DNA of 64,000 bases from Paramoeba atlantica (Eukaryota > Protista > Discosea): NCBI GenBank assembly GCA_977017575.1, contig CDRNVI010000071.1, positions 186,001-250,000 on the forward strand. Direction: 5' to 3'. Numbering within the stretch: the first letter of the stretch is position 1; each line of letters begins with the position of its first letter. The translations under genes were made by a program, and so were the position numbers. Under the pieces are notes generated by a model. The model saw nothing but the letters and a program-made list of their open reading frames with translations. It was not told where the DNA came from and did no database searches. This document shows, piece by piece, positions 1 through 64,000 of the stretch.

Positions 1-145
1 ATTTCAAAGTTTTAAAATGAGCTAAAAACAGCGGGAACGTACAGATCTCAAAATTTCGAACGACAACGTGGTATGATAACCCCCCCACGACCCCCTGTGC
101 TAAAAATAAGGGGGGGTCACTTATTGGTGACGCGGGGTTTATAAG
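1..145 (-). repeat. Inverted copy of the terminal region of the Tc1-like element at ~1685-1830
   Basis: Reverse complement of 1-145 aligns by eye with ~1685-1830 (ttttgagatctgcacgttccc...ttttagct and ccccctttatttt motifs). Confidence 0.55.
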
Positions 146-149
146 GGGG

Positions 150-935
150 CTCCGGTGGTCCAAAACTGAAAAAAAAAATTCAAAAACATGGGGGGTCTAG
201 GGGGGGGTCCAGGGGGGGTCCAGGGGGCGGGGCATACGTCGCGATTTTTTTTCGATTTTTTAGCTTTTCAAAATCGAGCGCAGGGAAGTGGTAGGGTAGG
301 CCGCGGCGATAATTTTTCACACCCCCTGGTACGCGCAGGAGGGGTCAGACAAGGTCAAAATTTCCGAAATTTTTGGGGTGACCAAAATTTTTTTTTTTGA
401 CCTAAAAAAAAGTAAAAGTAAACCATGTTCCAGGATAGCATACCTAGTAGGTATACTAAGTGGGTACGGTATACTAAATTTTCTCTAAAATGCAAAAACA
501 TGTTTCGCGCGTTTCTCTTATCTGTAGTTTCTTATCTGTAGTTGCTAGAAAAATGGTGTCTTGACCTTAAAATGCGATTTCCTACCGAGTGATTGCTAGA
601 AAAGTTGCTCTGGCGCTTCTAAAAAAGGTACGTCCCACGCTCCTGTTGCTAGGAAGGGGGGTAGGTATACTAAGTGGGCATGGGTATACTATCCTGGAAC
701 ATGGTTTATTATTTTTCCAAAATCGATTCCTAAAACGTGTTTTAGGAGTTTGGGACCTTCGCCAAAAAATCGCTCTTTTTTACCCAAAAAAATAGATTAT
801 TCATGGTATTTTGGCGAATTTTCTTTTTTAGTCTCTTCGTTAAACGCGGTGGTAGTTTTCAACGCGAAGCGCGCAGCATGAGTGACTTCTAAGTTGAAAA
901 CAACTACTGCGTTTAACGAGGAACCTAAAAAAGAA
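150..935 (+). mobile_element. Non-autonomous dispersed element, family R1 (hairpin-ended), with a nested MITE
   Basis: Shares aaaatcgagcgcagggaagtggtag / ggtacgcgcaggagggg blocks and the ~120-bp terminal hairpin (ctcttcgttaaacgcggtggtagttttcaac...gttgaaaacaactactgcgtttaacga) with other copies in the window. Confidence 0.7.
421..706. mobile_element. TA-flanked MITE nested in R1
   Basis: Terminal inverted repeats aaccatgttccaggatag / ctatcctggaacatggtt with TA on both sides. A related left end occurs at ~56290. Confidence 0.7.
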
Positions 936-1870
936 TTTGAAAAAAAAGTGAATAAAAACAGTGATTCTTAATTGCGGTGGTAGTATAACTACCGCTCTAC
1001 CCTCGATTATTGAAAAAAAAAGTGAACAAAAACAGTGAAAACAAAAAACAGTGAAAGAGAAACAACAGCCGTGGGACGAGGGGGGGTATGTTAAGTGTCG
1101 CTGGCCAAAATAACATACCCCCCGGTGTGTTATCCAAGGTACAGGTATGTTAAACGGGTATGTGGTTTACAACTTTTAAAATTGTTGCACAATAAAAGAG
1201 TTACACATTTTTGTTGCACAAGTTTTTGTGCAAAGGATCATTGGAGACTGCAGTCCACGCATGACCATTTGTGACGCTTCATGACGATTCGTGACAGCGA
1301 AGACTAAGCTCTGACAGAGAAATAGGAACGGTCTGTGAAGAGACCAGTGTGCAAGTCTGAAAAGGTATTCGAGTTTTGTATAGGGGAAGCCCATGTAGCA
1401 TGCCTAAAAAATAATTTCTTCTAGGAAATCTAATGAATCACAATCTCGCTACTATCTACTTTTGGGCTATCAACTATTTCAGTCCACTCGTACTCATCTG
1501 AATTCGTGCTCGTAAAGTCAAAGTTATCAAGTGTTTTTTGACTTGAAAGAGGGACATTTGGGCAGGGTACCGACGATGCTGCATGTTACAGGACCGCATC
1601 TTCGCAGATATACGAGAGATTTCCTCAGGAGAAGGTTGCCCCCCCATATTACCACTCCATTCGTAGTGAAGATAGGCTTCGATGTTATGAATAAACCCCT
1701 TGACACGAATAAAGCACCCCCCTTTATTTTTTGCGTGCGGGGACCCATGGGGGTTGCAGCACCACTTTATCGTCCACAATTTTGAGATCTGCACGTTCCC
1801 GGGGTTTTTAGCTTCATTTAAAACTTTTAAAAAAATCAGTTCCAGAAATATTTTTTTTTTCTAAACTTTC

Positions 1871-2869
1871 ATGGTAAAATCCAAGTACCGTCCCCCAAAG
1901 GGGGGGATGACCCCTATAGGTAAGACATTATTGCGCCTGAGGATCGAAGACGGTGTCCCAAAGAAGCAACTTGCACGATAATTTAATATTTCAGTAAAAT
2001 ATGTGAGGCAATATCTGAAAGCAAAAGAAACCAATAAAACCAAAATATTTACACCGAAAAAAAATATTTTACGTCGCAGAAAAAAAATAGTAACCATTAT
2101 TTCACCAAAAGACCTTGCCGGAGTGCCGAAACACAGCAGCGCTAGATGCATGGCGGGGAGATTGAGTAAAAAGGGGGTACATGTCACAAAACGCACTGTT
2201 CAACGTGACTTAAAAGCAATGAAATATACTTATTCCCCACGCCATGTTACTATGGCGTTGACCGAACGTCAGAAGGCTAAAAGGGTTGAGGTTGCCTTAG
2301 CATGGAATGGGGATTCACGCATAATTGTATTTTCTGATGAAAAAATCTTTGATACTAATGACATGCGTAAGAAAATGTGGGTTGCCCCGGGCGAAAAGGC
2401 TGCTTCAAGGCAGAAAATGCGTTGGGCCCCAAAATACCATGTGTGGGGTGCCACTGGAGTTGGGTGGCGTTATCTAGCTATTCTTCCCAATGACAGCTCA
2501 ATTACGAGCGGAAAGTATATTAAAACCCTGCGTAAGACTCCTTTCCCCCGTAATTTTATTTTTCAACAAGATGGAGCAGGCGCACACACTGCAAAAATGA
2601 CAAAGTCTTATCTTTTTGTATCAGAAATTCAGTATATCAAAAATTGGCCTGCCAACTCACCTGACCTCAATCCTATAGAAAATGTATGGGAAATGATACA
2701 GCAACGAGTATGTGGAATGAACCCCTCCAGTACTACTTCGCTTATTAGGTGTGTAAAAAAAGCATTTGAAGAAATCTCCCGAAGGCAAGTAAATAAAACT
2801 GTTTTAAGCTTCGATCGTCGACTAGAAGCCTGCGTAAAGCGCAAGGGAGAAAAAGTGAAAAAGTGGTAA
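1871..2869 (+). pseudogene. Tc1/mariner (IS630-Tc1) transposase, DD35E, one in-frame stop near 1980
   Basis: FSDEK, QQDGAGAH and WPANSPDLNPIENVW motifs. The frame continues upstream of the listed ORF to ATG 1871 through a single TAA. Imperfect inverted repeats at ~1685-1795 and ~2930-3035. Confidence 0.85.
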
Positions 2870-3230
2870 TCGTCTACTTATATTTTACCTTATTCACCCC
2901 GGGACAATTTTACAAGGTGCGCAAAGTCTATTCACTGAGATCTGCAAAATGCCACAAGAATTAGCTCAAACGGACTTACCATACAAATTTTAGAGGGGGG
3001 TGCTTTATTGTGTCGAGGGGTTTATAATAAGACGTGATTTAAACTTTGAATCATCATTTAAATTTTAAAGCAATGGTATAGTAAACTCCACCTTTTTTTT
3101 TTGCAAATAATTGGGGGGAATAGTATTGAGTCTTACTTTTTATGTATGGAGTCCAACTTTTCCACAATTTCCATTTTTTTTTGTGTTATTTTTAATTGGG
3201 GGGAATAGTGTTGAGTCTAACTTTTTATTT

Positions 3231-3450
3231 TCCACCACTTGGCTCTACCCACAACAGACACAGACCCCAGTGCCCTGAATAACACCATCTTCAAGACAAA
3301 GAAGGCATCCCTTTTGTTCATCTGGAGTCGGGCGCCACTTGCAGTAAACGCAAAAAGAAGGGCGGTTCGGACGCGAAATAGTGAACCGTGTCGTGGTCTG
3401 ACACTTTCCCAAGCATTGCTTTCGAAGAATGGAGGATTGCCTATTTATGA
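3231..3450 (-). pseudogene. Degenerate Cys-rich ORF fragment, paralog of 47383-47790
   Basis: Hand translation QCLGKCQTTTRFTISRPNRPSFCVYCKWRPTPDEQKGCLLCLEDGVIQGTGVCVCCG* matches ECLGKCIKTTPFTIGRPSFCVHCKWCPTPDEQRDRCMFCLEDVVRQGTEVCVHCG. Confidence 0.65.
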
Positions 3451-4018
3451 GTAAATACTATTAGGACTGTTTTTTACTTGTTCTATTTGTAAAAAAATCG
3501 ACATTCGAAAATGAATTGACACTGGAACTTTTGAAAGTCCTTTGAAAACTATGATTTATGATTTTCTTTAAAGTGGCTAACGCGTGACAGCCGAGCCTTG
3601 CACAGTCTCCATTGTTTTGGGATTCCCGATCATCCTGGGTTGAAATCACAAGGTCCTTCAACCGCAATATTTCACCAACATTGTTGCTCACAGACGGTTA
3701 AAAAATGTTTCTTTTAGAAATTGGGTGGAAAAAATGCAAAAATATAGAAATAATATTTCCATTTTTAAAATTGCTGCAACATAAAGAATTCTCAAATTTT
3801 TGTTTTCCTCTTTTTTGTTACACAAAAAAGTAAGTAAAAGCACGTAAAACTGGGTGGAAAATCGTTGCAAAGGCACCTCAATATGAAGCTGGGATGAAGA
3901 AATGAACAATATGAAAAATTCAAAAAAAAAGATTTTGAGGTACAATTTCGAATTTCAAAAGTGCCGAATCTCTGTACGGGGTATACGGTGCTACTTTCGT
4001 TTATTGATGAAGTGGAAC

Positions 4019-4336
4019 TTAATTTCTCATTTCGATGAGCATAGTGCTTCTCACTTCAAACTTCTCAAGAGTGTGAGGTAGGTTTTCTTTTACGTAAGAT
4101 CCTGAGAGCTTTTTATAATCACGAACAAAAATATTTACAAGGTTTGGGGGGAGAGAACCTAAATCTACACGTCCTTCAAAAAGATTCTCATGCAGGTAGA
4201 TGGAAGTCATGGAATTTGGTAATTTCTCTAAATTCGGTGTTCCACAAAAGGCATTGTGTCAAAGACTAATAAACTGAAGTTTTGTTGGGAGGTGGGTAAG
4301 ATCGAGATACCCTGATAACTTATTGCATTTCATATA
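4019..4336 (-). pseudogene. 3' part of an LRR gene disrupted by retroelement insertions (continues at 8522-8590)
   Basis: Translates YMKCNKLSGYLDLTHLPTKLQFISL*HNAFCGTPNLEKLPNSMTSIYLHENLFEGRVDLGSLPPNL, the same 23-aa LRR as the intact family members. Confidence 0.8.
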
Positions 4337-7300
4337 TTGTATCATACAGGTAATCCTGCAGAGATTTATGTGGTGAAAACGCGCACTGAACGCGTTTTAG
4401 TCACCTGTTTCTATCCAGCGTCACCAAGAACGTTCTCCTCCATCCAATTTTTGCCATTGCGGTTTTGATATACTATGAAGCTCCCTCTCAGAGCCTTCAC
4501 GGTCATATTGCGCCGGCACTCAGCCACCAGCTCATCATTACCCACAAATAGAGAGTTCAGAGTTCGACCAGCACTGCTTATTTTTCCTCTCGCTCCGACT
4601 TCGAAAACGAGTAGGAAAGTGCTCGGGTTTGTGAGCTTGCGGGAATGGTAGAGATTTGTGTACTTGGCAGTTTTTCGTTCGTGTGCGTAGACAAAATTTT
4701 CCTCCCAGGGGCACGTCAATTCTATAATATACTCCTCCCCGTTGGACAGTTTCACCCACCCATCCGGTCGCAGCTCGGTGTCGAGTTCCGTGAGCCACGG
4801 AGGGGTAGAGCGAAAGTGAGGGAGGTCAAAGTGATATAGACTGGTCCCTTGGAATTTCTGCACAGAGTTTGCGAGGGCTTGTAGCACCATGTTATGTCGC
4901 AGAGTATATCGTCCTTGCTCGAGTGCTTTTCTACACCCGGAGAGAATATGTCGCGCGGTTTGCGTTTCAGTATCGCAGATGGGACACTTGTCGCTTGTGT
5001 GTGTCGATACGCCCCATTTGCGGAGAGACACTCTAGTAGGGAGTGGCGTTTCTGTGAGTACGGAAGCCGTAAATCGTGATAGCGATTCGCTTTTGAGATT
5101 ACATAGGGCGGCAGCGAAGTCCCTCGCGAGGTCTGCTTCCGTCGCTAAGCGGAACCATCTTCCCGCAACTGAAGTGCGCCTTTGCACGGCTTCCGAAAGA
5201 TGCCTCTCATATTCACTGTCGATAAGTCGTCGTACGTTATTGTGAGTTGAACCGAGTATGTCAGTCGGCGGACGAATGTACCCCGCTTTTCTCTTGTTTT
5301 CTTCTCTCCTGATGCGTTCTCGCAGGGCGTGCTGGACATCGGGATCGCGTGATTTCTCCATTTGTTCCACGGCGCTCGCGGTTGAAAGAAGCCATAGTTT
5401 GGATAAGCTCACGAGGTTCCAACCATGCTCGGAGTACAACAGTTCGCTTGTCGCGGATTTTGCTACATTTAACCATTTTCTGATTTCATTTGTAGCGCAT
5501 CGCTGGAGGCGCAGAACGTGGTTAAAAGTCAGACATGAATTGACAACAAAAGAGTAGCGAAGGCGGGAGATAAGGCGGGAGATACCATTATTGTATATCC
5601 AGAGTCGGGCGGGTAGGTCGTGGGCGCTGGAAGATACATGTATGTTGCGTAACCAGGTACGGAGTCGATTGCGTAGCTTTGGGAACAGAATTTTACCATA
5701 CTGGGCACCAGGTGCGAGAGTCATACCCAGGAATGTGCTACCATTATCGCATATTTGAGGAATAGGTGTTGCGTCAATCATTATCTGCGGTCGTCTTGTC
5801 ATGTAGCCTGAGTCTTGAGTCATTGCCATGTGTTGAATCCGACATTTCTTTGCGTTCAATTTCATTCCGATGCCGCCTAGAACTTTGACCAGTACGTTCG
5901 TGGCAATTTGCATTTCCTTTGGTGTGTTCGTGAGTATACTGAGGTCGTCAGCAAAGGCCTTCAGAGAGGTTTCCTTTCCATCCCAAGTGATTCCGTACTG
6001 TGGGCAACTTGAACGGATGAAGCGAAGAACCAATTCCATTGCCAAGTTGAATAAGATCGGCGACAGTGTATCTCCTTGTAATACTCCACGGCCGATCTCG
6101 AGCGACTTCGTAAGGCCTTCAGCACACTTGATTTGAATAGATGCTCCTTTATACAGCGCGCTGATATAGTTAATTAGAATTGGGGAGACACTGGCCCATT
6201 TTAGGGATTGTAACAGTACTGCGTGGGGGATAGATCCGAAAGCGTTCTTGATATCGAATTGTGCCAGTAAGTATTGCCGTTTGTGACGTCGTTGGTGTTC
6301 AAGGAGCTCGCATAAGACTTGTGTATGCTCGACGGTCCCATTCATGTGTGGTAGAAATCCTTTTTGTACTGATGTATCGAGCGCATGAGAATCCAAGGAA
6401 TGTTGAAGGATTCGGTGGCTCAGGATTGAATGGAAAAGTTTCCCTATGCAACTAGTTAAGCTTATCGGTCGCCAATTCTCCATAGTTGATGTAGGACCTC
6501 CTTTGTGTATGAGGCGAGTTACGGCAGATTTCCAGGTGGGGGGACAAACCCCGAATTTAAGGATGTCATTGAATACTTGAGCGATGTGGACAAAGATAGG
6601 GCTACAACGCTTGAGCAGAGCGTTGGATACAGTGTCTGATCCAGGAGCAGCGCCCGAGCGCTTGGAAGATACAGCAGATGCTATCATTTCGGCGTCAATA
6701 TCCGACCATGGTATGTCGATGTCAGGCCGTGGTCCCAAGAACTCGGCGGGGGGTATGCTGTGATTCTCTTCAGGTTTTGACAATGATGCCGCGAAGAAGT
6801 TCTCAACCTCTTGAAGAGGTACTGTAGGGTAAGACGTCTCGGGTTCCTGGATTGGGTCAGTGCGATCTAGGCATTCGCCCGCAGCTGTCCACGGGTTTCT
6901 CTGGAACCGAGTTAATGCCCATCGTCGATCGATTTCCCTCTTCTGTAGATTGGCTTCCTCCACGTACAACTTCAACGCTTTCTCTGCTTCCTTAATTTCT
7001 CCTCGCTGCTTGTTTCTCGCGACCCCCTTCATGAAGGTAAGTGCACGTTTGAGTTGACGAACATGTGTGCGAAGCCTCTTCGTGGTACGTTCGATGGCCA
7101 AGGGCCGCCAAGGGGGGATATTGCCATCTCTACTAACATGAGGTTCCGGGGAAGTGCGTGTATGAGAGAGTTCGTGGTTTACAGCCTGCGTACCGCTCAA
7201 GTTTCCTGTCTCGGATGGCCAGCTAGGGTGATACTGTGGTGATATTATGCTAGCATCGGCAGGAGATGTCCTCGTAAACAAATTCCTGAGTGACCATATT

Positions 7301-8521
7301 CGATTCTGACTGTTTTCTTCGACGATCATGACCCCTGTCTTGCAACATTGGTGTTTGCACTGAGTTTTATTGCTGCATATGTGCCGACACGGGCGACAGT
7401 TGGCCGTGTTTGCTGATATGGCGGACGACGGCGGATGACCGGTTGGCAGTTCCTCATACTGGGCCTCTTCGCTCGGTATGGCATCTGTCGAGACTTGCGG
7501 ATCGGTTTCTATCGATGTGGCTACTGTCGGTGGACTATGTGACCGTGTTAATGGTGACTCCCCGAGGTGCCGTTCTGGTCGAGGATTATCTGTAGCACCC
7601 GTGATGAGGACTCCTATTTTGCAGCACTGGTGCAAACAATTTGTCTTGTCGCGGCACGTATGCTTACAGGGCCTTCTGCCGGGAGCTAGTGAACTGTCTA
7701 TAGCCACGGCTTCCGAAGAGGGAAGAGGGACGCTAGGATGCACAGACCTTTCGGGTTTCACTTTGCAACATACGTGAAGACATGCTGCTTTGTCCCGGCA
7801 TTTATGGGCACAAGGGACACTTGGTTTAGTGGGCGGTAGTTTTGACACCTTGACGGGAGCATCACGGATTCTATATGGCGCGTCGTATGTGACCTCCGGG
7901 CAACGTTGGAGTTGTTCAACGGGTTGGGCCTTACGGGTCACGTGTGATATGCGGAATCGTCGTAAGCCTGGCACGTCACCGCCGCGCAATTTCTTTGTGA
8001 CGGCTTTGCCAAGCGCGTTCGAGGAGGAGTATTCTGTGTCAAGATGCATGTCGGAGTCTGTATAAGCAGAGCTCCAGCTCGTGTGATGAAATGTGCCACT
8101 AAGGTTTCCAATTTCATGGTACTCAACGTACTCGCATGCGTCGTTCTCGATGACATCTTGAGTGGTACACGTTTGTACTATCAGACCATCGCTCCTTTTG
8201 CTTCCCGACTTCAGGGTTTTTCCGAGGGAAGCTTCTGCTGTGTGCGTGCTTGAGAAAAACTCTCGTTCGGTAAGGGTGATGGCTGCGGCGTGCGTGTCGG
8301 GAAAATAGGACCACGAAACGCTATCAGAGGGGCGGATCTTCACTGGCAGCGCACGACTTCGGACGAAGTGAAAGTTCTGGGGGTGTCGCTGCGCGCTGAC
8401 AGGTCCTCGAGGGAGGCCGTCGTGCGCGTGGGGAGCTGGGGGTGTGACATTCGAGACCATGCTCCGAAAGATAAGTTTAGTACAAAGTTAATAAATCAAC
8501 AAGGTACAGAAACTGTATCTT
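4337..8521 (-). mobile_element. Full-length HERO-like RT+RLE non-LTR retrotransposon (copy A) with a 5' spliced-leader fragment
   Basis: Removing 4337-8521 restores the LRR frame (LPESLTYI|YMKCNKLSG). Single long ORF, 36-nt 5' UTR preceded by an SL-like sequence, hairpinned 3' UTR, no clear TSD. Confidence 0.85.
4411..8460 (-). CDS. Non-LTR retrotransposon polyprotein, 1349 aa: 3 Cys/His zinc-binding repeats, RT, CCHC finger, restriction-like endonuclease
   Basis: RT motifs QKGFLPHMNGTVEH, FDIKNAFGS, QGDTLSP, AFADD. CPICDTETQTARHILSGC finger. RLE motifs YTLRHNMVL, RPDGW, IIELTCPWEENFVYAHERK, resembling HERO-clade elements. No stops. Confidence 0.92.
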   Translation of the reverse strand: MVSNVTPPAPHAHDGLPRGPVSAQRHPQNFHFVRSRALPVKIRPSDSVSWSYFPDTHAAAITLTEREFFSSTHTAEASLGKTLKSGSKRSDGLIVQTCTTQDVIENDACEYVEYHEIGNLSGTFHHTSWSSAYTDSDMHLDTEYSSSNALGKAVTKKLRGGDVPGLRRFRISHVTRKAQPVEQLQRCPEVTYDAPYRIRDAPVKVSKLPPTKPSVPCAHKCRDKAACLHVCCKVKPERSVHPSVPLPSSEAVAIDSSLAPGRRPCKHTCRDKTNCLHQCCKIGVLITGATDNPRPERHLGESPLTRSHSPPTVATSIETDPQVSTDAIPSEEAQYEELPTGHPPSSAISANTANCRPCRHICSNKTQCKHQCCKTGVMIVEENSQNRIWSLRNLFTRTSPADASIISPQYHPSWPSETGNLSGTQAVNHELSHTRTSPEPHVSRDGNIPPWRPLAIERTTKRLRTHVRQLKRALTFMKGVARNKQRGEIKEAEKALKLYVEEANLQKREIDRRWALTRFQRNPWTAAGECLDRTDPIQEPETSYPTVPLQEVENFFAASLSKPEENHSIPPAEFLGPRPDIDIPWSDIDAEMIASAVSSKRSGAAPGSDTVSNALLKRCSPIFVHIAQVFNDILKFGVCPPTWKSAVTRLIHKGGPTSTMENWRPISLTSCIGKLFHSILSHRILQHSLDSHALDTSVQKGFLPHMNGTVEHTQVLCELLEHQRRHKRQYLLAQFDIKNAFGSIPHAVLLQSLKWASVSPILINYISALYKGASIQIKCAEGLTKSLEIGRGVLQGDTLSPILFNLAMELVLRFIRSSCPQYGITWDGKETSLKAFADDLSILTNTPKEMQIATNVLVKVLGGIGMKLNAKKCRIQHMAMTQDSGYMTRRPQIMIDATPIPQICDNGSTFLGMTLAPGAQYGKILFPKLRNRLRTWLRNIHVSSSAHDLPARLWIYNNGISRLISRLRYSFVVNSCLTFNHVLRLQRCATNEIRKWLNVAKSATSELLYSEHGWNLVSLSKLWLLSTASAVEQMEKSRDPDVQHALRERIRREENKRKAGYIRPPTDILGSTHNNVRRLIDSEYERHLSEAVQRRTSVAGRWFRLATEADLARDFAAALCNLKSESLSRFTASVLTETPLPTRVSLRKWGVSTHTSDKCPICDTETQTARHILSGCRKALEQGRYTLRHNMVLQALANSVQKFQGTSLYHFDLPHFRSTPPWLTELDTELRPDGWVKLSNGEEYIIELTCPWEENFVYAHERKTAKYTNLYHSRKLTNPSTFLLVFEVGARGKISSAGRTLNSLFVGNDELVAECRRNMTVKALRGSFIVYQNRNGKNWMEENVLGDAG

Positions 8522-8524
8522 TAT
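8497..8524 (-). other. Spliced-leader exon-like sequence joined to the 5' UTR of retroelement A
   Basis: ATAAAGATACAGTTTCTGTACCTTGTTG contains the euglenozoan SL core ACAGTTTCTGTAC and ends in TTG like trypanosomatid SLs. It is followed by non-GT sequence, as in a trans-spliced mRNA. Confidence 0.8.
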
Positions 8525-8590
8525 GTAAGTTAGACTTTCTGGGAGATGGCAGAGATCTACAGTTCGCACAAACTGATTGTCAAAAATATA
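8522..8590 (-). pseudogene. One 23-codon LRR repeat stranded between retroelements B and A
   Basis: Translates YIFDNQFVRTVDLCHLPESLTYI, in register with the repeat resuming at 4336. Confidence 0.75.
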
Positions 8591-9180
8591 TTAATCATGC
8601 AGTTATACTGCAGAGATTAGCCCTAGGTAGGTAAGCACGCCCAAAACGTGCTACTTACTCGGGGATTACCACTTTATTGGAAGCCTTGCACCTCCCACGT
8701 GGGGTTGTCGCGGTGCTGGTAGATAACAAAGCTTCCCCGGAGTGCCCGCTGGACCATTCTCTCCCTGCACTCGGAGGCAAGGCTCTTGCATCCTCCGAAG
8801 AGAGAGTTCAGCGCGCGGGTTGTGGCGTTTAACTTTCCTCTTGCCCGAACTTCAAAAACCAGGTGGAAGGTGGAAGGGTTTTTTAATTTCCTCTGGTTAT
8901 AGATGTGAGAGTATTTACGAATCTTACGCTCGTGTGCGTCCGTGAAGTTTTCTTCCCAAGGGGAAGTCAGCTCAATGATGTATTCCGACCCGTTGTGCAA
9001 CTTCACCCACCCGTCTGGTCTCAATTCAGTTTGTTGCGAGAGCCAGGCGGGAGGGTTCCTGTGGAGGTACAGGTCGAAGTGCGAATGGGCCGCTGATGGT
9101 GATGCTGCTACGGTGTCCGCTAGTGTGAGCAGGATAAGGTCGTGTCGGTAAGTGAATCGTCCCTGACTGAGCGCAATTGG
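8591..9180 (-). mobile_element. 5'-truncated HERO-like element (copy B): endonuclease C-terminus plus 3' UTR
   Basis: Translates ALSQGRFTYRHDLIL...TELRPDGWVKLHNGSEYIIELTSPWEENFTDAHERK, homologous to A. The 3' UTR has the shared terminal hairpin. Confidence 0.85.
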
Positions 9181-9337
9181 GCACCCAAAAAGTTAGCCTA
9201 TGGTCACTTATCGTGACGGGGGGTTTATATACACTTACACTTATAATTTATATACACATATTTGCTACTTTCGCTTATAAGGTCAGTAAAAAAACCTTTC
9301 GAATGTCTCGATTTTTTTTCTTTTGTATACAGCCATT

Positions 9338-9836
9338 CACGTTGTTTATCATGCGCTCTTTGGCGCAGAGATAATCCCCTTAATGCGACGGCCGATATCA
9401 TCGGCACATAATCCGCCCACAACGGATGTCGCCAAAGGGGGTTCGACACGGACTCGGTCGGTAGAGGTGGTCCAGGCAACTCACCACCTCTTTACGCAGC
9501 CGGAGGGGCGCACTGCAACCGACCGCTGCCTCGCGATAATGCGAGGCAGAGTCACGCCCAGTGGTCCTCAAGGGAGGCCACCATGGCGCATAGCTCCCGG
9601 GAAGAGACAGGCGCGAGAAGAAGAAAGCCGGGGAGGGAAGAAAACTCACTCAAGGAGTGAGCCGGGGAGGGGTGAAAAGTCGGAAGTACGTCCCCTACTT
9701 CCACGACAAGAGGGACAGTCCCTGCTAGCCGTCAGCCGGAAACGGGCATTTAAAAGGAAAATGTATGCCCGTTTCCGGGAAAAGAAAGGAAGGGCTAGCA
9801 AAATGTACCAACAAGGTACAGAAACTGTATCTTTAT
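9338..9836 (-). mobile_element. SL-headed, HERO-tailed non-autonomous retroelement (candidate SINE), 499 bp
   Basis: Interrupts one arm of a Tc1 TIR; the intact arm at ~11915-11950 shows the empty site. The 5' end is SL 28 nt + GTAC, the body is a run of hairpins, and the 3' end TATCTC-TGCGC-caaaga-GCGCA-TGAT matches the HERO 3' motif. Confidence 0.75.
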
Positions 9837-10062
9837 ATTAATTATCACTGTTGCGCTGGTAATGTGTGCTAGTAGTGTCGGCATGAGTGTCACCTAATAG
9901 TACCCATAGGTAGTTCACCTCAGTTCGTTCTGCCCAAGAATTAAGAATGAATTTAAAAAAAAAGCATTCGAAAGATTTTTTTGCTACCTAACATAAATAA
10001 AATATAGCATCAAAAAAAAGATAAAAAAGAATTGCCCAAGAGAGTATATGCCCACAAATTTA

Positions 10063-10930
10063 ATACTTTGTATTCCCCCACGCGCCTTCAACACTGCCTT
10101 CATGCGGGCAGGCATGCTGTCCACCTGGGTACGACATACTGAGGCCGGTATGTTCGCCCACTCCTTCTTAACCCTCTCCCACAACTCTCGGACCCCACTT
10201 GGCGGATCATCGTGGTCCGCAAGGCGCCGCTTGAGCTCCCCCAAAACATTCTCGATGGGGTTTAAGTCAGGGGACTGCGGGGGCCACCGCATGACTTCAA
10301 ACCCGGTACCCTGGAGGTGCCGTTGCGCACACCGGCTGGTATGCTTGGGGTCGCTATCCTGTTGGGAGATAACTTTTCCAGGATCCAAGCCCATGCCATC
10401 AATTGATGGGACAAAATTTTCCTGTAAAATCTCGATGTACTGCTCTGCATTCAAGTTCCCTTGAACTAGACGCACATGTCTCACACCACTTCGGGACATA
10501 CACGCCCAAATCATTACATGACCCCCTCCATATTTGACCGTAGGGATCACCCCCTTTTCCCCCAGTTCCTCCCCTGGGGTCCCCCATGTCCATGACTCCC
10601 CCCCGTCTCAAAGCGCCAGATCTTGGTCTCGTCCGACCACACTACTGGCTCTCAATCATGGACTGTCCAGTGCTCATGGGCAGTAGCGTAGTCCATCCGA
10701 AGCTTTCTATGTCGCTTGGACAAGTACGGCTTTCGGACACGCTTCCTTCCCTTGTGTCCGAAGCGTTTCATCGAAACGCGGATGGATTGTGGGACGACAT
10801 CCACAACACCCTCCTGGCGGAGTTGAGAGGAAACCTCGCGCGCAGACTTACCCGAAAACACAAGTCGTCGCAGCGCGTCGTGCGCACGACTCGGAAATCT
10901 TGCGAGGGTGACCCCTCTTTAGCCTGCGAG
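10063..10930 (-). pseudogene. Tc1 DD34E transposase, broken by stop/frameshift
   Basis: HTH segment AREVSSQL...RKPYLSKRHRKLR; catalytic part VKYGGGHVMIWACMS, QQDSDPKH, WPPQSPDLNPIEN. 34 residues lie between the second D and E. Confidence 0.88.
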
Positions 10931-10993
10931 TAGCAGGTCTTTCTGCCTTTAATACTTTAGAAACTGTAGATATGCTTAGATTTAAATTACCAG

Positions 10994-11214
10994 AAATCTA
11001 ACTCATCGAAAACCCGCTATCATAAAGCTCCGAAATGCGCGTTTGTAAGTACCGTGGTGTGGACCTCACACAGAGTGCAAAAATTAATCAAGAAAGTAAT
11101 AGTGTAAATTTAAATTAATCCAAAGTTTCTTCTTTTCTACGAGGCCCACGCCACGGTACTTACAAACGCGAATTTCGGAGCTTTATGATAGCGGGTTTTC
11201 GATGAGTTAGATTT
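10994..11214. repeat. Inverted repeat with ~74-bp arms
   Basis: 10994-11067 (aaatctaactcatcgaaaacccgctatcataaagctccgaaat...) is the near-perfect reverse complement of 11141-11214. Confidence 0.8.
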
Positions 11215-11700
11215 TTTTTTGCTTTCGAAAATCGAGCGCAGGGAAGTGGTAGAGTATGCCGCAGCGATAATTTTCCACCCCCCCCCTGATACGCGCAGGA
11301 GGGGTCCGACAAGGTTAAAATTTCTGAAATTTTTGGGGCAACCAAAAATTTTTTTTTGTTTCAAAAAAAAGTAAAAATATTATTTTTCCAAAATCGACTC
11401 CTAAAACGTATTTGGAGAGTTTGGGACCTCAGCTACCATTCTACGACGTTTTTTCCGACAGATTCGACTCCTGCCCCTACTGGTAAAGCATCAAAAACGG
11501 CACAAAATCGGGTTAAATTTTCGCAAAAATCGAGCTTTTTCACCCAAAAAAATAGGTTATTCATGATCTTTTGGCAATTTTTCTTTTATGGGCTCTTCGT
11601 TAAACGCGGTGGTAGTTTTCAACGCAAAGCGCGCAGCATGAGTGACTTCTAAGTTGAAAATAACCGCCGCGTTTAACGAAGAGCCTAAAAAAGAAATATC
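11215..11700 (+). mobile_element. Partial R1 family copy
   Basis: aaaatcgagcgcagggaagtggtag block and terminal hairpin at ~11580-11695. Confidence 0.7.
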
Positions 11701-12289
11701 TATTTATGGGCATATATTCTCCCGGGCAATTCTTTTTTATCTTTTTTTGATGCAATATTTTATTAATGTTAGGTAGCAAAAAAACCTTTCGAATGCTATT
11801 TTTTTTTAAATTTATTCTTAATTCTTGGGCAGAACGAACTGAGGTGAACTATCTGTGGGTACTATTAGGTGACACTCATGCCTACACTACACTCATGCCT
11901 ACTAGCACACATTACCAGCGCAACAGTGATAATTAATCAATGGCTGTATACAAAAGAAAAAAAATTCGAAACATTCGAACGGTTTTTTTACTGACCTTAT
12001 ATACACTTATATTATTTACACTTATTTGAAGGGTTTTGCAATTTTTAGACCCCCCGCAGCATCTGATTTACCCCCCTGTATACACTTGTGTATACAGATA
12101 ATTATGTGTATATAAACCAGGGGGGTTTATAACCAGGGGGGGTTACTTGAAAGACAATTACTGTTGGTGAAGTCTGTTGTATGCCGTCAGTTAACTGTGA
12201 ATACCGTCTATTGCACTTTACTGCACGTTTTTCGTAGCTTTGCTTTTTTTAGGCTGTCGACCTGGGGCAGAGCAAGTTTTTTCGACCAC

Positions 12290-12460
12290 TGTCAGAAATT
12301 TTCTACTACTAAATTTTTTTTTTCAATTTTGGACCACCGGAGCCCCCTTTTATAAATTTTTCTTCTATTATATTACTGTGTTCCTCTTTATATTTTCACT
12401 GTTTTTGTTCACTTTTTTTCAATAATCGAGGGTAGAGCGGTAGTTATGCAACCACCGCAA
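12290..12460 (-). repeat. R1 terminal fragment
   Basis: Reverse complement of attgcggtggttg...actaccgctctaccctcgattattg plus the downstream A-rich block. Confidence 0.65.
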
Positions 12461-12618
12461 TCCTCCCATTGCTACTTATGGTAATGTACAAAAACTCCCC
12501 TTTTCAATATTTTCAGAAAGTTCTTCACTATGACATTCGAAATTATTTATTACACGTCAGAAAATACAATAATGCACAATAACTACCTCTTAAAAGAAAA
12601 TTGAACTCAAATCGCTTT

Positions 12619-13281
12619 CTAATTGTCTCCTGGTAAGATCAACACTTGCTTTATTTTCGTTCGCGATCGAACGCGAAATGTGACAAGCGATGGTGGAAGT
12701 TCGTCAATGACTACGTTTCCCGAAAGATTTCGATTTCCCGTTAAACTAAGCACTTGTAGACCGATGGGAAGTTTTGAAAAACTAACCCATCCGTCGAATG
12801 CGTTCTTATCCAATTTTAGCTCTTTCATACTCAGAGGCAATTTATCTAATTGAAGCTCCCCGGTAAACTGATTTTGATGAAGATCCAGTGTTATAATTTC
12901 AGGAGGCATTAAATCCAACGGCAAAGTTCCGGTAAGCTTGTTCAAGGAAAGGTCAATAAATCGCAACGTATGAGGCACGTGGACCCAAGAAGGAGGTCCT
13001 TCCAATTCAACCCAAGACCAATTTAACGTGTCCAATTTTCCATGCGGATTGCATTTTACAAGTGGCCATTCGCAGGCAGGATATGTTGTGTTCCATTGCG
13101 GAAGACAATGTTTGAGCTTTTCTACAAAGTTATGGAGTTCGTATTCCTGTGGCAAAGAAGCGCCACGCACTTTGGCAGGTCGATTGCGTGGCACGTCCTC
13201 AGTTGCACCGTGCAGTAGCGCTCCTGTCATAATAATAATAATGAAAGAAGACACAATCACTAAATGATTAAAGAGCAACAA
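12619..13281 (-). CDS. Short leucine-rich-repeat protein (LRRNT cap + LRRs)
   Basis: Hydrophobic N-terminus, W...CEWPLVKC cap, repeats LDLHQNQFTGELQLDKLP. The true start is uncertain. Confidence 0.85.
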   Translation of the reverse strand: MLLFNHLVIVSSFIIIIMTGALLHGATEDVPRNRPAKVRGASLPQEYELHNFVEKLKHCLPQWNTTYPACEWPLVKCNPHGKLDTLNWSWVELEGPPSWVHVPHTLRFIDLSLNKLTGTLPLDLMPPEIITLDLHQNQFTGELQLDKLPLSMKELKLDKNAFDGWVSFSKLPIGLQVLSLTGNRNLSGNVVIDELPPSLVTFRVRSRTKIKQVLILPGDN

Positions 13282-13415
13282 TAGAGGGGCTGCGGGTGCG
13301 CATCACCGAACCCGCGCTTTGCATTTGAGGTCGAACGAGGCCTTTTTTAGCCAATAAAAATTACTATAACCCCCATAATACATACATAATTCTTTTACAT
13401 TATCCCCCATTTTAT

Positions 13416-13630
13416 ATGATGAGCCCTGTTGAGAGCAACGAAGAGTTCACCTCGCGTATGAAGGTCACATCTGCCAGAGATGATGACGTATACGACGTCA
13501 TTGTCGCATCGCTTACGCGCACCTTCACGAAGTGAAAGATTCTTCCCCCAGCGCTCGTTATCACCGAGGAGGAGTTGGGAGTCATGGTGGAAGAATGCAT
13601 GAGGCGCGTATCGCGCACGATGGACAGCTA
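13416..13630 (+). pseudogene. Short coding-like stretch with an internal TGA
   Basis: Hand translation MMSPVESNEEFTSRMKVTSARDDDVYDVIVASLTRTFTK*KILPPALVITEEELGVMVEECMRRVSRTMDS*. GC-richer than its flanks; no family recognised. Confidence 0.3.
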
Positions 13631-13869
13631 AACCGGGGGGCGGATTATTATTACAGTGTAATAGGCCTATTACACTGTAAAAATAAGGTGAAAGATGCTA
13701 AATGGTAATAATAATGTGAAAGCAGGTTATTGTTACGATCTCTCGAGAAAAACTTCAAAGTACGAAAAAAAGAGGAATATTTGCTCCTAAAAATAAGAAA
13801 AGTGCCTATCCAAACTCTTTTTGAATGGGTCTTCACGAAGGAAAAGAGGAAAAAAACAAGATTTTTAAC

Positions 13870-14500
13870 CTAAAAACAACAATTTTCTTTTTTAAGCTCT
13901 TCGTTAAACGCGGTGGTAGTTTTCAACAAGCAGTCACTCATGCTGCGTGCTTCGCGTTGAAAACTACCACCGCGTTTAACGAAAAGCCTAAAAAAGAAAA
14001 TTCGGCCTGGAAAGATAAAGAAAACACAAGGATTATGGCCAAAATTAGCCGATTTTCGGGCAAAAATGGGGTGATTTTTGCGTATTTTTACTCTCAGAGC
14101 ACTAAATCCGATATTTGTGTGAGAAATCACTCGTAGGCGTGAATGAAAGCCTACTGAACGTATTGGGTAGAGTGTGCGACTCCAAACACACCATTCTTTT
14201 GACATAAAAAGACCCCTTTAGGTTCGAAAATTACTTTTTCGCACTTTTGGGTCAAAAATGGGCCATTTTGGGAGGCGTGCCACGGCTAGAAGAAGGGGTA
14301 TCTGGCGAAAACGACGGTGTAGAAGGCTAGTATAGGTCCCAAACTCTCAAAATACAATAGGGAAAAAAAGTTGAGAAAATATATTCTTTACCATTTTTTC
14401 GCCAAGTTGAAATTTTTTTCAAAATCTTTTTTCCGAAAAAATCCGAACTTGGCGGAACCGTCCTGCGGATACGCGGGGGGGGGTCACCCCCGGGTAGTGG
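13870..14500 (-). mobile_element. R1 family copy (subtype II)
   Basis: Terminal hairpin at ~13885-14000 and an internal block similar to 22440-22960 and 59540-60060 in reverse orientation. Confidence 0.7.
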
Positions 14501-14572
14501 AGCGCCGAGGACACCTTCTCCTGGATTGTCTTCCACGAGGGGTCTGCTTCCTTGCAGGGTCGACGCGTGATC

Positions 14573-17521
14573 CATACCCCTGCCGGGTAAATGGGTAATT
14601 ACCCGGGTAAATTACCCATTTACCCGCTTTACCCACGTTTACCCGCTCGATGACAGGAACTGAAAAGTTGTACCTTAAATGATTTTGAATGTTTTATTTT
14701 TGTATATCTATCAGAAAAATCTCAGATTCTTTTTCCTTCAATCATAATATCATTTACTTTGCTGATAGCGTTGCACTTTTATCTTCTATTTATTACATGC
14801 CCAAACGAAGATCATCGACAGTCAGTACGCCCGAACCGATCGTTTCATCTGAATCAAGCTCTGAGGATGAGATAGTGACCCCGGACCCAAAGCGATCAAA
14901 GCGAAACGAGCGGCACAAGATGACGGTGAAGTCTTTGTCTGGGCACTTTAATTTGGCTCGTTGCCCGCCAAACTGTCCGCATGAACACGCGGATGTTCTC
15001 ACAGACCCCCTTAACCAAAAAGTACACTTTGTGTGCACGACAGAGGGTTGCACGTTTCAATCTCATTGCCGATTTAAAAACGTCTATCATAAGCATGTAC
15101 GCAAGTGTCGTGAGGGCGTGGAGCGAGCTCGCTTGGCGACTGCGCAGGTTTCGTTTATTCAGAGAGCGGCCGTTCAAAGATTCGCTGGGAAGGTGCTCCC
15201 ATGTCTACAAACCCTAACAAACCTTCCGTCGAGTAAATTCGTTTGGCTGATTCGCAAGTATGAGGATCTCCGCCCCGACCTTCCACCGAATGTTATCAAA
15301 GAGGCTATTCCGGAAACAAATTTGAAGAAGTGGCATCAACACTGTGAAATTTTAGCCCACGAAGTCTGGGAGAAGCTTTGCGCTGCCATTGACTTACACA
15401 TGGTGTACGGAATTGCCGTTGATGCAGGAATCGACCGAGCAAAGTCTGAGCACATTTTATTGTCCGTCTTATATGTAGGCCCTGAAGAATACGTCTTACC
15501 TCCCATTTATTCTCCTAGTCATCGTGCTTTTGATGGAAAAACAGTAGCCGAACAACTAGTGTTTACTCTTCAGGCGAATCTTGGTGAGCACCGACTTTTA
15601 AAGCTAAAATTCATGATCGCGGACGGAAGTTCTGTGAATCGCGTGGCACGTAACAATTGCGAAGGAGCTCTCAAACGCATATATGACCAAATTTCCCCGA
15701 TTGGGGAGAGTGACACTGCAGCACTTCAGCAAGGCATATCTTCTCGTGTCCCTTCGATAATACTCCTGTCTTGCATAGGTCATATGCTGAATAACATTTG
15801 CCAAACGACCTTGAAGCCCTACGAAGAGTCACCGTGCTTTCTTTTCAAAAAAGCGTTCAGTCAGTCCTTTTATTCAGGAGGACGAGCGAGTGCAGCAAAA
15901 GGGAAATACAAGGGAGTTGCTCTGGATCTCGCTCTGGCTCGCTTCGATCAGGGAGTTCTGAAGGCGGAAGAAACCTTACGTCAATCGTACCATGGCCTTG
16001 GGGAGGATGCCCCAGTTTTCTGCCGTCAACAACTACAATCTACTCTAATCGGATGCCTCGAAAAGCTGAAGGAGGTATCTCCGGACATGTCCAATTCTCT
16101 AATTGCCACACTGTCATGCAATGTCACGTCATGGTACGAGAAGCATCGCCAGCTTCTTGCTCAGGGACCGAAATTGATTAGTGCTTTGCAAGTAGCGCGT
16201 GAAACTGAGGGTGTCGAAACTCCGAAGCTCGGAGGTGTGACGCGCTGGTGTCAGGATAAGTTTACATGTATGCAATTTTTGGCGAAGAATATGGACACAG
16301 TATCGGCATTTGTGTACAGCGAAAGTGAAAAGGCACGGGCGTCAAAGTCCATTATTAAGTGTAAGCGTTTGCTGGACCGGTACGGAGCTTTGGAAATTAA
16401 AGCAAGCTGCTTTACATTTCTTGAACAATGCAGCGTTTTGCATTCAGCATTGAACAAATTTTCAGACATGTTGGGGAAACCGATGGCAACTCATGTCGGA
16501 ACTACGCTGCAGCTCTTGTTCGAACATAGCGAAAGTGACGAAGCGCCCTCGCGAATGCGAGAAGCACTTCTTTATCACAAGACTCGTCTACAAAAAAATC
16601 ATAATATGCGCTTTTGGAACGATGTTCTCTGGTTCCGTCCCGGATGGATCGTTCAGTTCGCTCGTCCTTGTGGTCTTCTCCCCATCTCGGTAGCTCGAGC
16701 AAATAATGTTTTTGACAAAAATGCGGACGGTCCGTCGGCCGAGCAGCCGATCTTTCGTATTTCATCCGATGAGTGGGAAAAATACTTAGCATGCCTCGAT
16801 TTCAGTTGGGATCCGTCTAAGTTCAGCAACGAGTACGAATGGTGGTGTGGTCCTGGGTGTGAAATGTTCCCAGCGATTTACGAAGCTGCCGTACACTACG
16901 TTTGGACGCCACCCCTGGTCAACAAGTGCGACTCCTGGCTTTCCGTGCTTGGATATATGTATAGCTCACGCCAGGCCTCCCTTACTCCCGATGTTGTATC
17001 GCACCAGATATTCGTGCGAGGAAATTGCGACAAGCTAGGATATATGACTCAAGGTGATTCTGATTCGCTGGAAAATGATAGTGAGCTTGAATCATTGTCA
17101 GATACAGAACATAACTGACTTAACATTATGTGGATTGTACGCAGTAGTTGTATTTGATTTTAGTACAGTGATTACTATACAGTATAGTATTAGTACTGTA
17201 TGAAGCGGGGATTAGCCCGCCAGGTCAAGAAAAAAATAAAAAAAAATAAAAAAAAATAAAACAAAATTGTTTGGTTTAGGGGATAGGAAAGGGGGGAAAC
17301 CGAATGAAAGACGGATTTTTCCTTCTATGGATTGAGATACTGTTTCTGTAGCGACAACTTGCTCAGCAAAGTTGGCACAGTCATCGAGCTTTATTCTAGT
17401 ACGGGATCGTATGGTTGGTTGGTAAATCTCGGTGAAAGCGGGTAAATGGGTCAATGACCCGGGTAAATTACCCGCGTTTACCACCACGTGGGTAATTACC
17501 CATTTACCCGGCAGGGGTATG
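14573..17521 (+). mobile_element. Intact hAT-like DNA transposon
   Basis: Perfect 32-bp TIR catacccctgccgggtaaatgggtaattaccc, subterminal GGGTAA/TTACCC repeats, and a GTGATC direct repeat at 14567-14572 and 17522-17527. Confidence 0.9.
14797..17118 (+). CDS. hAT-family transposase (likely start MPKRR at 14797; ORF open from 14689)
   Basis: N-terminal zinc finger CTTEGC...HKHVRKC, GIAVD, IADGSSVN, CIGHMLN (CxxH), VTRW, and the C-terminal WW...FPAIYEAAVHYVWTPP dimerisation-like motif. Confidence 0.8.
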   Translation: MPKRRSSTVSTPEPIVSSESSSEDEIVTPDPKRSKRNERHKMTVKSLSGHFNLARCPPNCPHEHADVLTDPLNQKVHFVCTTEGCTFQSHCRFKNVYHKHVRKCREGVERARLATAQVSFIQRAAVQRFAGKVLPCLQTLTNLPSSKFVWLIRKYEDLRPDLPPNVIKEAIPETNLKKWHQHCEILAHEVWEKLCAAIDLHMVYGIAVDAGIDRAKSEHILLSVLYVGPEEYVLPPIYSPSHRAFDGKTVAEQLVFTLQANLGEHRLLKLKFMIADGSSVNRVARNNCEGALKRIYDQISPIGESDTAALQQGISSRVPSIILLSCIGHMLNNICQTTLKPYEESPCFLFKKAFSQSFYSGGRASAAKGKYKGVALDLALARFDQGVLKAEETLRQSYHGLGEDAPVFCRQQLQSTLIGCLEKLKEVSPDMSNSLIATLSCNVTSWYEKHRQLLAQGPKLISALQVARETEGVETPKLGGVTRWCQDKFTCMQFLAKNMDTVSAFVYSESEKARASKSIIKCKRLLDRYGALEIKASCFTFLEQCSVLHSALNKFSDMLGKPMATHVGTTLQLLFEHSESDEAPSRMREALLYHKTRLQKNHNMRFWNDVLWFRPGWIVQFARPCGLLPISVARANNVFDKNADGPSAEQPIFRISSDEWEKYLACLDFSWDPSKFSNEYEWWCGPGCEMFPAIYEAAVHYVWTPPLVNKCDSWLSVLGYMYSSRQASLTPDVVSHQIFVRGNCDKLGYMTQGDSDSLENDSELESLSDTEHN

Positions 17522-18255
17522 GTGATCTGGAGGCTTTCTTGGAACAGAACCTTCTCTACGCCCCTCCTCATGAAGGAACTCTGGGGGAGTTCGTGGAGAA
17601 CGTGTGGCGTTGTGTTTCAGAAAAGCGCTCCAGATCATGCACTCTGTGACGCAAACGGAAGAGTAGCCAGAGCAAAGAAAACGTCGCAGAGGAATCCCTT
17701 TCTTCTATGGTGCTCTCTTCACCCAGCTCGCACACTCAACCTTCCTCGCTCCCTGAACCTTCGCTTGGGGAAGCTTCTTTGAAGCCACGTTCCTCTCGCG
17801 TGATGCGTTTTCCTTCCCTGTAGTTTTCCCTTGCGGAAGCGTACGTAGGAGAAAAAGAGTATACTCCCCCTGTCATTAATACTGATAATGATAATCCTCA
17901 AGAATGATATTTTTTTTGAGATTATTATTATCATGTTCATTATTAATGGCAGAGGGAGTACAATGTCCTACATAGTTTTCGACAAAAAGACACGATTTTC
18001 AGGCCAAAAATACGAAATTTTAACCCGAATTTGGGCCGTTTTTGAAACCTTACCAGTAGTTTTTTAGTTCAAAGTACTTTTTTTTAAGACACAAAATGTT
18101 TTGTAAGAAAATTCTGCGTGCATGAAAATAAGTTGATAATTTTTTAAGAGTCTTCACCACGTAGAATAACATTTTTTTTTTAAGATTATCATTATTAATG
18201 ACAGGGCGAGTAATTCAAGAGAAGTGATAAGCTCATTTTTTTGAAGTTTGAAGTG

Positions 18256-18457
18256 CCCAGATTGAAAGGGGCGAGGGAGATACGAAGCAACAGGCGTGGC
18301 AGATTCCCACTGAAAAGAAATGGTATCTCCCCGCACTAAGTTTGCCTCCGAGCTAGCAAGCGCTAAAGCTTTTCTCGTGCGGGGAGATACCATTTCTTTT
18401 CAGTGGGAATCTGTCACGCCTGTTGCTTCGTATCTCCCTCGCCCTTTTCAATCTGGG
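18256..18457. repeat. ~200-bp palindromic element (GAGGGAGATAC family, divergent member)
   Basis: ~80-bp arms cccagattgaaa...gagggagatac...tatctccccgcac / gtgcggggagatac...gtatctccctc...caatctggg, followed by TTA. Confidence 0.8.
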
Positions 18458-18511
18458 TTATACGGCGGGCCCTTCGAGGCGGTGCAGACCCGGTTGGTTC
18501 CTTCAGAGCAT

Positions 18512-19390
18512 AGCCAGCTGGCCACTCTTTCACAACATGGCCAGCTGGCCACCCTTCCACATGGCCAGTCGGCCACCCTACCACAACATGGCCAGCTCGC
18601 CACTCTTTCACAACATAGCCAGCTAGCCACTCTTCCACAACATGGCGATCTGTAACAACACTCTCCAAATGGAACACCAGTGCAGTCACTGGTGGCGCAC
18701 GGTCTCTCATGTGGGTGTTTCATGTGCAGTCCACCTGCATTCACGCTCCACTCTAGCTACACGGTGCATCAATACAGTCACTGCCTCACGTGGCAGTACA
18801 CTTACTCTCTCAAATGCCACTGCAGCTACATTCCATTACTGCAGTCACCTCCTCACGTGGCAGTCACTGACTCTCTCACGCGCCACTGCATCTACACTGC
18901 GTTCATTGCCTCACGTGGCAGTAGACTCACTCTTTCACGTACGTGATGCAGCTGCACTGCATCACTGCAGTCACTGCCTCACGTGGCAGTGCACTTACTC
19001 TCGCACGTTCCACTGTACTTGCACTGCATCACTGTGCAACCACTGCCTCACGTGGCAGTACACCACTGCCACGAAAGAGTAAGTGCCACGTGTACACGTA
19101 TCCACGTGGCACTTATTCTTTCACGTACCACTGTACTTACAGTGGCAGTGCACTTACTCTTTCACGTACCACTCTTTCACGTGGCACTTACTCTTTCACT
19201 TGGCACTGTACTTACAGTGGCAGTGGACTTACTCTCGCACGTGCCACTGCAGCTGCACTGCATCACTGTGCAACCACTGCCTCACGTGGCAGTACACTTA
19301 CTCTCGCACGTTTCACTGTACTTGCACTGCATCACTGTGCAACCACTGCCTCACGTGGCAGTACACTTACTCTCTCACGAGCACTGTAGC
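18512..19390. repeat. Compound minisatellite: five 24-27-bp units, then ~60-68-bp units centred on ACTGCC-TCACGT-GGCAGT
   Basis: Units ggccagctggccactctttcacaacat at 18512-18645. Seven copies of cctcacgtggcagt between ~18785 and ~19360, plus variants. Confidence 0.85.
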
Positions 19391-19571
19391 TGCACACTAC
19401 CACTCGGACCTGCTCATTATTTTTCTCTCTATATACAAAATGCAAACCGTGTTTTTGGTGGCCAGCTGGCCACTTTTTCGAGAAAAAAAAATCTGAAAAA
19501 AAATTGTTCCGAATGTGTTTTTTTTGCGATCTTGAGCAAATAATATTTTTTTTCGATTTTTTTTAGTAAAA

Positions 19572-20260
19572 TGAGGGGATGCGGGTGAAACCTCGCGAAA
19601 CCTCGGTGAAACCTCGCGAAACCTCGGTGAAACCTCGCGAAACTCAGCTAAAATCCCTCAAAGCCATGCCCAAGTGTTTGTCGTCCAACAACTCGGCAAA
19701 TAAAATAAAATAGAAATACAGAAATGAGCTTTCAAATCTTCAAAACGTCTTTCAAAAATCGGTTCAACAACGCCACAACCACGACTACACAGGCATTCGT
19801 TCTCTTCATTGAAATTTTTAAGAGATCTATTAATGTATGTGGCATACTCATACTGAGGATTCACACACAATGATCCATACATGAGAACCAATACAATCTG
19901 CACCGCATCTTTTATTTTTCAAAAGGGTCAGAAGACGTGAAAAAGGAGTTCTTTGTCTTACAATTGATTTACTCTATACTATTTAACTTTAATTATTAAA
20001 ATTACTATTTTTAAAATGTGACAGATAACTAGGGGTGGTGGTGGACGAAAAACAATCGAAGTGCAAAAAGTGACTGATAACTAGGGGGAGGGGTGACTGA
20101 TAACTAGGGGGGTACAGTATGTGTGTACATAAATCAAAAGAACACTTCGCTAAAATAAGGCATAGATAATCAATATTTTCTGGTGATCACCCATACAAAA
20201 TTATTGTGCATGCGAAACCTCGGTGAAACCTCGTGAAACCTCGCGACCCGCAGCCCCTCA
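19572..20260. mobile_element. TIR element with subterminal 11-12-bp tandem repeats
   Basis: Ends tgagggga/ctgcgggt ... acccgcagcccctca, with gaaacctcgc/gaaacctcggt tandem repeats inside both ends. Confidence 0.55.
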
Positions 20261-20263
20261 AAT

Positions 20264-20337
20264 GTCGATGTCGGGAATCGAACCGCGGACGTCCAGCGTC
20301 AAAATGGAACCCCTTTACCAACTGGACTACAGTGAAA
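20264..20337 (-). pseudogene. tRNA-like relic with A and B boxes
   Basis: tgtagtccagttggt (A box) and ggttcgattcc (B box) at tRNA-like spacing, but the acceptor, anticodon and T stems do not pair properly. Confidence 0.45.
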
Positions 20338-20541
20338 GTCACAATTCTGAGAATGGTCAGTTGCACATTGCCGCGTAAAAAAGCACTGTTTTGCAAATTT
20401 TCGTCACAATTCTCAGAATTGACCTGTTGCACGTTCGCAGCAATTTTTTAGTAGAAATTGAATGGATTCTCATTTTTTCTGATTTTCTTTTTTCGAAAAA
20501 AATGGTAGCCATAAAAAGGGGAGGTAAATGGAAAAATATAC

Positions 20542-20723
20542 ACCCAGGGTAAAGTGGACGAGGGAGATACCAATAGTGTAGTTGCGGCAGTTTCCCACAG
20601 GAGAAACGGCATCTCCACCTTTTTAGGCGCCTGTCTTCATGCCATAAGGGAGATACCGTTTTTCCTGTGGGAAACTGCCGCATCTACACTATTGGTATCT
20701 CCTTCGTCCACTTTACCCTGGGT
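20542..20723. repeat. ~180-bp palindromic element (GAGGGAGATAC family)
   Basis: acccagggtaaagtggacgagggagatacc... / ...ggtatctccttcgtccactttaccctgggt, followed by tacatag. Confidence 0.85.
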
Positions 20724-20929
20724 TACATAGTAAAACCATGTTCCTTAGGACTCCTTACAGCTTCCCACGCGAGGAAGTCGTCGTCGCCGCGGCAAAAAGA
20801 CAGAAGACTCCGACTTCTGCTTTTTGCCCTGCGCCTCCTCCTTCCTATCCCGCACTTCCAGTTGAAGTTGAGTTGCGTTTTTAGATGTATTTTGATACAT
20901 TTTAGCATTTAGCACTACGCGAAGTACAT

Positions 20930-21445
20930 CATTCGAAGCCCCCCTTTACCCAAGAACTTTACCCAAGGGGCAGGAGGCGAATCTGTCGAAACAAACCTCG
21001 TAGAATGGTAACTGAGGTCCAAAACTCTTAAAATACGTTTTAGGAGTCGATTTTGGAAAAATAATATTTTTGCTTTTTTTGGGGCCCAAATTTTTTTTTT
21101 TTTGGTCACCCCAAAAATTTCGGAAATTTTGATCTTGTCGGACCCCTCCTGCGCGTACCAGGGGGGGTACCCCCAGGGGGGGGTGGAAAATTTTCGCCGC
21201 GGCCTACTCTACCACTTCCCTGCGCTCGATTTTCAAAATTCGAAAAAAATTTCCTGACGTATGCCCCCCCCCACATGGACCCCCCATTTTTTTCAATTTT
21301 TTTTTTCATTTTTGGACCACCGGAGCCCCCTTTTATATTTTTTTCTTCTATTATATTACTGTGTTTCTCTTTATATTTTCACTGTTTTTGGTCACTTTTT
21401 TTTGCAATAATCGAGGGTAGAGCGGTAGTTATACAACCACCGCAA
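20930..21445 (-). mobile_element. R1 family copy (subtype I)
   Basis: Reverse complement of the 150-420 and 40918-41400 blocks; ends ...caaccaccgcaat. Confidence 0.7.
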
Positions 21446-21459
21446 TAAAGTTCCGTACT

Positions 21460-21702
21460 GTGCAAGTTTCAAAAAGAACTGTACAGAGAGACTTATCATC
21501 CCTGGATTACAGTTACGCCGCTGGGCCGTTATGCCAAGGGCTTACCGAACGACAAAAAGTAAGAGTTCAGTTTGCGTTGAATTACAATATGGATACTCCC
21601 CGTGTTATCTTTACGAACGAAAAAATATTTGATACGAATGATAGCAGAAGAAAAATATGGGTAAGGCGTGGTCAAAAAGCAGCCCCGCGTCAAAAAGTTT
21701 AG
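21460..21702 (+). pseudogene. Tc1 transposase fragment related to 1871-2869
   Basis: VSKRTVQRDL...LTERQK...VIFTNEKIFDTNDSRRKIWV aligns with VTKRTVQRDL...LTERQK...IVFSDEKIFDTNDMRKKMWV. Confidence 0.8.
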
Positions 21703-21837
21703 TCTGTTTTGGGCTTGTGTGTGCGTGGGGCTGGCTACACCTCCGCTAATTAATTTCTATAAATATATTTTTTTTTTTAAATTATTAAATTTTAAATTAT
21801 AAAACTTTTGCATCCATATTTATAAAAATTATACTTA

Positions 21838-22152
21838 CTGTGACCCCCCCTTTATACTTCGCTGGTCAGACCCCTCCACTTTATACTTCGTTTTTTGTGT
21901 CCCCCCCCCGAAGAGGGCACGATATTTTTTTATAATTTTCGTAATTTTTCAAAACATTTTAGAAAAAAACAAGAACGTTCTAATTCTTCTCTTCTAGAAA
22001 TGGAAGATGATATAAAAGGAAAGACAGGAAAACTGGATGAGCCGCGCCGCGAAGCGGCGGGGCTTTTTTTTACAGCGGGGAAAAAATTCAGACCCCCCCT
22101 TTATACTTCGTTACTGCTCAAAATGGGCGAAGTATAAAGGGGAGGGTCACAG
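21838..22152. mobile_element. TA-flanked MITE
   Basis: TIR ctgtgaccccc..ttatacttcgc / gcgaagtataaagg..ggtcacag with TA both sides. A partial reverse copy lies at ~46081-46341. Confidence 0.75.
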
Positions 22153-22159
22153 TATTTAT

Positions 22160-23090
22160 AATTGCGGTGGTTGTAAAACTACCGCTCTACACTCGATTAT
22201 TGAAAAAAAAGTGAACAAAAACAGTGAAAATATAAAGGGGAACACAGTAATATAATAGAAGAAAAAAATATAAAAGGAGGCTCCGGTGGACCAAAACTGA
22301 AAAAAAAATTCGAAAAAAATGGGGGGTCCATGGGGGAGGTCCAGGGGGGAGGTCCAGGGGGGAGGTCCAGGGGGGGGGTCATGGTCGAGCATATTTTTTC
22401 GAAAAAATTAGTTTTCGAGAAAAAACCGCAGAAAGGGTAGCCGGGGTCTTGGCGCGTATTTTCCACCCCCCTACCCGGGGGTGACCCCCCCGCGTATCCG
22501 CAGGACGGGTCCGCCAAGTTCGGATTTTTTCGGAAAACACAATTTGAAAAAAAATTCAACTTGGCGAAAAAAATGGCAAAAAAAATGTTTTTCCAAAATC
22601 GTTTCTCCTATTGTATTTTGATAGTTTGGGACCTATACTAGCTTTCTCCGCAGTTGTTTTCGCAAGGTATCCCTTCTTCAAACCGTGGTGCGCCCCTCAA
22701 AATGACCCATTTTTGAGTAAAAAAGGTGAAAAAGTATTTTTCGGACCTAAAGGGGCATTTTTGTGTCGAAAGAATGGTATGGTTGGAGTCGTCTTCTCTA
22801 CCCAATACGTTTGGTAGGCTTCCATTCATGCCTACGAGTGATTTCCCACGCGCAAATGTCGGATTTAGTGCTCTGAGAGCAAAATTACGCGAAAATTACC
22901 CCATTTTTACCCGAAATTCGGCTATTTTTGGCTACAATCTTTCCGTTTTCCAGGTTGAATTTTCTTTTTTAGGCTCTTCGTTAAACGCGGCGGTAGTTTT
23001 CAACGCGAAGCGCGCAGCATGAGTGACTTCTAAGTTGAAAACAACCACCGCGTTTAACGAAGAGACTAAAAAAGAAAATTTAACCTGGAA
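22160..23090 (+). mobile_element. R1 family copy (subtype II), apparently complete
   Basis: Starts attgcggtggttgtaaaactaccgc and ends in the ~120-bp hairpin at ~22965-23080. Highly similar to 59305-60190. Confidence 0.8.
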
Positions 23091-23501
23091 AACGGAAAGT
23101 TTATACAAATTATTTTGCGAGGGTACCGGTTAACGTCACCACTGTCACGCACTTTTCCCGACCATGGTGAAAGCATCACCATTGCCAATACTAAGTATTG
23201 GCGAAAGTATTACTTTCGGAATGCCGCTTTCGACCACTTTGATGAAAAACGGCATACAAGTTTGAACAAAAATTTTATAAAATATACAGCGAAGCATGCT
23301 TCTTATAAATTAAGAAAAGTGTAAAAGTCGAAAAATCACCCGTTTATAGAAATATATTAGCGGGGGTGCATCTAATCTTATTTGCATAGTGGTAGTTAAT
23401 ACCATCCACTACTGTTCACCCCCTACCTGTCACCTTTTCCCGAAAAGTGGTGACAGATATCTAAGAGGGGTACAGTATGAATAATTCTGCTGTATGTATG
23501 C

Positions 23502-24326
23502 TTATTTGTAACAATATTTTCCTTTAGTATTACGTGGATCCAACGCCACGTCGGGTTCATATTTCTCAGCAAAAGTGATCTGGTTTCCTTCTATTGCCAG
23601 AACCATAAGCGAGGAAGGAAGTTGCCGCAGATCGACCTCTCCAGTAAACTTACAATCCTGCAGCCATAAATTCGCTAAGCTTTCGGGAAGTTGGGTTAGA
23701 TCAGGCGTGCCGCAGAAGTCATTATCCCCCAGTCTTAAAATGTGAAGTGTAGAAGGAAGTGCGAGGAGGTTAATCTCACCTGTGAACTGATTTCGATTCA
23801 AATGCAATTCTTGCAGGGATGAGGGAAGGCATGTCAAATCAAGTTCGCCTGAAAATGCATTTCCGTCTGCGAAAAACATTCGCAATTCAGGAGGGGCGTG
23901 AGTAAACTGTAGTTTGCCGGAAAAAGAGTGACATTCGATGTGTAGAATCCGCAGGCCACGCGGAAGTTCGCTCAGCACCAAAGTTCCGCGAAGGCGATCC
24001 AACGCCATGATGTCATTCTCAAGGTATACGCGTTGTACGGTAGCTGGAAGAAATGACCAGGAGACATTTCCACGTAATCCCATGTTTTCCCATAACACTT
24101 CGCGGATCTCCGGATCCTTGCCTTCACAAGACACCCCTTCCCATTCACACACAGAGATGGAAGGCTTCCACGAACGATGACGATTTTTAATTCTTTGAGC
24201 GAAGGCCTGGAATTGTAGCTCGGGGGACATAACGGAGGTGTTTACCTTGCTTCCGAGTCGGCGGCGTTTTCGAGGCTGTTGCAGTTCATCTGCACGTAGT
24301 AAGCAGAATGTCGTCGTCCGAAGCAT
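23502..24326 (-). CDS. Short LRR protein
   Basis: SWKPSISVCEWEGVSC cap; repeats LHLNRNQFTGEINLLALP. Confidence 0.88.
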   Translation of the reverse strand: MLRTTTFCLLRADELQQPRKRRRLGSKVNTSVMSPELQFQAFAQRIKNRHRSWKPSISVCEWEGVSCEGKDPEIREVLWENMGLRGNVSWSFLPATVQRVYLENDIMALDRLRGTLVLSELPRGLRILHIECHSFSGKLQFTHAPPELRMFFADGNAFSGELDLTCLPSSLQELHLNRNQFTGEINLLALPSTLHILRLGDNDFCGTPDLTQLPESLANLWLQDCKFTGEVDLRQLPSSLMVLAIEGNQITFAEKYEPDVALDPRNTKGKYCYK

Positions 24327-24682
24327 GTGTCAATAAGTGTTTACCCGATGAAAGTAAAAGACTGACCTCAAACGCAGGTCTTTTTATCTAATGAGCGAAA
24401 AGTAATTTGTACCGAGCTATGGTCAAAACTCTATATTGAAAAACCTTTTAAAAGACTTTTAAAATGCCGTGTTTCTGGTCAAGATGCTGTCCTGCTAAGT
24501 AATGCCTTACGAACCCAAAAAGAAAGGGATTACCTCATAATTGACCTAGATGTACATTTTCCCACCCTTCTTGAAAATATGACTTGTTGACTGAGTTATA
24601 CCTCACTCTTCCCCATGAAAGAAAAGGACCTCCTGTCACCGCAACACAAAACCGAGAACATTACAGCCACTCGGGGGTTGCC

Positions 24683-25918
24683 TCACGCCACCACACAACT
24701 TGACTCGTGGAGTTGTATGTGGACCGCGTGTCGTGGGGTCCCACGCATCTCTACAATCCCGGAGTGTAGCAAATTCACCACCTCCAACCCCTGGGGTAGG
24801 TGTCCCACCTCCACAGTCCCACACAGCCCATTGTGGGACACGTCCAGGGTGTGGAGACTCGGGGGTAGGGACCCGAGGTCTGGGGTCCCGGTGAACCGGT
24901 TATGGCTCACATCCAAGTTCTCCAGTCCCTGGGGCAACGACGTGAGGTCGAGCTCCCCGACAAAGAAGTTGTGGGAGAGGTCACAGTGGACCAGGGCGGG
25001 GGGGAGGGCCCCGAGGTCCACCTCCCCCTCCAGGCGGTTCCATGAGACCGTGAGGCTTTGCAGGGCTCGGGGGAGCGCAGGGGTGGGGAGGGGGCCGGTG
25101 AGGGCGTTGCAGTAGCCCGGCCCGTCCAACGACCCGACATCTCGGGGAGCGGGGGCCCGGGAGGAGGTGCTGGGGTGGCGACGGAGGAGGGGACCGAGGT
25201 CAAGGAGGACCACCGTGGGGGGGAGGTGGGACCAGGAGAGGGGACCGGAGAGTTCAAGACCGGCCCAGCGCAGGTCACGGGGGGAGCCGTCGGGGTGGGT
25301 GCTGACGCCGTAGAGGTCACTGACCTTGGTGGGGTGTTGCCACGAGGTGTGGGGGTTGTCGAGGGTGTGGACAAAGTCACGGAGTGCGTCACAAGGGGTG
25401 GGGTCGGGGGAATGGGGGAGTGGTGTTGCAGGGGAGGGAAGACGCTCGGGGATACCACTCCGGGGGGCGGAGTGTGGGATCTCGGGTGAGGGGGTAAGCC
25501 TCGCCTGAGGGAGATGGGCGGGAAGGTACTCCGGGTAGATTTCCGTTTGCTCCTCTTCTTCCCCCTCCTCCTGCTTCTCTTCTGGGGTCCACCCCTGTTG
25601 TGTTGAGGGACCCGATGGGGCACTATCCTGTCGTGCGGGGCTTAGGAGGCCGCGCAGGAAGCCAAAAGTGGCATACGGGAAAGACGTTGCGGTGGGGTCC
25701 TCGTCGTAGGTAGTGAAGTCAGGACCTCCGACGGGGCGATCTACCAAGGGGTCCTCATCCGGGTCCATGACTTCCTCGACTGTGTTCGCTCGTCGGCAGA
25801 AGTAGTCCATCGTATGGACGTTGGGAAGGATGAGAAGCCTGTCGTGACCCCATGTATGGCTTCCGGGAAGCACACAGTGCAAAACAGAGCACCAAACGAT
25901 GAACAGGTACGGAAACAT
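24683..25918 (-). CDS. LRR protein with signal-like N-terminus and Pro-rich linker
   Basis: Hydrophobic start MFPYLFIVWCSVLHCVLP, Pro/Glu-rich linker, repeats LDVSHNRFTGTPDLGSLP. The coding region is very GC-rich. Confidence 0.8.
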   Translation of the reverse strand: MFPYLFIVWCSVLHCVLPGSHTWGHDRLLILPNVHTMDYFCRRANTVEEVMDPDEDPLVDRPVGGPDFTTYDEDPTATSFPYATFGFLRGLLSPARQDSAPSGPSTQQGWTPEEKQEEGEEEEQTEIYPEYLPAHLPQARLTPSPEIPHSAPRSGIPERLPSPATPLPHSPDPTPCDALRDFVHTLDNPHTSWQHPTKVSDLYGVSTHPDGSPRDLRWAGLELSGPLSWSHLPPTVVLLDLGPLLRRHPSTSSRAPAPRDVGSLDGPGYCNALTGPLPTPALPRALQSLTVSWNRLEGEVDLGALPPALVHCDLSHNFFVGELDLTSLPQGLENLDVSHNRFTGTPDLGSLPPSLHTLDVSHNGLCGTVEVGHLPQGLEVVNLLHSGIVEMRGTPRHAVHIQLHESSCVVA

Positions 25919-26057
25919 CGCACGATAGCAAAATTAAGATAAAAAAGAAACGTTAAGTTAGCATGGTATCTGTCATCCTAATTTCTTTCCTAAAAAAGAA
26001 ACGATTAAGTAGCATGGTATCTGTCATCCTCATTCTTGACTCAGTCGACTGCCAATA

Positions 26058-26201
26058 TGCAGGGGGGTGCACGAAAACGTAGGGGGGTCTAAATTTTATA
26101 AAACTTTGCAAATTTTGGAAAGTATACCGCATTCGAGAGCTCTCACAGAGTTACTTGTCATGTGATAATGCGTTGTCCCATATTTTCGTGCACCCCCTGC
26201 A
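26058..26201. mobile_element. MITE related to the TIRs of the Tc1 at 35485-37044
   Basis: TIR tgcaggggggtgcacgaaaa / ttttcgtgcaccccctgca. The interior shares ggggggtctaaa..., attttggaaagt and cattcgagagctctcacagagtt. Confidence 0.7.
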
Positions 26202-26492
26202 TGCCCCAATAGCGAAATAGTCGAGGTTTCTCCGCGAAAAGAGCCGAATATTTACTTTTAAAAATTTTGTCAGTTCCAGGAAATCTTTACCCTTGGAAAA
26301 TGGCCTACCAATTTTACAGAAATTTAACAAGAGTTTTCCAAAAATCTGAGTCTTAATCTGAGTTTGTTGTTTAAATCTGAGCCAAATCTTTCGAGTCGTT
26401 TAAGAAATCCCAATTCCGACCTGTTATGTGATTTAGCACTGCAAGAAAAAAAATTAGAATGCCTAATAAAAACAATACGGATATCTTTGAAT

Positions 26493-27137
26493 TCACATGA
26501 CAGAGCATTTAGCATCTGTTATTTTAGTCTGTGATATATCATAAGCAACAAGCTGAGCAGAAAGCTGGCTTTTATCAAATACTCCTTTTAAGTATTGATT
26601 ACCATTTAGATGGAGTCGTGTCACATGAGGAGGTATATCCTCAAAGAAAACACGTCCCCGAAACTTGTTCTTATCTAAGTATAACATTCGCAACGTGAGG
26701 GGAAGATCTCGAAAAACAAGTTTGCCGGACAACGAGTTAGAAGTGAGAGACAAAATTTCTAAGTCACGCGGAAGGTTATCCAAAGGAAGAGAGCCGTGCA
26801 ATCCATTGTTGCTTACCATTAAAACAGTCAGTGTGCGAGGTAGCTTCTGCCACCTCGGCTCCCCCTCGAGTATTCGGTGATTCCAGTTTATCTCGAGGAC
26901 GTGACCATGCTCCGAGCAGGTGACCCCATCCCACTCACATGCAGGAGTCTCAATGGTCCATGTTGGATCACAATTCCTGACCACCGAAATAAACTTTTCT
27001 AACTCAATTTCTTGCGGATTCGAAACGGTGTTTACTTTCCCCAGGCGAGATGGACTCATGATGTCCGCACTTTTCCATGCAGAAAGCGACCCGTAAAGTT
27101 TCCACCGTAAGAACATAAACAATACTTGGGTATGCAA
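26493..27137 (-). CDS. Short LRR protein
   Basis: TWTIETPACEWDGVTC cap; repeats LSLTSNSLSGKLVFRDLP. Confidence 0.87.
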   Translation of the reverse strand: MHTQVLFMFLRWKLYGSLSAWKSADIMSPSRLGKVNTVSNPQEIELEKFISVVRNCDPTWTIETPACEWDGVTCSEHGHVLEINWNHRILEGEPRWQKLPRTLTVLMVSNNGLHGSLPLDNLPRDLEILSLTSNSLSGKLVFRDLPLTLRMLYLDKNKFRGRVFFEDIPPHVTRLHLNGNQYLKGVFDKSQLSAQLVAYDISQTKITDAKCSVM

Positions 27138-27169
27138 TCTACTTAGCTACATGTACATGTATATTACTA

Positions 27170-27590
27170 GATATCTGTCACACGTCACCCCCCTAGTTAT
27201 CTGTCGCTTTTTGGCACTTCGATTTTTTTTCGTCGACTACCCCCCCTAGTTATCTGTCACCTTTTAAAAATAGATAAAATACTTTTTTCCAAAAAAATCA
27301 TAAAATGAAACTTACATTTTTTCTTTTTGTGTTTCAAGGGAATGATCGTGCGTGGTGCTATAAACCGTTTCTGTATAAACCGTGCTATAACTATTCTGTA
27401 TAAACCTGTGCTATAAACCGTTTCTTTATAAACCGTTTCTGTAATTCCATGTTCTGTTTTTTTGTGACAGACCCCCTCCCTAGTTATCTGTCGCACACTG
27501 ATCCGCCTAGTTATCTGTCACACCCCTACCCCCCCTAGTTATCTGTCACCTTTTCGCGAAAAGTAGTGACAGATAAGTAGGGGGTACAGC
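27170..27590. mobile_element. Non-autonomous element with ttatctgtca subterminal repeats and 13-bp internal tandem repeats
   Basis: Repeated ccccctagttatctgtc(a/g), right end gacagataagtaggggggtacag, tataaaccgt repeats at ~27358-27440. Related ends at ~20020-20120 and 23410-23478. Confidence 0.55.
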
Positions 27591-27788
27591 AATAGACCTC
27601 GAACGTACAAAATTTCCGATTAAATGCAACTTTCATTCAATTTGAAAATAACATTGTCGAGTATCGTAATACCATGACTAGTACAAACCTGGTCTATTAA
27701 AATTTATATACAATGGCATCAATAAAAAACATGAAGCATCGATTGGTGTACACGAGTTCTAACAGAAAAAAAGATGTACGTGATTACA

Positions 27789-29837
27789 CTAGCTGTCATT
27801 CGCCGCACCTGATGACTTGACACGACTTGGTGAATAAGTCGGATTGAGCACTTTGGTTGCGCGATCCGACATGTTCTTTCGACCCTTTTTCTTTGTTCCC
27901 TCCGTGGGATTGGATGACTCACTTCCGCTGCCGCTTTCCACGGTGCCAACACCTTCAGATATTCCTCTCTCGGCCCGTTTTTTGAAAGAATTCCCCCGAG
28001 GAGGGGACAACACATCGTGACTTACGTCGGCGGACCCTTTTACGGGTGTAGCGGAGGGCGTGGAGTTACTTGGCGTGTCTTTCGTGGGGGTCGTGGTCGA
28101 GTGCTGTTGCGGCATTGTATCAGAAGATGGGGCCGCACGTTTCGGGCTAACAAGTTCAGGTGAAAGATTACCCTCCTTTGCGACCTCCCGCTTCTGTTGC
28201 TCTGCCTCTCCAGCAGGTGTGGATTCCGGTGCCAGATTAGCCGTCGGAGGAGTGATAGTTGCGGTGGAGGGCCCCGTTGGGGTAGTCGTGGGAGTATTAG
28301 TTGCGGGCGTCGTAGGGTTGCTGCCGGAGACGTTTGCTGTGCTCTGCCGCGTCCTAGTCGGACGCAGGGGCCCGTTCACATACGCCTCCTGCATAAGTGA
28401 GGCTATATCAGGTCGATTAGTGGGATTCGGGTCCAGACACTTTCGGATAAACTCCTTTGCATCGGCACTCACCACTGGGCGCACGGGAAAATCCACCTCC
28501 CGAGCTTTACTCATGACTCCACCCGTCCATATTTGTTTCTGGGACATTCCCTCACCAAATGGGCGTTTCCCGAACAACATTTGATAGAATACCACGCCCA
28601 GGGCCCAGACATCCACCTTGGTGGAAATCCGGGGAAGCGACGTGGTGTTGAAGCACTCCGGTGGGAGATACCAATAAGTCCCTGTACCCTGGGAGGTGAG
28701 ATCTATTTCATCTCGCCCACTTTCCTCACCTATAATTTTACATAATCCAAAGTCAGTGATTTTAATATCCAAACAGTTCGGGAGATCCGTCGCGAACAGG
28801 ATGTTCGCAGGTTTTAGGTCATAGTGGATAATACGCTCTTTGTGATCCGCCAAGTAGCGCAACCCGTGGAGGAGTTGAATCAAAATGTATTTGGCATCCA
28901 CCTCCCGGAGGTTACCCCACTTCTTAAGATGTGTGTCAAGGTCGGGACCGGAGCTGTACTCCATGGCACTGATAAACGCATTGTCGTCAAGGACCTCCAC
29001 GTCGTGAAGCTGTATCACTCGAGGGTGCTCGAGCTGCATGTGCACCTCACACTCGCGCTTGGCGTGACGGATGTAATTCCGACGACGGTCTTCGGACCAA
29101 TCTGTACTCACTTGGTGAAACTTCACTGCCACTGGGCTGCACCTTACAATGTCGTACGCCTTCCACACCTCACTGAACCCTCCGCGGCCCAGAAGAGACA
29201 TCATCACATAGCGATCTAACAAAACTTCTAGGGTGGCGTACTTGCTGCGGTCCTCGTCATAAATCCTGCGCATCTCCTTGAGCAGCACCAGCTTGTCGCG
29301 CTCCAGCTCCTCCAGCTTGTCCTTTAGCACGACGTCCTCCCTCCGAGAGGCACTACCACTCTCCCCTCGGTACTGCTTGAACAGGCGATTTTGAGCCACT
29401 GCATCCTTGTATCGCTGTCCCCAGACCCAGGTTTCGCCGCTCTCGTTTGATACTGTGGGTTGCAATATCATATACCCCACGGAGTACTGCGCATCGCACA
29501 GCTTCCTTCGAGCCAAGCTGCGCTCATGGCGAGCTGCTGTGACCATCGTGTCCCGGATTCGAGCCCGGCACTCGCTGGCGTGTTCCTCAGAGGCCTCATA
29601 CATGGAACGGAGCTGAGAGAGGGCCGAGGTGGCCTCCTGGAGCTGTTGTTGTAGTCGCGCGGCTTGGTCTGTGCGAGAAGCTAACTCCTTTCGTAGAACA
29701 TCGTCGGAAGTAGAGAAGGATAATACACTCTGTTTCAGCTTCTTCAAAGGCTTGCTTTCGTTGCTCCCCTCATCCAGTGAAGAAATGCCGGCGATGGGCG
29801 GTGGGGGAAGATAGGTGGCATTACTGTCATCTTCCAT
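27789..29837 (-). CDS. TLK: Tousled-like serine/threonine kinase
   Basis: Coiled-coil region then RYVMMSLLGRGGFSEVWKAYD, HAKRECEVH, IIHYDLKPANILF, KITDFGL, LTSQGTGTYWYLPPECF, ISTKVDVW. Confidence 0.92.
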   Translation of the reverse strand: MEDDSNATYLPPPPIAGISSLDEGSNESKPLKKLKQSVLSFSTSDDVLRKELASRTDQAARLQQQLQEATSALSQLRSMYEASEEHASECRARIRDTMVTAARHERSLARRKLCDAQYSVGYMILQPTVSNESGETWVWGQRYKDAVAQNRLFKQYRGESGSASRREDVVLKDKLEELERDKLVLLKEMRRIYDEDRSKYATLEVLLDRYVMMSLLGRGGFSEVWKAYDIVRCSPVAVKFHQVSTDWSEDRRRNYIRHAKRECEVHMQLEHPRVIQLHDVEVLDDNAFISAMEYSSGPDLDTHLKKWGNLREVDAKYILIQLLHGLRYLADHKERIIHYDLKPANILFATDLPNCLDIKITDFGLCKIIGEESGRDEIDLTSQGTGTYWYLPPECFNTTSLPRISTKVDVWALGVVFYQMLFGKRPFGEGMSQKQIWTGGVMSKAREVDFPVRPVVSADAKEFIRKCLDPNPTNRPDIASLMQEAYVNGPLRPTRTRQSTANVSGSNPTTPATNTPTTTPTGPSTATITPPTANLAPESTPAGEAEQQKREVAKEGNLSPELVSPKRAAPSSDTMPQQHSTTTPTKDTPSNSTPSATPVKGSADVSHDVLSPPRGNSFKKRAERGISEGVGTVESGSGSESSNPTEGTKKKGRKNMSDRATKVLNPTYSPSRVKSSGAANDS

Positions 29838-31573
29838 TTTAAACCTTTGAACACTTACAAATAGCGTTTTTTTAGATTTTAAAGTTTAATTAGGAAAACA
29901 GTAAACAAAGAAGTAAAAAAAGAATTTGATAATACTGTCCAGGTCAGATTAAGTCCAGACCACAGAGAGTACCGTATGATCTACCTGTATGATCTGGCCT
30001 GTATAAAATATAAGCTGGCCGGTGTTTATACACCGGCCTGTATTTATTACCCGTATTTACGTCGGTAAATTTTGTTTATTAATACTTGATACTTGGGGCG
30101 CAATGGGCTACGGTACGATGACGGCACACGTGCACCCAAGTTACGGATATGCCCCTTCTCAAAAGACTATTTCCTTCTTCGTACATTGCCGTGTAATAAC
30201 CGTAATCAGTTTTCATGTTGAACCTCATATCAATACACACAAAGCTTTTAGGCAGCCCAACATACATGTATGATTCCCACAAACGAATACAATTCATAAT
30301 TCCAGATTATGAAAACGAAATATTTTAACGTTAAGAAATAGATGCGCATGTTGCAGTTTAGTGGTCTTTCACTTACCGTCGTAGCTATGATGCGTGCCTA
30401 CCACTTCGAATTTATTTCGACCACGTAGGCGGATGACACATAGTTGTTCAGGAAGTTCACGTACATCAATCGTGCCTTCTAAGTTGTTGTCTGCCAAATA
30501 AATTTCTTTCAAAGATGTTGGAAGACCCTTCAACGAGACTGTACCGGAAAAGTGATTTATGTTCAACCAGAGCCAACTCAATTTCGGGGGCAAGTGTTGA
30601 AGGTTTAATGTGCCAGAAAGCTCGTTTCGATTTAAGCACAACTGCGTAAGTCCAGTGGGAAGTGTAGTAAGATCAATACCCCCTGAAAACAAGTTGCCGT
30701 TTAACCACAGGACCGAAAGTACTGGCGGGAGAACAGAAGTGTCAATAGGACCTTCTAGCCTATTAGATTGCAATTTTAGGCTGACCACATTCTCAGGCAA
30801 AAACGCCCAAGTAATGTTACCGGATAAACTAAGCGACATCCATTCTAGACGAATCATACTTTCTGTGTCCGCGTGTACGTTAAACCACTTTTTAATAGGA
30901 GTGTCGGACTTCCAGGTTACATGAGCGTTTTTCACGTTCTGTAAGAAGAAGCTTAGCTTGGTTTCTGGACTCATACACGAAGCACGTACCCTTCCCAGCC
31001 TTGTAGTGGTATGTGGCGCGTCATCCGCAGTAGAAAAGCGAGGTAACATCATGTAACAAATTATTATTATTACCCAGTTAAAGAAATTAAAATTTAGGAG
31101 GACTCGCAACTCCACATAAGACGCATCAAAATAACAAATAAAGACAATTTTTTCGCTGTTCCCTTAAGATCCGATTCTCTTGCCATCAAGAGATAGCATC
31201 GAGAGATAGCATCGAGAGATAGCTGAACACAACCTCCGGGCGTTATCCCATTCTATCACAACACCGCCCCCTACACTCCTAGCCATTCAGCTTTGCCATC
31301 GCTTGCTTCACCTTTTTAATTTCCATCTCCGTTCGTTCTCGCGAGCGCGTGATTTCCAGCACCGCCCGTCGAGCCTGTGCCAACCCCTGCATCTCAGCTT
31401 CGTGCCTTCTGCTGTACTCCTGCTGCAGGGCGGCGTCTCGCTCATGGATCGCCTTGGCCTCATACGCCAGCCGCCCCATCTCCGCTCTGCGCGTGGCTAT
31501 TTGCGCCCGCAGCGTGGCGCGCTCCTGCTCGAACTCCGCTATCTCCTCTTCGCACAGCCGACTTGAGTTTTCC
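29718..31573. repeat. Segmental duplication copy 1 (TLK 5' end, LRR, 3' half of coiled-coil gene)
   Basis: Colinear with 50859-53521 apart from the MITE at 51026-51840. Confidence 0.9.
30369..31115 (-). CDS. Short LRR protein, paralog of 52333-53079
   Basis: 248 aa; repeats LWLNGNLFSGGIDLTTLP; nearly identical to the second copy. Confidence 0.88.
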   Translation of the reverse strand: MELRVLLNFNFFNWVIIIICYMMLPRFSTADDAPHTTTRLGRVRASCMSPETKLSFFLQNVKNAHVTWKSDTPIKKWFNVHADTESMIRLEWMSLSLSGNITWAFLPENVVSLKLQSNRLEGPIDTSVLPPVLSVLWLNGNLFSGGIDLTTLPTGLTQLCLNRNELSGTLNLQHLPPKLSWLWLNINHFSGTVSLKGLPTSLKEIYLADNNLEGTIDVRELPEQLCVIRLRGRNKFEVVGTHHSYDGK

Positions 31574-31575
31574 AC
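31279..31575 (-). pseudogene. 3' fragment of the coiled-coil gene 53226-54002
   Basis: Matches the last 98 codons of 53226-54002. Identity stops abruptly at ~31573 and the upstream part is absent. Confidence 0.8.
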
Positions 31576-31688
31576 TTCTTGACTCTTACCAGAGCTCGAT
31601 CCTTCGCCTTGTCGTGGCGCTCTGGCTTACCATCCTAAAGGGTAAACCAAGAAAGGATTAAAAGAATTTAAAAATTGGAGTGACACTA

Positions 31689-33066
31689 AATTAGTGTTCG
31701 GAGTGACTGACAAGTGAGATTGCAAGGACGAATGCAAGATTGGAAAGAATGCATAGATTGAGAGAATACGATTGTAAAGAGTGGAGACTGTGCAGCTAAC
31801 CGGTGCCATCTCGTGCCGTCTTGTGCCAATTCATGCCAACCAGAACTGGGAATAATGAGACTTTTTTTAGGGATACAGAAATCACATGCATTTTTTCATA
31901 CCCTGTACCTCAATGCCCCCTCCACGGAATAATTAGGCCTTGGTGACATCGCGCGGGCCCTCACTATTTCATTTTCTTAATAAGTACGTAAGTAATGAGT
32001 GCTCATAGTTGTAACGATCTTTTGCTGCTACGTAACGCTCTTATCAACTTCTAAGAAACGGGGTAAACTATATATATATATATATACATGTATATACATG
32101 TATATACTCAAATGTATTTCATCATAACTTGCTAAAGGACTAACGAAGGGGACGTCCGCAACCGCCCCATTCGCCAGTCTCCTTCGAGGACAGTTCAATG
32201 CCACCAAGATGACAAGCTTCATTTCGGGAGTCATGCGAGGCAACCCAGGGCAAAGTGGACGAGGGAGATACCAATAGTTTAGCTGCGGCAGTTTCTAAAG
32301 GAAAAACGACATCTCTACCGTTTTAGGCGCTTGCCTTCATGCCATAAGGGAGATACCGTTTTTCCTTTGGAAACTGCCGCACCTAAACTATTGGTATCTC
32401 CCTCGTCCACTTTGCCCTGGGTTACATAGGAAAAACATGTTAGTAAAATGTTAGTAGTAAAATGTTAAAATTAGTGTTCGGAGTGACTGACAAGTGAGAT
32501 TGCAAGGACGAATGCAAGATTGGAAAGAATGCATAGATTGAGAGAATACGATTGTAAAGAGTGGAGACTGTGCAGCTAACCGGTGCCATCTCGTGCCGTC
32601 TTGTGCCAATTCATGCCAACTCATGCCAATTCGTGCCAACTCATGCCAACCAGAACTGGGAATAATGAGACTTTTTTTAGGGATACAGAAATCACATGCA
32701 TTTTTTCATACCCTGTACCTCAATGCCCCCTCCACGGAATAATTAGGCCTTGGTGACATCGCGCGGGCCCTCACTATTTCATTTTCTTAATAAGTACGTA
32801 AGTAATGAGTGCTCATAATTGTAACGATCTTTTGCTGCTACGTAACGCTCTTATCAACTTCTAAGAAACGGGGTAAACTATATATATATATACATGTATA
32901 TACATGTATATACTCAAATGTATTTCATCATAGCTTGCTAAAGGACTAACGAAGGGGACGTCCGCAACCGCCCCATTCGCCAGTCTCCTTCGAGGACAGT
33001 TCAATGCCACCAAGATGACAAGCTTCATTTCGGGAGTCATGCGAGGCAACCCAGGGCAAAGTGGAC
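31689..33066. repeat. Tandem direct repeat of a ~0.6-kb non-coding block (31689-32262 and 32468-33066), each leading into a palindromic element
   Basis: Both units start aattagtgttcggagtgactgacaag and end gaggcaacccagggcaaagtggac. They contain atgccaac 10-11-bp repeats and (TA)n. Confidence 0.85.
32243..32422. repeat. ~180-bp palindromic element (GAGGGAGATAC family)
   Basis: acccagggcaaagtggacgagggagatacc... / ...ggtatctccctcgtccactttgccctgggt, followed by tacatag. Confidence 0.85.
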
Positions 33067-35484
33067 TTTGCCCAGCAGACTTATCCATAGACACCGATCA
33101 GCATACCACACCAGACATCGGACACTTCGAAGAGGTCAGGGATCCGGAGCTCCCGACCGTAAATCCGCCCTCACTAGGATACATGGATGACGCCACACAC
33201 CACACACAAACATCAACCAATGAAGTCAATTATCGCCCCTGTCGGCACATATGTAGCAACAAAGCTCAGTGCAAGCATCGATGTTGCAAAAATGGTGTCA
33301 TACAACCTAGCACGGAGGTTGTACTCCGCGAACCCGTCCGTACCTCTCCAGACCTGCACACCAGCAATGACAACACCCCTGCCCCAACAGCGCCTCGTCG
33401 CAACTGCGCTCATAAATGTAAGGACAAGGCAACATGTAAACATCAATGCTGCCAGAAAGGAGTTCTCCTCAAAGTCGCTGAAGTAGCGTACTCTGCCATA
33501 TGCTGGACCACGAGAAATATACTGTGCCCTGCAATGGGTGATGCGGAACGCGCCGCAAAAGCTTCACTACCGCCCCCTCCACGCGCAACAACCTACCCCC
33601 CAGTTCACACCAACCCCTCGAATCGCTCGAGTCCAATACTGAGCCCTGTGCGGAATGCACCACTTGTCCACGCCCCGCAACATGATTCCCCTTCTGTACG
33701 CCGCTCCTCACCTTCTTTACCCCTTGTGCAGTCCGCAACAGATCCCACGCCTCTGCCCTTACCTTTACCTCCCCCACCAGAAGGAAACTGCGAACACACG
33801 ATATTGCAGCGCATCCCTCGTGTCCGGCAAGTCCCGGCTACCCGACCTCTCCCTGAACTGCAGAATCTACTCGAAACATTCCGCACAATAAATGGAGGTC
33901 GCGTTCTAGTCCGTTTCACAGAGGAACAGTGGGAGAGTATTATTGCGAAGATCGAGGAACGCTGCAACTCGTATATCCACCTGGCGCGAAACAAAGAGGA
34001 CGCCCTGTCGCAAGCTGAAATACTCTCAGCAATCCTCGCTGTAACTGCATTCGAGGCCGCACGGGAAAACGATCCGACGCACGGCTTTCTTATACGGACC
34101 AGAACTGGCAGAGCCCGAAGAAACTCACGACCCTTAGCCATTGAACGCACAGTGAAAGTACTCAGTCAACACGTTCGACAACTTAAACGTGCGCTAACGT
34201 TCATGAAGGGTCCTGCGTGAAACAAGCAACGAGGGGAAATAAAGGAAGCCGAAAAGGCACTAAAGCAGTACATGGAAGAATCCAGTATGCAGAGGAAAGA
34301 AATCGATCGACGGTGGGCTCTTACGCGATTCCAGCGAAATCCCTGGACAGCCGCGGGCGAATGCTTAGATCGCGTCGACCCATCTACCTCAGAAACTGAG
34401 ACGTCCTACCCTACAGTTCCTGTACAGGAGGTTGAAAGATTCTTTGTGGGCTCAATGTCTAGACCAGAAGAGATACACAAGATTCCTCCCGCAGAATTTA
34501 CGAAACCAATTCCCCTTGATGAGATGCAATGGTCAGATATTGACTCAGACATGATCGCAGCAGCCGTCGCATCCAAACGCTCTGGGGCTGCCCCAGGCTC
34601 GGACACTGTATCGAACGCGCTGCTAAAGCGCTGCGCCCCTGTCTTTACTCACATGGCACAGGTGTTTAATGATGTCCTAAAATTTGGTGTATGCCCTCCA
34701 ACCTGGAAAACTGCGGTCACTCGACTTATCCACAAAGGGGGCCCCACCTCAAGTATGGAAAACTGGCGGCCGATAAGCTTGACTAGCTGCATTGGGAAGC
34801 TTTTCCACTCAATCCTCAGTCACCGTATCCTTCAGCATTCCCTGGATTCCAATGCCCTGGACACAACAATACAAAAAGGCTTCTTGCCGCATATGAATGG
34901 GACAGTTGAGCACACCCAGGTCCTTTGCGAGCTCCTCGAGCACCAGCGGCGCCACAAAAGGCAATACGTGCTTGCCCAGTTTGATATCAAAAACGCGTTT
35001 GGATCCATACCCCATACAATTTTATTTCAGGCCTTAAAATGGGCGCGCGTCTCACCGATCCTCATTAACTACATCAAAGCGCTGTACGAACGAGCGTCTA
35101 TGCAAATTAAATGTGCAGAAGGACTCACGAAGTCTATTGAGATAGGCCGTGGCGTTTTGCAGGGAGATACGCTTTCGCCTATTTTATTCAACTTGGCGAT
35201 GGAGCTAGTTCTGCGTTTTGTCCGTTCAAGTTGCCCCGAATACGGGATCACGTGGAATGCGAAAGAATTTTTTCTAAAAGCCTTCGCAGATGACCTCACT
35301 ATTCTGACAAATACCCCCCAGGAAATGCAGAATGCTACAAACGCACTCGTCAAAGTTCTAAGCGATATTGGGATGAAACTAAACGTGAAAAAATGCCGGC
35401 TGCAACACATGGCGATGACGCAAGACTCTGGATATATGACACGCCGACCACAGATCATGATCGGCACGTCACCTATCCCACATA

Positions 35485-37044
35485 CAGGGGTGAAAACCTC
35501 GTGGTGGGGGGGGTCTAAAATTCGTAAAAATTATCCAATTTTGGAAAGTAATAGCGCATTCGAGAGCTCTCACAGAGTTGTATGTTTTAGCACTATTTGC
35601 GGCCTGTGACTCAACATGAAACGATGAGACAAAAAAAATCATGATTTTTTTTCTTGCCCAAATTTACGTTTTTTCAGTTTTTAGCTGTTTTTCAGTCAAT
35701 ATTAGCACTATATGCCCCAGAAACGGATTCGTTCCCGAACCTCACGTGGTGTACTCAGCGACAGGTCCTATTCCTCCCCCGCACGGGTGATACCAAGTCA
35801 CCGTATGCTTCTTGTCTCAGATTATCTTGAGACAGGGTCCTATTCTCGGACAGCCCAAAACTTCGGCGTCCACGAAAATACAGTAAAATGTCTTGTGATA
35901 CGCTATGAGAACACTGGAGACGTGGAAAGCTCTCCTATTTCACGCCCATCTCCTGTCAGTACCCCTGCGCTGCACGAAGCAGCTATCCGCCTCATTGATG
36001 AGGGATACCGTGACCTCCCGTACGGGATTGAGAACTGGTGTGCACTCCATAGAGTTGTGCTTTCTCTTGGATTTCAGTGTTCAAGACCAACTTTGGTTAA
36101 CGCCATGAAGAGCCATGGTATGATCATGCAAACTTTAAAAAGAAAGCCCGCACTGACCGATGAACACAAGAGGAAACGAGTGCATTTTTGTTCTGAGATG
36201 CTCACTTGGTCAGATACCCAACTGAGACAAATTGTTTTCTGCGATGAGAAGAAGTTCACTTGCGGTAGGGGACGAAACAAAATTACTTACCTTTGCCGGA
36301 AGACTGACCCCGCCAAGGAACAGCAGGGAGAGCTAGAACCTTGGTATGGAGGGAACGGCGTCATGGTGTGGATGGGGGTCAGTTTAAATCATGGATTTCA
36401 TCTACACATTTTTCCCTCCCACGACCCTTCCGGCCGAAAAGTAACTGTAACAGGGGATGTTTTCAATGACGCCATGAAGAAGCGCAAAGGACTTTTAAAT
36501 TATTTGAGGCGCCACCCATCTGGGGTCGTTGCAATGAATAATTGTCCTGTTCATAATTCTGCGCGAACAACCTTTCGCAACGAAGGTATTAATGTACTCT
36601 CTTGGCCTGCAAAATCCCCCGATTTAAACACCATTGAAAACCTTTGGGGGACCATGGACAGGATCAAAAATGATCTTCGACCCAAGAATCGGGCTGAATT
36701 AGTATCGGCCATTGAGACAGCGTTCGAAAGATTACAATCAGAACGCAAGCAAGAATGTATTAACACGATGAGCAGTTTCCGCAAGCGTTGTCGCATCGTT
36801 ATTGAGCGAAACGGGTCTTCCTGTGGGTATTAAGGGTAATTTTTGACCATTTTTTACAGTTTTTCAAATTTGCAAATCGTGTTTTTGACCCTTCCATCAA
36901 AGGGGGGTACCCCCCTAACCCCCGCAAACTGCCTATCTTAAAACATACAACTCTGCGAGAGCTCTCGAACGCGCTATTATTTTCCAAAATTGGACAAATT
37001 TTACGAATTTTAGACCCCCCCCCACCATGGGATTTTCACCCCTG
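35485..37044 (+). mobile_element. Tc1/mariner element with ~105-bp TIRs and TA TSD, inserted in the RT of copy C
   Basis: TA|caggggtgaaaa ... ttttcacccctg|TA. Removal restores PIPHICDNCSTFLGMTLAPG (copy A: PIPQICDNGSTFLGMTLAPG). Confidence 0.92.
35712..36833 (+). CDS. Tc1-like transposase; second catalytic Asp appears replaced by Asn
   Basis: N-terminal HTH, VFCDEKKF, VAMNNCPVH (expected xQDNA), WPAKSPDLNTIENLW. 32 residues lie between this N and E. Confidence 0.85.
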   Translation: MPQKRIRSRTSRGVLSDRSYSSPARVIPSHRMLLVSDYLETGSYSRTAQNFGVHENTVKCLVIRYENTGDVESSPISRPSPVSTPALHEAAIRLIDEGYRDLPYGIENWCALHRVVLSLGFQCSRPTLVNAMKSHGMIMQTLKRKPALTDEHKRKRVHFCSEMLTWSDTQLRQIVFCDEKKFTCGRGRNKITYLCRKTDPAKEQQGELEPWYGGNGVMVWMGVSLNHGFHLHIFPSHDPSGRKVTVTGDVFNDAMKKRKGLLNYLRRHPSGVVAMNNCPVHNSARTTFRNEGINVLSWPAKSPDLNTIENLWGTMDRIKNDLRPKNRAELVSAIETAFERLQSERKQECINTMSSFRKRCRIVIERNGSSCGY

Positions 37045-38474
37045 TATATGTGATAATTGTAGCACATTTTTAGGCATGACGCTCGCACCCGGTGCTCAAC
37101 AAGGCAAGACACTCTTTCTAAAACTACGAACCCGTCTGCGAGCCTGGTTGCGTAATATATCTTCCAGCGCACATGACCTTCCCGCCCGCCTGTGGATATA
37201 CAATAACGGCATCATCTCTCGTCTGCGGTATTCCTTCGTCGTGAACTCATGCCTTACCTTCAATCACGTACTTCGTCTACAGCGATGCGCCACACGCGAA
37301 ATTCGGAAATGGTTAAACGTAGCGAAATCAGCAACTAGTGAGCTGCTCTATTCAGAGCATGGCTGGAATCTCATGAGTCTGTCAAAACTTTGGCTTCTTT
37401 CCACTGTGGGGACAATGGAACAAATGGATAAATCGCGTGATCCCGAGGTCCAGCACGCTTTACGTGAGCGCATCAGGCGAGAAGCGAACAAAAGGAGAGC
37501 AGGATACATTCGCCCGCCGACGGATATGCACAGTACAAGCCATAGTAACGTCCGAAGACTCCTTGGAAGCGAATACGAACGACACCTCACGGAAGCCGTC
37601 CAACGGCGTACTGCCGTAGCAGGACGATGGTTCAGAATCGCAACGGAAGCAGACCTTGCGAGAGACTCCGCCGCCGCCCTATGCAACCTCAAGAGTGAAT
37701 CGCTTTCGCGGTTCACATCCTCAGTGCTTACCGAGACGCCGCTCCCAACCAGGGCATCTCTTCGTAGGTGGGGCGTATCGACACATGCGAGCGATAAATG
37801 TCCCATCTGTGACACCGAGACACAAACTACGCGGCATATTCTATCTGGTTGTAGGAAGTCACTCGAACAAGGGAGGTATACCCTACGGCATAACATGGTA
37901 CTACAGGCATTAGCGAACTCCGTACAACGATTCTCCTCCACTAGTCAATGTCACTTCGATCTCCCCCACTTCCGCTCCACCCCCGCGTGGCTCACGAACC
38001 TTGATACTGAGCTACGTCCTGACGGATGGGTGAAACTATCTAACGGAGAAGAATACATTATAGAACTTACCTGCCCTTGGGAGGAGAACTTTGAGTTCGC
38101 ACACGAGCGCAAAATAGAAAAGTACACGAGTTTATATCACTCTAGAAAACTCGACCATCCTAACACATTCCTACTCGTCTTCGAGGTGGGAGCGAGAGGC
38201 AAACTGCATATGTCGGCCCGAACGCTCAACTCTCTCTTCATGGGAAATGAAGAAGCGGTTGCAGTGTGTCGCCGAAATATGACGACTAGCGCTCTCCGGG
38301 GAAGTTTCATAATTTTCCAGCACCGCGAGAACAAACAGTGGATGGAGGTTAGTTCTGGGGAGTGAGTCGCTGACTGTCAGGTGATTTCAACGCGTTTTGT
38401 GCGCGTAATATGGAACTCCCATATTCACCGTCTAATCTCTGTAGAATATTTTCTACATGATAACATACGAGGCA

Positions 38475-38648
38475 ACCCAAGGCAAAGTGGACGAGGGAGA
38501 TACCAATAGTTTAGCTGCGGCAGTTTCCAAAGGAAAAACGGCATCTCTACCGTTTTAGGCGCTTGCCTTCATGCCATAAGGGAGATACCGTTTTTCCTTT
38601 GGAAACTGCCGCACCTAAACTATTGGTATCTCCCTCGTCCACTTTGCC
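38475..38648. repeat. Palindromic element (GAGGGAGATAC family) that received the copy C insertion
   Basis: Same arms as 32243-32422. Its first bases form part of the duplicated target. Confidence 0.8.
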
Positions 38649-39131
38649 TGTCGTCGTCTCTGCGGCAAAAAGGCAGAAGGCTCCGCTTTCTGCCTTTTGC
38701 CTTGCGCCTTCTCCTTCCTCTACGGTCTTGCGTATCCCAAACTTCAAGTTGCAAAAAGCATATGTGGGAAATTGGGGTTTGCAAATCGCTTCCGAAGGAG
38801 GGGGTCTCGAGTCGTCCAAAAGGTGCGTTTTTCTTTCCTAAAATTCTTCTTTCCTTATGGTGCTGCCTTTGGTTCTTTGCGAAAAAAACCTTTTCCGGAA
38901 AATCTTTTTTCGGGCCAAATTTCGGGCGAAATTTCGGGCCAAATTTTATTAATACTGGGTAGCGAGGGAGTAGTATCTCCCTCAATAAGGTAGTTATTTA
39001 GTTATAGTCTTTACAGAAATTTCCCCTCGTCAGTTTCGTTTCGGGCATCTGTTTCGGTTTTAAAATGAAGAAAAATTAAGAAAAAAAGGGATAAAAACAC
39101 ATTTGCATATGAATAGAATACGTCAAAGGGC

Positions 39132-39527
39132 TTAAAAGCACCTTGAAATACGAAGAAAAAGAATATAGTTTTTTATAGTTTTTGAAAAAAATTTATAGTA
39201 ACTATATAGTACTATATTGATAGTTTTATAGTTTCTGCGAACCCTGGTTATTTGTTCTTTGGTTATCGGGCGCGCCTGTCGCAGCGGTATCGACGCGCCG
39301 GACAGGACCAGCGTCTTTGCTAGCAACTCCGAATGGGTTGCCGGTCTTTGCGCTTTTGTTAGCACTGAAATGAGGTGCTTCAAGTAGGTGTGTTTGGTCT
39401 GTATTGTCACCTGCAGTCCCGAGATAAACGACACCACGTTGTCGTCCTTTAGATGACTTTTAACGAATATATATTTGTAACTAAACTTTATAGAGCGCAC
39501 CGAAAAAAGATTTACTCCCCCCTCCAT
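39132..39527 (-). pseudogene. Possible N-terminal fragment of a tyrosine recombinase of a DIRS/VIPER/TATE-like retroelement
   Basis: TYLKHLISVL...GASIPLRQARPITKEQI resembles the linker preceding the catalytic domain of retrotransposon YRs. The catalytic part is absent. Confidence 0.4.
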
Positions 39528-39804
39528 AAGTAATTATAAGTATAAATTATAATTTGTTTGAAATTATAATTATAATTATAATTACTTATGGATGTGAACC
39601 TAGTGAACCTGGAGAGGGGTAAAAATTGGAATTTCACACTAATACTCTTCATGATGATGATTCTAGACAGTGCGGGCGAGGAGGGCGACAAAGCGGGAGT
39701 GCGAAACAAGGGGGGTCTTCCTCTCGGGGTGAAGGGGGGCATGGGGGGGCACTATAGGATGCGCACCCTAGGTCGGGATCCTTGTCTTTTAGTTTTGATA
39801 CCGC

Positions 39805-40056
39805 CTACTTACATGCTTGACGATATCTTACTGTAATCAAATCTTTTTTGCGGGTTTTACGGGGAGGTGTATCTACAGAATCTGTATTTCCGTAAATTTT
39901 CACATATTTTCGCACAGTTTTTTTGTCAATTTTTAGATTTTTCGCCACTTTGCTGATGGAAAGTAACTTATTGTATTCCACAACAATTTTTACACGCATA
40001 GCATAAGTAATGGGTCCATAGTGAAGGTTCCGGGGCCGAGAGAAATGTTTTGTCAT
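39805..40056 (-). pseudogene. Tc1-type N-terminal HTH fragment
   Basis: RVKIVVEYNKLLSISKVAKNLKIDKKTVRKYVKIYGNTDSV. Confidence 0.55.
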
Positions 40057-40917
40057 GGGTTAAAAAGATGAATATTGGGCACAAACTTATTTTTTTAGGA
40101 AAAAATATGGTGTTTCGCCAAAATGATGATTTTTGAGCTGTATTTTTAATCTCATTTTTTCCTCTTGAGTTTTTTTACGCTGATTCCTTCGGCAAACATA
40201 CGACAAATTTCGAGATCTATCAAATGCCGAAGGAATTAGGTCAAAAGCTCGCACGACGCAAAAATGAAGGGGGGGACTTATCCTTTAAGGGGTATAGCAA
40301 CAAGTAAGGAAAAGAATGAGTTCGTGCTCTAAAATGAGTTCATTGAACTTCAGAGTCTCATTCAGAGCGTGCTCTCGGTCACTTTCACTCATTTCGAATA
40401 TGGAGTGAAACCGGAGAACCTTTTTCTCAATCCATCTTTTTGATGGTCTACCGCCAACCGTGGTAAAGTCAGCTATTGAAGAAGACCCGCTCGATGACCG
40501 TTTTCGAGACATCATTGAAAAGGATTAAGTAAAGTAGTGACAGGACACTAAAAATAAATAGAAATAACAAAAAAGAGAAAACACAAAAAATACGAGGCAC
40601 AAAAAATTATCGATCGATTCGATCGAAGTTGCATTTATAATTACTTATGAAAGGCATAGGAATAAGTCACAAGGAAGTGAAAGTGCTAGTTCGAGGTGTA
40701 TTTATAATTACTTATGGAGGTGGGAGTAAATTGGCTGATAAAACAAAAATATGGCTACTCATGCCAACTTATGCCAATTCATGCCAACTTGTGCCAATTC
40801 ATGCCAACCAAGACTTGCAGTCTCCTACACAGTGTATCAAGAAGGAAAGAAAGTAAGAAAGGAGGAAGGAAGGAAAGTTGGAAAAGAGAAAAGAAGGCTG
40901 TGCTAATTAAACTGAAC

Positions 40918-41600
40918 ATTGCGGTGGTTGTTTAACTACCGCTCTACCCTCGATTATAGAAAAAAGTGAAAATATAAAGAGGAACACAGTAATATAATAG
41001 AAGAAAAAAATATAAAGGGGGGCTCCGGGGGTCCAAAATTGAAAAAAATGGGGGGTCCATGGGGGGGGTTTAGGGGGGGGTGCATACGTCGTTTTTTGAA
41101 ACTTTCAAAATCTTGATTTTCGAAATCGAGCGCAGGGAAGTGGTAGAGTATGCCGCAGCGATAATTTCCCCCCCCCCCCGCTGGTACGCGCGGGAGGGGT
41201 CCGACAAGGTCAAAATTTCCGAAATTTTTGGGATGACCAAAAAAAATACTTTTTTGACCCGAAAAAAAGCAAAAATATTATTTTTACAAAATCGATTCCT
41301 AAACCGTATTTGGAGAGTTTGGGGCCTCAGCTACCATTCTACGACGTTTTTGTCCACAGATTCGACTCCTGCCCCTGCTGGTAAGGCATCCAAAACAGCC
41401 CAAATTCGGTGTAGAATTTCGCAATTTTTGCGGAAAAATCGAGCCATTTCACCCCAAAAAATGGATTATTCGTGATCTTTTGGCGATTTTTCCTTTTTAG
41501 GCTCTTAAACGCGGTGGTGGTTTTCAACGCGAAGCGCGCAGCATGAGTGACTTCTAAGTTGAAAAAAACCACCGCGTTTAACGAAGAGCCTAAAAAGTAT
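40918..41600 (+). mobile_element. R1 family copy (subtype I), apparently complete
   Basis: Starts attgcggtggttgtttaactaccgc; terminal hairpin at ~41490-41600. Confidence 0.75.
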
Positions 41601-42146
41601 TTGAATATCGCAACTAGGCATTATTAGATATGAACTCGTTGGATTTTATGAGATGCGCTCATGTGCATCGCAAGAGTATCGTGATAGCGAATGTTTCAAC
41701 AATTTGCTGTTGATACAGAAAAAGATAATAGGTAATTAAAGATAAGAAGGGATTACAATTCGGAATGAAGGTTATAGAGTATGCCTCATTATATACATGT
41801 AGGTGGGTATTGGAGGAAAAAGCATTATTATATTCTTGCTGCAACATTCAATTACCGCAATTACTTTCATCAAAGCATATGAAAGGTCTACAAAAAGTTA
41901 GCCTAGATCAGATACGTAAAAATATTTCTCTCGTGTCCGATGAGCATGATGAGTATACACCCCCATGCGAAAATAATGCAACATACTTTAATTTTGCGTC
42001 TGAAGTCCAATTCGGGTCATATAAAAAGCAAAATGAGTGAACCCCTACAGAGAACGTCGGAAAATTGCTTTAAACTCGTGATTCTTAACTTTACCGAAAA
42101 TATAAAAAATATAATCAATTTTTCTTAACCTTATCACTTTTTTTCG

Positions 42147-42593
42147 TTGAGCTCGATTTTTTTTATTTATCCTAACATGACATTTCGTGACATAATCCCA
42201 GTCACGCCTTCTCTTCTCGACTCCGAGTCCGACCACAGTCGGCCAACCTTTTCTGACGCTTCTTCTACCGATACCGCTACGAACTCCGACCTGGCCCTTT
42301 CAGCCAGCGACGACCCAGACTGGGAACCTAGCGATGAAGAAAGTTCCTCTATCTGCGAGTATGAGTGGAGTGAAGAAGAGAGCATTGCCATTTATGCTTC
42401 TCTCAAGGGAGTTGAACGCCATGCAGAAGACAAAGACGAAGACTTTGCGGAGCGTTTTCGAGACGAGACGGAATTCGTTCCCGTTGAGGATTTCGAAAGC
42501 GCTGTCTGTTTCGATGCGCAACTTCTGGAAGATGCTTTTGCCTTAAAAAAGATTATGGAACCTGGTTATGGCTTCTTCTCCCGGGGTCATTAA
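42147..42593 (+). CDS. Hypothetical acidic protein, possibly TE-derived or broken
   Basis: 148-aa Asp/Glu/Ser-rich ORF followed by shifted ORFs; no family recognised. Confidence 0.25.
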   Translation: MSSIFFIYPNMTFRDIIPVTPSLLDSESDHSRPTFSDASSTDTATNSDLALSASDDPDWEPSDEESSSICEYEWSEEESIAIYASLKGVERHAEDKDEDFAERFRDETEFVPVEDFESAVCFDAQLLEDAFALKKIMEPGYGFFSRGH

Positions 42594-43199
42594 CTCGCCC
42601 GAATCTTCCTGTGAGATACAAAAAAATCACGATTCTGAAGAAGCGCGATGCGAGGCGCAACGTGAGTGCCGGGAAATGGCTCTTAAACACACAATCCTTC
42701 GGTAAGATTATGATTCAATGGAAACAAAATACGTTGAGATACAAACCGCTCTCAAAGCTCAACAAAAAGAGCAACAAAAACTTCTTGCCACCATGGCTGC
42801 ACTGAGGAGGCTGTGTATCACCAATACCGGCGGTGTTCCTTCTCCCCAGAAAAAGCGAGCCGGGCGTCCCATGAAGAAACGCAACAAAAAACGTCTTGGT
42901 TTGCCGATTGTTTGTACAGGTAGAGGGGGGTTAAGTGAAACAGGAGTTTTCACGTTCAAAATTTTACGCAGTATCGGTACTTTCAATCAGGCCGATTTAT
43001 GTTATATCTCACTGCATCCGAGCACATGCAGTCGTATACTGCGTCGAGGCGACGAGAATGCCAGAATTAAATCAGTGCGTGACGCTCACGCCGCGTTGAT
43101 TGAATGGAAACATTATAAAAAAGCAAAGTCTTTACTTCCCAAGGTGATGTCACTGAATCCAGTGCATCGAACTTTAAATGCTCTTCAATGCACATATCT

Positions 43200-43600
43200 C
43201 AGTGTGGGTGGGATGGAAATATCGAAGTACATGCTACGGCATCTCTTTTATTATCACGGTTTCAAGTTTCGCAGTAAGGAGCGCACGCTTCTTTTGACTA
43301 TGAAACAAAGAGAAGAACGGGTTGAAAAAAACCACATTGGGTTCCCTACTGTTCCAATCACCCAGATGCAATTCATATGGATGATGGCGCACCCCCCCAC
43401 ACAGCAGTACGTACAATGCGATGGTGGTCGAAAGCCTCATGTCGACGAATATCTTCGACGTGCCTTCGCCAACATAAAAATATTTCTTCCTGTTCCATCC
43501 TCCCCAGTGGCCTGCAGATTCTCCAGACCTCAATCCGATTGAGAATCTTTGGAGTAAACTCAAGAACGCCAACAAGCGATGTCCTTCAAGAGTGGGTGAA
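43200..43600 (+). pseudogene. Degenerate Tc1/mariner catalytic fragment
   Basis: WMDDGAPPH and, in another frame, WPADSPDLNPIENLWSKLK. Confidence 0.7.
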
Positions 43601-43819
43601 ATCAAGGGGTGAAAGTGAAGCATTATTGCGCCAAAAAAACACTTTTTTACGTTTTTCAAATATTGGTTTGAACCAAGTATGTTTTCTTTTAGAGCGTGTC
43701 AGATTATTAAAAATACAAACTTTTTTCACGGTTTATCACTATGAACTGCGCACAAAAACACAATTAATTGAGTTGTCTGCTGGAAGCCAAACCGTAACGC
43801 GCACTGATTGCTGGCGAGC

Positions 43820-44048
43820 GAGTCGCTCGCTGGGAAACGACTTGTGGCATGAGACAGTTAATCATCGACGATCTTTGGTGCACACCAACACTGTTGAACG
43901 CATGAATGAGATGCTCAAGAAGGCAGTACGATCCCGTGGGAATGGGACCCTTGGGTGCTTTGATGAAGAAAGAAAAGATCGACCAAAGTTTAGCGAAGAA
44001 GTCGTCAATGATCTGAAGATCGGAAATAGCGGGGGAAATCCTTTATAA
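43820..44048 (+). pseudogene. Merlin/IS1595-like transposase C-terminal fragment
   Basis: HETVNHRRSLVHTNTVERMNEMLK...RGNGTLG, paralogous to 50538-50864. Confidence 0.65.
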
Positions 44049-45473
44049 AGCGCTTTTTAAAATCCTTTTAAGCGCTTTTTTTAAATCCTTTAAAAAAGCG
44101 AAATCAAAAGAAATAAGTACTAGCGGCCCATAAACCTAAAAAAATATCTTCATTAATTTTTTTTCCAAAAAAGGCGCAATAATGCTTCACTTTGACCAAT
44201 CAAGGACGTCTGTAACGCTTATTTAAGTTCACAGGAATGCGCTGAGTTCTGTCGAACGGTTCAGTCTTTTAAGAAGCGACTTGAATTATGTTTTCAAGCG
44301 AAAGTTAAAAAGATTCCGTACTAAACTTTTATACGGATGTTTTCACAAATTTTACTTTATTACTGCGTTATTACATTGTATTCCTAAAAATCGATCGATG
44401 CTAAGATTGTTTTAAGCAGTGTGCAGCTTGTATTTTCTCGTATTTTATCTCGTGGGTCAGATAAGGTACAATAACTTCAGCGGAATCGTGTAAAGGGTTG
44501 TTATTCTCTTATTTCATTTTATAACTCAATTTCTTTACCCAACAAAGGGCGCGCTTTTAAATTTCTATGTCTCTTCCGGTTGGTTGCTCACAATTCTACG
44601 TCGAAATCCCAAGTACTCCAACTCTTACATCCTCCCGAAGCACTCTGATTGTGCTTCCCACTTCAGCTACTCATTTCTTATCGGTCGCATTAGTTTTTTC
44701 CCGAAAAAAAGCATCTTTACACGAATATGTGAAACGTGTATGAAGCGCAAAATTCTGGTTTCCTTCCTCGATGGACGCCTGATAAGGGGGTACACCCACG
44801 AAACAAATAATTTTCCGAGCTTAAGCCCATCCTAAAGAACGCTTTTGCCGCGTTCTTTTTGCGAACAAACGAGTCCTGCACTCAAAATCTATGTTGCAAT
44901 ATGGCTCAAATGGGGGTGTAAGTATTTGGCTGATTACGGCGTGCGCAAGGCCACAGCCTGCGAAAGGAATAGAGACTGGGAAATTATCAAAGAGGCTATG
45001 AGTATTCAGAATACAGAAGATGTCACGATGACCAAGTTCCTGTGTTTACTAACCCAGCTCTCATTTATAAAGTATACAGTTTATTTATACAGTCATTTAT
45101 ATACAGTCCATCGCGCTTAGAAAAGTTCAGAGCTGCGATTTCACATCGATAAGTGCAGGATCTCCTTATCAGTGGAGTCTGTGCAAATATCACGTGAAAT
45201 CTTGTGAAAATTCGTGAAGTTTTGTGAAGATTCGTGAAAATTCGTGAAAACCAAAAATCCCCATTGAGCCACAGATTTAAGGGACAATGTGGGGGTGGGG
45301 TTAAACTGTCTCGTAATAAAGCCCCGAACTGTAGTCTAAACTATCATGTTTGGAAATACACTACACTAAAACACTACACTAAATTAAGTTAAAACAACAT
45401 CTTCCTCATTATCAGAATTACCTTCCGTGCCTATTTGTAACCAACGGCTATTGGAATGTTGATTGTTAGACTA

Positions 45474-46685
45474 CCGTTAGTACCCCCTGACTTTGCACCC
45501 CCCCTGACTTTGCACATTTTTCTGTTTTTGAAAATTTCTTGATGTGCAAAGTCACGGGGGTATCAAAATTTCCAAAAATGCTGAAAAATCAAATTTCCTT
45601 TTTTTTTGTAAACGACATGTAAAATATTTAACCAGTCGTACAACCGTAAATTGAATTGTTTACTTTCTATCATTTTCAACATTTTGATGCCTGTTTCTCA
45701 TTTGGCATTCAATGCCAACTAAGTTCGTTAATGATTCTCACCACCGGAACCCGCCGTCTTGATTCTGTCACCGGAAGAAGTCAGTACATCCTTGGTTCAG
45801 TTTGATACCCTGCAGCGAGAGAAAGAGGCTGTAGGCGAGAAGTGTTGTCGTATGTAATGCTTCGCACACGGTAACCTTTAAGAGCTTCAACGATCATGTC
45901 AGCCACATGATCTGACATTTTGCTGTCAAGTTTACGCAGTTACGAATCTACTTTTCCGCTCGATGAGGCATAGAAGATATCCACTGTGCTTGGCTCCTTC
46001 GACTGGATCAACTTCCTGATCTCCATTTTGCCATCTGTTGTTTATCACCTCAGGGAGTTCGGAAAGATCGACACGATTGGAGGGGGGGTCTGATTTTTTT
46101 CCCCGCTGTAAAAAAAAGGCCGCGCCGCTTCATGCTGCGGCTCATCCAGTTTTCCTGTCTTTCCTTTTATCACCTTCCTCTTCTAGAAGGGAAGACTTAA
46201 CGTTCTTGTTTGTTTCTAACGTTTTTAGAAAAATTATGAAATTTTTAAAAAACAATCGTCCGGCATTCGGGGGGGGGGCACACGATAAACGAAGTATAAA
46301 GGGGAGGGTCTGACCTGCGAAGTATAAAGGGGGAGTCACAGTAACTTATATAAACCTTTTCAGGGTTATGCGAAGGTAAAAGGTGATCGCAATCCGGCAA
46401 TACAAACCTTCGTAACATTTACACAGTATATTTCTGCAGCCCTAATGAGGAGCGATAAAATATTCGAGAACTTTTTTCTACTCCTCTGGGTGAAATTTTA
46501 TGAAAAACATTATTCTAAAAAGTATGCTGTTTTGACCGAAGTTTTCGACACCTCCCCTTCTCCCAATTTCGCCCCTTCCTTTTCACCCCCTCAACCCACC
46601 TTCACGACTTTGCACACCCCCTCACTTTGCACAAAAACCTGATTTTTCGCTGTTTTCGTCGTGCAAAGTCAGGGGGTACTAACGG
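45474..46685. mobile_element. TA-flanked TIR element carrying an IS30-like fragment and a nested MITE piece
   Basis: TIR ccgttagtaccccctgactttgcac / gtgcaaagtcagggggtactaacgg with TA both sides. Confidence 0.8.
45841..46030 (-). pseudogene. IS30-family-like DDE transposase fragment
   Basis: Hand translation GDQEVDPVEGAKHSGYLLCLIERKSRFVTA/(frameshift)KLDSKMSDHVADMIVEALKGYRVRSITYDN. Confidence 0.65.
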
Positions 46686-46816
46686 TATACGAATCCATCC
46701 AAGGTACGCTGGTTAGGGGATGTTGAATTTGGTCGGGGATACCGCTTACGCTGCATCCGAGCTGAAAAAATCTTGGCATCTGTTGCAGCCCTTTTCTCAG
46801 ACAACAATTCGCTGTC

Positions 46817-46987
46817 TTACTTCCCACGCCACTCATAACGCTGGTAGGCTTCAATATTATGTACGATTAAACATGATATAAAGCAGTTGTTCAGGAGTTC
46901 TATGGAGTGTGTCCAGTTTTTGAAGGCCAACCATCTGCCTACGCATGAGCGCCCAAAAACGTTTTCGATTCTGGCGCCTATCTTTAA
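46817..46987 (-). pseudogene. PIF/Harbinger/ISL2EU-like transposase C-terminal fragment
   Basis: Hand translation ARIENVFGRSCVGRWLAFKNWTHSIELLNNCFISCLIVHNIE resembles R..IE..FG..K.RW...C..LHN. Confidence 0.5.
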
Positions 46988-46997
46988 CTCTTTACTT

Positions 46998-47790
46998 TTA
47001 CACCCTAGAGCTATATTTCAATAACTTCTGTCTTCCCTTTCTTGCTTGACACATGTACAATAGCAACTTCTGTCTTGCGTTTGTTATGTGTCTTTGTATC
47101 GCCCCAATGCGTAACAACTCGCGTGCTGCATCTGAGGTGCTTGCTTCTTCCCACTCAGGACTCTCTATGTAAGACTTTGCCTTGTATACTTTGTTCAGGG
47201 GAACACGAAAGCGATCGTCATGTCCCCTAAGCTTGGTTTGTATTTCTGCCTTGATTTGTGCACGAACAGATACGAGCGTGGCGTTCAAGACCCCGATATA
47301 ACTGTTCCATATGTTTTTGAAAACGGTGGACATTGAACGTTCACTCTGCTGATGTAGGGTAATGTTGAACTTCCGCGCGAAATTAGTCGATAAATTTTGT
47401 CTTATCGTCCGACCATGTTATGCTGTTTTGACATGCAACTAACACGTAGGCAATGTGAACGAAAGTCAATCTAAGCCCAGTGACAGATCGAAGATAAAAG
47501 GAACTTGATGTTTTTTGCGCAGCAGGGAGGTCAATATTCAACGTTTCGAAACTTTGTAGAATGTGAGGGGAAAATGCTTCAACAACTTGACTTTGTCCAC
47601 AATGAACGCAGACTTCAGTGCCCTGTCGGACGACGTCCTCGAGGCAAAACATACATCTATCCCTTTGTTCGTCAGGAGTGGGGCACCACTTACAATGCAC
47701 ACAAAAGCTAGGGCGACCAATAGTGAATGGTGTAGTTTTGATGCATTTCCCCAAACACTCTTGACGAATGATTGAGGACTGCACGGGCAT
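46998..47790 (-). pseudogene. Broken ORF(s) with an N-terminal triple-CxxC Cys-rich module
   Basis: Adjacent ORFs 47383-47790 and 46998-47333. The Cys-rich part has a paralog at 3231-3450. Confidence 0.45.
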
Positions 47791-47912
47791 AAAAAATAAA
47801 GTTCTTAAGAGTGTACACCCCTTAAGTTGGAAAGAAGGGGAGACTATAGGAATAATTTATCTGAAATTGACAAAGAAAACATCAAAGAATGGAGCCTTAT
47901 TACATGCCTTAA

Positions 47913-47988
47913 CCGAGTACAGCGAGTACGTACCGAGTACGTACTCGTTTGTACTCGCCGTACACGAGTACGTACTCGCTGTACTCGG
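47913..47988. mobile_element. 76-bp TTAA-flanked palindromic mini-element
   Basis: TTAA|ccgagtacagcgagtacgtac ... gtacgtactcgctgtactcgg|TTAA; piggyBac-like flanks. Confidence 0.45.
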
Positions 47989-49071
47989 TTAAGGCTCCCA
48001 TGTCTTTACGACTACTAAAATGAAACCATGGTCTCGAATCAGCTCTCAAAGCACGGTTAAGTGTTTTGCACTGTTTTTAATTTGTATCACATTCATTCAC
48101 ACTTAGTACATACTGTGCCCCCCCACTTATTTGTCATACCCTCCCACTTATCGGTCCTTTTTGACGAGACTGGGCAGGAGGCGCCGCGAAGCGGCGCCAG
48201 ATTTTTTTTTTGGGGGAGGGCTCAATTTTTTCCCTACGAACCTCATACATACAGTATATCAGACCTACGTCAGTTTGTATTTATATGCTGTCTATTTCAA
48301 GTTTTTCTTATCACAATACGCTATACCTAGCTACGTTTCTAATTTTTTTTGGGTTCCTTCCATTGTATACACAAACTTGATCATTTGTGTGAAAAGGTAC
48401 TTACGGTTTACCAGATAAAAAACCCATCGGATGATGTGGAATTTTTGAGCGTAGATGAAACTCTTTTCATTCTTGGACAAGATAAGTTTCCACGACAGCT
48501 AACGCGTAGCACGACCATTTTCACAGCCTTCGTAAACACGCTTGATACCGGTCCCAAGCCCGGCGTCGTCGTTTCCTCGACGAAGTGTGAGGCGGTAGGC
48601 GGAGGGTCATCCCTCAGGTTAGTTGGGGTCATCCCCTGGAGTACTCGGGGGGTTATCTCTCAGGTTAGCTGTTTTCCCAGGAGTACTGGGAAAAGTAAGA
48701 ATTTCCCTTTTTTGGTCAGGAGGAGAGTGGCACTTAATGCTTGCCTCCTTCATGTTAATCTTAGCAACACGGGCTTGGTCCCGGTATCAATGTGCCTACG
48801 AAGGCTGTGAAAATTCGGGCGTTGGTAGTACCTTCTCAGGATAATAGCAACGCCACGTTTTCTCAGCCTCGAAATGATGAATATAACAAAAAAAAGAGAA
48901 AGAGAAAGAGGTCAGACTGGCATCATTTCGGGCAAGCAAGCTCCATTTCCGAGGCTGAGAAAACGTGATGTTGCTATTATCCTGAGAAGGTATTACCAAC
49001 GTCGGCATTTTTGCATGCCTCTACTACGTATATCATTTCATGGTAATATATGATATACTACGCATATCATT

Positions 49072-49800
49072 TCAGTTGGGTAAAGTTATTCCAGACGAAA
49101 AAGTCCGATGACATGTCAAGGTTAATTGTAAATGCAAAAGAGCTAAGCGGGAGTGCACAACAACCTCCGGCTTTCTCTTTTCCTGCACCAGAAGAAATAC
49201 GGAATGCGATTCAGGACTTGGGGCCTGCATACTACATTGCCTGCGATCTACGGCATTGGTTCTACCAAATACCTGTATATGCAATGCGTTTGCACGAACG
49301 TTGGGGATATGGATGGGTGGAGCGGCTTGGAAAATGGTTGTCCTTCCTATGGGTCATGCATGGTCGGCGTCACTGGTACATCGAATATGCTGAGGAGTCA
49401 TTCTGTTCAAGGCAAATGACGCGTACTCCAATCTCGGCGTTTCTTCCACACCGCACAACTCAGTTCCGAAGTTCATGGAGCTAAAGAATGATTATGATGA
49501 AGTGGAAGGTATCATTACTGCATATTACGATAATGTTCTAGTGGCTGCGAAAAGTATGGCACGTGTGCGAAGATGGCAAGATCGATTAATAAAGAATACC
49601 AAATGCTTAAATATCACGTGTAAAATTGGGCCAAGCACCAGACAATATGAAGTCGGTTTTCTGGGAATAGAGTACCAATGGGAGGCCACAGCATTGAAAT
49701 GGCGGTTGTTGAACACGAAAGTAGAACAATGGAGAGTAGCTCGGAATACATCAATACTTCGTACCAGCGTAAGCGCGGGACGTGCACTCGGGGTGCGTGA
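49072..49800 (+). pseudogene. Degenerate reverse transcriptase of DIRS/VIPER/TATE-like type
   Basis: KKSDDMSRLIVNA, ACDLRHWFYQIPV, then in another frame ITAYYDNVLVAA and EVGFLGIEY. Frameshifted. Confidence 0.65.
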
Positions 49801-50004
49801 AATTGTCATAAAATAATTTTTCTGCTGTTTTTTACAAGGGACGAAAAGTGACCATTTTTCGATCGAAATAGAGTGCTTTATACGTATTCGCCGCACCATG
49901 ATACATGCGTAGCGATAAATTTAGTAGATTATCATCAGCTTTTCCTATTCTTTTTTACCCTAAATGGATTGCCCGGGCTGCTATGATTTTTCATGTACCG
50001 ATAA

Positions 50005-50864
50005 GTGGCCTTATACCTTGCTTTGTTTGGCAACGGAAGACAGCATCATATTGTGGATACCGATCATGCTCTTATGTATCAGGCTGTTACTTGTTCCAAA
50101 GGTCATGAGCCGCGGGTATGTGCTCTTAAGGAAGAACATTGGTTGTGTTCCGATCGTAGAAAGTGCCTCGGCAAAACTTATTTTTTAGAACCTCTTCTGA
50201 CGGCCGCACATGGGCGCACCGCAAATCAGGTTTTTAAAGTTTTATACGGCATCACTACTGGAAATAGCCGGTTACAGATCTCAACGGAGAGTGGACTTGG
50301 GCCAAAAGCGATCACTCGGCTCACAAACATGTTAGAATTAATTATATCCTTGTCCCATGACATGCGGCGTAGCGAGGCTGAGGGAACCGGGAGCTTTATG
50401 CAAAAGGATGAGACTTGCTTCTCGAAAGCTAAGCGGGGCGGTAATAATCGTGTACGTCGACTCCGGGCCGATGGTTCACAGTGGGTTAATGTTGTCGTGA
50501 AGACCAATCGCTATCATAAGGCCGAGGAAGTGCTGCGTTGGGTGACGGTTTGCGTCACGGAGTCGTGAATCATCGACGTCATTGGGTCGATCCAGAGACA
50601 GGAGTCCATACGCAGATAGTTGAGTGCATGAATGGAAACCTTAAAGAACAAGTAAGCACTCGCGGCACAGGTACGCTTGGACGTGAAGACAACGCCCGCA
50701 ACGCTCGCTTGAAGTTTAGTGGTGAGGTTGCCAACGGGAAATTAAAACGAGGGGAGCACTACGGGCATCCTCTATGTAGACTCTTGCTGGACGTGCAAAT
50801 GTACTGTAGACATGTAGAAAAAAATGTGAAAAATGCGCACTTCTGGGCCTTTTTAACCGGATAA
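50005..50864 (+). pseudogene. Merlin (IS1595/ISXO2-like) transposase, frameshifted/deleted
   Basis: N-terminal CSKGH...WLCSDRRKC zinc ribbon, QKDETCFSKAKRGG, QWV, VNHRRHWVDPETGVHTQIVE. Confidence 0.8.
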
Positions 50865-51025
50865 TACACTCTGTTTCAGCTTCTTCAAAGGCTTGCTTTC
50901 GTTGCTCCGCTCATCCAGTGAAGAAATCCCGGCGATGGGCGGTGGGGGAAGATAGGTGGCATTACTATCATCTTCCATTTTAAACCTTTGAACACTCGAA
51001 AGTAGCGTTTTTATACTATACCCCC

Positions 51026-51840
51026 CTACATAATTGTCACCGCCCCCCCTACTATTTGTCATTTTCGGGTGAATTCACCCCTACATAATTGTCAGTCAGG
51101 CCAAACAGGCGCCGCGAAGCGGCGTCGATTTTCTTTTTCCCGATTTGTGTCGAAAAAAAAGTTTTACTGTCCCACTGCACACCATTTAGATAAAAATTAC
51201 TCTTTAACTCTAAAACCTCATTGCATGCAATTTAGATTTAAAAACTATTTCGTTACTTTTAGTTCCGTTTCTAACATTTTTTTCCCCCCTCATGATTCTC
51301 CGAGGCAGAAGCAGATTACGGGCAGGCTCTCTCTCCCCTCCACACGAGTCAATTGGTCCTCTCGATCGATGGGTTACTGTTCGTCCCCCTCCTGCAAGGG
51401 TTGGAGCTTTAATAGAGCCATTGCAAGAGACATTCCTCTCTTCTTGTTCAAAACGTGCCCGTCATACCCATTTGACCGCACAGCAAAAGCTTGCAAAATG
51501 TCAATAAAATATGTCCACCCAAGAGCTGAGTGAAAAGTACAATGTGACAAATAGAACTATTTTTCGGATACGCAATAAGGGCGTGTCTTCCTGTCAAAAT
51601 TTGATAAACAAGGTTGGAAGCGATCAAAAGCATGAAAGAGGATTTAATTGCGAAAGACAAGCACTGATGCAGAAAGTGCACGACGAACTTTCTGGGCCGC
51701 GCCCAATGACACCAACCCCCCTAGTTATTTGTCACCCATTGAACGCCACCCCACCTAATTATTTGTCACACACCCAACCCCCCTACTATTTGTCACTTTT
51801 CTCCAAAAAGGGGTGACAAATAAGTAGGGGGGGGGTATAG
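51026..51840 (+). mobile_element. TA-flanked internally deleted TIR element inserted after the duplication
   Basis: TA|ctatacccccc ... ggggggtatag|TA; absent from copy 1. Retains the HTH relic MSTQELSEKYNVTNRTIFRIRNK. Confidence 0.8.
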
Positions 51841-52332
51841 TAATATTTTAAAGTATTATTAGGAAAACACTAAAAAAAGTAAAGAAAGAATTTGATAATA
51901 ATGTGCAGGTCAGGTTAAGCCCATGCTACAGAGAGTACCGTATGATCTACCTGTATGATCTGGCCTGTATAAAATATAATCTGGCCGGTGTTTATACACC
52001 GGCCTGTATTTATTGCCTGTCGGTAAATTTTCTTTACTTATAGTTGATACTTGCGACGCACTCGGCTACGGTACTACGACGGCACACGTGCACCCAAGTT
52101 ACGGATACACCCTTTCTCAAAAGACAATTTATTTCTTCTTACATTACCGTGTAATAGCCGCAAACAGTATTCATGTTGAACCCCGTATCAATACACACAA
52201 AAAGATTAGACAGCCAAAAATATGATTCCTAGAAACGAATACAATTCATAATTCCAGACTGTGAAAACGTTTTTTTAACGATAATAAAGAGGTGCGCATA
52301 ATGTACGGATGCGCATGTAGTTTGGCGGTCTT

Positions 52333-53079
52333 TCACCTACCGTCGTAGCTATGATGCGCGCCTACCACTTCAAATTTATTTCGACCACGTAGGCGAATGA
52401 CACGTAGTCGTGCAGGAAGTTCACGTACATTAATCGTGCCTTTTAGGTCGTTGTCCGCCAAATAAAATTCTTTCAAAGATGTTGGAAGACCCTTCAACGA
52501 GACTGTACCGGAAAAGTGATTTATGTTCAACGAGAGCCAACTCAATTTCGGGGGCAAATGTTGAAGGTTTAATGTGCCAGAAAGCTCGTTTCGATTTAAG
52601 CACAACTGCGTAAGTCCAGTGGGAAGTGTAGTAAGATCAATACCCCCTGAAAACAGGTTGTCGTTTAACCACAGGACCGAAAGTACTGGCGGGAGAACAG
52701 AAGTGTCGATCGGACCTTCTAGCTTATTAGATTGCAATTTTAGGCTGACCACATTCTCAGGCAAAAACGCCCAAGTAATGTTACCGGATAAATTAAGCGA
52801 CATCCATTCTAGACGAATCATACTTTCTGTGTCCGCGTGTACGTTAAACCACTTTTTAATAGGACTGTCGGACTTCCAAGTTACATGAGCGTTTTTCACG
52901 TTCTGTAAGAAGAAGCTTAGCTTGGTTTCTGGACTCATACACGAAGCACGCACCCTTCCCAGCCTTGTAGTGGTACGTGGCGCGTCATCCGCAGGAGAAA
53001 AGCGAGGTAACATCATGTGACAAATTATTACTATTACACAGTTAAGGAAATTAAATTTTGGGAGGACTCGCAACTCCAC
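52333..53079 (-). CDS. Short LRR protein, paralog of 30369-31115
   Basis: 248 aa intact ORF with the same LRRs. Confidence 0.88.
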   Translation of the reverse strand: MELRVLPKFNFLNCVIVIICHMMLPRFSPADDAPRTTTRLGRVRASCMSPETKLSFFLQNVKNAHVTWKSDSPIKKWFNVHADTESMIRLEWMSLNLSGNITWAFLPENVVSLKLQSNKLEGPIDTSVLPPVLSVLWLNDNLFSGGIDLTTLPTGLTQLCLNRNELSGTLNLQHLPPKLSWLSLNINHFSGTVSLKGLPTSLKEFYLADNDLKGTINVRELPARLRVIRLRGRNKFEVVGAHHSYDGR

Positions 53080-53225
53080 ATAAGACGCATCAGAATAACA
53101 AATAAAGACAATTTTAACGCTATTCCCCTAATATTCTCTTGCGATTGAGAGATATCATTGAGAGATAGCTGAACACAACCTCCGGGCATTCTAGGAATTC
53201 AATCGCAACACCGCCCCCTACACTC

Positions 53226-54002
53226 CTAGCCATTCAGCTTTGCCATCGCTTGCTTCACCTTTTTAATTTCCATCTCCGTTCGTTCTCGCGAGCGCGTGAT
53301 TTCCAGCACCGCCCGTCGAGCCTGTGCCAACCCCTGCATCTCAGCTTCGTACCTTCTGTTGTACTCCTGCTGCAGGGCGGCGTCTCGCTCATGGATCGCC
53401 TTGGCCTCATACGCCAGCCGCCCCATCTCCGCTCTGCGCGTGGCTATTTGCGCCCGCAGCGTGGCGCGCTCCTGCTCGAACTCCGCTATCTCCTCTTCGT
53501 ACAGCCGACTTGAGTTTTCCATTTCCTGTGCGGTTTGCACAATCGGGTCAGCCATGCGGGGGGGGAGCAGATGGGAGGGGAAGGCCTGCGCGAGATGGCA
53601 CGAGACGGCCTGTCGCTCGCGACCCGTCGCGGCGCCCAACCCGCGCGCGAGACGGCCGCGGCGACGGGAGGAGTACGCGACCCCCGTGGCCCGGTTCAGC
53701 GAGCTCGCGCGCTGGGGGGTGGGGCTCTCGGCCGCTCGTGTTGGGGTCACGCCGTTCGCTGCGGTCAGCGCGGCTAAGTCAATGGTGAAGGCAACGGGCT
53801 TTGCGGGACGGTGGCTGCTGCTGCTGCCGCGTGGTCGCATCGTGGGGGAGGGGGAAACGTTTTCCCGGGCGGCCTTTTTTAAAGGGGGGGAGTAGGCGGA
53901 GGGGGAATCCATGTAAGGGGTCACGGAGGGGTGGGTAGAGGAGGAGGAGGAGGAGGGGATCGGGGCGTTGTTCCGGTAGAGGATGGAGGTAGGGGAGAAC
54001 AT
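53226..54002 (-). CDS. Hypothetical protein: disordered Ser/Pro-rich N-terminus, C-terminal coiled coil
   Basis: 258-aa ORF; heptad-rich EEEIAEFEQERATLRAQIATRRAEM region. Confidence 0.7.
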   Translation of the reverse strand: MFSPTSILYRNNAPIPSSSSSSTHPSVTPYMDSPSAYSPPLKKAARENVSPSPTMRPRGSSSSHRPAKPVAFTIDLAALTAANGVTPTRAAESPTPQRASSLNRATGVAYSSRRRGRLARGLGAATGRERQAVSCHLAQAFPSHLLPPRMADPIVQTAQEMENSSRLYEEEIAEFEQERATLRAQIATRRAEMGRLAYEAKAIHERDAALQQEYNRRYEAEMQGLAQARRAVLEITRSRERTEMEIKKVKQAMAKLNG

Positions 54003-54232
54003 GGGATGGGGGAATACGATTTTAAGGGAAGAAAATGTAAATTATGGATGGAAGGTGAGGCGTTGTAAACTCAGGTAAGCATGTGACTTTTCTTTAGTGC
54101 ACCGGTGTAGACAATCTAGATTGGCCTGCGTTGCATTGCACCAACTGCTACTTTATTCCAAGACCCACAAAACCCAACGAGACCTGCTCATCCCCCAACG
54201 TACCCGTCGACAGCGCTCCCCTTACCGTACCT

Positions 54233-54715
54233 TCACGACCGCTGTACCCGTTTCATCAAAAAGTACAGCTGTTGGTTGTATTTAATCTCCCGCAGGTCCC
54301 TTGCGGTGCCCTGCAGCTTCATCAGCAGGCCGCCGTAGCTCACATACACCGTGGCATCCGCGGCGGTGGTCTCCTCGGTGCTACACCCGTAGACGCGACC
54401 AAACATGACGTAGTCGTAATGGTCCATCAGCGTGGGGCGGTGGTACACCGTGGGGTCCCACCTCCCACTGGGCTCCGTGCTGTCGTACTCGACGGTACGT
54501 GCCAGGGCGATGGTGTAGGACTCCCCCTGTCGCACGGGGTACAGGTCCGTGTTAAGGTCCACGACAAGGGAGAGGGCGTGGGCTTGGCCCCGAGCCTCCA
54601 CACGGCTGACCTTTTCGAACATCTTCCCGCCGGCATCGACGGCGGTGATGCGGAAGAGGTCCTCGAGGAGTACGGGGGTGGGGGCACCGGGGGGAGAGGC
54701 GTGGTCGACTTGCAT
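54233..54715 (-). CDS. RPB8: RNA polymerase I/II/III common subunit RPB8 (RPABC3)
   Basis: LLEDLFRITAVDAGGKMFEKVSRV, DLNTDLYP, LMDHYDYVMFGRVY, YVSYGGLLMKLQG. Start taken at MQVD. Confidence 0.93.
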   Translation of the reverse strand: MQVDHASPPGAPTPVLLEDLFRITAVDAGGKMFEKVSRVEARGQAHALSLVVDLNTDLYPVRQGESYTIALARTVEYDSTEPSGRWDPTVYHRPTLMDHYDYVMFGRVYGCSTEETTAADATVYVSYGGLLMKLQGTARDLREIKYNQQLYFLMKRVQRS

Positions 54716-55036
54716 GGGGGGTTGAGGCGTGCAGGGGTGTGGGAGGGGTAATGTTGAAAGAGGTGAGAGTAGGGGTGAGAGTAGTATACTAATACAATCG
54801 TTTTGTGCATAGCAATATGGTAGAAGTGACATACAAAAAAGTTTCATAATTTTTGAGTGACCGATGATTGATCTCACTTTAGAGCATCAAAAAGATTGTA
54901 CTATTTTTAAATCAGGATTGGAAAAAATTGTTGCTGCTTTAACACTTACCGCCTTTTCAGTGCAGAAAACCAGTTGTACGCTCCATTCGGTCGACGGTGC
55001 TTCTTGCCCACGGCAGTTGTACAAATATTTCAATTA

Positions 55037-55282
55037 CTATTTGCTGTCTTTCTTCGAGCCTTTCTTTCCTCGACCGATAACAATCTTGCTTACTGTCGGG
55101 TGTATACTTTTCTCAATCTTTTCTGCTTTCTTGGGATCTTTTACAACGAGCGTGTAAAGGTAAGAGCTGCATCGCACCTTAAATTTCGTGTTTTGCACAT
55201 TTTTCTTAATTTTAACTCCTTTTGCGTCGCGACGACTGCAGATGTCCAAAAATTGTTTCAAATCACGGATTTCTCTCGGCAT
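55037..55282 (-). CDS. RPL38: 60S ribosomal protein L38
   Basis: [28 protein letters not shown]...[18 protein letters not shown]. Confidence 0.96.
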
Positions 55283-55441
55283 AATGTATGTAAGGAGATG
55301 TATATGAAAATAAAACTAAAATCTGATACAGTTTACGAATCAAGAGGATGCCATATCTTTTTCCATACCATGCATGATATTTATTATGTTACGAATAGAT
55401 CGACAAGTCAACGAAGGCAAGAAAACATTTCAGTTAAAATG

Positions 55442-56185
55442 TTACGTCTTAGACATCATATCCAATCGGGCCTCAGATTCAAGCGCAAGAAGTTCGTCCA
55501 AAATTTCTTGGCTGCTTCGAAACGCTTTTCTACTCTCGCTCGCATTCCTTGTTTGTCTGTTTTCTCTACTTTTTTCATGGTCCATGGTGTCGGCATCTAT
55601 GACAGCACTATAAATTGAGAATTTGGGAGAAATTTTACAATCTTTCAAAAGAGTAGGCATAGGGAAGAGTTCCCCCATCTTAGACGGTTTTGGATCAGCA
55701 GACTTCTGAAAGCAATCCGATTTCAAAGAGGAAGCAGTCTTCGAAAATGTATTAGAATTAGTCGACTTCACAGGCGCACACGTCACCGACTTGTTCGGAC
55801 TAGCTCCCGACTCTATTGAATGGGCATCCAATTTTCTTAGGCTATTTTGAGCAATTGTTATCGGATGCTGGAGCGGTCGCTTGGTAGGAGCCAAGCGCGA
55901 TATTACTGTTGCTTCTTTGGGTCGCGAGATTTCAGGTTCCGCCACTACTATTTCAATAGCATACCCTTCAAAGAGGTCTGAAATGGTGTCCTGCAAGCGC
56001 TGTAGTGGAGTGTATCCAGATCGAGGAGGCAGGTGGGTGGTTGAAAGTACTCGTGTGCCAGGGCACGGCAGCGCCTCGCTTCTCAGCTCGTATACTTGCG
56101 GAGGGGAATGTAAAATATGTCCGTCTTGCCACGTTTTACGTTTTTGGGTAAGATGGGTGGTGTAGAGTACAGAGGCAATTAGCAT
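55442..56185 (-). CDS. DUF2439-domain protein (ZGRF1/Mte1 N-terminal-like)
   Basis: N-terminal VLYTTHLTQKRKTWQDG motif followed by a low-complexity tail. Confidence 0.7.
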   Translation of the reverse strand: MLIASVLYTTHLTQKRKTWQDGHILHSPPQVYELRSEALPCPGTRVLSTTHLPPRSGYTPLQRLQDTISDLFEGYAIEIVVAEPEISRPKEATVISRLAPTKRPLQHPITIAQNSLRKLDAHSIESGASPNKSVTCAPVKSTNSNTFSKTASSLKSDCFQKSADPKPSKMGELFPMPTLLKDCKISPKFSIYSAVIDADTMDHEKSRENRQTRNASESRKAFRSSQEILDELLALESEARLDMMSKT

Positions 56186-56631
56186 ACTGAGAGTACGTAG
56201 CTAAATGACATACACTAACCTAAATACAACAATAGTTATACTGCTGGATACAACTACACCTCCTCTCATAAATAATGATAATGATAATAAACCATGTTCC
56301 AGGATATTATACAGGGTATCTAGTCGGTATACTAAATGGGTACGGCATACTAAGAGGGGTGACTCTGGGTGGGAGCACCACCCAGAGCGCCAGGAAGCGC
56401 TTGTCTTGATTTTTCTTTTTACGATTTCTTAATCTTTTTTGTTTCAGTTCGAGGATGTTATTAGAAATAACATTTCCATTTACATTGTAGGACATGTTGT
56501 TGAAAATGTTTGGTCTACAGGGCTTAATCATGGTTTGAGTACAAACATTTTATAACGAGCGTGTGGCAACTAAAAGAAGTTCTCAGCTTTTATATTGCCT
56601 CATATTCTATTGTTATATTTCAGTCTCTTGA

Positions 56632-57084
56632 ATGGATTTGCCTCCTACTGAGGAATTGGACAATCTGTACACGGATCCTACTTCAGACGTGTACGAACGC
56701 CTGCGTAAGTGGGTTTCGTACAGCGTGAAGCGTCTTTTAAAGCCCCCCTGCACAATTGCCCTGAACGTGCCGTTAGAGCAGTTCACTACCCTTCCTCCAA
56801 AAGAAATTATTGATCGTTTGGAAGTGGCAGTTACGATGCTCTGCGTACAATGGGTTGAAAAACAGAAGTCGCAATTGGAAAGTCCAACAGCTACTGGTCT
56901 TACCCGGGCATTGTGTGAAGTCCCTTTGGACTACACCTTTCTCGTCGAAGAATTGGTGCTGATTGCAAAGCACCGCGAAAATGGTCTCCTGTTTTTTAGT
57001 GACGCCAATCGGACACACCTTCATGGAGTAAGTGAAAGCGAATTTCAGGAATACTGGCGATGGAATTTACCCAACGCACGATGA
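56632..57084 (+). CDS. Hypothetical protein, 150 aa
   Basis: Clean ATG-to-stop ORF with globular-looking composition; no family recognised. Confidence 0.5.
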   Translation: MDLPPTEELDNLYTDPTSDVYERLRKWVSYSVKRLLKPPCTIALNVPLEQFTTLPPKEIIDRLEVAVTMLCVQWVEKQKSQLESPTATGLTRALCEVPLDYTFLVEELVLIAKHRENGLLFFSDANRTHLHGVSESEFQEYWRWNLPNAR

Positions 57085-57661
57085 ACGCTCAAGACGGCAG
57101 AGTTGCCATAGGAACTCCTGTCCTTTAAAATATGCGAATTCTTGGAAAGTGAGTATGTGAGCCAGTATGAGCTTTCACAAAAGGGGCGAGAACTTGTGGC
57201 TGAATGATTCACCTACGAGCTTTACCACTTTGCACTTACATGCGGGTATCGATATACTCCACGAGGCACGCGCATTTTCCATATTTGAGAATAATCGTGT
57301 TAGTTCATATCCCGGTGGCAAATTCCCTCCTCGCACTTTCGCCGGATGTTTATGTGCACTCACATTGGAATCATCCGCAGTATAGCCCAAAGAAAGCATT
57401 TTTGTAAGTGGGATTAATAAATCAATAGGATAATTTCGTATTTATATTTCTAAAAGTTCTACTGTTACCGACATCCACGTTTTCCAACTTTGTGTCAAGA
57501 TCTCGATAATGGAAATGCAGTAGGCGTAATGACAATTACCGAACGCTCGGAAGAGGTCTCCGTTGCAAAATAGAAACGGGCGATTAAAAAACATAACGAA
57601 AGCAAAACTCTACAATACAATTTACCTTTTCAACATAACAAAACAGTCTCACTAATTACTG

Positions 57662-59206
57662 TTAACTACCTTCGATCCTCCTCTCGGCGGATCGCGTTCT
57701 CGAGTACGCATTGATCATCGCTAGTGTCGTCTCCAACCCTGACTGATGACCCGTACGGTGCATTTTTACATACATTTTCACCACCTCGCGCTCCTTCCCC
57801 CCTTTCTTTAACGCACGAATCACCTGGCGGTACAACTCATACGAACTCATCACGTTGTAGCTCATCTGGCTACGGGTGTACCAACTCAACGCCCTCTCCC
57901 ACTCCCCCTGGTTCGCACACTGCCGCACCAGCAGCTCAAAACTCCGTACCTTGGGTAACACAATCGACCCCACCGCATTCGGCACCGAGAAGAACAGCAA
58001 CACCCCCTCCACCACCGCCGTGTCCCCGCTCCCCTTCGAGGCCACACTCAGGGCCACATTCAGCAACCCACTCGTGCGCTCCCCGTGGGTATTCCCCCTG
58101 ACCCACCCCAGCGCCCTCTCCCACCCGCTCTCGCAGTGGACCATCGCGGAGAGCAGATCCGGGGCCAGCGCGTGGGACCGCACCGCCTCGGGGAACCGGT
58201 CCTGCAGGATCGCCTCGGCCCGGACCGGGTCGTTCATGGCTTTCAGGATCTCCCCGAACTCGAGGGTGCTGGGGACATACCCCCCGGGGGCGTCGGTGGG
58301 GTCCGCGACCAGCCCCAGCGCGGTGGCCCAGTCCCCGAACCGGGCCAGCCCGGTGACGTAGCCGCGGTAGCCGAAGCTGTTGAGGGGAATCCCCCGACGC
58401 CGCATCTCGTGGAGGATTTGAAGGAAGACGGGGGTTTGGGTGCCGTCGGAGAGTTTGGAGAGCAGAGTGCGGTAGAACGGGGTGGGACGTTGGCGGCTGG
58501 GGGAGTGACCCTTTGGAGGGGAGGAGCCCTCGGTGGGGTCATTGCTGAGGGGGGCGGGGAGAGCCACGGAGGGAGAGGAGGGGGTAGGAGAGGTTGAGCC
58601 TTCCTCATGGAGCTGAGGTGAAACCCCGACGGGGGGTGGTTTCAGCGGATCCAAAGGGGTGTTGGTGCTGATACGCTCGTGTAACGGCCCTTTTACGGCG
58701 AAAATGTTTAACAAATAGTTTGCCATGCGGTCGTCCAGTGTGCCCTCACGACGTTTTAACACGTCCCAGGCCATGACCATCTCCACCCACCGTTTATGGG
58801 GGAGAAGCAGCTCAAAGAGCTGTTTGTAGTGAAAATCTCTCCAGCGACGGATCGTACCGTCAGATTGGGAGCGGAGAAATACCGTGACGGCGGGACGCCA
58901 CATGTCTTGCATGCGGAAATCTTTCAGCCTGTCCACCAGAGACACGCGCGAGGGCTTCGTCTCTTTTGGGTTGAAGTCCGAAGAGACCACAGGGGTATCT
59001 GAGAGAAGAGGACTCTCTTGTGTTGAGTTCTCAGGGGAGATCTCCTCATCCTCGGGCGCGAAAGATTCCTGGAGAGTCGGAGAGTGCCCACTGTACATGG
59101 AGCGAAAACAAAGAACCAAAGGGGAGGTTATACACAGTCGGCAACGCGTGAGTGTGGGACGTGGCGCAAAGCGGTTCATTACACGTAGTGAACGAGAAAG
59201 TACCAT
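57662..59206 (-). CDS. Pentatricopeptide-repeat-like protein, probably mitochondrial
   Basis: Arg/Ser-rich presequence-like N-terminus; PPR-like helices FGYRGYVTGLARFGDWATAL, RSFELLVRQCANQGEWERAL, YRQVIRALKKGGKEREVVKMY. Confidence 0.7.
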   Translation of the reverse strand: MVLSRSLRVMNRFAPRPTLTRCRLCITSPLVLCFRSMYSGHSPTLQESFAPEDEEISPENSTQESPLLSDTPVVSSDFNPKETKPSRVSLVDRLKDFRMQDMWRPAVTVFLRSQSDGTIRRWRDFHYKQLFELLLPHKRWVEMVMAWDVLKRREGTLDDRMANYLLNIFAVKGPLHERISTNTPLDPLKPPPVGVSPQLHEEGSTSPTPSSPSVALPAPLSNDPTEGSSPPKGHSPSRQRPTPFYRTLLSKLSDGTQTPVFLQILHEMRRRGIPLNSFGYRGYVTGLARFGDWATALGLVADPTDAPGGYVPSTLEFGEILKAMNDPVRAEAILQDRFPEAVRSHALAPDLLSAMVHCESGWERALGWVRGNTHGERTSGLLNVALSVASKGSGDTAVVEGVLLFFSVPNAVGSIVLPKVRSFELLVRQCANQGEWERALSWYTRSQMSYNVMSSYELYRQVIRALKKGGKEREVVKMYVKMHRTGHQSGLETTLAMINAYSRTRSAERRIEGS

Positions 59207-59304
59207 CGATTAGACGAGTCGGGTATGGTAAAAAGTGTTATTGTGTATGTCAGTTATTACTTTTGGTAGTTGCGGAAGACCTTAGTAGATTGTATTCTGA
59301 TTTA

Positions 59305-60190
59305 TTGCGGTGGTTGTAAAACTACCGCTTTACCCTCGATTATTGCAAAAAAAGTGAACAAAAACAGTGAAAATATAAGGAGGAACACAGTAATATAATA
59401 GAAGAAAAAAATATAAAAGAGGGCTCCGGTGGTCCAAAATTGAAAAAAAAATTTCGAAAAAATGGGGGGCCTAGGGGGGGCATACCGCACGAATTTTCGA
59501 ACCAAAAAATTTTTTTTCGAAAAAAAACCGCAGAAGGGGTAGCTGGGGTCTTGACGCGTATTTTCCACCCCCCTACCCGGGGGTGACACCCCCTCGTATC
59601 CGCACGACGAGTCCGCCAAGTTCGGAAATTTTTTCGGAGAAAATTTTTGAAAAAAATTTCAACTTGGGGAAGAAAATGGTAAAAAAATATTTTTCCAAAA
59701 TCGTTTCCCCTATTGTAGTTTGATAGTTTGGGACCTATACTAGCTTTCTCCACAGTTGTTTTCGCCAGATATCCCTTCTTCAAGCCGTGGTATGCCCACG
59801 AAAATGACCCATTTTTGACCAAAAAAGGTGAAAAAGTATTTTTCGGACCCCAAGGGGACTTTTTGTGTCCAAAGAATGGTGTGGTTGGAGTCGCATTCTC
59901 TACCCAATACGTTCGGTAGGCTTTCATTCATCCCTACGAGTCAGTTCCCACACGCAAATGTCGGATTTAGTGCTCTGAGAGCAAAAATACCCCAAATTGA
60001 CCCCATTTTTACCCGAAAATCGGCTATTTTTGGCTATAATCTTTCTTTTTCTTCAGCTTTCCAGGCCAAATTTTCTTTTTAGGCTCTTCGTTAAACGCGG
60101 CGGTAGTTTTCAACGAGAAGAGCGCAACATGAGTGAATTCTAAGTTGAAAACAACCACCGCGTTTAGCGAAGAGCCTAAAAAAGAAATTA
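59305..60190 (+). mobile_element. R1 family copy (subtype II), apparently complete
   Basis: Starts attgcggtggttgtaaaactaccgc; terminal hairpin at ~60070-60190; similar to 22160-23090. Confidence 0.8.
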
Positions 60191-61157
60191 CCGTTATCTC
60201 ACCCCCTTACTTAGCCCCCACTTTTCGGTCCAAAACCCGTACTCTGTGAAGTAAGGGGGGTGGTGAAGTAAGGGAGGTGAATAAGTGATTCAAAGTTCGA
60301 TCAATTTATAGTTCTCTCGGAAATCCTCAAATTATTGAAGCACACTATGCTATCGACATTGAGCATAATTTCCTTTTCTTGAGTTTTGTAATACCTCGTG
60401 TTGCACATTCTATATTTTATGTTTCTTTTAGCTTGTCCACGATGTCCCATGCGTTTTTAACTTTCCCCCCATGAAAATTTCTTACATCGTAACATTTAAA
60501 TGATGTCGCAGAGTATAACCTATTGAACATCAATTTAAATTTTAGAACTACAAGACGCTGTGGCGCAACTTTATGATCAAAGCGATGATGAAACTGACAT
60601 GGAAGAAAATCGTTCTGAATTTGAAATGATTCAACGAATCTAAATCATTTCGGGTTGCTCCGATCGGTCACTGGCAAGCCGGACCCTTCACAGATAGATT
60701 TGGAAGTCTCAAGGCCGAAGTCCTCTACCTTTTTTCGTTACACACAACAACGTGCTGCTACCAACCCGTTGCGTCGATGAACCCAAAACAATCTTCAAAA
60801 GTTATCATTCCTGCAGCTACGTAGCATTCCTGCGGACGTTAACATTCCCCCCCGGAACGTTAAACCGGACTGTGGTTTAAAATCCCGGTATGACGGCGTC
60901 GTCTTCACTAAGAAAGTTGCACCAAGAATCTTTGTGCATCGATCTGTGTGCCATCTGTGTCTCCCCTTGAAGACCACTGGGCGTGGCTCTGCTTCGCCTT
61001 GCCCCGATGTAACGGTCGGTTGCAGTGCACCCCTCCGGCTGTGTAAAGAGGTGGTAAGTTGCCTGGGGAAAAATCTGACACCCCCCTTACTTCACCACGC
61101 GTCCGGTGACTAAATGTGGTGAAGTAAGGGGGGAGGCGAAGTAAGGGGGGGTAACGG
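60191..61157. mobile_element. TA-flanked TIR element with captured internal sequence
   Basis: TA|ccgtta...ccccttactt / aagtaagggggggtaacgg|TA with gaagtaaggggg subterminal repeats. Interior 60944-61066 matches the middle of 9338-9836. Confidence 0.65.
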
Positions 61158-61633
61158 TATATTGAGTTTAGAATTTATTGAGGGAGATACCACTCCTTCG
61201 CTACCATATATTAATTGTTCGCCAGAAAAAGTGCCCCTTTTTTGCGCTCTTTTCGCCCTCACGTGGCTCGGGATCGGCCAACTTTAACAACTTTACACTT
61301 TTCGGGGAGGGTAGGGTCCCTCCCCACTCCTTGCCATACAAGGAGTTTTAACATACCCTCGCTACCATATATTACTTGGTGATTTTTCACCCACACAATA
61401 GGGGGTAACTCTGCGTTGTGCTCGCAGGGTATGTCCGACGAAATTTTCAAACAATTTTCTGACCGAAAAAAGTACTGTGACCCCCCTTTAATGTAGACAC
61501 GATTTCGTGTTTTGTCTCTATTAAAGGGGGGATGAAATGAGAATTCGAATGAACAAAAAAAATATCGGCGCCGCTCCCTGGTGATCTCAAGAAGAACTTC
61601 TGTTTCTGAAACGAGTGATGCTCAATAATCCAT

Positions 61634-62563
61634 TCAGCTCTTTCTCTGACATTGATACACCACACATGGAGGGATCAGTGAATCCTCAGAGATGTATCCT
61701 TCAAAGAAATTTCCATCCAAAAACAGGCCGTTAGAGTTTTCTGAATTCCTCGAAGGAATCGGCAGCTTCCAAATACGATGATAAGATAACGATGTTAAAT
61801 CGATGATTCCCGTAAACTGGTTGCGACGAAGATTGAGTGCCAATAGACACTGGGGTAACTCTCCCAGTATTGGGGTACCGCTGAGCTCATTGTCATAGAG
61901 ATGGAGCGAACGAAGGGTCGGAGGTAAGTGACGGAGATCGACGGGCTCCCGGAAAAGATTTTCGGAAAGGGACATATAAAGTAGAGAATGGGGAAGAGAG
62001 GTGAAGTCCAGACTCTCTGTGAGTCGGTTACATGAAAGGAGGAGTCGACTCATCATGGAGGGTAGCTGTGTGAGCTCAATAGGACTGTGATGTCCGGTAC
62101 GGCACACCTCAAGGTGCCTCAGAGAGGATGGGAGATATGCCAAGTGGAGCGGACCTCGCAAGTGGTAATGCGAAACCACTGTTATTTTCTGCATCGTGTC
62201 CGGAAGACTCGTCCAGGTCAGATTCCCGTGTAAACTATGAAGCAGAGAAAACTCAATGCGCACCACTTCCTCTTTATCGTCGCAGTGAACTCCTGCCCAT
62301 TCACAGGGAGAAATTTTCTGAAGACTCCCGAATATGGGAAACGCGCGCTTCTGTAGAACCCATGTGGGGTGAGGGTTGGAGACACTTTCAAGAAAAGAAC
62401 GCATTAAATCCTCCTGGCATAGTAGCATACGACCGACGCGACCGCATCGCACCTTGCGAGCAACTTCGTCAGAGGTTGGGAAAATGATGAGCATGGAGCA
62501 GTGAACATAGAGGAATTTTAGATCAGGAATCATATTTATACAAATACGATGTATGAGTCTCAT
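61634..62563 (-). CDS. LRR protein
   Basis: SPCEWAGVHCDD cap; repeats LHLYDNELSGTPILGELP. Confidence 0.85.
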   Translation of the reverse strand: MRLIHRICINMIPDLKFLYVHCSMLIIFPTSDEVARKVRCGRVGRMLLCQEDLMRSFLESVSNPHPTWVLQKRAFPIFGSLQKISPCEWAGVHCDDKEEVVRIEFSLLHSLHGNLTWTSLPDTMQKITVVSHYHLRGPLHLAYLPSSLRHLEVCRTGHHSPIELTQLPSMMSRLLLSCNRLTESLDFTSLPHSLLYMSLSENLFREPVDLRHLPPTLRSLHLYDNELSGTPILGELPQCLLALNLRRNQFTGIIDLTSLSYHRIWKLPIPSRNSENSNGLFLDGNFFEGYISEDSLIPPCVVYQCQRKS

Positions 62564-62721
62564 ACTATCTCATTGAGATAGTGTTGCCTTTTCAACTTTT
62601 GGGAAATCAATATTCTTCTTTGTTTTTTCTTGATTTTTGCAGTTAATTGCAAGATGTATGCGGATAAGATTTTCGAAAAATGGACAACTGTTGTAGTTTA
62701 CCATGCTCAAAAATGAGACCA

Positions 62722-63987
62722 TCAGAATTCTATATGATATTTTTTCTTGAATGCTCGCCAGGATCGACAAAGTGCGTAGGGTTCTGCTTGTTCCATGTCT
62801 ATTGAAGTTCCCTGAGAGGCATTCATGCTATGCACATCTAGCAAAACAGTCAAAAAAGGAAAACGGTGGAGAGTTTCTACAAAGGGATAGAGTAGCTCAT
62901 GCTCCATCAATATTCTGTGTGATAATTTCAGTTTCAAGCGGTTTCCACTTTGCTCACTTCTATTTTGTGTGTAACTTGGCTCCGGCAAGGGTGAAGCAAG
63001 ACGCATCGTTGCGTCACTCCTTTTTACTCGTAACTGTAGAGTATGAGTAGATTTGCTTGAGTTACAATTTTTTACCTGTTCACCGACGTTCTCTTTTGTT
63101 GGTATCCCGACTGTAATTCTGTTGGACCTAGTTTCCCCATTTCCGGATGTTATACCGGTCTTTTGCATCAACGCGCCTTGACTTCTTCGCCCTTTTACGG
63201 ACTTTGTATCACCCCTCTGCTTTGGCCGGTTTTGGGTACGTTTTCGTTTTTTTGTGTATCGCTGTCCAATGTCGGAGTAGTCATCACCTGTGCTGCTTGA
63301 GTGGCTAGAGGAGGTACTGGAGCCTCGCCAGGTGGAATCTGAATCCACCTCGCTACTCGTGCTTGAATATTCGGTACTAAGAGCCGCATGCTGCGTGGCA
63401 TAGCGGGACAAAATTGCCGACCGACGCATTGGTCGTACTGATGAGCTAAGTTGCGTACAATTATTTATGGTATGTATTCGCTGCTTATGCTTTGATTTCG
63501 TTTTACCAACACGTGTGCTTGTTGCATTTGTAGGTGTAAGTGTTTTTCTCAACGTACTTTTTGTGTCTTCAACGACAGGGGACGGAGAGGCATAGCTGGC
63601 TGTTTTGCCCAAGCGCCGAAGTATGATTTTGTTTGTCGTTTGTAATGGAAAAAAAGTCCCAAGACAAGTTAGTATGCTAGCAATTTGGTAAATTGTGGTT
63701 ACCTTCAGACCGTGGCCCAAGTATGAGAGTGCGTCAAACCAAAATCTTTGGCGCACATGTGCGAATTGGCTACTCTTCCATAAATCCAGAGCTAAAGCTT
63801 GTATTCGTCTAGTCGGAGACGAGATATTTCGCGTGTGATGAAGATCAAAGTTAACCAAAAGTTGAAACAAGAGAATGCACGAAAAGCAGGTGTACTGTGC
63901 AAGTTTAGCATTGCGTTTCTCGTAATCCGTCAATTTTTTAAAATAGCCCACATGAATTTGTGCCAGAGTTGCATGTATATTCTGCAA
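62722..63987 (-). CDS. Hypothetical protein, probably 5'-incomplete at the window edge
   Basis: 421-aa ORF with a Ser/Thr/Lys-rich disordered middle; no family recognised. Confidence 0.55.
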   Translation of the reverse strand: MQNIHATLAQIHVGYFKKLTDYEKRNAKLAQYTCFSCILLFQLLVNFDLHHTRNISSPTRRIQALALDLWKSSQFAHVRQRFWFDALSYLGHGLKVTTIYQIASILTCLGTFFPLQTTNKIILRRLGKTASYASPSPVVEDTKSTLRKTLTPTNATSTRVGKTKSKHKQRIHTINNCTQLSSSVRPMRRSAILSRYATQHAALSTEYSSTSSEVDSDSTWRGSSTSSSHSSSTGDDYSDIGQRYTKKRKRTQNRPKQRGDTKSVKGRRSQGALMQKTGITSGNGETRSNRITVGIPTKENVGEQVKNCNSSKSTHTLQLRVKRSDATMRLASPLPEPSYTQNRSEQSGNRLKLKLSHRILMEHELLYPFVETLHRFPFLTVLLDVHSMNASQGTSIDMEQAEPYALCRSWRAFKKKYHIEF

Positions 63988-64000
63988 TTCATGAACCAGA

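Follow-up and report, generated by a model that had tools for sequence, protein, structure and literature searches.

The locus raises the question of why retroelements with and without an ORF carry the same 3'-terminal motif, and which function such a common end could serve. In the window, meaning the whole analysed stretch of 64,000 nucleotides, three LINE copies (A, B and C) and one SINE bear it:

4411-8460, minus strand: intact ORF of copy A, 1349 aa, encoding reverse transcriptase (RT), CCHC knuckle and restriction-like endonuclease (RLE) in this order
8493-8524, minus strand: 5' head of copy A, a spliced leader beginning ATAAAGATACAG
8591-9192, minus strand: copy B, a 5'-truncated LINE with the C-terminal ~167 aa remaining, 57% identical to A (tblastn), 3' module kept
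9338-9836, minus strand: non-autonomous SINE of 499 bp, leader head, then intron-like GTACATTTT, body and LINE-type 3' module
about 33015-38465, plus strand: copy C, a broken, 5'-truncated LINE with ~75% nucleotide and 83% amino acid identity to A
35712-36833: ORF of a Tc1/mariner element interrupting copy C

The SINE contains no ORF. The protein of copy A matched Pfam RVT_1 (E=8.8e-31) as well as zf-RVT. Its residues 588-1296, among them the CCHC and PD..E..K region, could be aligned at E ~1e-34 with R2 proteins of solved structure (9nl3 and 9dou). Judged by these matches, copy A is an R2-group LINE of the RLE type, with a single ORF encoding predicted RT, CCHC and PD-(D/E)xK-type endonuclease parts.

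The 5' ends also have something in common. A 25-mer of the copy A head recurs identically at 9809-9833 in the SINE, and the head contains CAGTTTCTGTAC, the core of the kinetoplastid spliced leader. In a probable RNA run, the head was found at contig ends, joined to unrelated sequence, and the contigs of this run held the leader and did not cover the rest of the elements. In three other runs, whose type is not on record, the summed depth of the leader was far above that of the LINE body. The head that A and the insert share is therefore a real spliced leader, as the first-pass annotation had assumed when it described the insert as leader-headed. A literature search for the exact leader sequence returned no paper, and to our knowledge a head derived from spliced-leader RNA has not been described previously for a SINE. 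A housekeeping GTPase on a related contig had its best matches in a prokinetoplastid transcriptome entry and in Trypanosoma, with 44-47% identity. Taken with the spliced-leader core, this similarity indicates that the genome carrying the elements is that of a kinetoplastid-like euglenozoan.

At the 3' ends, the terminal motifs and the longer RNA modules that contain them are arranged as follows:

4341-4366, minus strand: terminal motif of A, AATCTC-TGCAGG-atta-CCTGTA-TGAT
8594-8618, minus strand: terminal motif of B, AATCTC-TGCAG(T)-ata-(A)CTGCA-TGAT
9348-9373, minus strand: terminal motif of the SINE insert, TATCTC-TGCGC-caaaga-GCGCA-TGAT
38434-38461, plus strand: terminal motif of C, AATCTC-TGTAGAA-tatt-TTCTACA-TGAT
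4337-4405, minus strand: 3' RNA module of A, tail after TGAT of at most 4 nt; enclosing helix of GGTGA (4401-4405) with TCACC (4372-4376); upstream hairpin at 4376-4398 with loop TTCAGTG at 4384-4390
8591-8664, minus strand: 3' RNA module of B; upstream hairpin AGCACG/CGTGCT with loop TTTTGGG
9338-9441, minus strand: 3' RNA module of the SINE, 10-nt tail; enclosing helix of CCCCTT..GCGA with TCGC..AAGGGG; upstream hairpin ATCCG/CGGAT with loop TTGTGGG; third hairpin GCCGAT/ATCGGC
38380-38465, plus strand: 3' RNA module of C; enclosing helix GGTGA/TCACC; upstream hairpin ACGCG/CGCGT with loop TTTTGTG; third hairpin ATATGG/CCATAT

The four terminal motifs lie where the first-pass annotation had put them, with end positions shifted by 1-2 nt, and the upstream hairpin with a tt..g loop that it had described is present in each copy. 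A gapped pattern of the flanks gave 3 matches against 0.04 expected; A, which ends in TATGAT, is the fourth.

When the last 750 residues of A were used in a word search, nine relatives were returned, 36-75% identical to A and all from one ENA assembly. The four copies in the window and 15 from nine related contigs of that public assembly gave 19 copies in total. Across them, 93.4% of the cells of the terminal hairpin are paired, seven non-LINE copies having come from a scan that itself required a stem. Compensatory double changes were observed at five of the six pairs (29 cells), and the closing U-A pair is invariant. The stems differ widely from copy to copy (TGCAG/CTGTA, TAGTGAT/ATCACTA, TATCT/AGATA, TGCTATT/AATAGTA, TACAGG/CCTGTA, TACT/AGTA and others). 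None of 500 shuffles reached the observed score, a statistic inflated by kinship, as all copies come from one genome and assembly. When the 3' partner was slid by 1-3 columns, pairing fell to 21-56%, and this control together with the many pair types argues against relatedness as the source of the covariation statistics. The earlier claim that the stems vary in sequence with pairing kept is borne out by the 19 copies.

RNAalifold predicted the terminal hairpin independently and added two lower pairs (U-A and C-G) and a bulged U. These two pairs below the bulge explain the conserved CUC/UGA flanks; being invariant, they are not amenable to a covariation test. A lower AUC/GAU helix was also considered and dropped because it is not kept in copies with TGAA, so that the UC/GA pairs with the bulged U were preferred. 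The five core pairs of the terminal hairpin contain six G-U/U-G cells and one mismatch. On the complementary strand the G-U cells would be A-C mismatches, and hence selection has acted on the sense RNA.

Upstream of this hairpin the structure continues. Of the four core pairs in the upstream hairpin, one occurs as CG, GC, AU and UA with zero mismatches; the 7-nt loop, UYNNRKG, is conserved and closed by C-G and G-C. This hairpin is enclosed by a helix in each of the 17 copies analysed, built from sequences unrelated to one another, and in some copies the helix includes the third hairpin as well. Compared with shuffles of each sequence, the duplex energy of this helix gave a mean z of -2.7, with p<=0.01 in 10 of the 17, and the helix was also seen in most single-sequence MFE folds. 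When the full module was aligned with MAFFT and folded with RNAalifold, both hairpins were recovered and the enclosing helix was not, which is explained by its varying position between copies. These parts together take up the 3'UTR of 70-95 nt, which as a whole is one RNA module of about 70-100 nt. The signal of only ~30 nt proposed by the first-pass annotation is thus not supported and was probably drawn too short, since the conserved unit, kept also by three SINE families, is this 70-100 nt module.

The elements stop directly behind the module. Contigs without the SINE, from three runs, join 9337 to 9837, so that the SINE is a discrete 499-bp insertion whose end lies 10 nt past TGAT. Copies A and B occupy the equivalent position in consecutive LRR repeats of 24 residues, immediately ahead of TAT-AT(G/T), and the LRR reading frame beside them leaves at most 4 nt (A) and 3 nt (B) after TGAT. 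A poly(A) tail was found in none of the 19 copies, and the earlier statement that the elements end shortly after TGAT without poly(A) agrees with all three junctions. The 3' end of the RNA, as read from these DNA junctions, would lie 3-10 nt past UGA(U/A) and would lack poly(A). Insertion surroundings comprise LRR genes, microsatellites and other transposons: A and B are placed at ATATAT within the LRR gene, (AT)n follows the element in L001, (TG)n lies on both sides of that in L003, and (ATC)4 follows that in L005 (L-numbers denote related loci). The microsatellite flanks are compatible with a preference for simple repeats, few sites having been seen.

The module is common to LINEs and SINEs. 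All 12 LINE tails, which were found through ORF position, have it directly 3' of the stop codon, with the motif 70-155 nt downstream of each ORF and proteins 36-83% identical to A. Three ORF-less SINE families bear the full module and have in common with the LINEs only the leader head and the module. One is the SINE of the window, with more copies in L004, L007, L008 and L009; the ends of the two others lie at L009 15552 and L004 13671. The tails of the SINE-1 copies all resemble CATCAAAA, beyond which the copies diverge. The module is also retained in 5'-truncated copies, namely B, C and a fragment at L009 21083-21117. A covariance model, which the first-pass annotation had suggested for finding further passengers, was built for the terminal hairpin and run on the window and nine loci (204 kb). 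It recovered the 19 training copies and added one match, the truncated SINE tail at L009 21083-21117; within the window it found no passengers beyond the four known copies. Two distant relatives, L010 (32% identity) and L011 (Mercenaria, 26% identity), were tested and lack the motif. Rfam, with its R2 element family, gave no match across the whole window at gathering thresholds, and at E<=1 over 4300-9900 just a chance-level match to mir-885 and nothing relevant.

The module probably acts as the template-recognition and initiation signal for target-primed reverse transcription. This reading draws on the terminal position, the selected structure, the invariant unpaired nucleotides and the retention by ORF-less partners and 5'-truncated copies. 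Of the cis-acting recognition signal claimed earlier, the selected RNA structure at the very 3' end, common to LINEs and ORF-less SINEs, is confirmed; this combination is typical of cis-acting tails that a LINE RT recognises, and from it we infer the recognition by protein and the need for the module in mobilisation. The 3'UTR would fold into an enclosing helix that contains a short hairpin (loop UYNNRKG) and optionally a third one, followed by a few unpaired bases and the terminal hairpin. From its base, the latter would consist of two invariant pairs, the bulged U, the invariant U-A and a stem of 4-6 bp with free sequence. The element protein may bind the module on its own transcript; binding would set the 3' end of the RNA at the nicked target, where target-primed reverse transcription would begin. 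Having a copy of the module, leader-headed SINEs could in this way be mobilised in trans. Contact would likely be made by the invariant nucleotides of the single strands and the bulge and by the upstream hairpin's loop, with the covarying stems as a scaffold. Upstream loops of SINEs match those of certain LINE lineages (TCGTATG with L008, TTGAATG with L009). As a tentative extension, which we regard as possible rather than probable, radiating RLE LINE lineages of a deep-branching kinetoplastid-like protist might use one compact modular 3' handle in which the upstream loop is the lineage "address", and SINEs derived from spliced-leader RNA might have captured this handle repeatedly.

Other explanations of the same structure were weighed against recognition. 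The module could be an element for 3'-end formation or stability, similar to the histone-type stem-loop, that replaces poly(A) without being recognised specifically by the RT. The terminal position, the lack of poly(A) and the selected structure of the sense RNA all suit this role, and a non-polyadenylated template needs some end device. In kinetoplastids, polyadenylation coupled to trans-splicing normally determines where an mRNA ends. However, the module is complete, loop and bulge included, in SINEs whose bodies are unrelated, as would be the case for a handle used in trans-mobilisation, so that end formation without recognition seems unlikely to us; the two roles are not exclusive and can coexist. 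There is a similarly small chance that the ~30-nt terminal hairpin is functional alone, as the first-pass annotation had it, and that the upstream hairpins are dispensable lineage baggage. The terminal hairpin does covary most strongly and is alone in having fully invariant flanks, but the upstream hairpin shows conservation in its loop and closing pairs and covariation in its stem, the enclosing helix recurs in every one of the 17 copies despite unrelated sequences, and all three SINE families keep the upstream parts. In other contigs, parts of the window's SINE are replaced, and these lie nearly all on the 5' side of the module, whose start is at 9441; the nearest joint is at 9432.

The inverted repeat exists in the DNA too, and the hairpin might act there, by folding back the cDNA to prime the second strand or as an endonuclease site. 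This is very improbable, since G-U is tolerated on the sense strand only (six cells in the core pairs), the free stem sequence is unlike a nuclease site, and the targets seen, comprising (TA)n-like sites, microsatellites and other transposons, bear no relation to the hairpin. Least credible of all is an absence of function, with common descent and chance palindromes behind the pattern. The copies are indeed all related and from one genome, but their stems differ at nearly every position and are still paired, with up to 4-6 pair types per pair, the slid controls collapse, and three separate helices are maintained over the whole range of protein identities to A.

A template-recognition module of this sort would have close parallels. 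Stringent LINEs depend on a 3' stem-loop to which their own ORF2 protein binds and which partner SINEs also possess (PMC4176376, PMC1636434). In eel UnaL2/UnaSINE1 and zebrafish ZfL2, the stem-loop likewise lies at the extreme 3' end and poly(A) is not needed (PMC1636434, PMC4176376). The UnaL2/ZfL2 tails are likewise common to a LINE and ORF-less SINEs and followed by short or repeat-like tails, and their stem is likewise kept as structure, with the bulge or mismatch and the loop carrying specificity. In contrast, UnaL2 and ZfL2 are APE-type elements (L2 clade) with an ORF2, whereas the LINEs of the window are single-ORF RLE elements of the R2 group. The window module is built of three or four helices and does not resemble the UnaL2/ZfL2 tails in sequence, and its partner SINEs are headed by spliced-leader RNA instead of tRNA or 5S. 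What is new here is most likely a LINE/SINE 3' recognition-type tail, a known kind of signal, in a new group.

R2 has the same protein architecture as copy A (RT, CCHC, RLE). Its structured 3'UTR is the template handle, poly(A) is lacking, 5' truncation of copies is frequent, and non-autonomous derivatives with deletions are known. The window module is far shorter than classical R2 3'UTRs, and unlike R2 the elements of this family lie outside rDNA and have 5' ends with a spliced leader. Template RNA recognition is known in detail for just a few R2 and L2-clade elements, and R2-type enzymes are under development for RNA-templated gene insertion. The module of the present family is short, clearly delimited and rich in covariation; 12 LINE lineages and three SINE families provide natural swap experiments, and the intact 1349-aa ORF of copy A could be expressed. 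If the 75-95 nt module or less suffices in trans, it would be among the smallest natural template tags for an R2-type enzyme. The family also documents a LINE/SINE partnership in a protist group whose transposon biology is almost unexplored.

The first-pass annotation named the LINE copies HERO, a clade known mainly from animals. The nearest named protein matches outside this genome are from fish and molluscs and are titled 'uncharacterized protein'. Insertion by HERO elements has been described as non-specific or microsatellite-directed (PMC4640811). The label would fit the RLE domain and, judged from few sites, the dispersed insertions, some in microsatellites; membership in the clade itself rests on RT phylogeny with reference elements.

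The trypanosomatid elements CRE, SLACS and CZAR resemble the present family in their euglenozoan host, their RLE type and their association with the leader sequence. They interrupt the leader gene, within the spliced-leader exon, and thus have leader on both sides, whereas in the window elements the leader is their own 5' end; the empty site of the SINE holds no leader. SINE heads start 7-8 nt after the tail of another element (L004 12595, L009 14986). This raised the targeting of the leader gene in CRE/SLACS geometry, which was rejected on account of the empty site and the non-leader flanks. We conjecture that such head-to-tail stacks could have arisen by template jumping onto the module of a second RNA.

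All full-length LINEs, regardless of lineage, and all SINEs were found to begin at the identical nucleotide of the spliced leader (SL) sequence (ATAAAGATACAG...). These elements lie in the window and in related contigs of one public ENA assembly (L001 to L009), as follows.

Leader-headed elements in the window and the related contigs
Window 8493-8524: leader head of LINE copy A
Window 9809-9836: leader head of the window's SINE
L001 1363, L002 1614, L003 1916, L004 7701, L005 279, L008 2743 and L009 9333: starts of leader-headed elements

In the contigs assembled from the sequencing runs, ...TAACG immediately precedes the leader nucleotide at which the elements start, and the elements therefore lack the first few nucleotides of the leader. 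At its other end the leader terminates in TTG, so that a daughter copy carries no AG acceptor at the leader joint. One idea for the regeneration of an identical 5' boundary is that a cap-proximal modification halts reverse transcription.

Repeated leader pieces were observed at two 5' junctions, namely ATAAAGAT in three copies at L004 7690-7716 and TACTTTGTTG-TACCTTGTTG at L006 9699-9730, and they look like stuttering at the template end. Besides, a different 5'UTR (tttttttctcttatctttatcgtta...) follows the leader head at both L002 7238-7257 (minus strand) and L009 9341-9360, which is probably the beginning of another leader-headed retroelement family.

Three SINE families (window, L004 and L009) were identified, each with the leader as its head.

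SINE insertions
Window 9338-9836, minus strand: SINE
L004 12595-13168 and 13241-13680: SINEs
L009 14986-15560: SINE

In two of the three families the leader head is followed by GTAC..., which resembles the SL RNA intron; on this sequence likeness, we suggest that the SINEs may represent a whole SL RNA joined to a LINE tail. To our knowledge, an SL RNA-type SINE head has not been described before. Some SINE heads lie only 7-8 nt past the 3' tail of another element (L004 12586-12600; L009 14977-14990), and the one in L009 is missing its first 8 nt. Such head-to-tail stacks could have arisen by template jumping, or else one site could have been used more than once.

With regard to insertion sites, a single LRR gene (window 3900-4340 and 8525-8593) is interrupted by both A and the 5'-truncated copy B, which share a strand and lie at the identical register of consecutive 24-residue repeats, immediately before TAT-AT(G/T). 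The repeat hosting the window's SINE also occurs in other copies without the SINE; Tc1/mariner-type transposase remains at 9984-10550 form part of this repeat, and further remains of this type (35712-36833) sit within copy C, another truncated LINE. In L003, an element surrounded by a (TG)n microsatellite carries a tandem duplication of a 62-nt 3'UTR piece (6511-6634), in which each unit ends in AAATCTC and only the second is followed by the terminal hairpin of the common 3' RNA module.

What the first reader, a model, noticed from the sequence alone, without database searches (positions are those of the whole stretch)
8461..8524. Full-length retroelement fossilised with a trans-spliced leader at its 5' end
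Seen: SL-like 25-28 nt ending TTG sits 36 nt upstream of the ATG of the intact 1349-aa ORF, followed by AT rather than GT, and lies inside the boundaries defined by the restored LRR frame. Established: all kinetoplastid mRNAs receive the SL by trans-splicing; R2-type elements usually free their 5' end with an HDV-like ribozyme. Inference: this element is co-transcribed in host polycistrons, capped by SL trans-splicing, and reverse-transcribed into the SL. The new copy has lost its own splice acceptor, which predicts either single-round copies or reliance on cryptic upstream AGs.
Basis: partly seen in the sequence, partly recalled or inferred. Interest (0 to 1): 0.85.

Follow-up and report, generated by a model that had tools for sequence, protein, structure and literature searches.

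The report
Retrotransposon headed by host spliced leader
An intact R2-type jumping gene inside a leucine-rich-repeat gene of a kinetoplastid-like protist begins with a DNA copy of the last 28 bases of the cell's own spliced leader; this leader piece is a conserved, inherited part of the element that pairs with its 5' UTR, not the scar of a single copying round.

Summary
On the minus strand, 8524-8497 is an exact copy of nt 11-38 of this organism's 38-nt spliced leader (SL). It is joined at the exon's last base to a 36-nt 5' UTR and an intact 1349-aa RT/endonuclease ORF of the R2 superfamily. The element spans 8524-4334 and lies in sense inside an LRR gene whose reading frame continues across it.

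- The SL comes from RNA, not from insertion into SL genes. The flanks are LRR codons, and 32 of 35 true SL genes are uninterrupted.
- The single-round or master-copy model fails. All 17 genomic copies of the conserved UTR core, from subfamilies 70-98% identical, carry the SL at the same junction, and none has a polypyrimidine-AG there.
- The 5' UTR is an imperfect inverted copy of SL nt 13-38 and forms a conserved 5' hairpin.
- A partner SINE (9836-9342) carries the same truncated head and the same 3' hairpin.
- Thirteen sites in the genome carry a stacked 16-nt relic after the internal CAG, which shows occasional re-trans-splicing.

How the 5' end at nt 11-16 arises is unresolved, because no RNA data were available. 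This scan has reported the same phenomenon several times elsewhere in this genome.

The parts
8497..8524 (-). DNA copy of spliced-leader exon nt 11-38 (28 nt). It is the first bases of the element and the 5' arm of the terminal hairpin.
   Evidence: It is an exact match to the 28-mer found 788 times in the genome and to the exon of the tandem SL RNA genes. Sequence read.
8461..8496 (-). 36-nt 5' UTR. It is an imperfect inverted copy of SL nt 13-38 (the anti-SL arm plus loop), followed by CGGAGC and the ATG.
   Evidence: Folding pairs SL nt 13-38 with the UTR. The consensus structure has 20 pairs, kept in 6 subfamily representatives. UTR identity is about 90%, against 70-80% for the adjoining ORF. 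The arms survive in variants that lack the loop.
4411..8460 (-). Intact ORF of 1349 aa. It contains three N-terminal CxHxCx2Kx2CxHxCC motifs, an RT domain, a CCHC knuckle and a PD-(D/E)xK-type restriction-like endonuclease.
   Evidence: RVT_1 scores 8.8e-31 and zf-RVT also hits. R2 protein structures match at E 1.8e-34 over residues 588-1296. The nearest named relatives are R2 and NeSL-like elements.
4334..4410 (-). 3' UTR ending in a conserved stem-loop (about 4365-4341; AUCUCUGCAGG..CCUGUAUGAU) plus about 7 nt. There is no poly(A).
   Evidence: The 3' fold and its counterparts in LINE fragment A and the SINE have changed stem bases. Family alignments end at 4348-4333. The LRR frame resumes at 4333 or 4336.
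8525..8585 (-). 61 bp of LRR coding sequence, the upstream target flank of the element. It lies between LINE fragment A and the SL head.
   Evidence: It translates as FDNQFVRTVDLCHLPESLTY, in frame with the downstream flank.
4019..4333 (-). Downstream LRR coding flank of the interrupted host gene. It contains one in-frame TGA.
   Evidence: It translates as MKCNKLSGYLDLTHLPTKLQFISL*HNAF...LIEMRN.
8586..9192 (-). 5'-truncated fragment (copy A) of a different subfamily of the same LINE. It inserted at the equivalent point of the preceding LRR unit.
   Evidence: tblastn gives 57% identity to residues 1173-1339 of the ORF. Its 3' stem-loop ends at 8586.
9342..9836 (-). Non-autonomous partner (SINE, ~495 bp). 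It has the same SL nt 11-38 head joined at the exon end to its own body (GTACATTTTGC...), and the same 3' stem-loop.
   Evidence: 151 genomic copies have unique flanks. The body is not the SL intron, which reads GTATGAGAAGC. 3' hairpin shown.

Best explanation
This is a young, intact, site-specific non-LTR retrotransposon of the R2 superfamily (RT plus a C-terminal restriction-like endonuclease). It inserts in sense orientation at one point of the LRR coding repeat, after LPxxLxxL.

Its 5' end is a heritable module built from the host spliced leader: SL nt 11-38 followed by a UTR that is an imperfect inverted copy of the SL, together folding into a terminal hairpin.

Most likely history and mechanism:
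1. An ancestor's mRNA was trans-spliced like any kinetoplastid mRNA and then reverse-transcribed, which wrote the SL into DNA at the exon-end junction (inferred from the junction).
2. Since then the SL piece has been passed on as part of the template RNA through many rounds. This is shown by its presence at the same junction in all subfamilies and by the co-adapted UTR.
3. The promoter-less copies are transcribed within the host's sense-strand polycistronic or LRR transcripts (inferred).
4. The RNA's 5' end is set at or near the base of the SL/anti-SL hairpin, at nt 11-16. This could be by processing, by an exonuclease stop, or by initiation there (inferred; the mechanism is open).
5. The element's protein nicks the LRR motif and copies the RNA by target-primed reverse transcription starting at the 3' stem-loop. 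The partner SINE shares that stem-loop and the SL head.
6. Small duplications at the 5' junction are template-jump signatures.
7. Occasionally the genomic relic is trans-spliced again at its own internal CAG and that RNA is copied, which gives stacked 16-nt relics.
For: - Identity of the 28-mer with the SL exon.
- Unique LRR flanks on both sides, a restored frame and no target-site duplication.
- About 20 LINE 5' ends from subfamilies 70-98% identical all start with truncated SL at the same SL|UTR junction. 17 of 17 genome-wide hits of the UTR core are preceded by ..TGTTG.
- The hairpin has z = -4.4 and the same fold in all subfamilies. There are one-sided changes that keep or improve pairing, and the loop-deleted variants keep both arms.
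- More distant families from a second assembly of the same or a sibling organism also start with truncated SL and have other anti-SL stretches. These are L067 (42% aa identity, inserted in (TG)n) and L068.
- The SINE has the same head and the same 3' stem-loop, and it inserts at the same LRR point.
- R2-superfamily protein.
- Stacked relics lie mostly after the internal CAG: 13 sites, against 2 after AAAG.
- Individual copies carry point mutations in the relic, as expected for DNA-encoded sequence.
Against: - There is no RNA evidence. The 5' end of the transcript, its cap state and any read-through from the host gene are all untested.
- Perfect conservation of the 28 nt across families as far apart as 42% aa identity could equally mean the SL is refreshed from the host each cycle.
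- The reason for the truncation at nt 11-16 is unknown. The starts are ragged, with modes at nt 11 and 13 and a few at nt 5-9. This fits a hairpin boundary only loosely, and the SINE's predicted fold leaves nt 11-18 unpaired.
- The SL side of the hairpin is invariant, so no two-sided covariation is possible (0 compensatory pairs).
- The genome searches list only the best candidates, and one pattern excluded a quarter of possible contexts, so a rare SL-less master cannot be fully excluded.
Confidence: 0.55

Rival explanations
1. One reading: every round starts from a master copy with its own splice acceptor. The mRNA is trans-spliced, reverse transcription runs into the SL, and daughters are dead-end copies that lack an acceptor.
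For: The junction lies exactly at the SL exon end. The genome is full of poly(A) retrocopies of SL-capped RNAs, so trans-spliced RNAs are reverse-transcribed here.
Against: No SL-less 5' end was found among about 20 full 5' ends or among 17 of 17 UTR-core hits, across several subfamilies that each have their own young copies. The UTR is co-adapted to the SL. Copies lack nt 1-10, whereas poly(A) retrocopies of capped RNAs keep them.
Confidence: 0.1
2. The SL head is renewed every cycle without a canonical acceptor. One route is the reverse transcriptase switching templates by homology, from the element's relic to abundant SL RNA or SL-mRNA. Another is pairing of SL RNA with the anti-SL UTR guiding a non-canonical joining. 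Either would keep the head identical to the host SL.
For: The 28 nt are identical in families whose proteins are only 42-76% identical, and in the SINE. Anti-SL stretches occur in several unrelated UTRs. Template-jump signatures are common at 5' junctions. R2-type reverse transcriptases are known to jump templates (PMC3636483, citing Bibillo and Eickbush).
Against: Nothing here demands it, because purifying selection on a functional hairpin explains the same conservation. Copying SL RNA to its end should often give nt 1-10, which these families lack. No RNA data exist.
Confidence: 0.2
3. The SL head is target-derived. The element is a CRE/SLACS/CZAR- or NeSL-like element that inserts into SL sequences, and the 28 nt are target sequence or a fossil target-site duplication.
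For: The family belongs to the endonuclease class that includes the SL-gene specialists (PMC12278014, PMC5814959). Counted from the conserved CAGTTTCTGTAC core, the commonest start (nt 10/11) corresponds to the nt 11/12 site used by SLACS and CZAR. This uses my recollection of the T. brucei SL and is a lead only. Two copies have another LINE's 3' end abutting nt 11 (L048 and L049).
Against: The upstream flanks are unique LRR codons, never nt 1-10 or an SL promoter. The downstream flank is LRR, not SL. No copy carries the true intron GTATGAG. 32 of 35 SL genes are uninterrupted. The starts are ragged. A duplication ending exactly at the exon end in every family would be a coincidence.
Confidence: 0.05

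Closest known systems
R2 elements (R2 superfamily, restriction-like-endonuclease non-LTR retrotransposons)
   Same: It has a single ORF with RT, a CCHC knuckle and a C-terminal PD-(D/E)xK endonuclease, and it matches R2 protein structures at E 1e-34. It inserts sequence-specifically in a fixed orientation with no or little change to the target. It has a structured 3' UTR instead of poly(A). It depends on host transcription. Some R2 RNAs carry host sequence at the 5' end, namely upstream 28S (from my own knowledge).
   Different: The target is an LRR coding motif, not 28S rDNA. No HDV-like ribozyme was detected. The host-derived 5' sequence is the spliced leader, which does not flank the target site. 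The N-terminal Cys/His motifs are unlike the usual C2H2/Myb.
CRE clade (SLACS, CZAR, CRE1/2) of trypanosomatids and NeSL-1 of nematodes
   Same: They are kinetoplastid or trans-splicing hosts' RLE-type LINEs whose biology is tied to the spliced leader (PMC12278014, PMC5814959, PMC3636483).
   Different: Those elements insert into SL RNA genes (between nt 11 and 12), make target-site duplications, and (for CRE) end in poly(A). This element carries the SL inside itself, sits in LRR genes, has no duplication and no poly(A), and leaves the SL genes intact.
Dinoflagellate retrogenes with relic DinoSL ('recycled cDNAs')
   Same: The SL is DNA-encoded at the 5' end of retro-copied RNAs, and stacked truncated relics are created by re-splicing at an AG inside the SL (PMC6050394, PMC5585692; here).
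   Different: Those are cellular genes copied in trans. Here the SL heads an autonomous retrotransposon and its SINE, is always 5'-truncated, and is paired with a co-evolved anti-SL UTR.
L1Tc/ingi Pr77 5' module of trypanosomatid LINEs
   Same: It is a conserved 5'-terminal module shared by autonomous and non-autonomous kinetoplastid retroposons, and it solves the 5'-end problem in polycistronic genomes (PMC8190864, PMC5814959).
   Different: Pr77 is unrelated in sequence, and its transcripts explicitly lack an SL. It acts as an internal promoter plus an HDV-like ribozyme. Neither activity has been shown here.

Membership tests
R2 superfamily (RLE-type non-LTR retrotransposon) | Reverse transcriptase domain of non-LTR type | tested here: met
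   RVT_1 at E 8.8e-31, residues 651-888. R2 and L1 ORF2 structures align over the RT.
R2 superfamily (RLE-type non-LTR retrotransposon) | C-terminal CCHC motif plus PD-(D/E)xK restriction-like endonuclease, and no APE domain | tested here: met
   The sequence shows CPICx8Hx4C, then RPDGW...E-L-T. The alignment to R2 structures runs to residue 1296. There is no Exo_endo_phos hit. Catalytic residues were not mapped one by one.
R2 superfamily (RLE-type non-LTR retrotransposon) | Sequence-specific insertion | tested here: met
   LINE and SINE copies lie in sense after LPxxLxxL of LRR units. Copies A and B sit at equivalent points of adjacent units.
R2 clade proper | HDV-like self-cleaving ribozyme at the 5' end | tested here: inconclusive
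   There is no Rfam ribozyme hit at gathering threshold or at E<=10 over 8150-9900. Divergent ribozymes can escape these models.
CRE clade (SLACS/CZAR/CRE1/2) | Insertion inside SL RNA genes at a fixed exon position | tested here: not met
   The flanks are LRR codons. The true SL genes (exon plus GTATGAGAAGC) are intact in 32 of 35 cases.
CRE clade (SLACS/CZAR/CRE1/2) | Target-site duplication and a 3' poly(A) tail | tested here: not met
   There is no duplication. The flanks join in frame with at most a few bp lost. The 3' end is a stem-loop plus about 7 nt.
CRE clade (SLACS/CZAR/CRE1/2) | RT phylogeny groups with CRE references | not tested
   No CRE reference sequences were retrieved. The nearest named hits were R2 and NeSL-like.
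SL-tagged retrocopies (recycled trans-spliced RNAs) | DNA-encoded SL joined exactly at the exon 3' end to the transcript body, outside SL genes | tested here: met
   The junction reads ..CCTTGTTG|ATTTATT. The true intron is absent.
SL-tagged retrocopies (recycled trans-spliced RNAs) | Stacked truncated relics generated at an AG inside the SL | tested here: met
   This holds genome-wide and in a sister LINE copy (L062): 13 sites with the 16-nt relic after CAG. It is not present in this copy itself.
SL-tagged retrocopies (recycled trans-spliced RNAs) | Full-length SL and a poly(A) tail, as in passive retrocopies | tested here: not met
   This family starts at nt 11-16 and has no poly(A). Other families in the genome do show poly(A) plus nt 1-38.

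The most novel reading that the evidence does not exclude
The SL relic plus the anti-SL UTR is a dedicated 5'-end device. It lets promoter-less R2-type LINEs and their SINEs live inside kinetoplastid polycistrons. It would either mark where the element RNA is cut or protected out of the host transcript, or recruit SL RNA by base pairing so that the head is rewritten from the host leader at every cycle. This would be a third solution to the LINE 5'-end problem, beside internal promoters and HDV-like ribozymes.
Probability: 0.25. Interest if true: 0.85.

Novelty: new variant of a known kind. Interest (0 to 1): 0.68.

Why it matters
Non-LTR retrotransposons must regenerate their 5' end in every generation. 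The known answers are internal promoters (L1, and Pr77 of L1Tc/ingi) and co-transcription followed by ribozyme cleavage (R2).

In organisms where every mRNA gets a spliced leader, an element that has built the leader into its own sequence and paired it with a complementary UTR would be a different answer. It also links mobile-element biology to trans-splicing in a new way, because the known SL-associated LINEs (CRE, NeSL) target SL genes rather than carrying the SL.

The family also gives a ready-made marker (full, truncated or stacked SL) for reading the history of RNA-to-DNA flow in a kinetoplastid genome, as DinoSL relics do in dinoflagellates. It also shows a LINE/SINE pair that repeatedly disrupts one surface-type gene family (LRR) at a single codon position.

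Tried and rejected
1. RNA evidence. The look-up of sequencing runs found no RNA run holding the region. The single read-laying run on four DNA contig sets gave only repeat-driven depth spikes and loose ends from other SL copies, and no empty-site joint.

2. Rfam. There were no hits at gathering threshold in the window, and only noise at E<=10 over 8150-9900. No ribozyme or SL RNA model matched.

3. I first read 9836-9809 plus GTACATTTTGC as a true SL gene with its intron, and the 151 such copies as SL-RNA-derived. This was wrong. The true genes read GTATGAGAAGC after the exon, so the GTAC copies are a SINE with an exon-only head.

4. I first took CTTAC as the LINE's 3' end and 'aacttac' as part of the SL. 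Both are LRR flank.

5. A 28-bp target-site duplication equal to SL nt 11-38 is rejected. The insertions are clean, with no duplication.

6. I considered that the element's endonuclease trims the new copy exactly at SL nt 10/11, the CRE-equivalent site. This is weakened by the ragged genome-wide starts at nt 5-9, 11, 12, 13 and 14-16 and by the LRR-specific target. I keep it only as a lead.

7. Microhomology with the target as the cause of the nt-11 start is rejected. Several junctions show none.

8. A literature search for the SL sequence itself found nothing, so the organism was not identified. The old CRE1, SLACS and CZAR papers are not held.

The 3' flanks of other LINE copies and the SL-gene arrays could therefore only be sampled through pattern searches.

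Full report
WHAT IS AT THE COORDINATES

Reading that strand:
- 8524..8497 is ATAAAGATACAGTTTCTGTACCTTGTTG.
- 8496..8461 is a 36-nt UTR that begins AT.
- The ATG follows.

IS IT THE HOST'S SPLICED LEADER?

Yes.
- The 28-mer occurs 788 times (up to 2 mismatches) on both strands of the 45.7-Mb, 248-contig assembly. The reversed control gives 0.
- 419 copies continue upstream as CTTTAACG. In 30 sampled loci most of these follow a poly(A) run and precede a UTR and an ATG, so they are retrocopies of capped, polyadenylated mRNAs. Their first two bases vary.
- About 35 copies lie in tandem arrays of ~2.56 kb as the full exon followed by GTATGAGAAGCTTCGAAC. This is the classical kinetoplastid SL donor, so these are the true SL RNA genes.
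- The exon is therefore about AACTTTAACG + the 28-mer (38 nt). The window carries nt 11-38.

ANATOMY OF THE ELEMENT AND ITS SURROUNDINGS

- The protein has an RVT_1 domain (E 8.8e-31), a zf-RVT-like region, a CPICx8Hx4C knuckle and an RPD...E-x-T nuclease motif.
- It aligns to R2 protein structures over residues 588-1296 at E 1.8e-34.
- Its named relatives are R2 and NeSL-like elements.
- The 3' UTR ends in a stem-loop (AUCUCUGCAGG..CCUGUAUGAU) plus about 7 nt, with no poly(A).
- The 61 bp upstream of the SL head (8585..8525) and the sequence from 4333 downward are LRR codons in one frame...FDNQFVRTVDLCHLPESLTY|MKCNKLSGYLDLTHLPTKLQFISL....
- The element is therefore 8524..4334. It lies in sense inside an LRR gene whose start is at 13281..12619. 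There is no target-site duplication, and possibly a few bp were lost.
- Just upstream, 9192..8586 is a 5'-truncated fragment of another subfamily (57% aa identity). Its 3' stem-loop ends at the equivalent point of the preceding LRR unit.
- 9836..9342 is a ~495-bp non-coding element with the same 28-nt head and the same kind of 3' stem-loop.
- Tc1/mariner-like remnants lie further up.

(a) Insertion into SL genes is rejected.
- About 20 full 5' ends of this LINE, recovered from the genome (subfamilies 70-98% identical), all have unique upstream flanks, mostly LRR codons. None has SL nt 1-10 or promoter sequence.
- None carries the true intron.
- 32 of the 35 true SL genes have an uninterrupted exon.

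(b) A master copy with a polypyrimidine-AG was not found.
- Every one of those 5' ends has the SL joined at the same point.
- A genome-wide pattern anchored on the conserved UTR core returned 17 sites. All 17 are preceded by ..TGTTG of the SL.

The strict model of one splicing event and one dead-end copy per round therefore does not fit. The head has travelled with the element through the divergence of its subfamilies.

Two still more distant families also begin with truncated SL. They come from a second assembly that carries the same SL. One has 42% aa identity and is inserted in (TG)n.

NEW OBSERVATION: THE UTR IS AN ANTI-LEADER

- The 36-nt UTR is an imperfect inverted copy of SL nt 13-38, so the first ~58 nt fold into a hairpin. 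The free energy is -13.9 kcal/mol for head plus UTR. For the first 145 nt it is -43.6 against -28.8 +/- 3.4 for shuffles, z = -4.4.
- The same fold is predicted for every subfamily. A consensus of 20 pairs is kept in six representatives.
- Changes occur only on the UTR side, because the SL side is invariant. For this reason there is no two-sided covariation.
- The UTR is about 90% identical between subfamilies whose adjoining coding sequence is 70-80% identical.
- Variants that have lost the apical loop keep both arms.
- Other families have different anti-SL stretches, for example TATCTTTATCG against nt 9-19.
- In the SINE, the body starts with GTACA, which pairs with SL TGTAC.

I read this as evidence that the leader piece is a selected, functional part of these elements.

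THE 5' TRUNCATION

- LINE and SINE copies start within the SL, never at nt 1-4. The mode is nt 11, then nt 13 and nt 14-16, with a few at nt 5-9.
- Poly(A) retrocopies keep nt 1-38.
- Several junctions contain short repeats of AAAGATA interleaved with a few bases of flank or of a LINE 3' end. These are typical of template jumps at an RNA 5' end.
- Counted from the conserved core, nt 10/11 corresponds to the SLACS/CZAR site between nt 11 and 12 (site from PMC5814959; the alignment uses my recollection of the T. brucei SL). Given the ragged distribution and the LRR-specific target, I treat this as a lead, not a finding.
- Whether the boundary reflects RNA processing at the hairpin base, initiation, a stop of the reverse transcriptase, or trimming is open.

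RE-SPLICING DOES HAPPEN

A search for two SL 3' ends within 30 nt gave 39 hits.
- The dominant class (13 sites, including a sister LINE copy, L062) is ...TTG|TTTCTGTACCTTGTTG. This is a new leader joined to the part of the old one that follows its internal CAG.
- Two sites follow the other internal AG.

This is the pattern known from dinoflagellate recycled cDNAs (PMC6050394, PMC5585692). It shows that transcripts of SL-headed copies are sometimes trans-spliced at cryptic AGs and copied again. It is rare compared with the several hundred simple heads.

MOST LIKELY MECHANISM

Shown:
- An R2-superfamily LINE and its SINE insert in sense at one point of the LRR repeat.
- Both carry SL nt ~11-38 at the exon-end junction as an inherited 5' module.
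- In the LINE this module is paired with an anti-SL UTR.
- Both end in a shared 3' stem-loop.

Inferred:
- The head was first acquired by reverse transcription of a trans-spliced RNA.
- Copies are transcribed with the host unit.
- The RNA 5' end forms near the hairpin base.
- The protein performs target-primed reverse transcription from the 3' stem-loop and joins the 5' end by template jumping.

They are weighed in the rival section.

COMPARISON AND NOVELTY

- By sequence this is a member of the R2 superfamily, but it fails the defining features of the CRE clade (SL-gene target, target-site duplication, poly(A)).
- It works partly like dinoflagellate SL-tagged retrogenes and partly like R2 or L1Tc elements that carry a special 5' module.
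- My searches found SL-gene-targeting LINEs and dinoflagellate retrogenes, but no description of kinetoplastid retrotransposons headed by the SL. L1Tc transcripts are described as lacking an SL (PMC5814959).
- This scan has already reported SL-headed LINEs and SINEs in other pieces of this genome, and the SINE in this window.
  - the failed master-copy test;
  - the intact SL genes;
  - the anti-leader hairpin;
  - the distribution of head starts;
  - the CAG-defined relic class.

LIMITS

There are no RNA data. The organism is unidentified. 

Noticed in passing
window 9342-9836 (-): A ~495-bp SINE-like element with the same SL nt 11-38 head and the same 3' stem-loop as the LINE. It has 151 genomic copies. 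Its body start, GTAC..., mimics a splice donor but is not the SL intron.
   Followed up: yes
window 8586-9192 (-): A 5'-truncated LINE fragment of another subfamily (57% aa identity). It inserted 61 bp upstream of the intact copy, at the same point of the previous LRR unit. Two independent hits have landed in adjacent repeats.
   Followed up: yes
window 33015-36833 (+): A degenerate copy of a related LINE, with three ORF pieces carrying the same CxHxCx2Kx2CxHxCC motifs. Its 5' end is lost in an AT/(TATACATG)n-rich stretch near 32880-32920, and it has no SL head.
   Followed up: partly
window 2003-2869 (+) and 9984-10550 (-): Tc1/mariner-type transposase remnants (..WPxxSPDLNPIENVW..). The second lies between the LRR gene's 5' part and the retroelement cluster.
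   Followed up: no
L001-L004 (G000:C1, 5,093-bp tandem repeat): A full SL copy is flanked on both sides by the same 34-bp UTR segment (ACTTTTCTTATTTGTATTTCGCACGAATAAAAGT), inside a tandemly repeated unit. This suggests that a retro-copied 5' end recombined back into its own gene.
   Followed up: no
L005-L030 (sample of SL copies): Poly(A)-type retroposon and gene families carry the complete SL directly after the poly(A) tail of an upstream copy, as head-to-tail concatenates. SL positions 1-2 vary (AA, AT, AC, TC, GA), which is compatible with misreading of a modified cap-proximal base.
   Followed up: partly
window ~4262 (-), within 4019-4333: There is an in-frame TGA in the LRR gene downstream of the insertion (..QFISL*HNAF..). 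The host gene copy is probably a pseudogene, or already was one.
   Followed up: no
window ORF residues ~216-375 (about 7815-7335, -): Three repeats of a Cys/His motif, CxHxCx2Kx2CxHxCC, occupy the N-terminal region where R2 elements have zinc-finger/Myb DNA-binding domains. There is no Pfam match. It is a candidate target-recognition module for the LRR site.
   Followed up: no
G000 C97, C107, C11, C74: The true SL RNA genes lie in ~2.56-kb tandem arrays. Three copies with the true intron (C44:120283, C87:74389, C87:106947) lack an intact nt 3-10, and the C74 array has 7.3-kb gaps that contain SINE heads. The arrays are therefore occasionally hit.
   Followed up: partly
L067 (ENA ERZ24900291 ctg3877l): A LINE family only 42% identical in protein is inserted in a (TG)n microsatellite. 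It also begins with truncated SL, followed by a T15 run and a GTACAGAA anti-SL stretch.
   Followed up: partly

What the first reader, a model, noticed from the sequence alone, without database searches (positions are those of the whole stretch)
9338..9836. Candidate new SINE class: spliced-leader-RNA head plus HERO-LINE 3' tail
Seen: a 499-bp insert splits one arm of a Tc1 TIR (ccatt|insert|attaatt; the intact arm reads ccattgattaatt). On the minus strand it begins ATAAAGATACAGTTTCTGTACCTTGTTG|GTACA, with TGTACC-ttgtt-GGTACA folding across the junction. It continues through many hairpins (e.g. ccggaaacgggcat...atgcccgtttccgg inside gctagcc/ggctagc) and ends TATCTC-TGCGC-caaaga-GCGCA-TGAT, the motif that ends all three HERO copies. 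No credible ORF. Established: kinetoplastid SL RNA is exon-TTG|GTA-intron with stem-loop I spanning the donor; SINEs borrow the 3' end of a partner LINE; known SINE heads derive from tRNA, 7SL, 5S, U snRNAs or rRNA. Inference: a non-autonomous retroelement whose head is unspliced SL RNA (or an SL-trans-spliced non-coding RNA) and whose tail is read by the HERO RT/RLE. I know of no described SL-RNA-headed SINE, but I could not search.
Basis: partly seen in the sequence, partly recalled or inferred. Interest (0 to 1): 0.95.

Follow-up and report, generated by a model that had tools for sequence, protein, structure and literature searches.

The report
Spliced-leader-headed SINE-like retroposon family
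This 499-base non-coding jumping element starts with the last 28 letters of the host's spliced leader and ends in the hairpin that neighbouring R2-like retrotransposons carry. It belongs to a real, young family of about 100 copies, but its head is only part of the leader exon, not a spliced-leader RNA.

Summary
Window 9338-9836 (minus strand) is a clean 499-bp insertion that replaces one G in a Tc1-like inverted repeat. It has no conserved ORF.

It belongs to a dispersed family of about 94 exact heads in a 45.7-Mb euglenozoan genome, with several subfamilies. Its first 28 nt equal nt 11-38 of the organism's 38-nt spliced-leader (SL) exon. It ends in ATCTC-stem-loop-stem-TGA. That hairpin also closes the RT+CCHC+RLE (R2-like) LINEs nearby, and its stems covary.

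The "unspliced SL RNA head" reading is not supported. Only GTA follows the exon in common with the true SL gene. A genuine retrocopy of unspliced SL RNA elsewhere in the genome looks different.

New points:
- 95% of SINE heads start at SL nt ~11, whereas about 90% of other SL-headed units carry the near-full leader.
- The same short head marks the partner LINE group.
- The nt 10/11 boundary is homologous to the CRE/SLACS/CZAR insertion point.
- The SL core pairs with a conserved internal "anti-SL" segment.

How the 5' end is made remains open, because no usable RNA data exist. Other agents of this scan reached similar conclusions on other DNA of this genome. I class it as a new variant of a known kind, of moderate to high interest.

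The parts
9338..9836 (-). One copy (one-unit, 499-bp variant) of the SL-headed non-coding retroposon
   Evidence: Exact empty site in intact Tc1-like repeats. At least 40 related copies with different flanks.
9809..9836 (-). Head: 28 nt identical to SL exon nt 11-38
   Evidence: Equals exon[11-38] of the SL gene in L039, L033 and L044. The SL match of true SL-gene contigs ends at 9806, that is after GTA.
9804..9820 (-). Hairpin I: TGTACC / ttgtt / GGTACA, spanning the exon end plus 5 nt
   Evidence: Invariant in 16 copies of 5 subfamilies and in every minimum-free-energy fold.
9715..9722 (-). 'Anti-SL' segment GGGACTGT, predicted to pair with SL core ACAGTTTC (9821-9828)
   Evidence: RNAalifold helix of 8 pairs. 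At two of these pairs only A/G varies opposite U. The head-body duplex is stronger than dinucleotide shuffles (p 0.008-0.055).
9724..9799 (-). Nested long hairpin: outer stem GCTAGCC/GGCTAGC, inner stem CCGGAAACGGGCAT/ATGCCCGTTTCCGG
   Evidence: The inner stem has an A-U to C-G double change in 5 of 16 copies. The outer stem is rebuilt with other letters in subfamilies B and D.
9444..9523 (-). ~80-bp unit that is single here and tandemly duplicated (or more) in most copies
   Evidence: Most genome copies match query 1-393 and then 314-495. Copy lengths are 497-499, 556-578 and 726 nt.
9348..9372 (-). 3' terminal hairpin ATCTC-TGCGC-caaaga-GCGCA-TGAT
   Evidence: Eleven versions in SINE subfamilies and LINEs, with covarying stem positions 2-5.
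9338..9347 (-). Short variable tail (AAAC AA...), no poly(A)
   Evidence: Tails differ between copies: AAACAAC, AAACAAACAAAC, and a repeated TGATAAACAA.
9276..9337 (+). Outer part of the left Tc1-like terminal repeat, split off by the insert
   Evidence: Inverted-repeat pairs I4 and I7 with 11899-12001. Intact arms shown.
9837..10027 (+). Remainder of the left Tc1-like terminal repeat
   Evidence: The DDE_3 transposase fragment at 9984-10550 lies on the minus strand.
4341..8524 (-). Candidate partner LINE. Head SL nt 11-38 (8497-8524), 27-nt UTR, ORF 4411-8460 (RT, CCHC, RLE), 3' hairpin 4341-4365. Its true 3' end lies a little beyond 4341.

Best explanation
This is one copy of a young, non-coding, non-autonomous retroposon family (SINE-like) of a kinetoplastid- or diplonemid-type euglenozoan.

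Shown: its RNA has three modules.
- A 5' hallmark made of spliced-leader exon nt 11-38.
- A conserved, folded ~270-nt 5' domain in which the SL core is paired with an internal anti-SL segment.
- A 3' terminal hairpin, ATCTC-stem-loop-stem-TGA.
The same hairpin ends a diverse group of R2-supergroup LINEs (RT + CCHC + restriction-like endonuclease), many with intact ORFs. The group member in this window, and three others I could cross-reference, also start at SL nt 11.

Inferred mechanism:
- The element is transcribed by read-through inside Pol II polycistrons.
- Its RNA is taken by the LINE protein through the 3' hairpin.
- It is copied by target-primed reverse transcription, without poly(A) and with no or tiny target changes.

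Inferred origin of the head: the SL piece came from an RNA that had received the leader by trans-splicing, not from an unspliced SL RNA. It has since behaved as a fixed 5' hallmark of this LINE/SINE partnership, comparable in role to Pr77 of ingi/L1Tc with RIME/NARTc.

Why the 5' end falls at nt 11 is not settled.
For: Family and mobility:
- 94 exact heads.
- At least 40 near-full copies at 85-99% identity with unrelated flanks.
- A precise empty site.
- Insertions into (TG)n next to a LINE tail, and head-to-tail pairs.

Head is the exon only:
- 28/28 identity to SL nt 11-38, then no similarity to the intron.
- LINE heads are SL + short UTR + ATG, like trans-spliced mRNAs.
- A variant on contig C88 (locus L049) joins the SL directly after the AG of ...TTTTGCTAG|CCCTTC, and it again starts at nt 11.

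Partner LINEs:
- The hairpin has 11 covarying versions shared by SINE subfamilies and LINEs. There are 4 in the window against 0.14 expected.
- The LINE protein aligns with R2 from the RT through the CCHC and RLE motifs.
- At least 122 LINE C-termini, many within open frames of 1500-1860 codons.

Shared short head:
- 89/94 SINE heads lack SL nt 7-10, against about 28/345 of other SL-headed units.
- The short SL+A heads at C7:56504, C14:390774 and C14:212580 and at window 8524 each lie 3.6-4.8 kb upstream of an RLE-LINE C-terminus.

Conserved fold.
Against: - No RNA evidence. The runs that hold the element are contigs of unknown kind, and the one possible RNA run shows SL words only.
- The copies end their SL piece in TG, not AG, so they cannot be re-spliced at the same junction. 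A trans-spliced origin therefore needs a source gene with an AG acceptor, or a single founding event. The one candidate (C194:40396, AG|GTACATTTTGCTA without SL upstream) could not be read.
- The body starts with GTACA, which both looks like a 5' splice site and completes the SL stem-loop. The chance is roughly 1/64 for GTA and about 1/256 with the two further pairing letters.
- Five SINE copies carry longer SL pieces, so the RNA sometimes has, or regains, nt 3-10.
- Only the terminal hairpin, not a longer 3' region, is shared with the LINEs I could read. No LINE with the SINE's own stem (TGCGC/GCGCA) was found.
Confidence: 0.62

Rival explanations
1. The head derives from the SL RNA gene or transcript itself (the first reader's version, or co-transcription from an SL promoter after insertion just behind the 5' splice site). 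On this reading the GTA and stem-loop I are inherited from SL RNA, and the element is an SL-RNA-headed SINE in the strict sense.
For: - GTA follows the exon as in the true gene.
- GTACA restores all six pairs of the stem that GTATG forms, partly through G-U pairs, in the real SL RNA.
- A U-rich single-stranded ACAUUUUGC followed by a stem-loop resembles an Sm-site layout (read from the sequence, not tested).
- Unspliced SL RNA is retrocopied in this genome (L037).
Against: - Beyond +3 there is no similarity to the intron, although the exon part is 100% identical.
- The head lacks nt 1-10 in 95% of copies.
- No SINE-type head sits behind an SL promoter. Flanks differ in every independent copy.
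- The LINEs with the same short head continue with ATTTATT or AATTATT, not GTA.
Confidence: 0.12
2. The 28-nt piece reflects the ancestral SL-gene specificity of the LINE endonuclease, not only RNA processing. Its 5' boundary is the CRE/SLACS/CZAR cut site. Either SL-headed cDNA or duplex is clipped there by the element's own RLE at integration, or the hallmark descends from target-site sequence of an SL-gene-resident ancestor.
For: - The boundary lies 28 nt from the exon's 3' end and 8 nt before the conserved ACAGTTTCTGTAC block. This is exactly homologous to 'between nt 11 and 12' of the 39-nt trypanosomatid SL, where CZAR and SLACS insert (PMC5814959; SL table).
- The short head is specific to this RLE-LINE group and its SINE, while other SL-headed units keep the near-full leader.
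- If the C88 variant is a fresh splice, it was truncated at nt 11 again.
Against: - The coincidence has odds of only about 1 in 38, or about 1 in 13 if +/-1 nt is allowed.
- Insertion sites show no SL-like target or consensus.
- CRE-clade membership of these LINEs is untested, and the nearest named relatives are R2-like.
- In CRE elements the downstream SL part lies 3' of the element, not at its 5' end.
Confidence: 0.15
3. The element RNA is a working SL-RNA mimic: a 28-nt mini-exon, a 5' splice site in stem-loop I and an Sm-like site. It can donate a short leader in trans-splicing, and the short heads on the partner LINEs come from it.
For: - Layout of the first ~45 nt.
- LINE heads start at the same nt 11.
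Against: - No RNA data, and no mRNA contig with a 28-nt leader was seen.
- The SL core is predicted to be locked in a helix with the anti-SL segment.
- An earlier follow-up in this scan found nothing supporting leader donation (s1-369773).
Confidence: 0.04

Closest known systems
RIME/ingi and NARTc/L1Tc (with SIDER/DIRE) of trypanosomatids, which share the Pr77 5' hallmark
   Same: Kinetoplastid LINEs and their short non-coding dependants share a short conserved 5' hallmark (Pr77, 77-79 nt) as well as their 3' ends. They live in genomes with polycistronic Pol II transcription (PMC1874656, PMC8190864, PMC5814959).
   Different: - Here the shared hallmark is 28 nt of the host's own spliced leader, not Pr77.
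- The LINE is of the RLE/R2 type, not the APE-type ingi clade.
- The tail is a hairpin without poly(A).
- The SINE is not an internal-deletion derivative of the LINE copies I could compare.
Stringent LINE/SINE pairs that share a 3' stem-loop, and non-autonomous dependants of R2 (from my own knowledge, e.g. UnaL2/UnaSINE1 of eel and the R2 'SIDE' elements of Drosophila)
   Same: A non-coding element carries the terminal 3' structure that the partner's reverse transcriptase recognises. There is no poly(A), and integration follows the partner's pattern.
   Different: Canonical SINEs have a Pol III head (tRNA, 7SL, 5S), and the R2 dependants keep R2's 5' ribozyme and rDNA target. This element has an SL-exon head, no detectable ribozyme or tRNA-like part and dispersed targets.
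Retrogenes with relict spliced leaders in dinoflagellates
   Same: DNA copies of the SL at the 5' end of retrocopied units show reverse transcription of trans-spliced RNA (PMC6050394, PMC5585692).
   Different: Those are protein-coding retrogenes whose relicts are truncated at an internal AG by re-splicing. Here a dedicated non-coding mobile family and its LINE carry the piece. The truncation point (after CG, nt 10/11) is not an AG.
CRE clade (SLACS, CZAR, CRE1/2): SL-gene-specific RLE retrotransposons
   Same: RLE-type LINEs of kinetoplastids tied to the spliced leader. Their insertion point (nt 11/12) is homologous to the 5' boundary of the SL piece here (PMC5814959, PMC12278014).
   Different: CRE elements sit inside SL genes. 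These elements and the SINE are dispersed (Tc1 repeat, microsatellites, genes) and carry the downstream SL part at their own 5' end.
TE transcripts that receive spliced leaders (Hydra)
   Same: About 30% of TE Iso-Seq reads carry an SL, so mobile elements do use host trans-splicing (PMC12220107).
   Different: That was observed at the RNA level only. No SL is fixed in the DNA copies, and no SINE is involved.

Membership tests
SINE (canonical) | Short, non-coding, dispersed, many copies with different flanks | tested here: met
   497-726 nt. No conserved ORF. 94 exact heads and at least 40 near-full copies with unrelated flanks.
SINE (canonical) | Head derived from a Pol III transcript (tRNA, 7SL, 5S) with an internal promoter | tested here: not met
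   No tRNA. No Rfam family at E<=10 other than chance miRNA hits. The head is SL exon nt 11-38.
SINE (canonical) | 3' end shared with a partner LINE | tested here: met
   The terminal ATCTC-stem-loop-stem-TGA hairpin is shared with RLE LINEs, with covarying stems. Only about 25 nt are shared.
SINE (canonical) | Target-site duplications | tested here: not met
   The window copy replaces 1 bp with no duplication. Of 18 sites listed, only L026 shows an 11-bp repeat. This is compatible with R2-type integration.
SL RNA gene or retrocopy of unspliced SL RNA | Full exon (nt 1-38) followed by the SL intron | tested here: not met
   nt 1-10 are absent in 95% of copies. Intron similarity is at chance beyond GTA. 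Contrast L037, a true SL RNA retrocopy.
SL RNA gene or retrocopy of unspliced SL RNA | SL promoter upstream and tandem array with 5S rRNA | tested here: not met
   True genes have a constant upstream sequence and 5S genes. SINE flanks all differ.
Retrocopy of a trans-spliced RNA | SL ends exactly at the exon's 3' end and is followed by unrelated sequence | tested here: met
   The boundary is at nt 38, with a 3-nt ambiguity (GTA). Partner LINEs read SL|ATTTATT... then ATG.
Retrocopy of a trans-spliced RNA | A source locus with an AG acceptor in front of the body | tested here: inconclusive
   One place reads AG|GTACATTTTGCTA without SL upstream (C194:40396). It could not be fetched, and a chance or truncated copy is not excluded.
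CRE clade insertion (SLACS/CZAR/CRE) | Inserted in SL genes between nt 11 and 12 | tested here: not met
   The copies lie in a Tc1 repeat, in (TG)n and at other sites. Only the position of the SL boundary is homologous.
HERO clade (partner LINE) | Phylogenetic placement of RT/RLE with HERO reference elements | not testable with these tools
   No labelled HERO, CRE or NeSL references could be obtained. Shown here: RT + CCHC + RLE, best solved relatives R2 (E 1.8e-34), named relatives R2-like.
Pr77-type kinetoplastid retroposons (RIME/NARTc/SIDER) | Pr77 hallmark at the 5' end and an A-rich tail | tested here: not met
   The 5' end is the SL 28-mer. The tail is hairpin + AAAC-type repeats without poly(A). 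Pr77 itself was not searched, because no reference sequence was at hand.

The most novel reading that the evidence does not exclude
The 28-nt SL piece is a selected, heritable 5' module of an R2-like LINE/SINE partnership, not a passive fossil. It is folded against an internal anti-SL segment. Its 5' end is set at the ancient CRE/SLACS cut site because the LINE's restriction-like endonuclease (or another SL-binding part of the protein) still recognises the spliced-leader sequence. On this reading, an SL-gene-specific retrotransposon lineage escaped its target by carrying the recognised half-site on its own RNA, and a non-coding parasite copied both ends.
Probability: 0.15. Interest if true: 0.85.

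Novelty: new variant of a known kind. Interest (0 to 1): 0.6.

Why it matters
Known SINE heads come from Pol III transcripts. In organisms that transcribe almost everything as Pol II polycistrons, it has been unclear how short parasitic retroposons obtain a defined 5' end.

Here a LINE group and its non-coding dependant share a piece of the host's spliced leader as their common 5' hallmark, and they share a covarying 3' hairpin. I found no description of an SL-headed SINE in the searchable literature.

The sharp difference between short heads (this partnership) and near-full heads (other retroelements of the same genome) needs a mechanism. So does the match of the boundary with the CRE/SLACS insertion point. 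Together they make testable how R2-type elements finish their 5' ends, and whether SL-gene specificity and SL-headedness are linked.

The family is young and the LINEs have intact ORFs, so experiments are feasible.

Tried and rejected
- RNA evidence. The only runs holding the element are Logan contigs of unknown kind. The possible RNA run (X6) shows SL words only. No starts, ends or strand can be read from them.
- Known RNA families. Nothing reached gathering score in the window. At E<=10 only chance miRNA-like hits appeared on the SINE and on the LINE 5' end, with no HDV-like or other ribozyme. No tRNA was found.
- Coding potential. The antisense 172-codon frame has no Pfam hit, is not conserved, and is explained by composition.
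- SL intron homology. Rejected.
- The SINE as the 3' UTR of a LINE. Several LINE ORF ends lie 90-210 nt upstream of SINE heads. In L040, however, the LINE has its own complete hairpin tail followed by (TG)n, and the SINE is a separate insertion inside the microsatellite.
- SINE copies in SL arrays. These are 5'-truncated, antisense passengers next to a (GA)n tract, not site-specific.
- Relatives elsewhere. The conserved 20-mer of the body gave 0 metagenome hits. The SL+GTA 23-mer gave one contig, which holds a true SL gene with a slightly different intron.
- Anti-SL pairing in the LINE 5' UTR. A 12-nt complement with one bulge is visible, but it is not stronger than shuffles by energy.
- Clade of the LINE (HERO, R2 or CRE). 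Could not be resolved.
The candidate source locus C194:40396 and further LINE tails could therefore not be read, and I did not try to get them by other routes.

Full report
**1. What is at the coordinates**

On the minus strand, window 9836-9338 reads: the 28-mer ATAAAGATACAGTTTCTGTACCTTGTTG, then GTACATTTTGCTAGCC..., a GC-rich body with nested hairpins, and finally ATCTC-TGCGC-caaaga-GCGCA-TGAT-AAACAACGTG.

The flanks are one arm of a Tc1-like terminal inverted repeat. Intact arms, including this copy's own right arm and three other copies, read cagccatt-G-attaatt. Contigs of three public runs join 9337 to 9837 with a single G between. The insert is therefore exactly 499 bp. It replaces one base pair and makes no target-site duplication.

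The long antisense open frame has no Pfam match, shifts or breaks in other copies, and is within the composition expectation in other subfamilies. No tRNA and no Rfam family is present.

**2. It is a family**

The genome is 45.7 Mb in 248 contigs. It holds at least 40 near-full copies at 85-99% identity and 94 exact SL(13-38)+GGTAC heads.

- Flanks differ between independent copies. Some loci are duplicated pairs, such as L007/L012 and L010/L013, so the number of independent events is lower than the number of places.
- Most copies carry a tandem duplication of an ~80-bp unit, element nt 314-393. The window copy is one of three one-unit copies.
- At least five subfamilies (A-E) share a conserved 5' module of ~300 nt and a 3' module. 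The middle part differs.
- 5' truncated copies occur, for example L019, which starts at SL nt ~22.
- Copies lie in a (TG)n tract beside a LINE tail, head-to-tail with each other, and as truncated antisense passengers in the SL/5S repeat.

**3. The head**

The organism's true SL RNA genes read AACTTTAACGATAAAGATACAGTTTCTGTACCTTGTTG|GTATGAGAAGCTTCG.... They share a constant upstream sequence and sit in arrays with antisense 5S rRNA genes. A metagenome contig carries the same exon with a slightly different intron. The ACAGTTTCTGTAC core places the organism among kinetoplastid- or diplonemid-type euglenozoans.

The element's 28-mer is exactly exon nt 11-38. After the exon, only GTA is shared with the intron:
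- 13 of the next 60 nt are identical.
- The best local alignment of the intron to the whole body scores 19, against 16.7 +/- 2.2 for shuffles (p=0.17).

A genuine retrocopy of unspliced SL RNA exists at L037. It runs from SL nt 3 through the true intron to about nt 109 and then into an A-run. That is what an 'unspliced SL RNA head' looks like here, and the element is not like it.

Even so, GTACA completes a perfect 6-bp stem with TGTACC of the exon. That stem is the counterpart of SL stem-loop I, so some doubt remains.

**4. The tail and the partner**

The motif ATCTC-stem-loop-stem-TGA occurs four times in the window, against 0.14 expected. Each occurrence is at the 3' end of a retroelement.

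Across the loci read there are 11 versions. Stem position 1 is always T-A. Positions 2-5 change on both sides while keeping the pair.

The LINE at 4341-8524 has the following layout:
- head of SL nt 11-38
- 27-nt UTR
- 1349-aa ORF with an RT domain (RVT_1, E 9e-31)
- a region that aligns with solved R2 proteins from the RT through the CCHC finger and the RHN / PD / E / K-KY motifs of the restriction-like endonuclease

Named sequence relatives are R2-like. 'HERO' could not be tested.

The genome has at least 122 C-terminal matches at 41-100% identity, many inside open frames of 1500-1860 codons. Potentially active partners therefore exist.

The tails after the hairpin are short AAAC-type repeats, never poly(A).

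**5. The 5' boundary**

Among SINE heads, only 5 of 94 carry SL nt 7-10 upstream. Among SL-headed units that continue with A (LINE- or mRNA-like), 317 of 345 do.

In the listed contigs C1-C18:
- The three short heads preceded by C or T (C7:56504, C14:390774, C14:212580) each lie 3.6-4.8 kb upstream of an RLE-LINE C-terminus. The window LINE head at 8524 has the same layout.
- None of the ~100 listed long heads lies that way.

The nt-11 start is thus a signature of this LINE group and its SINE, not a general property of reverse transcription of SL-capped RNA in this cell.

The long-headed units are often preceded by A-runs or by partial 5' pieces of the SL. Earlier follow-ups in this scan read the A-runs as target sites.

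The boundary lies 28 nt from the exon's 3' end and 8 nt before the conserved core. It is therefore homologous to the point 'between nt 11 and 12' where CZAR and SLACS insert in trypanosome SL genes. By position alone this is a coincidence of about 1 in 38, and I treat it as a lead.

Five SINE copies with longer SL pieces, where about 0.4 would be expected by chance flank matches, show that the template sometimes has or regains nt 3-10. This could happen through a full-length SL on the RNA, or through template switching within the 28-nt homology.

**6. Evidence bearing on trans-splicing**

- LINE heads have mRNA layout.
- The C88 variant joins the SL directly after the AG of ...TTTTGCTAG|CCCTTC and again starts at nt 11. 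This is either a fresh splice at an internal acceptor or a 14-nt deletion that happens to end at AG.
- The copies themselves end their SL in TG, so they cannot be re-spliced at the same junction.
- One place, C194:40396, reads AG|GTACATTTTGCTA with no SL upstream. It could be the source gene or a truncated copy.

**7. Fold**

In all subfamilies the minimum-energy and consensus folds have three elements:
- SL ACAGTTTC (element nt 9-16) paired with GRRACTGT (nt 115-122). The A/G variation lies opposite U.
- Hairpin I.
- A long hairpin whose inner stem shows an A-U to C-G double change in 5 of 16 copies, and whose outer stem is rebuilt with other letters in subfamilies B and D.

The head-body duplex beats dinucleotide shuffles at p = 0.008-0.055 per subfamily. 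These tests are not independent of each other.

The LINE's 5' UTR also contains a 12-nt complement to SL nt 13-25 with one bulge, but its energy is not above shuffles.

**8. Reading**

Shown:
- a mobile, non-coding family
- an SL-exon piece at the 5' end
- a covarying hairpin shared with RLE LINEs
- a short-head signature shared with that LINE group
- no SL-intron content

Inferred:
- mobilisation by these LINEs through the hairpin
- origin of the head from a trans-spliced RNA
- a structural role for the SL piece

Open:
- how the 5' end at nt 11 is produced

**9. Relation to earlier work of this scan**

The same family and the same LINE/SINE pairing were noted and followed up on other windows of this genome (s1-369756, s1-369773, s1-369839, s1-369846, s1-381670). 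My tests were made independently on this copy and agree with them.

What I add:
- the exact empty site
- the count contrast between short and long heads and its link to the LINE group
- the homology of the boundary to the CRE insertion point
- the SL/anti-SL helix
- the true SL RNA retrocopy as a contrast
- the C194 lead

**10. Literature**

I found TE transcripts that receive SLs (Hydra, PMC12220107), SL relicts on dinoflagellate retrogenes (PMC6050394, PMC5585692), Pr77-sharing LINE/SINE-like pairs (PMC1874656, PMC8190864) and SL-gene-specific CRE elements (PMC5814959, PMC12278014). I found no SL-headed SINE. No paper holds this SL sequence.

Noticed in passing
L037 (G000:C6:26300-27900), minus strand, around locus position 790: Retrocopy of the unspliced SL RNA. 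Homology to the SL gene starts at exon nt 3 with no promoter, runs through the true intron to about nt 109, and is followed by A6 and a 22-bp tandem repeat. This gives the likely 3' end of the SL RNA.
   Followed up: partly
G000:C194:40396-40410, minus strand: AGGTACATTTTGCTA: the start of the SINE body preceded by AG and not by the SL (more than 3 mismatches in the 12 nt upstream). It is either a candidate source gene with a splice acceptor or a truncated copy. It could not be fetched.
   Followed up: partly
L063-L082; e.g. G000:C1:9752/14845/19938/25030 and C18:35321-43666: Hundreds of units begin with a near-full SL (nt 1-5 to 38) plus a short pyrimidine-rich UTR and ATG. Many lie directly behind A-runs. 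Some form tandem arrays with periods of 5093 and 2087 bp.
   Followed up: partly
L066, L068, L075, L077, L079: Partial 5' pieces of the SL, ending at nt 13-17, lie just upstream of a full SL head. They look like reverse-transcriptase template jumps between SL-bearing RNAs.
   Followed up: no
L039 (G000:C11:1-7500), L044, L033: SL RNA genes alternate with antisense 5S rRNA genes. Each long repeat also holds a 5'-truncated antisense SINE next to a long (GA)n tract. Basic SL spacing is 297 bp in places.
   Followed up: partly
L040:610-1590 (G000:C12:566610-567590): A LINE with its own hairpin tail (ATCTC-TAGTGA-tata-TCACTA-TGAT) runs into a long (TG)n tract, and a subfamily-B SINE is inserted inside that microsatellite. 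This suggests microsatellite or tail-proximal targeting.
   Followed up: partly
window 8594-8617 (minus) and 8525-8593: The 3' hairpin of another, truncated LINE ends 70 nt upstream of the SL head of the full-length LINE. The elements are stacked nearly head-to-tail.
   Followed up: no
L026:2081-2200, and window 8468-8479: The 5' UTRs of two short-headed LINE-like units contain complements to the SL core: AACTGTAT and GGTAC in L026, and AAACTTATCTTT in the window LINE. This echoes the anti-SL segment of the SINE.
   Followed up: partly
L083 (metagenome contig Ga0316204_10168667), positions 1-60: An environmental contig carries an SL gene with the identical exon but a diverged intron. A relative of this organism therefore occurs in that sample.
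   Followed up: no
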